Source of the DNA: Pseudomonadota bacterium
GTDB lineage: Bacteria > Desulfobacterota > Desulfobacteria > Desulfobacterales > JBDRRP01
Assembly (NCBI GenBank): GCA_043825735.1
Contig: JBDRRP010000014.1
Location: 1 to 36,923 of the forward strand
Length of the DNA stretch: 36,923 nt
Direction: 5' to 3'
In this document: in pieces, positions 1-36,923 of the stretch
Layout: every line of letters begins with the position of its first letter
How positions within the stretch are numbered: position 1 is the stretch's first letter
Notes under the pieces: generated by a model
The model's input: the letters and a program-made list of their open reading frames with translations, nothing else
Databases searched by the model: none
Told to the model about the DNA's origin: nothing
Program-made: the position numbers and the translations under genes

Positions 1-568
1 GGGCGATGCTGAAAACGATCAGGCTTTCTCCGGTGGCGTCAAAGGCCGCATCGGCGGCTTCCGATTCCTTCTTAAGCGATTCGGATATGGCTGCCAGATT
101 CTCGTAGATGCCGCTCTTGTGCTTATCGATCTCGCTGTCGACGGCCGAAATCTTTTCGGCGTCGCCGCCGGACTTGATCAGCGCCATGATATCCTTTTCG
201 AAATGCGCGACCATCTCATCGTAATCGGCCTGGGCCTTTTTCTGCCAATCCCGCTCCTCGGGCGTGTCCACCACGGCGGCGACCGCGGCGAGCCGTTTGC
301 GGTTTTCTTCCTTCATCACCGCCCAGTCCCTCATCGTCCCGTCCATATCCCGGTTGATGATGGCATCGGCGATGACGCTGTAGGTATCATTGCCCACGGC
401 AGCGGCACTCATGGCAACGATCGCGTCGGCGGCCCGCGAAGCCCCCTCGTCCTGAATCCGGGTCAGTTTTTTGAGCTGGAAGATGGTGCTGCCGCTGAGA
501 GCGACAATCACCAGGATGCAGATACCAAAACCAACACCCAGTTTCGCTGCGAGTTTTAAATTCTTCAT
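1..568 (-). CDS. methyl-accepting chemotaxis protein (or similar TM sensor), N-terminal part; runs off the window start
   Basis: Not in ORF track. Own translation from ATG 568: MKNLKLAAKLGVGFGICILVIVALSGSTIFQLKKL... = TM1 followed by a helical periplasmic sensor region, open to position 2. SD AAAGGAG upstream and a sigma28-like promoter. The signalling domain is outside the window. Confidence 0.75.
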   Translation of the reverse strand, partial: MKNLKLAAKLGVGFGICILVIVALSGSTIFQLKKLTRIQDEGASRAADAIVAMSAAAVGNDTYSVIADAIINRDMDGTMRDWAVMKEENRKRLAAVAAVVDTPEERDWQKKAQADYDEMVAHFEKDIMALIKSGGDAEKISAVDSEIDKHKSGIYENLAAISESLKKESEAADAAFDATGESLIVFSIA

Positions 569-688
569 GGCGGGGCTCCTTTTTCATGCTCGGTTTTCGG
601 GGTGCGCCGTATCCGTCGATCGGGCTTGTTTCCGCTGGATCTCGGATAATTTGCGGCGGTCGCCGTTTTTATTTTGAACTTGCGCAAT

Positions 689-715
689 TTATCGTCAGAT
701 TTATGGAGAACTTTA
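689..715 (-). promoter_or_regulatory. sigma28 (FliA)-type promoter for the chemoreceptor gene
   Basis: Minus strand TAAA-N15-GACGATAA vs consensus TAAA-N15-GCCGATAA, about 120 nt upstream of the ATG at 568. Confidence 0.75.
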
Positions 716-948
716 GGAATTATCACTGTTAAGGTATGGATTGCATGCCCAATGATTCGCGCGATTGATGGGGTTGCGTTTACACCGTGTCCGCGGTAAG
801 CAGTGAGTCACCGGCTCAAAGCCAGCCGCCCGCCGATGATGGGCTCCGGAAGAAACGCGCCTTTCCGTTGCCGCCCGTTATGGATCGCGCCCCTGCGCGA
901 TCCGCCATAACCGCAACCGACAACCACCGATCAGGAAGCACCCCCGTC

Positions 949-2790
949 ATGAAACACCAGAAAGCCAGCAGTATCGATCCCCTGTCATTGCTGAAAAGCG
1001 TCTACGGTTACGATGAGTTCCGCGACCGGCAGGAGGCCGTCATCACCCACGTTCTTACCGGCGGCGACGCCTTCGTCCTGATGCCTACCGGCAGCGGCAA
1101 ATCACTCTGTTACCAGATACCGGCCATGATTCGCAGGGGGGTGGGCATTGTCGTCTCCCCGCTCATCGCCCTGATGCAGGACCAGGTGGCGGCCCTTCGC
1201 CAGAACGGCGTCCGCGCCGATTTTCTCAACTCCAGCCTCGCTCCGGACGACGCCCGGCGGGTGGTCGAACGGGTCCGAGGCGGCGGCACCGACATCCTCT
1301 ACGTGGCCCCCGAGCGACTGCTGACAGAAGGGTTTCAGCACCTTCTGAGTCAAATCCCAATTGCACTGTTTGCCATCGACGAGGTTCACTGCGTCTCGCA
1401 GTGGGGCCATGATTTCAGACCCGAATACCTGAACATCGCCGCGGTGACCGGGCGGTTTCCCGATGTCCCCCGCCTGGCCCTCACGGCCACGGCGGACGCG
1501 CTGACGCGCCGGGACATCATCGAGAAACTCGACCTGTCGAGCGCCCGTCAGTTCCTTTCCAGCTTCGATCGCCCCAACATCACCTACCGCGTTCAGATCA
1601 AGACCAATGACAAGCAGCAGCTTTTGGCGTTTCTCACGGCCGAGCACGCCGGGCAGTCGGGCATCGTCTACTTACGCACCCGGCGCCGCACGGACGCGGT
1701 GGCCGCATGGCTGCTCCAAAAGGGCATCAACGCCCTGCCCTACCACGCCGGTCTGGACGCCGATGTCAGAACGAACCACCAGGCGCGGTTTCTGCGGGAA
1801 GAAGCGGTGGTCATGGTGGCCACCATCGCCTTCGGCATGGGAATCGACAAGCCCGACGTGCGGTTCGTGGCGCACCTGGATCTGCCGGCCAGCATGGAAG
1901 CCTACTACCAGGAAACCGGCCGCGCGGGCCGCGACGGGGCGCCGGCGGACGCCTGGATGGTCTACTCCCTGTCCGATGTGGTGGCCATGCGAAAACTGAT
2001 GGAAGGCACGGAGGCCGAAGATGCCATCAAGCGCATCCGGAGCCGTAAACTGGAGGCGCTCCTGGGGTTCGCGGAAACCGTTTCCTGCCGGCGGGAAGCC
2101 CTGCTGGGCTATTTCGGCGAGGCCTATACCCCGCCCTGCGGCGCCTGCGACAACTGCACCCACCCGGTGGAGACCTGGGATGCCACGGTGGCGGCCCAAA
2201 AGGCGCTCTCTTGCGTCTACCGCACCGGGCAGCGCTTTGGGGCCGCACATCTCACCGATGTGCTGATCGGCAACGATACCGAACGCATATCCCGGCTGGG
2301 CCACAACCGCCTCAAAACCTTTGGGGTGGGCACGGAGCTCAACGCCGCCGAGTGGCGTAGCGTCTTTCGCCAGCTCACGGCTGCCGGACTCCTGTCGGTG
2401 AACCTCTCGGAAATATCGGGATTCCGGCTCACCGAAGAAAGCCGGGCCGTACTCAAGGGAGCGCAGGCCGTACGGATGCGAAAGGATCCCAAACCCATAA
2501 AGACCGGCCGCAAAGCCGCCGCCCGGCAAATCAACCGGATCGGCGATGACGAGGTCCCCGCAGATGTCTTCGATGCCCTGCGCCGACTGCGCACGGAACT
2601 GGCCCGGCAGGAAGGGGTGCCGCCCTACGTGGTCTTCCACGACAGCACCCTTCGGCAGATGGCGCTGCTCCAGCCGCGCACCCCGGAAGAACTTCTCCTG
2701 GTTTCCGGTATCGGAGAGAAGAAGGCTGAAAAATACGGCAGGGCTTATCTTTCGGCCCTTGCCGATATCAAGGAGAATGGACAGCCGTGA
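949..2790 (+). CDS. recQ: ATP-dependent DNA helicase RecQ
   Basis: MPTGSGKSLCYQ Walker A, DEVHCVSQWGHDFRPEY, YYQETGRAGRDG, Cys Zn-binding RQC (CRR...CGACDNC), C-terminal HRDC (VPPYVVFHDSTL). Start moved to ATG 949 (AGGAAG upstream); the ORF track starts at 787. Confidence 0.96.
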   Translation: MKHQKASSIDPLSLLKSVYGYDEFRDRQEAVITHVLTGGDAFVLMPTGSGKSLCYQIPAMIRRGVGIVVSPLIALMQDQVAALRQNGVRADFLNSSLAPDDARRVVERVRGGGTDILYVAPERLLTEGFQHLLSQIPIALFAIDEVHCVSQWGHDFRPEYLNIAAVTGRFPDVPRLALTATADALTRRDIIEKLDLSSARQFLSSFDRPNITYRVQIKTNDKQQLLAFLTAEHAGQSGIVYLRTRRRTDAVAAWLLQKGINALPYHAGLDADVRTNHQARFLREEAVVMVATIAFGMGIDKPDVRFVAHLDLPASMEAYYQETGRAGRDGAPADAWMVYSLSDVVAMRKLMEGTEAEDAIKRIRSRKLEALLGFAETVSCRREALLGYFGEAYTPPCGACDNCTHPVETWDATVAAQKALSCVYRTGQRFGAAHLTDVLIGNDTERISRLGHNRLKTFGVGTELNAAEWRSVFRQLTAAGLLSVNLSEISGFRLTEESRAVLKGAQAVRMRKDPKPIKTGRKAAARQINRIGDDEVPADVFDALRRLRTELARQEGVPPYVVFHDSTLRQMALLQPRTPEELLLVSGIGEKKAEKYGRAYLSALADIKENGQP

Positions 2791-3440
2791 GCGCACAAAC
2801 CACCACTGTGATCGTCATTCGCCACGGAGAGACGCTCTGGAACGTCCAGGCGCGCTACCAGGGCCATGGCGACAGCCCGCTGACCGCCACCGGAAAAATC
2901 CAGGCCGACGCCGTCGGCCGGCGTCTGAAAGCCGAACCGGTGGATCGCCTCATCGCCAGCGACCTGGGCAGAACCCGTGACACCGCCGCCATCATTGCCG
3001 GGCAAACCGGGCACCGCCCCATCGTGGACGCACGCCTTCGCGAGCGCAGCTTCGGCGTCCTGGAAGGTCTCACCGCTCCGCAAATCCAGGTGCAGCACCC
3101 GGAATTATTCAAACACATGGCCGCCAACGATCCGGACTTCGTCATCCCCGGCGGAGAAAGCCTCCGGCAGCACTACCGGCGAAACATCGGCTTTCTGGAA
3201 GACTGCCGTGCCGCTTACCCGGGCCGCACCGTGGCGCTGGTAGCCCACGGCGGGGTGCTCGACAGTGTCTTTCGCCATGTGGCCGGCATCCCCCTGGACC
3301 GACCGCGCAGTGTCGTCACCACCAATGCCAGCATCAGCGTCTTTCGTCACGGCGTCTTTTACGGCACCCTGCGCTGGGTGCTGGAGACCTGGGGCGATAC
3401 CGCACACCTGGCCGGGATCGACCACCAGCCCGATTTTTGA
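2787..3440 (+). CDS. histidine phosphatase family protein (GpmB/CobC-like)
   Basis: RHGET motif, SDLGR, LRERSFG, GGES, VAHGG. GTG start overlaps the recQ stop (GTGA). Confidence 0.9.
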   Translation: MSAQTTTVIVIRHGETLWNVQARYQGHGDSPLTATGKIQADAVGRRLKAEPVDRLIASDLGRTRDTAAIIAGQTGHRPIVDARLRERSFGVLEGLTAPQIQVQHPELFKHMAANDPDFVIPGGESLRQHYRRNIGFLEDCRAAYPGRTVALVAHGGVLDSVFRHVAGIPLDRPRSVVTTNASISVFRHGVFYGTLRWVLETWGDTAHLAGIDHQPDF

Positions 3441-3524
3441 CCTCGAATGGCCCGCCGTGGCAATGCTTTCGAACGGCGCCTGTTGCCGCCAGCGGTAAAA
3501 TCATTGATCCGGAGAGTTACATTT

Positions 3525-3655
3525 GATGAATCCGTAAAAAGTCAGGATATCTCGCAAAGCCGCAAAGATCGCAAAGGCAACACAATAATAAAAATTCGGT
3601 TTTTCTTTGCGCGCTTAGCGTCTTTGCAAGAAAATTGCTTTTTTACGGTTTTATC
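3525..3655. repeat. nested inverted-repeat element A (outer IR plus 3x CGCAAAG core)
   Basis: Outer arms GATGAATCCGTAAAAAG / CTTTTTTACGGTTTTATC. Inner arms 3550-3577 TCTCGCAAAGCCGCAAAGATCGCAAAGG / 3604-3631 TCTTTGCGCGCTTAGCGTCTTTGCAAGA (22/28 complementary). AT-rich loop. Confidence 0.85.
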
Positions 3656-3741
3656 GCGTTTTATGGTATTATGCAGGTGCCGGAAGGGAACCAGCCCTTT
3701 CCGGCGGACGCGCCCGGATCGCCAACGGAGGAGGAAAAGCC

Positions 3742-4209
3742 ATGGTCACAGCAAAAGACATCATGACAAGGGACGTGATCACCGCCACGCCCGATATGGA
3801 AATCGTCCAGGCAGCCAGGATACTGCTGGATAAAGGAATCAACGGGATACCGGTCGTCGATGCGACCGGTGGGCTGGTGGGAATCCTGTGCCAGAGCGAT
3901 TTGGTGGCCCAGCAGAAAAAGCTGCCCGTGCCGACCCTGTTTACCTTTCTCGACGGGGTGTTTCAGTTGACCAGCGGCCCGCAGCTGGAAAAACAGGTGA
4001 GAAAAATCGCCGCCCTGTGCGTGGCCGACGCCATGACCCCGGCCCCGGTCACCGTGACGCCCGATACCGGCATTGAAACCATCGCCGCCCTTATGGTGGA
4101 CAGCGGTTTTCACACCATACCGGTAGTGGCGGAGGGTGCCGTGGTGGGGATCATCGGCAAAGAGGACGTTTTGCGAATGCTGCTGCCGGGCGCGGGGGGC
4201 AAAGCGTAG
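3742..4209 (+). CDS. CBS domain-containing protein
   Basis: Two CBS repeats (AKDIMTRDVIT...GIPVVD...LVGILCQSDL; VADAMT...TIPVV...VVGIIGKEDV). Strong SD GGAGGAGG. Confidence 0.9.
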   Translation: MVTAKDIMTRDVITATPDMEIVQAARILLDKGINGIPVVDATGGLVGILCQSDLVAQQKKLPVPTLFTFLDGVFQLTSGPQLEKQVRKIAALCVADAMTPAPVTVTPDTGIETIAALMVDSGFHTIPVVAEGAVVGIIGKEDVLRMLLPGAGGKA

Positions 4210-4266
4210 CACCCGACAGCGGCCGCGGCCGCCATTCCAGGATCCGCGACCACCAGCACCCCATCT

Positions 4267-4941
4267 TCACGGGCGCTGGGCAGCGGCCAGTTCAAGGATT
4301 GCTTCCAGGCCGCCCGGGATGCGCTCTTGGGTATCGGGGAGCGATTCCTCGATATCCATCTGGACAAAATCCCAGCAAAATATATCGACCGCCGCCGGGA
4401 CACCCACCGCGTCACCGTGGCGGGCATCGATGAGGCGTCCGTCACGGAACAGCAGCAGGCCCCGCCCGCCGCTGCGTTTTTCCGTCACCCTCAGGGCGCA
4501 TGATTTTCGCTCCATGCCGATCAACTGGGCCATGGTTTCCAGCGGCACGGCCTGATAAACGCCGCCCTCGCTTTGATCGGCCAGGGCATCGACGATCCGA
4601 GCGGCAAGTTCTCCCACATCGATCGGTTTTTCAATATATCCGACGGCACCGGCAGAAAGCCCTTTTTGCCGGGTGTCCGTTGAATTAAAAGCCGTAATGA
4701 TGACCACGGGAATCTCCGGATACTGGCCTGACATCCGGGCCAATAGCTCGAACCCGTCCATCTCCGGCATCTGCAGATCGGTGACCACCATTGAGATCGT
4801 CTCCCGCGCCAGGATGTCCATCGCCTCGCGCCCGTGTCCCGCCGTAATCAAAGTAAAATCGCCGATATGCTTTTGCACGTAGCGCTGGACGCTCATGCAC
4901 AGAATCGCATCGTCATCAACGAAGAGCACCGTCTTGATCAT
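4267..4941 (-). CDS. response regulator with C-terminal DUF4388/PATAN-like domain
   Basis: Receiver motifs VDDD, TDLQMPEMDG, ITA, EKP. C-terminal LETMAQLIGMERKSCALRV...GLLLFRDGRLIDA...W pattern. Confidence 0.85.
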   Translation of the reverse strand: MIKTVLFVDDDAILCMSVQRYVQKHIGDFTLITAGHGREAMDILARETISMVVTDLQMPEMDGFELLARMSGQYPEIPVVIITAFNSTDTRQKGLSAGAVGYIEKPIDVGELAARIVDALADQSEGGVYQAVPLETMAQLIGMERKSCALRVTEKRSGGRGLLLFRDGRLIDARHGDAVGVPAAVDIFCWDFVQMDIEESLPDTQERIPGGLEAILELAAAQRP

Positions 4942-5040
4942 GTCACCACCTTTGTCCGGATGTGCAGTATCGCTGCCGGCGGATAATAACCGGATTATAG
5001 CCCGCAGTCACATCGCGCCCGCGCCGCCCGGGGCCGTTTC

Positions 5041-5436
5041 TCACTGCGATGCCCTGGTCACCAGCTTCCCGGAGACTTCTTCCAGTCGGTCTGCCAAGCT
5101 GGCCAGGAGTTTTCTCAGCATGGGCGAGAGTTTTCCCAACTCCGACCCCAGCTGATTGGGATCGAAGATGCCCACGGTCACCGCCCCGTCGGCCACCACC
5201 GACGCCGAACGCTGACCGCGTTTGTTCTGGAGAAACACCAGTTCACCGAACACCGCCCCTTCCTTTAAGGTGGCAACGGTCAACATCCCTTTTTCCGTTT
5301 TTTTACGGACTTTTACCCTGCCCTCCAGGACGACGTATATCCAATCGCCATGAGCGCCCTCTTTGACGATCACCCCCTTGTCGGGGTAACTTTCCTCGGT
5401 TTTTACATAACTGTAAATGCGCGGATCCAGGGCCAT
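5041..5436 (-). CDS. stand-alone cyclic nucleotide-binding domain protein (Crp-type, no HTH)
   Basis: IVKEG..GDWIYVVLEGRVKV, GAVFGELVFL, RSASVVA. Start at ATG 5436 with GAGGA SD. Confidence 0.88.
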   Translation of the reverse strand: MALDPRIYSYVKTEESYPDKGVIVKEGAHGDWIYVVLEGRVKVRKKTEKGMLTVATLKEGAVFGELVFLQNKRGQRSASVVADGAVTVGIFDPNQLGSELGKLSPMLRKLLASLADRLEEVSGKLVTRASQ

Positions 5437-5471
5437 GAAGAGTTCCTCAATCAAGTTTGATAGTTAATGGG

Positions 5472-5519
5472 TTCTCTCTGCGTCCTCCGTGGTGATTTCA
5501 GACTTTTTACAGGGTCATC
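5472..5519. repeat. half-element D (right arm only) of the nested inverted-repeat family
   Basis: TTCTCTCTGCGTCCTCCGTGGTGA (core right-arm units) followed by GACTTTTTACAGGGTCATC, which is 16/19 identical to the reverse complement of element A's outer left arm. Confidence 0.7.
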
Positions 5520-5534
5520 GAACTGGTTGCCGGC

Positions 5535-6302
5535 TCAACCGACGATCGCCGAGAGCACCCGCTTGTGGGCATCGGAGAGACCGATGAAAATGCTCCCGAA
5601 CGACAGTGTCTGGTTATCGGGCTGCACCATCGAATTCACCACCGCCATCCGGAAAGTGAAGCGTTTGCCCTTAGGCAGGAAAAAACTGCAGATGAACATG
5701 CTCCCCTTGCCGTGGTGGTGCTGAGCGGCATTTTCTTGTTTCACCTCAATCCGCAGCCCCTCAAGGCTGATATTTCTGATTTTACCCCAGAGCTTGACGG
5801 TTTCCGGGCTATCGGAAGGTCGGTAGAGACAGTCTAAACTCACCTCTTTCCGAAACTCCCGTTCCGGTGTTCCGGCCGTGTCAGCGCCAGTGCCGTGCCC
5901 CGGTTTGTCCTTCTGGGTCGCCAACTCGGCCAGCATCCGGTTCATCTGCTTGAGATGGCTCACCGTCTGGTTGGCAATGTGCCGGATTACGAAGGGCATT
6001 TCGTCGTACTCCTGCTGAATTCGGGAGGGATGCCAGGCGTCCAGCACGGTCTGGGTGACGGCGCGGGCACTGGCCGACCGGGGCTCCTGATCACCGGTCA
6101 TGAAAAGCATCTCCCCGAGGACCTCTCCGGGCCCTATCGTCGCCAGATTGACCTCATCACCGGGAGGCCCGGTAAATACCGTCACTTCCCCTTCGATGAC
6201 CTGATAGATGGATATCCCATAATCTCCGGCCTTGACGATGGTTTCTCCGGGTTCATAGTTCAGGCGGACAACGGGCAGTGTCTTGCTGAGTGATGTGGCC
6301 AT
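5535..6302 (-). CDS. cyclic nucleotide-binding domain plus PilZ-like domain protein
   Basis: N-terminal GETIVKAGD..IYQVIEGEV..GEVLGEM..PRSASARA. C-terminal EREFR...IRNISLEGLRI ([D/N]xSxxG) and FGSIF. Confidence 0.8.
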   Translation of the reverse strand: MATSLSKTLPVVRLNYEPGETIVKAGDYGISIYQVIEGEVTVFTGPPGDEVNLATIGPGEVLGEMLFMTGDQEPRSASARAVTQTVLDAWHPSRIQQEYDEMPFVIRHIANQTVSHLKQMNRMLAELATQKDKPGHGTGADTAGTPEREFRKEVSLDCLYRPSDSPETVKLWGKIRNISLEGLRIEVKQENAAQHHHGKGSMFICSFFLPKGKRFTFRMAVVNSMVQPDNQTLSFGSIFIGLSDAHKRVLSAIVG

Positions 6303-6321
6303 GGCGGGCGCCGCTCCGTTT

Positions 6322-7470
6322 TCAGCGCGCTGCCATTTTGCTGGCCGCGCACTCGTTTTTACCGAGATCCAGGATGTCCTGCTGCTCGTCGTCTACCGTC
6401 ACCAGGCCGGCATTGATTTCCCGGATCTTGGCGTATTCGTCGGGTTGCTTTCGCATGTTGGCCTCGATAAACCTGTAAAATCGGTCCTCGTCAGTGATGC
6501 CATAAATATCGGCGTTGATCTGACGGATTCGGCCGATGGTCTCTGTGAAGGCCAGATTCGCATTGGCCTCTTTCCAGTCCATGTAATGACCGGGAAGGAT
6601 CTGGATGTGCTCATCCATGGGAAGGATGATCTCGGTCATGGTTTTGAAAAGCATCTGTGACCAGGCTTGGGCCATGCCGCCCAGATCCGGACGTCCGATG
6701 GAAAAAATGAACACCGTGTCGCCGGACACCAGAAACCGGTCGTCAATCAGATAGCAGGTGCTACCGGGAGTGTGCCCGGGGGTGTGCATGACCTTCACGG
6801 TCGGTCCCCCACCGGTGAAGGCGAAAATGTCACCGTCCACGGCAGGGGTGTACATAAACTTGGCGCCCTGGAAATCGGGTTCCGGCGCGACGATCTGGGC
6901 GCCGGTGACTTTGCCGAGGGCCGGGCTGCCTGAAATGTAATCAGCCTGCCGGTGGGTCTCGAAGGTGGCGATGATGGCGCATCCCTTCTCATCGGCAAAC
7001 GTCTGGTATTCGGCGATATTTTTGGCCGGATCGAACACCATCATTTCCTTGCCGAAAACCAGTCCGTAGCTGCAAGACGCCTTTCCGGGACGGCGGAACT
7101 GGTAAAGGCCGTAATCCGCTCCGTCGTTGAGCCGGATTGGCGCGAGCATGTTTCCCCATGCCTTTATCCCCTTCATGAGGTAGCCCACGTCGGTATAGCC
7201 GTGGTTTTCAAGGATTTCTCCCACGTATTTGGCTGAGCCTTCCTTGGCGCAGACGATCCGTAGCGTGGCGGCCTTGGGAACGCGCGCCACACTGGCTTCC
7301 TCATGCTCGATGAATTCCATGTAAGGGACGTTGGCCATATTGATGGGATACGGGCCCTCAACCTTGAAACGCCCGAAATCCTCGGCGTTTCGCACATCCA
7401 GCAACAGGAAATCATCCTTTCGAGTCAACCAGGTAAAAAGCTCTTTGGCGCTGTAGGGGGTAACGGCCAT
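6322..7470 (-). CDS. rhodanese + MBL-fold metallo-hydrolase fusion (persulfide dioxygenase/glyoxalase II-like)
   Basis: LLDVRN...CAKEGSA rhodanese domain. MBL motifs THRQADY, HTPGHTPGS, SGDTVF, GRPDLGG, PGH. Start at ATG 7470 with AAAGGAG SD; the ORF track starts at 7581. Confidence 0.88.
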   Translation of the reverse strand: MAVTPYSAKELFTWLTRKDDFLLLDVRNAEDFGRFKVEGPYPINMANVPYMEFIEHEEASVARVPKAATLRIVCAKEGSAKYVGEILENHGYTDVGYLMKGIKAWGNMLAPIRLNDGADYGLYQFRRPGKASCSYGLVFGKEMMVFDPAKNIAEYQTFADEKGCAIIATFETHRQADYISGSPALGKVTGAQIVAPEPDFQGAKFMYTPAVDGDIFAFTGGGPTVKVMHTPGHTPGSTCYLIDDRFLVSGDTVFIFSIGRPDLGGMAQAWSQMLFKTMTEIILPMDEHIQILPGHYMDWKEANANLAFTETIGRIRQINADIYGITDEDRFYRFIEANMRKQPDEYAKIREINAGLVTVDDEQQDILDLGKNECAASKMAAR

Positions 7471-7689
7471 GACATCTCCTTTCGCATCCCGTTTCTGTGA
7501 GATGGGATCATTTGGCGGGCTGGGAGTCAAAAAATTGCCACCGTGGCGCCGACTATGGGCAGCTATGGCGGCAACCTCCAAATGGGAATTTTCTCCCCGC
7601 GATTATGAACTAAAAAGTCAGTTAAATGCAACCGTTTGCCGCTCATCGGTTTCATTTTCTTTCCATAGGCCGCTACAGGGCATCAGGGA

Positions 7690-7705
7690 TGGCCCGGATA
7701 CTGCA
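7690..7705 (+). promoter_or_regulatory. sigma54 (-24/-12) promoter
   Basis: TGGCCCGGATACTGCA has exact GG-N10-GC spacing, about 70 nt upstream of the ATG at 7777. Confidence 0.65.
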
Positions 7706-7776
7706 TTAAATCCATGCAAAGCATTCTAACGGCCGGAGGAATGGTTGATGACCTCACCCACGACAAGGAGGACGCC

Positions 7777-8007
7777 ATGATTCAGGAAGGACTCTTCGAC
7801 GAGTTGATTTTTGATGAGCACGCCGATGAAATGCTGCTGCGGCAGATTTACGGCGTCACCCCTGTCCAGATCCGCATGATGAAAATGGGGCTGCGTTTCG
7901 GATACGTCTCCCGGCAGGACGTTTTGTCATATCTGAAAACACCGCGCAGGGGGCTTGAGAGGGTCTATCGGAAACGCATCATGCTGACAAGATCGCCAGC
8001 CGCCTGA
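7777..8007 (+). CDS. hypothetical small protein (76 aa)
   Basis: Strong SD AAGGAGG 5 nt before the ATG, sigma54 motif upstream, protein-like composition. No family recognised. Confidence 0.7.
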   Translation: MIQEGLFDELIFDEHADEMLLRQIYGVTPVQIRMMKMGLRFGYVSRQDVLSYLKTPRRGLERVYRKRIMLTRSPAA

Positions 8008-8144
8008 CAGCGGCGTATCCGCCGGGGCGGCGCCTCTTGAGGGGCGTTTCACTCCCCTCAGGCAAACGCCCTTACTCAAAAAACCGGCTTGGATTCTTAT
8101 CGCCTTAACTGAGACCAATCCATTCGATCCAACCGAGCGTGCTC

Positions 8145-8246
8145 TCAGGCCTGGATGGTGACGGCGCCCACCCGCTGCCCGTTGATCATCACTTCCATCA
8201 ATAACCCGCCGTTCTCGTAGCGTCCAGTGATGTGCAAGGGTGTCAC
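8145..8246 (-). CDS. putative 33-aa small protein MTPLHITGRYENGGLLMEVMINGQRVGAVTIQA
   Basis: Below the ORF-track cutoff. GTG start preceded by AAAGGAAGG, GC3-rich codons. Confidence 0.4.
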   Translation of the reverse strand: MTPLHITGRYENGGLLMEVMINGQRVGAVTIQA

Positions 8247-8525
8247 GACGCCGCCTTCCTTTTTCTGAAGGAAACACACGGATACTGTCAAACGGTAACT
8301 CCGCAGTGCGCCGCTGCGGTGCGTTATGGGGTTGATCCCTGTGCCGGTTGCCGCTAAAAGAGAAATAGTCTTTTACGGTCAATTGAACAGGTGCCGCGGA
8401 GGCCCTTTATTCGGCCTCGTCTTTCCCTGATGAACGCTCTGAGCACCCGGCCGCTGCAGTGTGATCGGACCCGGCGCAAAGAAATGGCTGCATCCTGTGC
8501 TCCCTCAGTCAAGAAAGGCGCAAAA

Positions 8526-9947
8526 ATGATTGTCCCGGTTATTCTGGCAGGCGGCTCCGGCACCCGATTGTGGCCGCTGTCGCGGTCGCTGCACCCCAAA
8601 CAGCTGCTCCGACTCGTTGACTCCCAGACCATGCTCCAGAACACACTGCTTCGCCTCAAGGACCTGCCGTCGGTCCACCCCCCCATTGTCATCTGCAACG
8701 AAACCCACCGTTTCATGGTGGCCGAACAGCTTCGGGAGATCGAGATGCCGGCGGCCATGATCATTCTCGAACCCGTAGGTCGCAACACGGCACCTGCTGC
8801 GGCCGTGGCCGCTCTGACGGCACTAACACTGCTCAAGGACCCGATGATGCTGGTGCTGCCGGCGGATCACCACATCGGAGACCTGCCGTTGTTCCGCAAG
8901 ACGCTTCTGGCCGGAGGTGCGTTGGCCCGCAAGCGGTATCTTGTTACCTTCGGTATCGCACCCACCGCGCCGGAAACCGGCTACGGTTACATCCAGAAAG
9001 GGGCCCCGATCAGCGATTATCTTGACGGGGCAAGCGGCCCTGAAGCCGCTGTCATCAGACGATTTGTTGAAAAACCAGACGTCGATACCGCCCGGCGCTA
9101 CGTGGCTTGCGGTGAATACCGCTGGAACAGTGGCATGTTCATGTTCACCGCCGACCGCTACCTGGAAGAATTGCAAAAATTCGCCCCGGCCATGGCGGCC
9201 GCCTGCCAGAGGGCTTTTGCTAACGGACGCATCGATCTCGATTTTTTCAGACTTGCCGCTCCGGACTTTGACGCCTGCCCGGCGGATTCCATCGACTACA
9301 GCGTCATGGAAAAAACCGACTCCGGGGCCATGATCACATTCACGGCAGGCTGGAATGACGTGGGTTCCTGGGAAGCCTTATGGCAGATCGGACACAAAAA
9401 TGCCGACCAAAACATCACTCGCGGTGACGTGTTGACCCATGATGTGCGCCACTCCTACCTCAACGCCACTTCTCGGCTGATTGCCGCCGTGGGCCTCAAC
9501 CACCACGTTGTGGTGGAGACTCCCGATGCGGTGATGATCGCGCCGCGCGACCGCGTGCAGGACGTTAAAGCACTGGTGGAAGCCCTGAAAAAGAACGATC
9601 GCCCTGAAACCAGCGCTCACCGTAAAACCTTTCGCCCCTGGGGGTGGACGGACCGACTCATCGACACACCCCATTACCGGGTCAACCACGTACGCATCCA
9701 CGCCGGCATGCGCATGTCTTTGCAAAAACATTTGAAGCGCGCCGAGCATTGGGTGGTCGTCAAGGGAACGGTCCGGGTCACCAACAACGGCGAGACAGTT
9801 GATCTGAAAGAAGACGAATCCACCTACATCCACAGCGGGACGGTTCACCGTCTGGAAAACCCGGGGCCAGCGGAGCTGGAGATGATCGAGGTGCAAACCG
9901 GCCGTGACATCGATGACGCCGACATCGTGCGGTTGGATGTTCCTTAA
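8526..9947 (+). CDS. manC: mannose-1-phosphate guanylyltransferase / mannose-6-phosphate isomerase
   Basis: PVILAGGSGTRLWPLSR..PKQ, EPVGRNTAPA, PETGYGYI, FVEKP, WNSGMF, SIDY, WNDVGSW. C-terminal cupin (RPWG, SLQKH, AEHWVVV, HRLEN, EVQTG). Confidence 0.95.
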   Translation: MIVPVILAGGSGTRLWPLSRSLHPKQLLRLVDSQTMLQNTLLRLKDLPSVHPPIVICNETHRFMVAEQLREIEMPAAMIILEPVGRNTAPAAAVAALTALTLLKDPMMLVLPADHHIGDLPLFRKTLLAGGALARKRYLVTFGIAPTAPETGYGYIQKGAPISDYLDGASGPEAAVIRRFVEKPDVDTARRYVACGEYRWNSGMFMFTADRYLEELQKFAPAMAAACQRAFANGRIDLDFFRLAAPDFDACPADSIDYSVMEKTDSGAMITFTAGWNDVGSWEALWQIGHKNADQNITRGDVLTHDVRHSYLNATSRLIAAVGLNHHVVVETPDAVMIAPRDRVQDVKALVEALKKNDRPETSAHRKTFRPWGWTDRLIDTPHYRVNHVRIHAGMRMSLQKHLKRAEHWVVVKGTVRVTNNGETVDLKEDESTYIHSGTVHRLENPGPAELEMIEVQTGRDIDDADIVRLDVP

Positions 9948-9952
9948 GCGAT

Positions 9953-10879
9953 CTATCCGGCCGCCTGCAGCCAGAAGGAAAACGTCAGCGCCGACATGAG
10001 CGTGCACACCGAGATGGCCCCCACGGCAAAATTTTCATCACCGCCGATTTCTCTGGCCATGACATAGGTGAGGGTCGCCGTGGGAGAGGCCAGCAGAATC
10101 AACGCCGGCAGATAGAGCGCCGGGGGCATCTCAAGGTAGCGAAAGATGCCGAACCCGATGCCGGGCAAAATGAGCAGTTTGACGACCGAGGCCGCTGCGA
10201 CACCGGACAGGGCCGTGCGCAGCTGCCCGAAATTGAGCGATGCGCCGATGAGCACTAGCGCCAGCGGCAGCGCCATGCTGCTGAGGATGCCCAGCGTGCG
10301 GGAGACCACCACGGGCAAAGTCAGCCCCGCCACGGAAAAACCGATGCCGGCCAGCGAGGATAGAATGACGGGGTTCATCGCGATGTGCAGAAAGGTCTTT
10401 TTGATCGACAGCCCGCGGCCTGAGCGGCGCGGGGCGTAAACCTGAAGGACCGTGACCGCCAGCAGGTTCTGCAAAATCATAATGAAGCCGGCCAGGATAC
10501 CGGCCTGGGCAAAACCCTTTTCCCCAAGGTAGTAATAAGCCACCGCCAGCCCGATATACCCCAGGTTGCCGTGGAAGCCGCACTGGACAAACGTGCCGAT
10601 CTGAAACCGTCTCAGGGGCAGGCGCAAAGCGCCAACCCATGTCAGTACAAAGGTCAGAAGAATGCTGGCAAGTGTCGCGACGAGAACGAGCGGATCGAAA
10701 CGCGCGCTGAAATCGGCCGTTGAGATGGCGCTGAAGATCATTGCCGGGATGGCCAGATGATAGACCAGCCGGTTGGCCGGTCCCAGAAAATCGGGCGGCA
10801 CGAGCCCCTTGCGGTGAACCAGCCAGCCCAAGAAAATGACGGAAAAAATGGGAACGATTGTGGAGAAGACGACTGTCAT
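9953..10879 (-). CDS. AEC (auxin efflux carrier/malate permease) family transporter
   Basis: About 10 TM segments, NRLVYHLAIPA, GNLGYIGL, NPVI, PLALVLIG, VKLLILP, SPTA. Start at ATG 10879. Confidence 0.9.
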   Translation of the reverse strand: MTVVFSTIVPIFSVIFLGWLVHRKGLVPPDFLGPANRLVYHLAIPAMIFSAISTADFSARFDPLVLVATLASILLTFVLTWVGALRLPLRRFQIGTFVQCGFHGNLGYIGLAVAYYYLGEKGFAQAGILAGFIMILQNLLAVTVLQVYAPRRSGRGLSIKKTFLHIAMNPVILSSLAGIGFSVAGLTLPVVVSRTLGILSSMALPLALVLIGASLNFGQLRTALSGVAAASVVKLLILPGIGFGIFRYLEMPPALYLPALILLASPTATLTYVMAREIGGDENFAVGAISVCTLMSALTFSFWLQAAG

Positions 10880-10996
10880 GGTCCCGGGTGTTCCTTCCAC
10901 AGTAAATGGTGCAGCTTGACACCGCGACGGCGAATCCCTATTTACTGAAATCGACGATCCGCCCCTCATACCACAAGGACAATAGACTGAAAACCG

Positions 10997-11230
10997 ATGG
11001 CCGCCACTGTTGAGTTAAAACTTTATGCCACATTGAGGCGCCCCCTGCCTGCTGACGGAAAAGCCGTACCCGTCACACCAGGAACCACGGTGGCCGGACT
11101 ATTGGCGGACCTGGGAATCGATCTTAGCACCGTCAAACTGGTGTTCATAGACGGGCGCAAAAAAAGTATCGATACCGCGCTGTACGGGGGAGAACGTGTC
11201 GGCGTATTTCCACCGGTGGGCGGTGGTTGA
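10997..11230 (+). CDS. MoaD/ThiS family ubiquitin-like sulfur carrier
   Basis: 77 aa, VELKLYATLR...GTTVAGLL..LGI...FPPVGGG with a C-terminal Gly-Gly. Confidence 0.9.
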   Translation: MAATVELKLYATLRRPLPADGKAVPVTPGTTVAGLLADLGIDLSTVKLVFIDGRKKSIDTALYGGERVGVFPPVGGG

Positions 11231-11280
11231 GCCAATGTCCTCGCGCCGCCATGGCGCCCATAAAAATCTTCGGTCACTCA

Positions 11281-12144
11281 ATGACAGACGACAATCGTAT
11301 GCAGGCCCTGCTCAGAGACCGCGCCAGGGACGCCGTGCGCCCCGACGGTCTGCCCTATCGTAGCCTTTCGAGTGACGCGGCGATATCAACGGCCCGGTCC
11401 GCTGGCGCAACCCTGCGGCAAGTAGAGATGGCGGCCCTCCGTGATGACATCATCCCAGAACGATACAGTCGCAACCGAGACGGCTTAACGCGCAGGGACC
11501 AGCTGCGCCTGCTGGAATCGACGGTGGCCATCGTGGGGCTTGGGGGGCTCGGCGGAACGGTGGCGGACATCCTCGCCCGCGCAGGAATCGGTCGACTGAT
11601 TCTCATCGACGGTGATCTATTCGAGGAAAGCAATCTCAACCGGCAGTTGAATTGCACGGTGGCCACCATCGACTCTGGCAAAGCCTGTGCGGCGGCCGAA
11701 CGGATTGCCGCCGTCAATCCGGGCACCGAGACGACGGTGCATTCGGCATTCATCACATCGGCCAACGCCGCCGCCCTCATTGCCGGTGCGGATGCCGTAG
11801 CGGACTGCCTGGATTCCCTGCCGGCAAGGTTTGTACTGGAGCAGGCGGCCCACACACTTAAAATCCCCATGGTGACGGCCGCGGTGGCCGGCGCCGCGGG
11901 GCAGGTTTCTTTGCTTCAGAAAGGCGGCCCCGGCTTGAGAACGATTTATGGGGATCCAGCCAACGCACCAGACAAAGGCGTGGAAACCGTCACGGGCAAC
12001 CTGCCCTTCACCGTGACAGCGGTTGCCGCCATTGAAGCTGCGGAAATCATTAAAACCCTTCTTGGACGCAGTTCCCTGGCAGGCCGCCTTCTGATCCTCG
12101 ATCTTGACGAGATGCTCTTCGACGTCATCGACCTGAGTCTGTAG
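11281..12144 (+). CDS. HesA/MoeB/ThiF family E1-like adenylyltransferase
   Basis: ERYSRN, VGLGGLGG, IDGDLFEESNLNRQ, K..AAAERI..VNP, DCLDS. Start uncertain (11227, 11251 or 11281). Confidence 0.9.
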   Translation: MTDDNRMQALLRDRARDAVRPDGLPYRSLSSDAAISTARSAGATLRQVEMAALRDDIIPERYSRNRDGLTRRDQLRLLESTVAIVGLGGLGGTVADILARAGIGRLILIDGDLFEESNLNRQLNCTVATIDSGKACAAAERIAAVNPGTETTVHSAFITSANAAALIAGADAVADCLDSLPARFVLEQAAHTLKIPMVTAAVAGAAGQVSLLQKGGPGLRTIYGDPANAPDKGVETVTGNLPFTVTAVAAIEAAEIIKTLLGRSSLAGRLLILDLDEMLFDVIDLSL

Positions 12145-12184
12145 AACCCCATTCAAAAATCAGTCGGATCGGATGTTTTTTTTA

Positions 12185-12955
12185 TCACCGCATGTTGACG
12201 GCGATGAGGGCGGCCCCGATGGCCCCGTTGACCTGGGCATGGGGTGAAACACTGATGGATCGGCCGCATTTGTCCGAAAGCGCCTTCACCACCCCGGCAT
12301 TTTTCGCCACCCCGCCGGTCATCATGATCGGCTCCCGCAGTCCCACCCGGTTCGCCATGGCCATCACCCGCGCGCCGATGGAGGCGTGAATGCCCGCGAT
12401 GATATTCTCCCGCGTCTCGCCCCGGGAGATAAGGGAAATGACTTCCGACTCGGCAAAAACCGTGCACAGACTGCTGATGACGGCCGGCTGTTCAGCTTTC
12501 AGGGAAAGGTCCCCGAAGTCGTCGAGATCCACCTCCAGGGCTCTGGCCATCACTTCCAGAAACCGTCCCGTGCCGGCGGCGCATTTGTCGTTCATGGCAA
12601 AATCGATGACGCGTCCGTCGGCATCGATGGCGATGGCCTTGCTGTCCTGGCCCCCGATGTCGATGACAAATCGCACATCCGGGTTAAGCAGGTGCGCTCC
12701 GGCCGCATGACAGGTGATTTCGGTGACCGCCTTGTCGGCGATGGTCACCGAATTGCGGCCGTAGCCGGTGGCCACGATCCGGGAAATGTCTGCCTTGGCG
12801 ATACCGCAGCCCGCGAGCAGGCTGTCAAGAACAGCCTCCCCGGCCCTGCTGGCGTTGTAGCCGGTGAGAATCACTTCGGTGGCCAGAATCCGGTCGTCCT
12901 GCACCAGTGCCGCCTTGGCGCTGATGGAGCCCACATCGATGCCTGCCGTTAACAT
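12185..12955 (-). CDS. ATP-dependent acyl-CoA dehydratase activase (HgdC/HadI/FldI-like)
   Basis: GIDVGS..K, TGYGR, EITCHA, DIGGQDSK, MNDKCAAGTGRFLE, CTVFAESEVISL, TGGVAKN, GAIGAA. Confidence 0.93.
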   Translation of the reverse strand: MLTAGIDVGSISAKAALVQDDRILATEVILTGYNASRAGEAVLDSLLAGCGIAKADISRIVATGYGRNSVTIADKAVTEITCHAAGAHLLNPDVRFVIDIGGQDSKAIAIDADGRVIDFAMNDKCAAGTGRFLEVMARALEVDLDDFGDLSLKAEQPAVISSLCTVFAESEVISLISRGETRENIIAGIHASIGARVMAMANRVGLREPIMMTGGVAKNAGVVKALSDKCGRSISVSPHAQVNGAIGAALIAVNMR

Positions 12956-12980
12956 AATCGTTTTACCCTTTCCTGATATA

Positions 12981-13084
12981 CGCTTATTCAGAAAGCGCCA
13001 GTTGATCTTTCCCCAACGCGATGTTGAACCAGTCACGGAGGACACCGGTCTTTGACGCAAACTGGAGCTTCATAGACCAGCGGA
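12981..13084 (-). mobile_element. element E: internally deleted, inverted copy of element C (MITE/REPIN-like)
   Basis: Reverse complement TCTATGAAGCTCCAGTTTGCGTCAAAGACCGGTG-TCCTCCGTGAC-TGGTTCAACATC...GGGGAAAGA..ACTGGCGCTTTCTGAATAAGCG aligns with both ends of 22334-22529. Repeat status is seen directly; mobility is inferred. Confidence 0.8.
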
Positions 13085-13117
13085 AAACAGTATCCGGTTC
13101 TCTATTCAATGGCGCCC

Positions 13118-13162
13118 ATTATGTCGCTTTGAGCTTCATGGTCAAACGCCAAACCGACCGTC
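13118..13162 (-). promoter_or_regulatory. candidate internal sigma70 promoter for the activase plus operator half-site
   Basis: TTGACC-N16-CATAAT on the minus strand (13145-13118). Adjacent 12-mer AAACCGACCGTC (13151-13162) is the exact reverse complement of 18952-18963 in the operon promoter. Confidence 0.45.
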
Positions 13163-14579
13163 ATCCCGGCTCCGGCATCTCGGACGCCCGGTCAACCGGC
13201 AGCAGCGGTTTGTATAAGAATATGGCGATAATGCCGGCCACGTACATGATCAGTCCGAACAGGCCCGAGGTGACGAACATGGAACTGTAGAAGTCGCCCA
13301 TGGCATCTTGCATCAGCAGTGCGATGGTCATGGCCAGGGCGCTGTTGCGCAGTCCGGTCTCCAGGGAAATCGCCCGCGTCTGATAGTTGCTGATGTTGAT
13401 CATTTTGGAAAACACAATGCCGAACATCATCCCCAGAAAGGTCAACGCAAAGACGGCGGTGTAAAACTTGAAGCCATAGCGGGCCGTATCCTTGAACACG
13501 TGGATATTGCTCAGGACCCCGGCGACAATCAGCGCCAGCAGGGCGATGATCCCCAGCGCTGAAAAAATGGGGGTGGCTTTGCCCGCGAACCGGGGCCATC
13601 TGCCCCTTACCGACATCCCGAGGATCAAAGGAATGATGACCAGGACCATGATCGTCTGGACCACGGTCTTCACGGGGATGTTCACTTCGGGCATATTGGC
13701 GCAATACAGGGCCAGCAGCAATGGCGTGAAGACAATTGAAAGAACCGTTGAAAAAGAAGTCAGTGAAATGGAAAGCGCCAGATCCCCCTTGGCATAATAG
13801 GTCATGAGGTTGGAGGTCACGCCACCCGGGATGGCAGTGATCAGAATCATACCGACAAAAATGAACGGGTATTGCTGATAAAATCCGAGCAGGTGCCCCA
13901 TGGCCATGGCCAGAAATGGCATGAAGCCGAATTGGAGAATTTCTCCGAGTATGATGCCGCGGGGTTTTGTGAACACCAGGGCAAAATCCTTGAAAGTGAG
14001 CGTCAGCCCCATGCCGACCATGACGAAGAACAGCATGAGGATGATGCTGGATTTAAAGATCCGGTCGAGGCTCGGTTGAACGGGCGGATCGATCAAACGG
14101 GCAAAATGGTAGTCGACCCCGTCGATGGTTTCCATGGCAAGACTGACATGGAAGACCAGTTTGTTTTCGAACTTCCCGTCGAGCCCGGCATACGGCGAGC
14201 CGGACCCTGCCACCAGGGATTCGGGCTCTTGGGGAAGACTCAGGATGTGAATGCTTCCGGTCAACGCACGCAGCAGATAGACCACATCTCGATCCAAGTT
14301 GTCGCCGCCGGGAGCGGCCCTGATGATCCGCAGATGACCGGAGAACGTCTTTTCCTCCGCACGGGACCAGTCCAGCAGACGGGCGGCGGTGTTTAGCTTT
14401 TCGAAAAAAGATCCATCGCCTTTTCCGGCAGCCACCTGTGACAGGCGCTCGTAGAGCGCGGCATCGGCGTCGACGGCGGCCCTCACCGTAGGCGCCGGAA
14501 AAAAACAAAGCCCCGCGGCAACAAAGACCACCGCCACGGCGCCCACCCATCGTTTGATCACCGATCTGCTTTCAGGCAT
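13161..14579 (-). CDS. bile acid:sodium symporter (BASS/SBF) family transporter with N-terminal signal peptide and extra soluble domain
   Basis: MVGMGLTL..DF, QFGFMP, PGGVTSNLMTYYAKGDLALSISLT, SLETGLRNSALA. About 170-aa N-terminal extension. Start at ATG 14579 (GAGGAAGGA SD). Confidence 0.88.
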   Translation of the reverse strand: MPESRSVIKRWVGAVAVVFVAAGLCFFPAPTVRAAVDADAALYERLSQVAAGKGDGSFFEKLNTAARLLDWSRAEEKTFSGHLRIIRAAPGGDNLDRDVVYLLRALTGSIHILSLPQEPESLVAGSGSPYAGLDGKFENKLVFHVSLAMETIDGVDYHFARLIDPPVQPSLDRIFKSSIILMLFFVMVGMGLTLTFKDFALVFTKPRGIILGEILQFGFMPFLAMAMGHLLGFYQQYPFIFVGMILITAIPGGVTSNLMTYYAKGDLALSISLTSFSTVLSIVFTPLLLALYCANMPEVNIPVKTVVQTIMVLVIIPLILGMSVRGRWPRFAGKATPIFSALGIIALLALIVAGVLSNIHVFKDTARYGFKFYTAVFALTFLGMMFGIVFSKMINISNYQTRAISLETGLRNSALAMTIALLMQDAMGDFYSSMFVTSGLFGLIMYVAGIIAIFLYKPLLPVDRASEMPEPG

Positions 14580-14678
14580 CCTGGTTCCTTCCTCGATTTT
14601 GTCCGAAAAATAAATGTTCCCGCTCATCAGTGCAGACAACTGTGATCTCTTATTCAGCGGCCATCTGCATCTCCGGCG

Positions 14679-15920
14679 TCAGGCCTTCAACATTTCCATG
14701 AAAGCATCGATGCGGGTCTCCACCTGACTTTCGGAAAAGCTGCGGGCGTCGGTCATGTTGGCCTCGATGATCAGCGTTGGCAGCGCGCGCTTTTTCTGGA
14801 CGATGCGAGCGATGTCGTACTGCCCCAGGGAATAGGGTTTACAGCTTCGATTGGAGTGCATGACCAGGCCGTGGACATCGTATTTGTCGATCATCTCCAG
14901 GACCATGGCAGCCATCTGGTCGGTGCCGATATTCAGATAGATCCGTGAGTAGCCTTCGGCCATGGAGCCGAGAAAATCATTCTCGTCCATGTATTTGAGC
15001 GAACCGCACCAGGCCGAGGTGTAGGTGTCTGCCACCAGGCAGGCGCTGTGGGCGGCGAATTTTTCCGACAGCCACTTGGTCCGGTACCAGATGGGCAAGT
15101 TGTCCCAGAGAAGACGGTATCGTTCGTCGGGCACGGCGCTGATGCCTTCTCTCACGCGGGTGTTCATCTCTTCCAGCAACTCGGTGTAGTAATCGACAAC
15201 CGTCTGGGTCCCCCGCAAGGTGACGATCAGGGCCAGATGGAAAAATGCGTCAAACGCGCTCATGGGGGCCGGTTTATTCATGGTGGTATCGAGCACCGCC
15301 TGCCAGCGCCGCTGACCTTCCATGGATAGCCGGCCCACCTCCTGCAGCCTGTCCTGGTCTAATTTGCGACCACAGTTCGTCTCTAGGAAAACGATGTATT
15401 CGTCAAGCTGCCGTCGGACATACCGCCGGGCCTCGACCGAAAAATCGGTGTGGCTCACCGGGGTGTCAAGGATAAACAACGGGACGTCGTAATAGCGCGC
15501 CTGGACCTCGTACCATTTGAGTACCGTGCCGCAGATGTTGTTACAGCAGACCAGCATGTCGGGTTTCGGCAGCCCTCCGATGGGACCGCCGTTGATCGTG
15601 GCGCAGGCGATGTCGGCCAGGGCGTAGGTGCACAGGTCGGCGGAGTAGCCCATGCCTTCTGCCTTCTCGCAGAGGTCAGCGCCCATTTTGGAGGCACCGA
15701 TCATGGCGCCGTGGTTTTCCGGATAGACCGGGATGATATCCATGGCGATGAGCGGTTCCACCGGGCCCCCGCTGGTGATCCATGCCACCTTTTTGCCGGT
15801 CTGGTCGGCGGTCTTGGCGTCGATGTAGTAAGTGGTCATGATATCTTTCATCTTCTTGACGCACTTGATCTTGCGGCGATCCTTCTCCGCCGTATCGACT
15901 GCTTTTATGGGTTCGTTCAC
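14679..15920 (-). CDS. 2-hydroxyacyl-CoA dehydratase family subunit, alpha-like (HadB/FldB/HgdA-like; BcrB/BzdO superfamily)
   Basis: WITS, YPENH, GYSADLCTYA, PDMLVCCNNIC..VLKWYE, HSNRSCK, TRIDAFMEM. GTG start 15920 with AAGGAG SD. Confidence 0.9.
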   Translation of the reverse strand: MNEPIKAVDTAEKDRRKIKCVKKMKDIMTTYYIDAKTADQTGKKVAWITSGGPVEPLIAMDIIPVYPENHGAMIGASKMGADLCEKAEGMGYSADLCTYALADIACATINGGPIGGLPKPDMLVCCNNICGTVLKWYEVQARYYDVPLFILDTPVSHTDFSVEARRYVRRQLDEYIVFLETNCGRKLDQDRLQEVGRLSMEGQRRWQAVLDTTMNKPAPMSAFDAFFHLALIVTLRGTQTVVDYYTELLEEMNTRVREGISAVPDERYRLLWDNLPIWYRTKWLSEKFAAHSACLVADTYTSAWCGSLKYMDENDFLGSMAEGYSRIYLNIGTDQMAAMVLEMIDKYDVHGLVMHSNRSCKPYSLGQYDIARIVQKKRALPTLIIEANMTDARSFSESQVETRIDAFMEMLKA

Positions 15921-15946
15921 TGGCCTCTCCTTACTGTTATGGCCTG

Positions 15947-17068
15947 TCACATCATTTCGATAAAGGCCTCGATCCGCGTGCGCAGTTGTCCGCCGGTGGC
16001 GCCCCCTTCTTCCAGTTCAAGCAGGAGGCTGGGAATGCCGGCACCCTCGAGCATCGCCTTGATGTAGGGGATGTCGAACCCGTGGGGATCACAGAATTTG
16101 AGCACCACGAATATGACCCCCCGTGCGCCGGTATCGTGCACACACTCAAGCAGCGCCTCGCCGCGGGTGCGATTGCCGGCATGCTTTGCCGGGCACACCA
16201 GGCGTTCGGCGTAGCGCAGGGCGATATTGGCGATGAGATCGCCCTCAGAATCGATAGTGCCCTCAAAACCGCGCACGCCGGTGCACAGATCATCCCACAC
16301 CACCCTGCCGCCGGCGGCTTCTACGACGCCGTAGAGATCGGGCAGGTTGCACACGCCGCCGCTGAGCACGACCGGGGCCAGGGCTTTGCCGGCAGCCGGG
16401 CGCGGCAGGGCGTCGATATCCGCCAACAGGGCTGTGAGGTCCTCTAAATACGCATCGCGCGCCATCACCATGCCCGCCTTGATCACCGCGTGCAGGTCAC
16501 TGCCGGGAAGGGCCGCCGGGTTGGTGAGACGCACCGCGTACAACCGGCGGACCGCCGAACGGATCTGGTTGAGCGTGTCGATGGCAGCCCTCAGACGCTC
16601 GTCCGTAAGGCGGACACCCAATGCCGTTTCCAACGTGCCGGCAAAGGCACGAAACACGTCCACCGTATACGCCCTTGAACTGTCGGTGTTGAGCTTGGCC
16701 GGCAGTACGACGTCGGCATGGAAGGCGACACCGGCGTTGAGCCGCCAGATGTCCGAAAGGCGCTGGATGGAATCGCAGGTGTGGGGAAAGACCGTGCCGT
16801 CGAGGAAATCAAGCCGCCCGCTCAGGACATCTTCCAGGGCGCTGCGAACGAGCGAACAGCTGTAGGCCTGCAGGTGGGCATCGGCCCGATCGATGGGTGC
16901 GCCGGATCCGAACAGCCGGATTCCCAATGCGCCCGCCGCAAGGATGATCTCCTCAGGGGCGTAGCTGCAGAAGGTCCCGATCACCGGCCGGCCGGTTTTC
17001 GCCTTCCATGACCGGGTGTAGGTGTAAGGGTCTGCCGCAATGGCCTTCAGCCGCGCGATAACCGTCAT
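15947..17068 (-). CDS. 2-hydroxyacyl-CoA dehydratase family subunit, beta-like (HadC/FldC/BcrC-like)
   Basis: SYAPEEIILAAG, YSCSLVRS, FPHTCDS, DDLCTG, KFCDPH, QLRTRIEAFIEM. Confidence 0.9.
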   Translation of the reverse strand: MTVIARLKAIAADPYTYTRSWKAKTGRPVIGTFCSYAPEEIILAAGALGIRLFGSGAPIDRADAHLQAYSCSLVRSALEDVLSGRLDFLDGTVFPHTCDSIQRLSDIWRLNAGVAFHADVVLPAKLNTDSSRAYTVDVFRAFAGTLETALGVRLTDERLRAAIDTLNQIRSAVRRLYAVRLTNPAALPGSDLHAVIKAGMVMARDAYLEDLTALLADIDALPRPAAGKALAPVVLSGGVCNLPDLYGVVEAAGGRVVWDDLCTGVRGFEGTIDSEGDLIANIALRYAERLVCPAKHAGNRTRGEALLECVHDTGARGVIFVVLKFCDPHGFDIPYIKAMLEGAGIPSLLLELEEGGATGGQLRTRIEAFIEMM

Positions 17069-17134
17069 AACAACATCCTTTCGTGGGGCGCTCCGGCAGC
17101 GGCCGTCCCCCCCCCCGTTGCAGTGGTGTGCGCC

Positions 17135-18856
17135 TCAGTCGCCGGAAGGCGCTGTGCCGGTTTCCTTCAGCCGCGCGATTTCTTCTTCCACCAATACGTT
17201 ATAAGCCACCTTTCCCACAAGGGTCAGAGGAAGCGTTTTGCGAAATTCGATTTCCCGCGGACAACTCCACTTGATGAGGTCTGCCCGACAATAGTCAATG
17301 AGGATGCGTTCCATGTCTGGGCCGGCCTTGGCAGGGTCCTTCAAGACGACAAACGCCTTCACCCGCTCCACCTGAACCTCGTCCGGCACGCCGATGACGC
17401 AGGCATCCCGCACTTCGGGATGCGTGTAGAGGCGCTCTTCCACCTGGACGGGATAAACGTTCATTCCCGAAGACTTTATCATTCGCTTCAGACGCATCTT
17501 ATAGTAGAAAAATCCATCGGCATCCATGGTGCCAATGTCTCCGGTGTGCAGCCAGAGCCGCCCATCGGCGTGTGCTTTCAACGTTGCGGCCGTTTCCTCC
17601 GGCTGATCCAGGTACCCCAACATCACGGCAGGCCCGCTGATGCAGATCTCGCCCTCCTCGCCGACCGCGGCCTCATCGATAGTGCCCATGCGAACGATTT
17701 TGGCCAGCATGTCCGGAAATGGAATGCCGATGCTGCCTTCCCGGTATTCCTTCATGGGCATGGCCATAATGGCGGTGACCGCCTCGGTGAGCCCGAAGCC
17801 TTCGCGCAACTGAATATCGCCGCCGCCCTCGCGAACCACCGCCTCGAAGCGCTCCTTGATGGCGCGCGGCAGGGTATCGGCGCCGCAAAAGGCCGCTTTC
17901 AGACATCCGAGCGCCGCTTTCTGAAATACGGCGTTGCCCGACAGGGCCTGAAACAGTGTCGGAACGCCCACAATGAAGTTGGGGCGCTTGCGGCGAATCA
18001 GGCGTGCCACCAACTCGGGGGTGAACTGGGGCACCAGGATGCTTTTGGCACCGCCCATGAACGCGGCATTGATACACACGCCCAGACCGAAACCGTGGAA
18101 AATAGGCAAAATGGCGAGAATGGCGTCCCCCTGGGTGAGCCCGCCCCAGGCGGCCACCATCTTGCCCTCGCTGATGAAGTTCCGGTTGGAGAGCATGATC
18201 CCCTTGGGTTTGCCCGTAGTGCCGCCACTGTACATGATAACGGCCAGATCCCGGGTGCCCATGGAAGATTCCGGCGCCGGCGTGCCGGGGGCCTGCATCA
18301 GGTTTTTCCACCAGTATACCATGGGGTCATCCGGCACGGCTGGAATCTTTCTCCCTTTTGTCACATAGAATCCGAGACGTTTGACAGGCCCCAGGTAATC
18401 GGGAATCCGGCAAAGCACCAGCTTCTCCAGCGGACTCTCGTCCTTGACGGCCGCGAACTTTGCATAAAACGCATCGAGAGTGAGCGCCATCCGGCTGTCG
18501 CTTAGATTCAGGTAAAAGGCGATTTCCGATGCCGTCGACAGCGGGTGAATCATGCTGGCGACGGCCCCCAGACGATTGGCGGCGTAAAAGGCGATAACGC
18601 TATGGGGACTGGTTGGCATGGCAATGGTAATGCGATCACCCGGCCGCAGTCCGAGCGCAGACAATGCGCCGGCGCACCGCTCGATGTCGCCCAGCAGCTG
18701 CCGGTAGGTGGCTGCGGTTCCCAGAAAGTCATAGGCCACCGCGTCCGGGTAGCGTTCAGCGGTCTCCTTGAGGACCTCGAAAAGTGTCTTTTCCGGGTAC
18801 TGCAGATGTGCGGGCACATCGCCGTAATAGCGCAGCCACGGTGCTCCTTCCGCCAT
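17135..18856 (-). CDS. long-chain-fatty-acid--CoA ligase-like AMP-binding enzyme
   Basis: YSGGTTGKPKG, LPIFHGFG, EGFGLTE, GEICISGP.VMLGY, WLHTGDIG, R.KRMIKSSGMNVYP, LP.TLVGK. Confidence 0.93.
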   Translation of the reverse strand: MAEGAPWLRYYGDVPAHLQYPEKTLFEVLKETAERYPDAVAYDFLGTAATYRQLLGDIERCAGALSALGLRPGDRITIAMPTSPHSVIAFYAANRLGAVASMIHPLSTASEIAFYLNLSDSRMALTLDAFYAKFAAVKDESPLEKLVLCRIPDYLGPVKRLGFYVTKGRKIPAVPDDPMVYWWKNLMQAPGTPAPESSMGTRDLAVIMYSGGTTGKPKGIMLSNRNFISEGKMVAAWGGLTQGDAILAILPIFHGFGLGVCINAAFMGGAKSILVPQFTPELVARLIRRKRPNFIVGVPTLFQALSGNAVFQKAALGCLKAAFCGADTLPRAIKERFEAVVREGGGDIQLREGFGLTEAVTAIMAMPMKEYREGSIGIPFPDMLAKIVRMGTIDEAAVGEEGEICISGPAVMLGYLDQPEETAATLKAHADGRLWLHTGDIGTMDADGFFYYKMRLKRMIKSSGMNVYPVQVEERLYTHPEVRDACVIGVPDEVQVERVKAFVVLKDPAKAGPDMERILIDYCRADLIKWSCPREIEFRKTLPLTLVGKVAYNVLVEEEIARLKETGTAPSGD

Positions 18857-18939
18857 TGCCCCTCCCCTTTTCGTCGATGAGAATCATTCAGCCGCACCAG
18901 GTGATCATGAATCACAATGCAGGACAGTGTCCACCGGTT

Positions 18940-18968
18940 CTTATACCGAACGACGGTCGGTTTATCAA
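18940..18968 (-). promoter_or_regulatory. sigma70 promoter of the CoA-ligase operon with a palindromic operator in its spacer
   Basis: TTGATA-N17-TATAAG. Imperfect palindrome ACCGAACG-A-CGGTCGGT at 18945-18961. Confidence 0.65.
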
Positions 18969-18976
18969 CCATTGGT

Positions 18977-19005
18977 TTTACATGAAATACGGCCTGTGTT
19001 ATAGT
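18977..19005 (+). promoter_or_regulatory. sigma70 promoter of the divergent TetR gene
   Basis: TTTACA-N17-TATAGT with an extended -10 TG. Confidence 0.65.
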
Positions 19006-19041
19006 CGTCAATCATAGCGCACCGGCACCGGGACATCGCCA

Positions 19042-19680
19042 ATGACGACCAACGATACCTTGAGTCAATTGAAGGAAAAGGAACGGGAAGTTCGGCGGGG
19101 ATTGATTATCGACGCTGCACGCACCCTATTCGGCATCAGGACCTACGACGCCGTTAGCATGGCGGAAATCGCCCGTACTGCCGGTATTGCAAAGTCCTCC
19201 ATCTACACCTATTTTCCCAGCCAGGAAGCGCTGTTTGTCGAAGTTGTGGCCAGGGATTCCGAGCGATGTATTCTGAAGATGGCGGAAACCATCCGCATTG
19301 GCGGGCAGCGTGCACTACCGCACGTGATTCACTATTTTCTGGACTATTATTTCGACAACGAGGCCGAGTGGCGGATGATCACCCGGTTTGCCCTTCACGG
19401 CGACATCAGCACCGCAGCCTCTCAGCGGCTGGATCTTGTGGCCCGCCGGCTGATGGATCTTCTGGAGCAGGCGGTAACCTCGGCAGCACCGGGACACACC
19501 GAGGCAAGACTCCTGTCGCATACGCTGTTTTCCGCGCTGAGCGGGATTCTCATCTCTTTTCGAAAATACCCGGGTCGCAGTGAAACGGCGCGTCGCCAGC
19601 ATATCAAGCGCATCGGCGAAACCGTTGAACGGATCCTCATGACGTATCTCTGCGGCCCGTCTCAAGACGAGGCCCCCTAA
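19042..19680 (+). CDS. TetR/AcrR family transcriptional regulator
   Basis: IIDAARTLF...VSMAEIARTAGIAKSSIYTYFPSQEALF HTH. Confidence 0.93.
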   Translation: MTTNDTLSQLKEKEREVRRGLIIDAARTLFGIRTYDAVSMAEIARTAGIAKSSIYTYFPSQEALFVEVVARDSERCILKMAETIRIGGQRALPHVIHYFLDYYFDNEAEWRMITRFALHGDISTAASQRLDLVARRLMDLLEQAVTSAAPGHTEARLLSHTLFSALSGILISFRKYPGRSETARRQHIKRIGETVERILMTYLCGPSQDEAP

Positions 19681-19731
19681 TCTACCATGTCGGTAGTGAA
19701 ATTCTTACAGGCTGCCTAAAAAAAAAATGAC

Positions 19732-19891
19732 TCGCGCGGAGACGCAGAGACGCTGAGAACTACTAAATCTGAAACACGAAGAAACATTTTTCGCACAGCG
19801 GTTACTGCGGTTACGGACGCTTCTTGCCAGCAACTGTGATTTTAACGGTTTTCATCCTGATATTTCTCTGCGTCTCTGCGCCTCTGCGCGA
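19732..19891. repeat. nested inverted-repeat element B (3x CGCAGAG core)
   Basis: TCGCGCGGAGACGCAGAGACGCTGAGAA (19732-19759) / TTCTCTGCGTCTCTGCGCCTCTGCGCGA (19864-19891), 25/28 complementary, 104-nt loop. Confidence 0.88.
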
Positions 19892-19904
19892 AAACGGTTT
19901 TTGG

Positions 19905-19932
19905 TTGCTGTGGTTCCGGATTGGGATATAAT
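19905..19932 (+). promoter_or_regulatory. candidate sigma70 promoter for the CMD gene
   Basis: TTGCTG-N16-TATAAT immediately downstream of element B. Confidence 0.45.
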
Positions 19933-19974
19933 TCATCGGACAAAAAACCTCATCACAAGGAAGGTTAAAACGGC

Positions 19975-20376
19975 ATGCACGAAGACGAACTCAGAAAACG
20001 CACACGGGAAACAGCGGCGCTGTACTTCAACGGCGTGTCGGGCGAAACGCCCTTTACCCTGTGGAAAGCATTTGATCCGGATCTGGCAAGGGATATGTCC
20101 CTGTTTATCACCGGCAGCATGTATGCCCGTCAAAAGCTGCCCCACCCCACCCGACAGTTGATAACGGTGGCGGCCCTCACAGTGCTTGGGAAAACAGAGG
20201 AGCTCAATCTTCACCTGCAGGCGGCACTCAACGTGGGTTGCAGCCCGGAAGAGCTTGCCGAGACCATTTTCCAAACCCTGGTTTACGGCGGCGTGCCCGC
20301 CGCCAACGCAGCCCTGAAAACCCTGCGTGATGTGCTGATTGAACGCGGCATGTGGCCTCTTGATGCGGGCGCCTGA
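19975..20376 (+). CDS. carboxymuconolactone decarboxylase (CMD/AhpD) family protein
   Basis: G.MYAR..L...TRQLITVAAL...ELNLHLQAALNVGCSPEELAE...YGGVPAA. No CxxC. AAGGAAGG SD. Confidence 0.9.
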   Translation: MHEDELRKRTRETAALYFNGVSGETPFTLWKAFDPDLARDMSLFITGSMYARQKLPHPTRQLITVAALTVLGKTEELNLHLQAALNVGCSPEELAETIFQTLVYGGVPAANAALKTLRDVLIERGMWPLDAGA

Positions 20377-20378
20377 CA

Positions 20379-20404
20379 GGCCGTCGGTACCGAGACCGAC
20401 GGCC
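20379..20404. terminator. GC-rich hairpin between convergent genes (possible terminator/REP)
   Basis: GGCCGTCGGT-ACCGAG-ACCGACGGCC perfect 10-bp stem. No U-tract. Confidence 0.45.
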
Positions 20405-20457
20405 GTCCGATGAATATTACGGCATTGGCTGCATCAGCCACACCGCTGGCAGGGTTG

Positions 20458-21021
20458 TCACGACACAAACGGGTTTTCCTTTGCGATCACCGCAGCCACT
20501 CTGGCAACGTGCCTGCCATGGTGCTGCGCTGCTTCGAGACTTTCTTCGGCCACCCCGGTCTGCTCAAGGTTGACGCCGGCCGAACGGCCGTAGGGTCCCC
20601 ATTGGAGCCCTCCCACAGCATAACCGGGGGTGCTCTTGGGAAGGGGAACGAAGACCATGCCAAGCTCTACGAAGTTATTGATCAGCGAAAGCATGGTCAG
20701 TTCCGCGCCACCACCGGCATTGCCGAAACCGCTGCCGGTCGCAAAGACGGCAGCCACTTTCCCCACCATCTTATTTTCCATCCACAACCCGCCGCAAACC
20801 GTGTCGATAAACTTCTTGATGCGCCAGTCCATGGCGCCCATGTGCACCGGTGTACCGGCAATCACCGCGTCAGCGGCAAGCATGTCTTCGGCAGTAACCG
20901 CTTCCGCGGCTTTTACCGTGACCTTCGCCCCGTCGACAGATGAGGCTCCAGCCATGACAGCGTCCGCCATTTTTTTGGTGTTCCCGTAATCGCTGGCATA
21001 GATGATCAAAATATTACTCAT
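20458..21021 (-). CDS. flavodoxin-fold NAD(P)H-dependent oxidoreductase (WrbA-like)
   Basis: ILIIYASDYGNTKKMA, GTPVHMG, KKFID, GKVAAVFATG..GGGAELT, WGPY. Confidence 0.9.
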   Translation of the reverse strand: MSNILIIYASDYGNTKKMADAVMAGASSVDGAKVTVKAAEAVTAEDMLAADAVIAGTPVHMGAMDWRIKKFIDTVCGGLWMENKMVGKVAAVFATGSGFGNAGGGAELTMLSLINNFVELGMVFVPLPKSTPGYAVGGLQWGPYGRSAGVNLEQTGVAEESLEAAQHHGRHVARVAAVIAKENPFVS

Positions 21022-21239
21022 AACGCCTCCTTAGATCCTGTTAAATTTGTTCCCATTGCAGTCGCGGTCCCAAGTTTCTTGAGCAATCTTCCCAGGCAAT
21101 CCAGCTCCCGGGAGTCAAGAACTGAAAAAAGCGCGGCCGCTTCGCTGGCATGATGCGGAAAAACCCTTTTGATTATGGTCAAAGTAGGCGCCGTTCCCAG
21201 CGCTGTCAATACATGAGAGACCGGCTCGGATGTGTCCAT
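21018..21239 (-). pseudogene. probable 5'-truncated MarR-family regulator remnant
   Basis: LTALG...IIKRVFPHH...LFSVLDSRELDCLGRLLKKLG resembles the MarR C-terminal helices. No winged HTH. Stop overlaps the flavodoxin ATG (ATGA). Confidence 0.55.
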
Positions 21240-21252
21240 CCACCGGCATTAA

Positions 21253-21278
21253 CCGCTGACGGCTGAAGCCGTCGGCGG
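21253..21278. repeat. REP/IS200-IS605-end-like hairpin
   Basis: CCGCTGACGGC-TGAA-GCCGTCGGCGG, 11-bp stem with one G-U. GTCGGCGGGT recurs at 21339-21348. Confidence 0.45.
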
Positions 21279-21383
21279 GTGGTTTCCGTTGTGGGTAAGC
21301 CTTCTGGAGTGGCGCGTGTGGGGCGCTATTTCGAAACGGTCGGCGGGTTTGCTTTCGCGGTGGAACCGGTGGTGCTCATTTCA

Positions 21384-21445
21384 GATAAAAAAGGGGTCGC
21401 CGCTAGTTCACGCGGTCGCAAGACCAGCGGCGATCGGCCCTTATC
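21384..21445 (-). terminator. probable intrinsic terminator after fliW
   Basis: Minus strand TCGCCGCTGGT...ACTAGCGGCGA-CCCC-TTTTTT directly after the stop codon. Confidence 0.6.
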
Positions 21446-21447
21446 GG

Positions 21448-21978
21448 CTAAAGCGCTTTAATGCCCACCTGCATCATCGCCAAAAACCGCAGGTAGTCTT
21501 CCCGAGCCTTTTCAGGATCACCGTCTTTTTCCGAGACGGCGCTGACAGTGGCACTGCACTGAACACCGGGCAGCTCTTTGTAAAGCCCCTTTCTGGTCTT
21601 GGGGTTCACGACCACCGGATGGGTAATATGGGGGATGAACTTGGGGTCAAACTGGCGGCGATGGGGGTGATCACGGTTTTCCGAAATAAACAAGAGGGTA
21701 ATCGCCTCCGAGAATTCACCGAGACCGAGAGCGCGCATTTCCGATGCCGACAGAAGCGTATCATCGTAGGAAATTCCGAATTTCTGTGCGAAAGAAACGG
21801 TAAACGCAATATCCGGATCATCGATGGACTGTAAAAAATAAAAAACCGGCACTTCGTTTTCCTCGGGCAATAGTGCATACCGGCCGTGGTTGTCGAACCC
21901 GGGAAGTCCATCAATAAAAGTGATCACGGTGTTCTCATCAATATCGCGTACTCCAAAATGAGCCGTCTGAATTTTCAC
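21448..21978 (-). CDS. fliW: flagellar assembly factor FliW-like protein
   Basis: MKIQT.HFG...ID...VITF..GLPGF, FYFLQSIDDPDIAF, PVVVN..TRKG. GTG start with AGGAGG SD. Confidence 0.8.
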   Translation of the reverse strand: MKIQTAHFGVRDIDENTVITFIDGLPGFDNHGRYALLPEENEVPVFYFLQSIDDPDIAFTVSFAQKFGISYDDTLLSASEMRALGLGEFSEAITLLFISENRDHPHRRQFDPKFIPHITHPVVVNPKTRKGLYKELPGVQCSATVSAVSEKDGDPEKAREDYLRFLAMMQVGIKAL

Positions 21979-22333
21979 AATCCCTCCTATCTTTATTCTG
22001 TTACGACCGATACCGCATGCAATCTGTTTTAGGTCAACCGTTGGCGGATGTCATTTCTTTGGCGCATTCTGGTAGAATCAACCGCGCCATTGATCGCCAT
22101 TGCGGCTTTAGGGGCGTTTTTTGCATACAATTTCTGACGGTTATCGTCAGTCGTAAAAAACCGGCCGCCATCCGCAACAAGAATATGCATTTAATACGCC
22201 AAATATGAAATTATTATCATTTGCGGCCGAACCCTGCCGCCACGGCACCCAGGGGGGGAATTTCCAGACACCACCACTCAATGAGCGCCTTTGAAGATCA
22301 CGGCATGAACAAATGGGGCTGAAAAAAATAGAA

Positions 22334-22529
22334 TCCGCTTCTCTATGAAGCTCCAGTTGTGCGTCAAAGACCGGTGCTCCCGATAACATTGTGATCACCA
22401 CGGAGTCACGGAGGGCACGGAGAAACGCAAAAAGTGTTGATTTTAATTATGAACTCTCCGTGTCCTCCGTGACTCCGTGGTTCAACATCACTGTGGGGGA
22501 AAGACCCACTGGCGCTTTCTGCATAAGCG
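22334..22529 (+). mobile_element. element C: full-length ~195-nt nested hairpin element (3x CACGGAG core), MITE/REPIN-like
   Basis: Core arms 22397-22423 / 22455-22481 are 26/27 complementary. Outer arms AAGCTCCAGT / ACTGGCGCTT are 9/10. A second copy lies at 12981-13084. Mobility is inferred. Confidence 0.85.
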
Positions 22530-22537
22530 CAAAATAC

Positions 22538-22580
22538 AAAAGGGCCACAATCGGTGATTGTGGCCCTTTTCATTTTTTTT
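22538..22580. terminator. bidirectional intrinsic terminator ending the ribosomal superoperon
   Basis: Perfect 15-bp IR AAAAGGGCCACAATC-GGT-GATTGTGGCCCTTTT with A/T tracts on both sides, just downstream of rplQ. Confidence 0.9.
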
Positions 22581-22603
22581 GAATCGATGCTTTTCGGTAG
22601 CGG

Positions 22604-23143
22604 TTACTTCTGCTCGGGTGCTTCACTGTCTTCGGCTGCATCCGCTTCAACGTTCACTTGAGCTTCGGCAGCGGGGGCCTCTGCGGCCTCGACCGGTGCC
22701 TCCTTGGCGATGACCGTCGCCTGCGGTTCGGGCGCGGCTTTCTTTGCGGCCTTCTTTTTCTTCACAGGTTTTGTCTTGGCCGCGGCCTCTGGTGTGACAA
22801 ATTCAATGATCGACATCATGGCGGCATCGCCCGGACGGAATCCGACTTTCACAATGCGCGTATAGCCTCCGGATACAGCACCGAAGCGCTCTTTGGCGGT
22901 TTCGAAAAGCTTGTGAACGACGTCTTTTTCATTGACGATTGCCATGGCCTGGCGGCGGGCATGAAGATCGCCGCGCTTGGCTAGGGTGATCAGGTGATCG
23001 GCGAGGCCTCGCAGCTCTTTGGCCCTTGCGTCAGTAGTCGTAATACGATCGTGCTTAACCAGCGATGTCACCATGTTACGAAACATGGCGTCTCGGTGAC
23101 TGCTGGTGCGATTAAATTTTGAACCGGCTTTGCGATGTCTCAT
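22604..23143 (-). CDS. rplQ: 50S ribosomal protein L17 with long low-complexity C-terminal tail
   Basis: MRHRK..KFNRTSSHR.AMFRN, GGYTRI.K.GFRPGDAA. Confidence 0.97.
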   Translation of the reverse strand: MRHRKAGSKFNRTSSHRDAMFRNMVTSLVKHDRITTTDARAKELRGLADHLITLAKRGDLHARRQAMAIVNEKDVVHKLFETAKERFGAVSGGYTRIVKVGFRPGDAAMMSIIEFVTPEAAAKTKPVKKKKAAKKAAPEPQATVIAKEAPVEAAEAPAAEAQVNVEADAAEDSEAPEQK

Positions 23144-23150
23144 CGGTTAA

Positions 23151-24173
23151 TTACTCCTCTTCCTCAAATTCTTCCTCCGGCGGCACAAAGCCATCCAATT
23201 TCATGCCAAGCTGAAGGCCCATCTCTGTCAACACTTCTTTAATCTCGTTCAATGATTTGCGCCCGAAGTTTTTAGTTCTCAGCATCTCGGCTTCGGTTTT
23301 TGATACTAACTGAAAAATTTTATGAATCTCTGCATTCTTCAAACAATTGGCGCTACGAACAGACAGTTCCAACTCGTCAACACTGCGGTAAAGGTTCTCA
23401 TTGAACCGAGGTCTGTTCTTATCGATCGCGTTTAACTTCCGCCGAGGCTCGGCTTCTTCATCGAAATTAATGAAGACCGCCATCTGCTCTTTCATTATTT
23501 TTCCGGCATAGGCAACCGCATCTTCAGGCTTGATGCTGCCGTCCGTCCACACTTCCAGAGTCAATTTGTCGTAATCGGTACGCTGACCGACACGGGCGTT
23601 TCCGACGACGTATACAACACGCTTGATGGGAGAAAATACGGAATCGATGGGGATGGTTCCAATGGGTGCTTCTTCATCCTTGTTCGACTCGGAGAGCGCG
23701 TACCCTTTACCGTATTTGACCACCAAATCCATCCGCAAGCGGCCGGTACCGTTTGTCAGCGTAGCGATATGCTGATTTGGGTTTAACACCAAGCATCTAC
23801 CGTCTTCGCTAACGATGTCGGCGGCGGTGACGACGCGCTCGCCGGTGACGTTGATGCTGACATTTTTTGGCTCAGGATTGTCCACCCGGAATCGCACTTC
23901 TTTCAAGTTCAGAATAATTTCCGAAACATCCTCGAGTACATCCGGCACGGTGGTGAATTCATGCATGACACCCTCAATACGGACCGAGGTCACCGCAGCG
24001 CCGTAAAGAGAGGAGAGGATAATGCGACGGAGGGAGTTGCCGATAGTAATGCCAAACCCCCTTTCGAGCGGTTCACAAACGAACTTGCCATAGGAATCGG
24101 TGCTGTCGACCTCAATCTTATTTGGCTTAATCATTTCACGCCAGTTCATGAACATAAGTTCGTCAGAGGACAT
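23151..24173 (-). CDS. rpoA: DNA-directed RNA polymerase subunit alpha
   Basis: [57 protein letters not shown]. Start at ATG 24173 preferred. Confidence 0.98.
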
Positions 24174-24252
24174 TTTCTCTCTCCAATACAAAAAATTTAT
24201 TCAGGGAGTAGACTCCCTATGAGTGGCAGGATCACTTTCCGGGGAAAAGATA

Positions 24253-24882
24253 CTATTTGGAGTAGAGCTCTACGATCAATTGTTCCTGCATCGGCATCGT
24301 CAAGTCTTCTCGCATCGGATATCCTTTCACACTACCTTTGAAAGCATCCTTTTCCAGCTCGAGCCATTGCGGCACGCCTCTACGTACAACAGCATCCAAT
24401 GAATCTGACAAACTCTGGATGGCACGGCTATTTTCCCTGACTTCGATGATGTCACCGATTTTTACCAGATAAGAGGGGATGTTGACCTTCTTACCATTAA
24501 CCAGAAAGTGATTGTGCTGTACGAAATGTCGCCCTTGATTTCTAGAGTTTGAGAACCCGAGGCGGTAAACGATATTATCGAGCCTGCGCTCAAGAGATAC
24601 AAGCAAGTTGGTACCCGTGATCCCCTTCTGGGTATCGGCTCGCTTAAAAAACAGGCGAAACTGTTTTTCCGTAAGGCCGTACATCCGCTTGACTTTCTGT
24701 TTTTCCCTGAGCTGAATACCGTAGTCTGATACCTTTCTGCCCCTGCGCTGACCGTGCTCCCCGGGGACGTAAGTGCGCCGATCAAAGGCGCATTTGTCTG
24801 AGTAGCACCGGTCCCCCTTCAGAAAAAGCTTCATATTTTCACGCCGGCACAACCGGCAAGTGGATCCAGTATATCGAGCCAA
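24253..24882 (-). CDS. rpsD: 30S ribosomal protein S4 (Cys-containing form)
   Basis: [37 protein letters not shown] start. Confidence 0.98.
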
Positions 24883-24969
24883 GATTTCCTCCTTATTTGC
24901 CGCGGGGCAGTTAACTTAAATTCAATTGCCGCCGCTGTCACAATTTTTCTTCAGGGTAGGCAGATGGTG

Positions 24970-25359
24970 TTACACCCTGCGCCGTTTAGGCGGTCGGCAC
25001 CCGTTATGCGGAACCGGGGTCACGTCCTTAATTGAGGTAACGGTAAAGCCGGCCCCCTGCAATGCGCGCAATGCAGACTCACGCCCGGCACCCGGTCCCT
25101 TTACGAATACTTCAACAGTCTTCATGCCGTGCTCAATGGCTTTTTTAGCAGCATCTTCTGCAGCCATCTGAGCCGCAAAAGGGGTGCTTTTTCTGGAGCC
25201 TTTAAACCCGTGCATACCTGAACTCGACCAGGATACCACGTTCCCGGTAACATCGGTCACCGTCACGATGGTATTATTGAAAGTGGACTGGATATGAACC
25301 ACACCAGTTGAGATATTCTTTTTCTCTTTTCTCTTGGTTCGGACCTTTTTCTTTGCCAT
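24970..25359 (-). CDS. rpsK: 30S ribosomal protein S11
   Basis: [38 protein letters not shown]. Confidence 0.98.
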
Positions 25360-25384
25360 TTATACAATCCCTGAATGGTAGTGA

Positions 25385-25765
25385 TTATTTCCCGGGTTTG
25401 CTCTTTTTCTTGACTGCCGCCCGCTTCGGCCCTTTCCGTGTCCGCGCGTTGGTCTTTGTCCGCTGGCCATTGACCGGCAAGCCGCGTCGGTGCCTAAGCC
25501 CACGGTAGCAACCAAGGTCCATCAAGCGCTTGATGTTCATCGACACCTGGGTTCGAAGCTCGCCTTCCACTTTGCATAAGCTGTCAATGGCTTTCCGGAT
25601 ATCGTTAACTTCAGTTTCCGACAAATCATCGGTCTTCGTATTCGGATCGATTCCCAATTTATCAAGGATATTCTTGGAAGTCGTGCGGCCGATACCGTAA
25701 ATATAGGTCAGACCGATCTCAACCCGTTTTCTTCTCGGTAGGTCTACGCCTGCGATTCTGGCCAA
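25385..25765 (-). CDS. rpsM: 30S ribosomal protein S13
   Basis: [47 protein letters not shown] start. Confidence 0.98.
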
Positions 25766-25776
25766 AACTGCCTCCT

Positions 25777-25890
25777 CTATCCTTGTCGTTGTTTATGACG
25801 TTTGTTTTCGCAGATCACTCGCAGAACGCCTTTCCTGCGGACAATTTTGCACTTGGTACAAATTTTCTTTACTGAAGCCCTGACTTTCAT
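25777..25890 (-). CDS. rpmJ: 50S ribosomal protein L36
   Basis: Not in ORF track. Own translation: [37 protein letters not shown]. Confidence 0.97.
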
Positions 25891-25941
25891 TTGGGTCGCT
25901 CCTCGATACCGATACCAGGCGCTCTGGCACGGTTCATCCAA

Positions 25942-26160
25942 CTACTTGGATCGATAAGTGATTCTTCCTCGGCTCAAATCGTATGGAGACAGCTCCACCG
26001 TCACTTTGTCACCGGGGAGAATCTTGATAAAATGCATCCGCATTTTTCCTGAGATATGGGCTAGAACCTGGTGCTTGTTCTCAAGCTCCACTTTAAACAT
26101 CGCGTTCGGCAAGGTCTCCAGCACGACACCTTCGACCTTTATTGCCTCTTCCTTGGGCAT
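25942..26160 (-). CDS. infA: translation initiation factor IF-1
   Basis: [42 protein letters not shown]. Confidence 0.98.
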
Positions 26161-26230
26161 AAATCATCTCCAGGAAAACAAGGTTGCACCGGATTGTCCA
26201 ATTCTCGACAATCTCGGGTCTCGTGTGAAA

Positions 26231-27547
26231 CTATCGTCGCCCTCTCACACGGGCGCCGCTTTTTTTCAAAAATCCTTCATAATGCCGGCTGAGCATGTGT
26301 GATTCAATCTGCGCAATTGTGTCGATGGCGACGCCAACCACAATGAGCAGTGCCGTACCGCCGAAATAAAACGGCACATTGAATTTGGTGATCAATATGG
26401 ACGGCAATACACAAACAGCTGAAACGTACACAGCGCCGCCCAACGTAATCCTTGTCAACACTTTGTCGATGTATTCCGCAGTCCGCTTTCCGGGTCGAAT
26501 ACCAGGAATATAGCCCCCTTGTTTCTTCATATTATCCGCAACGTCCGTTGGGTTGAATGTCACTGCGGTATAGAAGTAACAAAAGAACACGATCAATACG
26601 ATAAAAAGCATTTCGTAAACGAAGTTGCCCGGGCGAAGGGCGGCAACGATCTCTTGCATCCAGGGGATCGTTATAAATCCGCCGATGGTTGCTGGAAACA
26701 TCATAATCGAGGATGCAAAAATCGGGGGAATAACACCCGAGGTATTGATCTTCAACGGCAGGTGAGTACTCTGCCCACCATACATTTTGCGTCCGACGAC
26801 ACGCTTGGCATACTGGACCGGAATCCTGCGCTGCCCCTGTTCAGTGAAAATGATGAAGCCGATGACGCCCACCATGAATACCAACAGGATAAGTATCAGA
26901 AAAACCTGCATTTCACCTGTCGACAGGAGCCGAAACGTATTGGCAATAGCTGATGGCGCGCCCGTTACGATACCTGCAAAAATAATCAGGGAAATCCCGT
27001 TGCCAATGCCCCGTTCTGTAATCTGTTCGCCGAGCCACATGATGAACGCCGTACCGGCAGTGAGCGTCAACACCGTCATGATGCGAAAACTCCATCCGGG
27101 ATCGATCACGATGAGGGCTCCGCCAGGAGAGGTCATTTTTTCGAGCCCGACACTGATGGCGAATCCCTGGATGACGCTGAGGATAACTGTGCCGTAACGC
27201 GTATACTGAGTAATCTTTTTCCGCCCCGCCTCGCCTTCTTTGGACAGCCGCTCCAGGTGGGGAATTGTCACTGTGAGCAACTGCAGAATGATCGATGCAC
27301 TGATGTAGGGCATGATACCGAGAGCGAATACTGACAGGCGCTCCAGGGCGCCACCTGAAAACATATTGAAGAGGCCGAGCAGTCCTTCTTGCGCTTTGGC
27401 GAAAAAGGATGCCAATGCGACCGGGTCAATCCCCGGTGTCGGCACCTGCACGCCGACCCGGTAGACAATCAAAAGCGAAAGCGTCACAATAATGCGTCGC
27501 TTGAGCTCGGGAATTTTAAAAATGTTCTGGAACCCGCCACCGAGCAT
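26231..27547 (-). CDS. secY: preprotein translocase subunit SecY
   Basis: [65 protein letters not shown]. Confidence 0.98.
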
Positions 27548-27549
27548 AA

Positions 27550-27990
27550 TTATATGACCTCTATTGTACCGCCAGCAGCCTCAATCTTTTCCTTGGCGGA
27601 TTTGCTGACAGCATTGAGGCGAATCGTAAGCGGATGGCTGATGTCACCCTCACCCAACAATTTAATCCCATCCCGAGGGCCCTTAACGATACCGGCACGC
27701 ACCAGTCCAGCTTCGTCAACGACCGCACCGCTTTCGAACCGCTCGAGATCTCGGATATTGATCGCAATGATCTGCTTACCGAAGATATTGGTGAACCCGC
27801 GCTTGGGCAGCCGCCGGTGGATAGGCATCTGGCCGCCTTCGTAACCTGGACGCACACCGCCGCCGGAACGGGCGTTTTGCCCTTTGTGGCCGCGTCCGGA
27901 TGTTTTTCCATGTCCGGATCCGGGGCCTCGTCCAACCCGTTTCTTTGATTTCCGGGCGCCTTCTGACGGCGCCAACTCGTTAAGTCTCAT
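27550..27990 (-). CDS. rplO: 50S ribosomal protein L15
   Basis: [35 protein letters not shown]. Confidence 0.98.
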
Positions 27991-28175
27991 CAGTCCATCT
28001 CCTCAGCCGAAACAAGGTGAGACACTTTCTGGATCATACCTTTGACAGCCGGCGAGTTTTCCAGTTCAACCGTCTTATTTAGTTTAGTGAGGCCCATGCC
28101 GCGAAGCACCTTCCGATGCTTTTCCGGCCTGCCAATCTGACTTTTCACCAGCGTAATTTTGAGTTTTCCAGCCAT
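27990..28175 (-). CDS. rpmD: 50S ribosomal protein L30
   Basis: LKITLVKS.IGR, GM..KVSHLV; spc operon position. Confidence 0.97.
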   Translation of the reverse strand: MAGKLKITLVKSQIGRPEKHRKVLRGMGLTKLNKTVELENSPAVKGMIQKVSHLVSAEEMD

Positions 28176-28189
28176 TGATATATTCCCTG

Positions 28190-28684
28190 CTATAGATCCT
28201 GAACCCGTTTACCGCGCCTGGCAGCTACCCGCTCTTTGCTTTGAAGTTGAGAGAGACCGGCAATGGTCGCTTTGACAACATTGTGGGGATTGTGGGATCC
28301 CATACATTTGGTCAAGATGTTCTGCACTCCCGCAGCCTCGAGCACAGCGCGGACCGCACCGCCAGCAATGAGTCCCGTCCCCTGTGCCGCCGGCTTCAAC
28401 AAAACGCGGCCGGCACCAAACTTCCCAACGATTTCATATGGGATTGTCCCGTTTTCAAGCGCAACCGCAACCATGCTCTTCTTGGCTTTTTCGACTCCCT
28501 TGCGGATGGCCTCAGGAACCTCACCGGCTTTTCCAAGACCATATCCGATGTTGCCGGCGCCATCACCGACCACCACGATAGCGCTAAAGCTGAATCGGCG
28601 CCCGCCCTTTACGACTTTGGCGACACGGTTAATGTGGACCACCTTGTCGATTAACTGTGATTCGCCTGCTTCTTTATTAAACAA
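28190..28684 (-). CDS. rpsE: 30S ribosomal protein S5
   Basis: [34 protein letters not shown] start. Confidence 0.98.
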
Positions 28685-28714
28685 GGGATTGCCTCCTTCG
28701 TGTGATAAATCCCG

Positions 28715-29083
28715 CTAAAAATCCAACCCGGCTTCGCGGGCGCCTTCGGAAACAGCCTTGATGCGCCCATGATAGAGGAACCCGTTCCGATCGAAGACCA
28801 CTTTATTGATGCCTTTTTCCTTTGCGCGCTCACCGATCAGCTTGCCGATAAAGACCGCCTGAGCGGTTTTACTTTCAAATTTTTCCAACGCCCGGAATGA
28901 TTTCTCCACACTCGAGGCGCAGGCTATTGTAATGCCTTTTTTGTCATCGATAAGCTGCGCATAAATATGTCTGGCGCTTCGAAAGACACTTAACCGCGGA
29001 CGATCTGTCGAACCGGTAACCGTTTTCCGGATGCGCCGCTGCCGCTTTAACCTGGCCAGTCTTTTTGAATATGATGAACCCAT
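28715..29083 (-). CDS. rplR: 50S ribosomal protein L18
   Basis: RPRLSVFRS..HIYAQLIDD, VVFDRNGFLYHGR, AREAGLDF. Confidence 0.98.
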   Translation of the reverse strand: MGSSYSKRLARLKRQRRIRKTVTGSTDRPRLSVFRSARHIYAQLIDDKKGITIACASSVEKSFRALEKFESKTAQAVFIGKLIGERAKEKGINKVVFDRNGFLYHGRIKAVSEGAREAGLDF

Positions 29084-29120
29084 TTTTTCCTCGCTCGCTA
29101 TCTACTCTTTATGGATCTGG

Positions 29121-29660
29121 CTACTTCGTACCCGTCTTCCCTGCCTTGCGCTGAATGTGCTCTTCAGCGTATTTGACCCCTTTTCCCTTGTAAGGCTCAG
29201 GGGGGCGGATCTTTCTAATGGAAGCCGCCGTCTGTCCTAGCAGTTCTTTATCGATGCCGGAAAGTTTGATCTGATTGTTTTTTTCAACAATGGCTGAAAT
29301 GCCAGCCGGCAGTGGAAAATTAACAGGATGGCTGAACCCAAGGTTCAATACCAGGGAATTGCCCTCAACGGCGGCTCGGTATCCGATGCCGTTGATTTCC
29401 AATACCCGCTCAAACCCCTTATCGACACCTTCAACCATATTGGCCACAAGGCTTCGTGTGAGCCCTTTAAGAGCCTGGCTCTTTTTATCTTCGTCCTGCA
29501 CCTTCACCGTGATCACATTGTCTGCGATCACAAGCTTCGTGGCAGGATGAATATTCCGGTTGAGTGTCCCCTTGGGGCCCTTCACGGTGACCATCATATC
29601 CGTGATCGCTACCGTTGTCTTCGCGGGAATCTGGATCGGTTTTTTACCAACACGTGACAT
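29121..29660 (-). CDS. rplF: 50S ribosomal protein L6
   Basis: MSRVGKKPI, VKGPKG, RPPEPYKGKG. Confidence 0.98.
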   Translation of the reverse strand: MSRVGKKPIQIPAKTTVAITDMMVTVKGPKGTLNRNIHPATKLVIADNVITVKVQDEDKKSQALKGLTRSLVANMVEGVDKGFERVLEINGIGYRAAVEGNSLVLNLGFSHPVNFPLPAGISAIVEKNNQIKLSGIDKELLGQTAASIRKIRPPEPYKGKGVKYAEEHIQRKAGKTGTK

Positions 29661-29674
29661 GCGTTACCCCTTTG

Positions 29675-30073
29675 CTACCAAACATTGCAGAGCAGTTCGC
29701 CACCGATGTGTTTTTCTCTGGCCTGCTTGTCCGTCATGATACCTTCTGAAGTTGACAGAATGGCAATTCCCATACCGTTAAGAACCGGTTTGATGTCATC
29801 GGCACCGACATAAACACGGCGACTGGGTTTGCTCACACGATCAATGCCGAGAATGACGTTGCCCTGGTTATTCTCGTATTTAAGGTACAATTTGAGAATC
29901 CCCTGCTTGCCATCCTCCACAAACTTGTAATTCCTGACAAATCCAGACTCTTTGAGTACCCGGGCAATTTCGATTTTAACTTTTGATCCGGGTATCTCGA
30001 CGCTGTTGAATTTCGCTTTGGCGGCGTTCCGAATTCGCGTTAACATATCCGCAATTGGATCAGTAAGTGCCAT
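29675..30073 (-). CDS. rpsH: 30S ribosomal protein S8
   Basis: DPIADMLTRIRNA, SKPSRRVY, GGELLC.VW. Confidence 0.98.
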   Translation of the reverse strand: MALTDPIADMLTRIRNAAKAKFNSVEIPGSKVKIEIARVLKESGFVRNYKFVEDGKQGILKLYLKYENNQGNVILGIDRVSKPSRRVYVGADDIKPVLNGMGIAILSTSEGIMTDKQAREKHIGGELLCNVW

Positions 30074-30179
30074 GTTGCTCTCCGTGTTCTATTGGGATGG
30101 GTCAAACGGTCAGGCCAACCGGTCATCACCGCTGGCTACCGCGCCCGTCGACTTCTGCGTCAGCAGTTGCTGCGCCACT

Positions 30180-30365
30180 TTACCAACTTGATTTGATGAC
30201 ACCGGGCAGTTTGCCTTCCGAGGCCATCATACGAAAACAAATCCGGCAGAGGCCAAACTTGCGGAGAAACGCATGGGATCTTCCACAAATCGGGCACCTG
30301 TTATAAGCGCGGACATCGAATTTCGGTTTCCTAAACGCTTTAGCCATCAGCGATTTTTTAGCCAA
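30180..30365 (-). CDS. rpsZ: 30S ribosomal protein S14, type Z (zinc-binding)
   Basis: 61 aa, RCPICGR...FGLCRICFR...PGV.KSSW. TTG start. Confidence 0.97.
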
Positions 30366-30400
30366 AACAACCTCCTTGAATCTGAACCCTCAAACGGCGG

Positions 30401-30940
30401 TTAATTCCGGAACGGCATGCCGAGCAGTCTCAGCAGTTCGCGCCCCTCTGTATCGGTCTTCGCCGTGGTGACAATGGAGATGTTCATCCCCTTGATCTTA
30501 TCGATTTTATCGTAGTCGATTTCAGGGAAGATGATCTGTTCCTTCACACCGAGGCTGTAGTTACCACGGCCATCCATACCCCGGGGTGTGACCCCCTTAA
30601 AGTCGCGGACTCGTGGCAGCGCGACATTCACCAGTTTGTTCAGAAAATCGTACATCCGCCCGCGCCGCAAGGTGACCATGCACCCAATGGGCATGCCGGT
30701 CCTGAGTTTGAAGGTGGCGATCGATTTCCGTGCCTTTGTGATCACCGGTTTCTGACCGGCAATCATTTTCAATTCTTCCGCGGCAGATTCAAGCAATTTG
30801 ATATTTTGAATCGCCTCTCCCATACCGATGTTCAGGACGACCTTATCAAGCTTGGGCACCTGCATCATGTTGGTGTACTTAAATTTTTCCACCAACTTAG
30901 GGACAATTTCATTTTCATATGTTTCTTTTAAGCTTGGCAT
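30401..30940 (-). CDS. rplE: 50S ribosomal protein L5
   Basis: [36 protein letters not shown]. Confidence 0.98.
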
Positions 30941-30963
30941 GCCAAACCTCCCGAACGAGGCAA

Positions 30964-31293
30964 TTATGCATCAAGAATTTCATTACAGCGCTTACACACC
31001 CGGACTTTCTTTCCATCTTCCAGAACCTTGGCCCCGACACGGACCGGCTCCATGCATTTGCTGCACATCAACATGACGTTTGAGATGTGCACAAATGCTT
31101 CTCTCTCAATGATTCCGCCCTGCCGGTTCTGTGCACTGGGCCTTGAATGCCTTTTGATGATATTAATATTCTCAACAAGAACCCGGCCATGATCTCGATC
31201 GATCTTTAGCACCTTACCGATCTTGCCCTTGTCTTTTCCAGTGACGATTTTGACTTTATCGTCCTTTTTGAGTCTTATCTTGTTCAGTATCAT
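30964..31293 (-). CDS. rplX: 50S ribosomal protein L24
   Basis: [34 protein letters not shown] 31293 with GGAG SD preferred over TTG 31314. Confidence 0.96.
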
Positions 31294-31319
31294 GGTTTGT
31301 CTCTCCAAAGACAACTGGC

Positions 31320-31688
31320 CTAAAGTACTTCCGGAGCCAGCGAGATTATCTTCATGAAACCCTTCGCTCGCAACTCCCTTGCGACAGGCCCGAAAATTCG
31401 GGTTCCGATCGGCTCGCGGTTGCCACCAATCAGGACTGCGGAGTTGTCATCGAACCGGATGTAGGATCCATCCGGACGTTTCAATTCCTTTTTTGTCCTT
31501 ACGATGACGGCCTTGTGAACATCACCCTTCTTGACCTTTGCATTGGGGATCGCCTCTTTGACGGATACGACAATGATGTCACCAACGCCGGCATACCGTC
31601 TCTTGGATCCGCCCAACACCTTAATGCAATACAAGATCTTTGCACCGGAGTTGTCTGCAACCGTCAATCGTGTTTCTGACTGAATCAT
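31320..31688 (-). CDS. rplN: 50S ribosomal protein L14
   Basis: VADNSGAK...[34 protein letters not shown]. Confidence 0.98.
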
Positions 31689-31707
31689 CGGTCTTTCCTT
31701 TTATAAA

Positions 31708-31974
31708 TCAAACAGCTTTTTCAACGATCTTAGCGACACGCCATTTTTTTGTCTTGCTCAGAGGCCGAGATTCGGAAATCACCACCTTATCGCCCACCTT
31801 GCAGACATTCTGCGCGTCATGTGCCGAGAATTTGGCTCTTCTACGGATATATTTGTGATAGAGCCGGTGCTTGACCAAGCGCTCAACCAGAACGGTTACA
31901 GTCTTGTCCATCTTATCGCTGACGACCGTTCCAACCAGTTGTCTTTTATTTCCGCTTTCGCTCATGGCATTCAT
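31708..31974 (-). CDS. rpsQ: 30S ribosomal protein S17
   Basis: G.VVSDKMDKTV.V, H.LY.K, AHD, E.RPLSKTK.W. Start 31974 or 31965. Confidence 0.97.
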   Translation of the reverse strand: MNAMSESGNKRQLVGTVVSDKMDKTVTVLVERLVKHRLYHKYIRRRAKFSAHDAQNVCKVGDKVVISESRPLSKTKKWRVAKIVEKAV

Positions 31975-32183
31975 TATTCTTTTTCAGCTGACTGTTTCAG
32001 GGAGAATTCTTTGATAACGGTATTCACCCTAGCGATGTCGCGTTTAACCAGCTTTATCCGGGCCGTGTTTTCCAATTGCCCGGCGCCGTGCTGGAATCTG
32101 AAGTTAAACAGCTCCTCAGTGAGATCCTGTACTTTTCGCGCCCTCTCCTCTGCACTGAGTTCGCGAATCTCGCTTGTTTTCAT
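31974..32183 (-). CDS. rpmC: 50S ribosomal protein L29
   Basis: ELFNFRFQ...GQLEN...KRDIARV.T. Confidence 0.97.
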   Translation of the reverse strand: MKTSEIRELSAEERARKVQDLTEELFNFRFQHGAGQLENTARIKLVKRDIARVNTVIKEFSLKQSAEKE

Positions 32184-32596
32184 TACAGCGCGCTCCTCTC
32201 CACGAAACGAGTTTTGACCGGCAACTTATGCGAGGCCAGTCGCAGCGCTTCCATAGCCAGCTCGCGCGGGATACCTTCCATCTCATAAAGAATCCGGCCA
32301 GGCTTGATAACGGCTACCCAACCTTCTGGGGCCCCCTTGCCTTTACCCATGCGCACTTCAGCTGGCTTTTTGGTAAACGGTTTATCCGGAAAGATGCGTA
32401 TCCACATTTTTCCGCCTCTTTTGACGTGGCGGGTCATGGCGATACGCGCCGCCTCTATCTGCTTTGAGCTGAGCGTACCGCATTCCACGGCCTGCAGCCC
32501 GTAATCTCCGAAATTGAGGTTGCAGCCACGGTGCGCAACACCCCTCATTTTGCCTTTTTGCTGCTTTCGGAATTTGACTTTCTTGGGACTTAACAT
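32183..32596 (-). CDS. rplP: 50S ribosomal protein L16
   Basis: [32 protein letters not shown]. Confidence 0.98.
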
Positions 32597-32617
32597 CCTT
32601 TATCTCCTAATCAATGC

Positions 32618-33277
32618 CTATCTGGCCGCTTCTGCAGTAGCAATCGGGTCTTTCCCAAGTATTTCGCCTTTGAAAATGAATACCTTCACACCGACGATAC
32701 CGTAAGTCGTTTTGGCCTCGGCGAATCCGTAATCGATGTCAGCCCTGAGCGTATGAAGGGGTACGCGACCTTCTCGGTATTGTTCGGTTCGTGCCATCTC
32801 AGCACCACCCAAGCGCCCAGCACAGATGACCTTGACCCCCTCAGCCCCAAAACGCATGGCTGACTGCATTCCGCGCTTCATGGCGCGCCGAAAGGCAACG
32901 CGCCGTTCCACCTGCATGGCAATGTTCTCGGCAACGAGCTGTGCATCAATCTCAGGTTTTCGAACTTCCTGGATGTCGATAAGCACTTCGTTCGCCACCA
33001 GTTTTTCCAATTCTTTCTTTAACAGGGCGATTTCTGAGCCTTTTTTACCGATCACGATCCCCGGGCGGGAGGTGTATATCCGGAGCCGGACACGTTTGGA
33101 AGAGCGCTCGATTTCTATCCTGGAAATGCCGGCATGGAAAAGCTTTTTCTTCAGGTATTTCCGGATCTTATGGTCCTCCAGAATATAGCCGGCATACAGC
33201 TTGTCAGCATACCACCGTGATTCCCACGTCTTGACGATTCCTAATCGCAGTCCAATCGGATTGACTTTCTGGCCCAA
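32618..33277 (-). CDS. rpsC: 30S ribosomal protein S3
   Basis: [50 protein letters not shown] start. Confidence 0.98.
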
Positions 33278-33292
33278 ACCTGTACCCCCTCT

Positions 33293-33649
33293 TTACGATA
33301 CCGTTTTTTCTTGAAGTGTAACGGTAATGTGAGATGACCTTTTAAGAATTCTGGTTCCCCGGCCGCGTGCACGTGCCATGAACCGCTTCAACACAGGCCC
33401 CTGGTCTGCAGTGATGTTTTGAATCATCAGGCTATCGACATCGATGCCGTGATTGTTGTCCGCATTGGCGACAGCCGATCGGATCACCTTACTAAGTAGC
33501 GCAGCCGATTTTTGAGGCATGAATTTGAGTGCATCCAATCCCGCCTGTACCGGCTTGCCCTTGATCGCGCCGCTGATTTTCCGCACCTTCAGTGGGGAAA
33601 CACGGACATATCTGAGGACGGCTTTGACTTCTTGAGTAGACATTCCCAT
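33293..33649 (-). CDS. rplV: 50S ribosomal protein L22
   Basis: RVSP.KVR, SAVANA, GP.LKR...RARGR...KRSSHITV. Confidence 0.98.
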
Positions 33650-33656
33650 CTCCGAT

Positions 33657-33938
33657 TTACTTCTTCAATTTGGATTTCTTGTCTCCAGAGTGGCCGTAAT
33701 ATGTTCGGGTTGGAGAGAATTCCCCGAGCTTGTGTCCGACCATGTCCTCAGTGACAAACACCGGGACGAATTTTTTCCCGTTGTGAACGGCCAGGGTGAC
33801 CCCGACCATCTCAGGTAAAATCGTGGAACGCCGCGACCACGTTTTGACCACACGATTGCTGCGTGATGCCTGAGCGACCGAAACCTTGCTTACCAGTTTG
33901 TGTTCAACGTAGGGACCTTTTTTAAGCGACCTGGGCAT
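33657..33938 (-). CDS. rpsS: 30S ribosomal protein S19
   Basis: [35 protein letters not shown]. Confidence 0.98.
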
Positions 33939-33953
33939 ATTGACTCCTAAGCA

Positions 33954-34781
33954 TTACTTGCTATTGCGCTTTTTCACGATCAGTCGATTGCTCTTGTTTC
34001 GGTTACGGGTCTTGTAGCCCTTTGACGGGGTACCCCACGGCGAACAAGGATGCCGACCGCCCGATGAGCGTCCCTCACCGCCACCCATGGGGTGATCGAC
34101 CGGGTTCATGGCCACGCCCCTCACCTTGGGGCGGCGTCCTGTCCATCGCGTACGTCCGGCCTTCCCGAAAGAAAGGTTTTCATGCACCACGTTACTGAGC
34201 TGGCCGATGGTGGCTTTACACTTCATCAGCACCATGCGAACTTCACCGGAAGGAAGCTTGATCAGTGCATACGGTGCTTCCTTTGCCATCAGTTGGGCAT
34301 AGGTACCGGCGCTTCGCACGATCTGCCCGCCCTTTCCGATACGCAGCTCAATGTTGTGGATCTGCGTGCCGAGTGGGATGTTTTCCAGCGGCAGGGCATT
34401 TCCGGGCTTTATGTCAGCTTCCGCGCCAGCCATCACCACATCGCCGACTTGAAGAAGCAATGGTGCCAGGATGTATCGTTTTTCGCCATCAACATAATTG
34501 AGCAGAGCGATACGTGCGCTACGATTCGGGTCGTATTCGATAGTGGCCACTTTTGCAGGGATCCCGATTTTATCCCGCTTAAAGTCAATGATCCGGTAGT
34601 GCCGCTTGTGTCCGCCACCACGATGACGCGCTGTAACGCGCCCGTTGGCGTTTCGTCCACCTGATTTACTAAGCGGTTTCAGAAGCGAACGTTCTGGTGT
34701 CGTCCGAGTGATGTCCTCGAAGGTCGCATATGTCTGAAACCTGCGTCCTGGTGAGGTTGGTTTTACCTTCTTAACAGCCAT
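33954..34781 (-). CDS. rplB: 50S ribosomal protein L2
   Basis: [44 protein letters not shown]. Confidence 0.98.
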
Positions 34782-34795
34782 GCTTCACCCCTTTT

Positions 34796-35083
34796 TTACA
34801 CTCCCTCAAAGAAATCGATTCGCTGGCCGGGCATCAACGTGACGATGGCCTTTTTCCAATCCCGGCGCTTCCCGATCGTCCGACCGCGCCGCTTTACTTT
34901 GCCCTTGACCTGTTGAGTGCGAACCTGGGAGACGTCGACGTTGAAAATCTGCGCTACCGCCTTTTGAACTTCAATCCGATTAGCCTGACGATCCACCTCA
35001 AAAGTCACCTGGTTGGCAGACTCTTTCTGGATCGTCGTCTTTTCAGTAATGAGGGGGCGTTTAATGACGTGGTAAGGATTCAT
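34796..35083 (-). CDS. rplW: 50S ribosomal protein L23
   Basis: P.ITEK, FEV...AN..EV.KAV..IF.V, KKAIVTL. Confidence 0.98.
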
Positions 35084-35703
35084 GACAACAGCCTCCCTTC
35101 AATTTTCTTAATTGAAGACTCGATCAAAACGAGCTTTTTAAATTTCAAAATATCGTAAACGTTCAACCCTTCGGTGGGCATCACCTTCACCTTTGGGACA
35201 TTCCGAGAAGACAGCGTCAGCTGGGAATCACTGTCGTCGGTAATGATCAAAACGTTGTTGACGCCGAGCGTATTGAGAACAGACACAAACGCCTTCGTTT
35301 TGACCTCATCGAGCGAAAATGAATCCAGCACCATCAAATCTTCTGACTGAAGCTTTGCGCTGAGCGCCATTTTCAACGCCAACCGGCGTACTTTCTTGGG
35401 CACCTTGTAGGCATACGAGCGTGGATCGGGTCCAAACACCGAGCCGCCGCCGCGCAGCAACGGAGATTTAATGTCACCCCGGCGCGCCTTCCCAGTCCCT
35501 TTTTGTTTAAACAGCTTGCGCCGGCTACCAGAGACATCAGACCGGTGCCGAACAGCAGCTGTCCCCGCTCTGCGGTTGGCCAACTGCATCGTCACAACTT
35601 CGTGCAAGACGCTCGGCTTCACGGGAACATTGAAGATTGCTTCATTCAATTCCGCCTCTGAAACCTTTTCCGCCTTTGTATTTAAAACGTTTACAACCGC
35701 CAT
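35080..35703 (-). CDS. rplD: 50S ribosomal protein L4
   Basis: R.GT....[29 protein letters not shown]. Confidence 0.98.
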
Positions 35704-35785
35704 AGCTTCCCTCGCAACCGGCCCCTTCCAGGGCTTAACGATTCACGGCAATCCCCACCGCAGGGCATCGTTGATATCAGTATTG

Positions 35786-36418
35786 TTAAATCGCGTGCTT
35801 CGGTCTTTGGATTGCCACCAATCCCGATGTGGCGCCCGGTATGGCACCCTTCACCAAAAGCAGGTTCTCATCCGGCCGAATATCGACAATCACCAGATTC
35901 TTGATGGTGATTGTCGTATTTCCGTACTGGCCGGGCATCTTTTTCCCTTTGATGACCCTGGACGGCGTCGCGCTGCATCCAATGGACCCGGGGGCCCGGT
36001 ATGAATGACTACCGTGCGTTTTGCGGCCGCGATGCTTTCCATAGCGACGAACCACACCCTGAAATCCGCGGCCTTTCATGGTCCCGGAAATATTGACTTT
36101 CTCCCCAACGGCGAACATGTCCACCGTGAGCGTCTGGCCGGGAGCGTAAGCCTCGGGGTCGTTGATTTTGAATTCACGCAACGTCTCAAATGACGTACTG
36201 CCGCTTTTTTGCAAATGCCCGGCCGTCGGCTTGTTGACCCGGGAGCGTTTTCTCTCGCCGAAGCCTAACTGGAGGGCATTATACCCATCGGTATCCTGTG
36301 TCTTCACCTGTGTGACCACGCAAGGACCGACCTCTATAACCGTCACAGGGATGTAGCGGCCTTCTGAAGAAAACACGCCGGTCATACCCAGTTTTTTCCC
36401 AATCATTCCGTTGCTCAT
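35786..36418 (-). CDS. rplC: 50S ribosomal protein L3
   Basis: GKKLGMT, PVTVI, DGY.A.QLG, KGRGFQG, THGS..R.PGSIG, LVKGAIPG. Confidence 0.98.
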   Translation of the reverse strand: MSNGMIGKKLGMTGVFSSEGRYIPVTVIEVGPCVVTQVKTQDTDGYNALQLGFGERKRSRVNKPTAGHLQKSGSTSFETLREFKINDPEAYAPGQTLTVDMFAVGEKVNISGTMKGRGFQGVVRRYGKHRGRKTHGSHSYRAPGSIGCSATPSRVIKGKKMPGQYGNTTITIKNLVIVDIRPDENLLLVKGAIPGATSGLVAIQRPKHAI

Positions 36419-36436
36419 GGCTACCGTATTCCCGCG

Positions 36437-36742
36437 CTAGAGTTTAATCTCGACGTCCACCCCTGGAGAGAGGTCCAGCTTCATCAGGGCATCGACGGTC
36501 TGCTGTGTGGGCTCCAAAATATCCAACAGTCGTTTGTGCGTTCTAATCTCGAACTGCTCCCGAGATTTCTTATCGATGTGTGGCGACCGCAGCACACAAT
36601 ACTTATTGATGCATGTTGGCAGCGGAATCGGTCCGACAACCTTAGCGCCGGTTTTATTCGCCGTATCCACGATATCGGCCGAGGACTGGTCAAGCAGCTT
36701 ATGATCGTAAGCCTTTAAACGGATACGAATTTTGGTTTTCAT
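36437..36742 (-). CDS. rpsJ: 30S ribosomal protein S10
   Basis: [39 protein letters not shown]. Start 36742 or 36748; the ORF-track extension to 36850 overlaps tuf. Confidence 0.97.
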
Positions 36743-36764
36743 AATCATGACTGTCTGCTTTCTT

Positions 36765-36923
36765 TTATTCGACGATATCGCTGACGACGCCGGCGCCGAC
36801 CGTACGACCGCCTTCGCGGACGGCAAAGCGCAGCTCTTTTTCCATGGCAATCGGCGTGATCAACTCGGCCGTAATGGCCACGTTGTCCCCGGGCATCACC
36901 ATCTCAACACCCTCGGGCAGCTC
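36765..36923 (-). CDS. tuf: elongation factor Tu, C-terminal 52 aa (partial)
   Basis: Own translation: [52 protein letters not shown]. Confidence 0.97.

Follow-up and report, generated by a model that had tools for sequence, protein, structure and literature searches.

The analysed window is a 36,923-nt stretch of contig JBDRRP010000014.1 from a bacterium of the order Desulfobacterales. It carries five intergenic repeat elements (A–E), all found where the initial annotation had placed them, and genes of a ribosomal operon. No transposase was detected in the window, as had been stated beforehand, either among the 17 ORFs scanned and three more or in the remainder, which by eye reads as ribosomal-operon genes. 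In order of position, the features are:

Element A, 3525..3655 (+): 131-bp IS1182-type MITE with a CGCAAAG hairpin, by end-to-end alignment with a 28-copy family consensus; TIRs at 3525-3542 and 3638-3655, arms at 3553-3576 and 3605-3628 on either side of an AT-rich loop.
Element D, 5459..5519 (-): shell-A MITE in truncated form, placed in the CACAGAG/CGCAGAG family by aligning it with the consensus; what is left comprises a single TIR (5502-5519), an incomplete arm (5476-5491), a portion of the loop and the few last bases of the other TIR.
Element E, 12979..13084 (-): C-family IS1595-type MITE with the left arm and loop deleted internally, by pairwise alignment with C; TIRs 12979-13001 and 13062-13084, matching the TIR profile.
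Element B, 19732..19891 (+): CGCAGAG hairpin; heptamer arms 19735-19757 and 19866-19888, enclosing an interior of 108 nt.
Target duplication of C, left copy 22326..22333 (+), right copy 22532-22539: 8 bp, 7/8 bases identical.
Element C, 22334..22531 (+): 198-bp IS1595-type MITE bounded by TIRs at 22334-22356 and 22509-22531; the arms of its CACGGAG hairpin lie at 22399-22422 and 22456-22479.
Terminator-like hairpin, 22538..22570 (-): end of the ribosomal operon, past rplQ (22604-23143, minus strand).

The predicted folds of elements A, B and C are much more stable than those of shuffled sequence (z -5.0, -6.5 and -8.4, respectively; 0/200 shuffles equal in each case), in line with what had been claimed for them. 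A clean duplication was present in none of A, D and E. Element A is an older copy, because only four of its six flanking hexamer bases agree, while the flanks of D match at 2/6 positions and the target duplication is absent. Since the first unit of the D family reads CACAGAG in 32/34 copies, the CACGGAG unit of D is a one-base variant, and D no longer serves as an example of the core of C in a different shell. Element E, which is not an independent shell, is a deletion product of the C family in which the deletion joins at a short microhomology; its flanks are alike at 2/8 positions, with no visible duplication. Element C, used as query, gave 26 matches at ≥ 70% coverage including itself, the other copies having 73–90% identity, and it is inserted immediately beyond the terminator-like hairpin of the ribosomal operon. 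Element B belongs to a family of about six full copies. No IS-type TIR was found around it, and a search for a third type of shell returned 25 motif matches and no pairs; judged from its sequence, B is a bare core, devoid of IS ends. All five elements are missing from the orthologous sites in the syntenic region of the sole congener compared (G001), which has no element C yet keeps a similar terminator-like hairpin, and has neither element E nor the symporter gene adjoining it. The expected presence/absence difference between relatives was thus seen, but with 67–79% identity in the aligned blocks the two genomes are too diverged for insertion junctions to be read.

Judged by their sequences, shells A/D and C/E are gene-less mini-transposons (MITEs) with IS1182-like and IS1595 ends, a nature that the initial annotation had missed. 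Shell A/D MITEs are mostly 120–140 bp long, with a 6-bp duplication of the AANNTT type; the 6-bp flanks were exact in 40% of copies vs. 2% when permuted (n = 90, z 21), and the duplication was also exact in 13/30 copies from other genomes. Among 30 IS1182-hit loci in the order, 12 bear the shell-A TIR at both ends and seven of these have exact 6–8-bp duplications (6/10 when two spans that take in a neighbouring MITE are left out). In the genome studied here, a 1885-bp element (G000:C38:677-2561) ends in the shell-A TIR and encodes the domains DUF772, DDE_Tnp_1 and DDE_Tnp_1_6; its transposase scored 201.7 bits against the NCBIfam IS1182 model (NF033551, cut-off 270) and its flanks agree at 3/6 positions. 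A transposase of another genome (G091:C79, locus L273) with the shell-A TIR exceeded this cut-off at 363 bits, while most other TIR-bearing loci remained below it. A coreless shell-A copy interrupts an IS1595 transposase gene (G000:C152:70995-71095).

For shell C, the identity of the 8-bp flanks was 0.65 vs. 0.35, with exact duplications in 14% (n = 21, z about 10); members of the IS1595 family generate AT-rich target duplications of about 8 bp. An IS1595 transposase in G042 (L042; NF033547, 173.5 bits vs. cut-off 75) is bounded by the shell-C TIR, with 1071 bp between the TIRs, and a similar arrangement of shell-C TIR and IS1595 element occurs at L038; no target duplication was visible around either. 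In the genome studied here, the IS1595 element on C152 has a C-type right end, and an intact IS1595 copy on C145 has an exact 8-bp duplication but a diverged TIR. The transposases named here are candidate mobilisers, because that of C38 is below the cut-off with 3/6 flanks and the TIR of C145 is diverged. Both shells are multicopy and have no coding capacity. The TIRs and duplications that they have in common with IS1182-like and IS1595 elements, together with related transposase genes elsewhere in the same genome, support the earlier proposal that these MITEs are non-autonomous and would be moved in trans.

The cores are built from two inverted arms, each with two to three CRCnRAG heptamers spaced every 8–9 nt, and TCAC, GAAC or CTCG stand upstream of the tandem units. 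Triple CRCRRAG arms occur 576 times in the 6.8-Mb genome, as opposed to 0 in order-2, -5 and -7 Markov sequences, so the genome-wide excess that had been expected is real. Adjacent left and right arms form an inverted hairpin with a 20–60 nt loop in 255/365 pairs. An IS TIR lies within 110 nt of 163/287 cores vs. 15/1064 shifted positions. Shells and cores combine in a modular way: out of 101 shell-A pairs, CRCnRAG units are enclosed by 86 and CGTC/SRM hairpins by 12, while three are empty, and the shells of other genomes additionally hold GTAG-type and GTAC-centred hairpins. The interchangeability that had been read from the window is hence confirmed genome-wide, on copies other than A–E. By eye, the SRM hairpins appear to occupy the same slot of the shell.

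The same type of arm brackets GxxExxY (PF13366) genes. This link, which the initial annotation had put forward, was seen at all seven PF13366 genes of this genome and at 61/74 relatives with full flanks from several phyla (0/61 shifted windows), with reversed orientation on both sides in just 8/74; in a set of diverse GxxExxY loci the figure was 77/101 vs. 2/101 in the null. The heptamers are nearly invariant across phyla. At the level of sequence, the cores of the window have their origin in these arms, of which they represent the gene-less form. Several diverged GxxExxY genes are present per genome, each with its own word, and the arm word tracks the protein tree (39 label changes vs. 68.7 shuffled). 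Words ending in G fall in one clade (SH-aLRT 99, 56 rows), with two such rows outside, in a quick tree of 128 columns with 45/98 branches open; this concordance is no proof of recognition, because arms and gene are co-inherited. The suggested link to four-helix-bundle genes (PF05635, '23S rRNA IVP') held in so far as 3/3 full-length ones are bracketed by tandem arms, but these are made of other words.

The GxxExxY protein (126 aa) passes both the TIGR04256 and PF13366 cut-offs, and E30, D70, E80, K82 and Q94 are invariant in 95/95 sequences, the first four of these corresponding to the catalytic E/D/ExK residues. Its structure model (pLDDT 95.8) matched mostly Cas4, lambda-exonuclease and restriction folds at the top of the list, with middling scores (Z at most 7.5; lowest Foldseek E-value 0.007). 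The product is thus predicted from the model to be a PD-(D/E)XK-fold nuclease with intact catalytic residues. In the available parts of PMC3424549, GxxExxY/PDDEXK_3 is described as a family of unknown function with many transfers, and flanking repeats are not mentioned. The literature searched held no description of arms around GxxExxY genes or of these MITEs; most subscription journals, ISfinder and supplements were outside its reach.

We propose that two selfish systems are stacked at these loci, an IS-derived MITE on the outside and a GxxExxY-type heptamer hairpin on the inside, and we put the probability of this reading at roughly 0.8. In the outer system, DDE transposases would move the MITEs in trans, together with whatever lies between their ends. 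In the inner one, by analogy with Ssn at its own repeats, the GxxExxY protein would bind the phased heptamers, nick or cut nearby, and seed arms at new intergenic sites with no target duplication; we favour this role by a small margin over its negation. For bare cores, such seeding is a putative route of spread: no target duplication was found at any fixed offset in bare cores (n = 124; n = 53 unclustered) or filled cassettes (n = 13), and when the offset was allowed to vary the positive control reached z 7.9 and bare cores at most 5.4, their top signal falling in the conserved bases adjoining the arms. Once an arm pair landed in a MITE, transposition would amplify the composite; such amplification is indicated by identical 131–133-bp composites that sit at different loci, every one flanked by a 6–7-bp duplication of its own.

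It could be argued that IS transposases alone spread everything, bare cores being MITEs with decayed ends and the GxxExxY protein being uninvolved here. Shells do decay, as 87/287 cores keep a single TIR, and several CACGAAG flank clusters retain remnants of IS1595-type ends. Moreover, the two most arm-rich words are without a cognate gene here, no GxxExxY gene with CACGAAG or CGCAAAG arms being found in the 160-contig assembly though both words are abundant, an observation that also disfavours a strict rule of one enzyme for one word. What makes this explanation rather unlikely is that five arm-rich genomes (G015, G097, G146, G047 and G094; 213–570 arms) gave 0 shell-A and 0 shell-C matches with strict patterns, that 53 cores have unique flanks, that the gene is bracketed by arms across phyla, and that arm number follows the presence of the gene. 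A strong PF13366 match was obtained in 29/33 genomes with ≥ 20 arms (the other 4/33 had none) vs. 45/117 others, an association inflated by kin.

The initial annotation also considered an RNA-structural system whose conservation would lie in geometry and not in sequence, and hairpins could be selected for their RNA geometry as RNase III sites or mRNA stabilisers, similar to 23S rRNA intervening sequences. The strong folds of A, B and C would suit such a role, as would the similar arms of the PF05635 genes and the placement of the cores: 285/287 are intergenic, 184/267 occupied gaps (69%) lie between tandem genes, and the median distance from the stop codon is 57–73 nt. The two cores located in coding sequence were rejected as such, being really a gene-end overlap or a spurious ORF. 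The tandem-gap share is, however, close to the background of 66% (1807/2753), and covariation between the arms does not extend beyond the heptamer word. The heptamer class is the same in both arms of 249/267 hairpins (shuffled mean 96, maximum 119) and heptamer bases pair across arms at 99.5%, while the 2-nt spacers pair no better than shuffle (0.13 vs. 0.16, n = 38 CACGAAG hairpins; 0.47 vs. 0.47, n = 19 filled cassettes). The conserved property is the heptamer sequence, not RNA geometry. An Rfam search of window positions 1-23500 (E up to 1), a check that had been suggested, returned five weak matches to plant and animal miRNA hairpins, far below gathering scores. RNA-derived contigs overlapped short pieces only, with no bearing on expression or processing. 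Shell ends and duplications are features of DNA transposons, and the absence of all five elements from the syntenic congener likewise speaks against selection for RNA structure, which we consider improbable. A REP/REPIN origin, with cores spread by a RAYT-type Y1 transposase, is largely refuted and highly improbable: the layout is the same (inverted doublet, intergenic; available parts of PMC3116915) and the genome has eight Y1_Tnp matches, but 0/8 Y1 genes had CRCnRAG arms within 220 nt (by eye; some near contig ends), and the arms are not self-palindromic and carry no GTAG/CGTC tags (as far as these are described in the consulted part of PMC3733652).

Returning to the two stacked systems, a bolder extension can be put forward tentatively, with the odds against it: GxxExxY proteins could be a third repeat-dedicated enzyme class after RAYT and Ssn, small PD-(D/E)XK nucleases with clade-specific words that recognise phased heptamer arrays and introduce arms at further sites. 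Their hairpins would in this lineage have been placed at nt 28 of an IS end, immediately ahead of an IHF-like site, and would build efficient MITEs by centring an IHF-like bend. The IHF-like site in parent IS 5' ends starts at offset 27–28 (7/11 loci), arms start at 27–28 in 131/143 MITE ends, and the site is found at 53–54 in 55/65 site-bearing MITEs (of 80), having therefore become centred within shell A. The hairpins would supply spacers that set the bend midway between the two transposase ends. In the loops of bare cores the strict IHF consensus shows no enrichment (13/101 vs. 7.4 expected), and it was found in 0/9 SRM loops at ≤ 1 mismatch.

The shell layer amounts to transposon biology of a familiar kind, while the core layer gives the widespread PF13366 orphan nuclease family a candidate substrate and a table from clade to word; if this is true, nature would offer in this family a whole collection of sequence-specific nucleases of 126 aa. 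In this genome, hairpins belonging to unrelated repeat systems share one place within a single pair of IS ends, which offers a good case for studying MITE birth and REP-like spread to hundreds of copies, and hairpin systems would, if the bolder extension is true, be builders of efficient MITEs rather than passive cargo.

Three known systems can be compared, as far as they are described in the parts of the cited sources available. REP/REPIN elements with RAYT resemble the cores in their spaced inverted doublets, intergenic location, gene-less copies far outnumbering gene-flanking ones and nested mosaic clusters (PMC3116915, PMC3733652, PMC2817692), and differ in the HUH/Y1 link and GTAG/CGTC tag that are missing here, where the arms are tandem heptamers. 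Ssn with its SRM/NTS repeats is likewise a small single-domain nuclease gene with a repeat on both sides, hundreds of gene-less copies and repeat variants matched to protein variants (PMC11893778). Ssn is, however, a GIY-YIG enzyme with proven cleavage and each SRM forms its own 20–50-nt hairpin (PMC11893778), whereas the nuclease role of GxxExxY is predicted from sequence and model, with a PD-(D/E)XK fold and non-palindromic heptamer arrays that pair only with the opposite arm. No Ssn gene was found beside SRM hairpins in this genome, its four small GIY-YIG genes being flanked by neither repeat. MITEs, a class that includes Correia/NEMIS elements, are like the shells short and gene-less, with TIRs common with full-length ISs, a fixed-length duplication, an intergenic location and a long stem-loop fold, and an IHF site has been noted in Correia elements (PMC3184786). 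The middle of shell A also has an IHF-like site. Ordinary MITEs differ from those described here, in which the interior is mostly the hairpin of another repeat system.

All five intergenic hairpin elements of the window (A to E) were found where the initial annotation had placed them, and their neighbours are ordinary genes. The strong folding proposed for A, B, and C was also confirmed, as these fold far better than shuffles. Two assignments had to be revised: D, described as a CACGGAG core in another shell (the outer, TIR-bounded layer), is a truncated shell-A copy of the CACAGAG/CGCAGAG type with one variant base, and E, listed as one of the five elements, is a copy of C with an internal deletion.

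The feature is real. In the source genome (G000; 6.8 Mb, 160 contigs, GC 57.5%, with the window as its contig C14), which is probably Desulfobacterales-like judging by its proteins, the suggested scan returned 576 triple heptamers vs. none in any of three Markov controls, and doubles numbered 1013 vs. 4–13. A slightly wider pattern gave 1075 arms (538 and 537 by orientation), arranged as inverted pairs with loops of 20–60 nt, five main words (arm heptamers) and heptamer spacings of 9/9, 8/9, or 8/8; triples ended mostly in G (648), followed by T (50), C (31), and A (26). The 287 hairpins carried both TIRs (76), one (87), or none (124), and their cores were intergenic in 285 cases with little gene-orientation bias. 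The earlier view that geometry is conserved over sequence did not hold, since the heptamers pair across the hairpin in 99.5% while pairing of the two intervening bases does not exceed that of shuffled ones; this pattern fits binding sites in inverted order, of which the stem would be a by-product.

In the proposed comparison of orthologous regions, the congener G001 is syntenic with the window region, lacks A to E altogether, and has 2 arms vs. 667 matches in G000. E and B each border, on one side, a gene gain or loss relative to G001, the following window genes being absent from its syntenic region:

13161-14639, bile-acid:sodium symporter-like gene, adjoins E
17135-19680, acyl-CoA ligase and TetR genes, adjoin B

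The shells are IS-derived MITEs. Shell A (elements A and D) forms 101 TIR pairs of less than 4 kb in the genome, 70 of them 120–140 bp, with an AANNTT-like target and flanking 6-bp direct repeats that were exact in 40% (n = 90) vs. 2% when permuted. A full-length element with this TIR at its ends is present in G000; its protein (DUF772 and two DDE domains) had IS1182 as best NCBIfam match, under the cut-off. Across the order, the shell-A TIR occurred at both ends in 12 of 30 IS1182-hit loci (two of these spans take in an adjacent MITE), with exact 6–8-bp duplications in 7. Shell C (elements C and E) forms 23 TIR pairs with a duplication of ~ 8 bp, and its TIR flanks an IS1595 transposase in two other genomes (G042 and G012). 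Two IS1595 relatives exist in G000, one of them split by a MITE of another IS family:

G000:C152:70760-71935, IS1595 element, transposase gene interrupted by a coreless shell-A MITE of 101 bp

Identical shell and core composites were found at separate loci, each with its own duplication, so the two layers move together and the composites were transposed as units. Shell-A MITEs often directly abut one another or a parent IS, with one target hexamer in common (loci L289 and L291; G000:C121:57190, C51:852), a pattern suggestive of insertions recurring at existing ends.

The modularity of shells and cores extends genome-wide. Among heptamer arms, G-ending ones alone were scored inside shells, and the 101 shell-A pairs contained CACAGAG/CGCAGAG (51), CGCAAAG (35), CGTC/SRM-type hairpins (12), or nothing recognisable (3), the last two groups being sorted by eye. 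Shell C contained CACGGAG, CACGAAG, arrays of one 6-nt unit, or a decayed CACGGAG hairpin that encloses a CGCAGAG hairpin, and C-type MITEs were also found in the loops of A-type cores. G000 has 148 matches to the four-unit ATCGNN pattern and none to its backward reading. IS1595-type shells with inverted arrays of this 6-nt unit are:

G000:C159:26000-26294
G000:C37:42687-42971
G000:C22:63066-63380

A search pattern of fixed length matched shell A in 53 of the 151 genomes searched from the order, and 30 sampled copies were SRM-type (8), GTAG only (1), GTAC-centred (3), with GxxExxY arms (1), or untagged (17, some clearly coreless). A GTAC-centred hairpin is a very common shell-A interior elsewhere (L252/G122, L246/G136, L255/G074, L267/G043), and such copies, whose flanks seldom show the 6-bp duplication, may be a distinct family.

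The core arms are those of GxxExxY (PF13366/TIGR04256) cassettes, a link that the initial annotation had raised. All seven PF13366 genes of G000 lie within inverted tandem arms, with words that vary from gene to gene; those of G000:C27:14581-14961 are CACGGAG, as in element C. The 80 closest relatives of this gene from named genomes span Planctomycetota, Verrucomicrobiota, Pseudomonadota, Chloroflexota, and Nitrospirota, among others. Flanks were complete in 74 of them, and two-sided arms, mostly CACGAAG, were present in 61 of the 74 vs. 0 of 61 shifted windows. A motif-free test covered 101 loci, made up of 80 in the order, 7 in G000, and 14 chosen among these relatives; inverted repeats spanned the gene in 77 of them vs. 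2 in the null. In a quick tree of the 101 proteins, G-ending words formed one well-supported clade, two rows excepted, and C-, T-, and A-ending words clustered outside it; as arms and gene are inherited together, the tree shows lasting pairing, not recognition. Strong PF13366 hits occurred in 29 of 33 genomes with at least 20 arms vs. 45 of 117 others (150 genomes, in which kin are not independent). The protein retains E30, D70, E80, K82, and a QxxxY motif, and its confidently predicted fold best matched Cas4, lambda-type exonucleases, and restriction enzymes with middling scores. Cassettes and empty forms occur side by side in the first region below, and the four-helix-bundle genes, with other 7–9-nt words as arms, are a parallel cassette type:

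G000:C27:13800-17700, two GxxExxY cassettes and two gene-less hairpins in one housekeeping region (by eye gatC-gatA-mutL)
G000:C151:8000-12600, two GxxExxY cassettes and one four-helix-bundle cassette among sugar-nucleotide genes of a polysaccharide locus (by eye)
G000:C15:27860-28220, C151:12240-12600, C152:24530-24895, four-helix-bundle (PF05635) genes, each within inverted tandem arms

By inference, the nuclease would act on its own arms and spread bare cores such as B. Two results count against the simple version of such spread: no target duplication of bare cores and cassettes was found, and the abundant words CACGAAG and CGCAAAG are on none of the G000 GxxExxY genes. The IHF-like site of the shell-A parent ISs and MITEs was scored by the IHF consensus with one position relaxed. 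By this measure it starts at offset 27–28 in 7 of 11 parent IS 5′ ends and at 53–54 in 55 of the 65 site-bearing MITEs (80 examined), while the arms start at 27–28 in 131 of 143 MITE ends, counts that are not independent events because copies share descent. These offsets suggest that shell-A cores took their loop from the IS and that the arms were added next to it.

The heptamer arms and these MITEs had no description in the accessible parts of the literature searched, and the consulted sections of 10.1101/2021.01.26.428298, PMC3281130, PMC12306157, and PMC5704561 held nothing on the arms. PF13366 is given as of unknown function in the section consulted of PMC3424549. The outer layer adds a new member to an already known class; MITEs, some with IHF sites, are described in the available part of PMC3184786. 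The inner layer is apparently an undescribed repeat-nuclease pairing with a putative function. Arms in G146, another genome, occur as evenly spaced same-strand runs (C1:199162-199379 and 445585-446665, periods of 65 nt and 114/122 nt), a BIME-like array form. Judged from the sections consulted, the core is a member of neither of its two nearest models, REPIN/RAYT (PMC3116915, PMC3733652) being the next closest and Ssn/SRM, the GIY-YIG nucleases with their repeat (PMC11893778), the closest working model.
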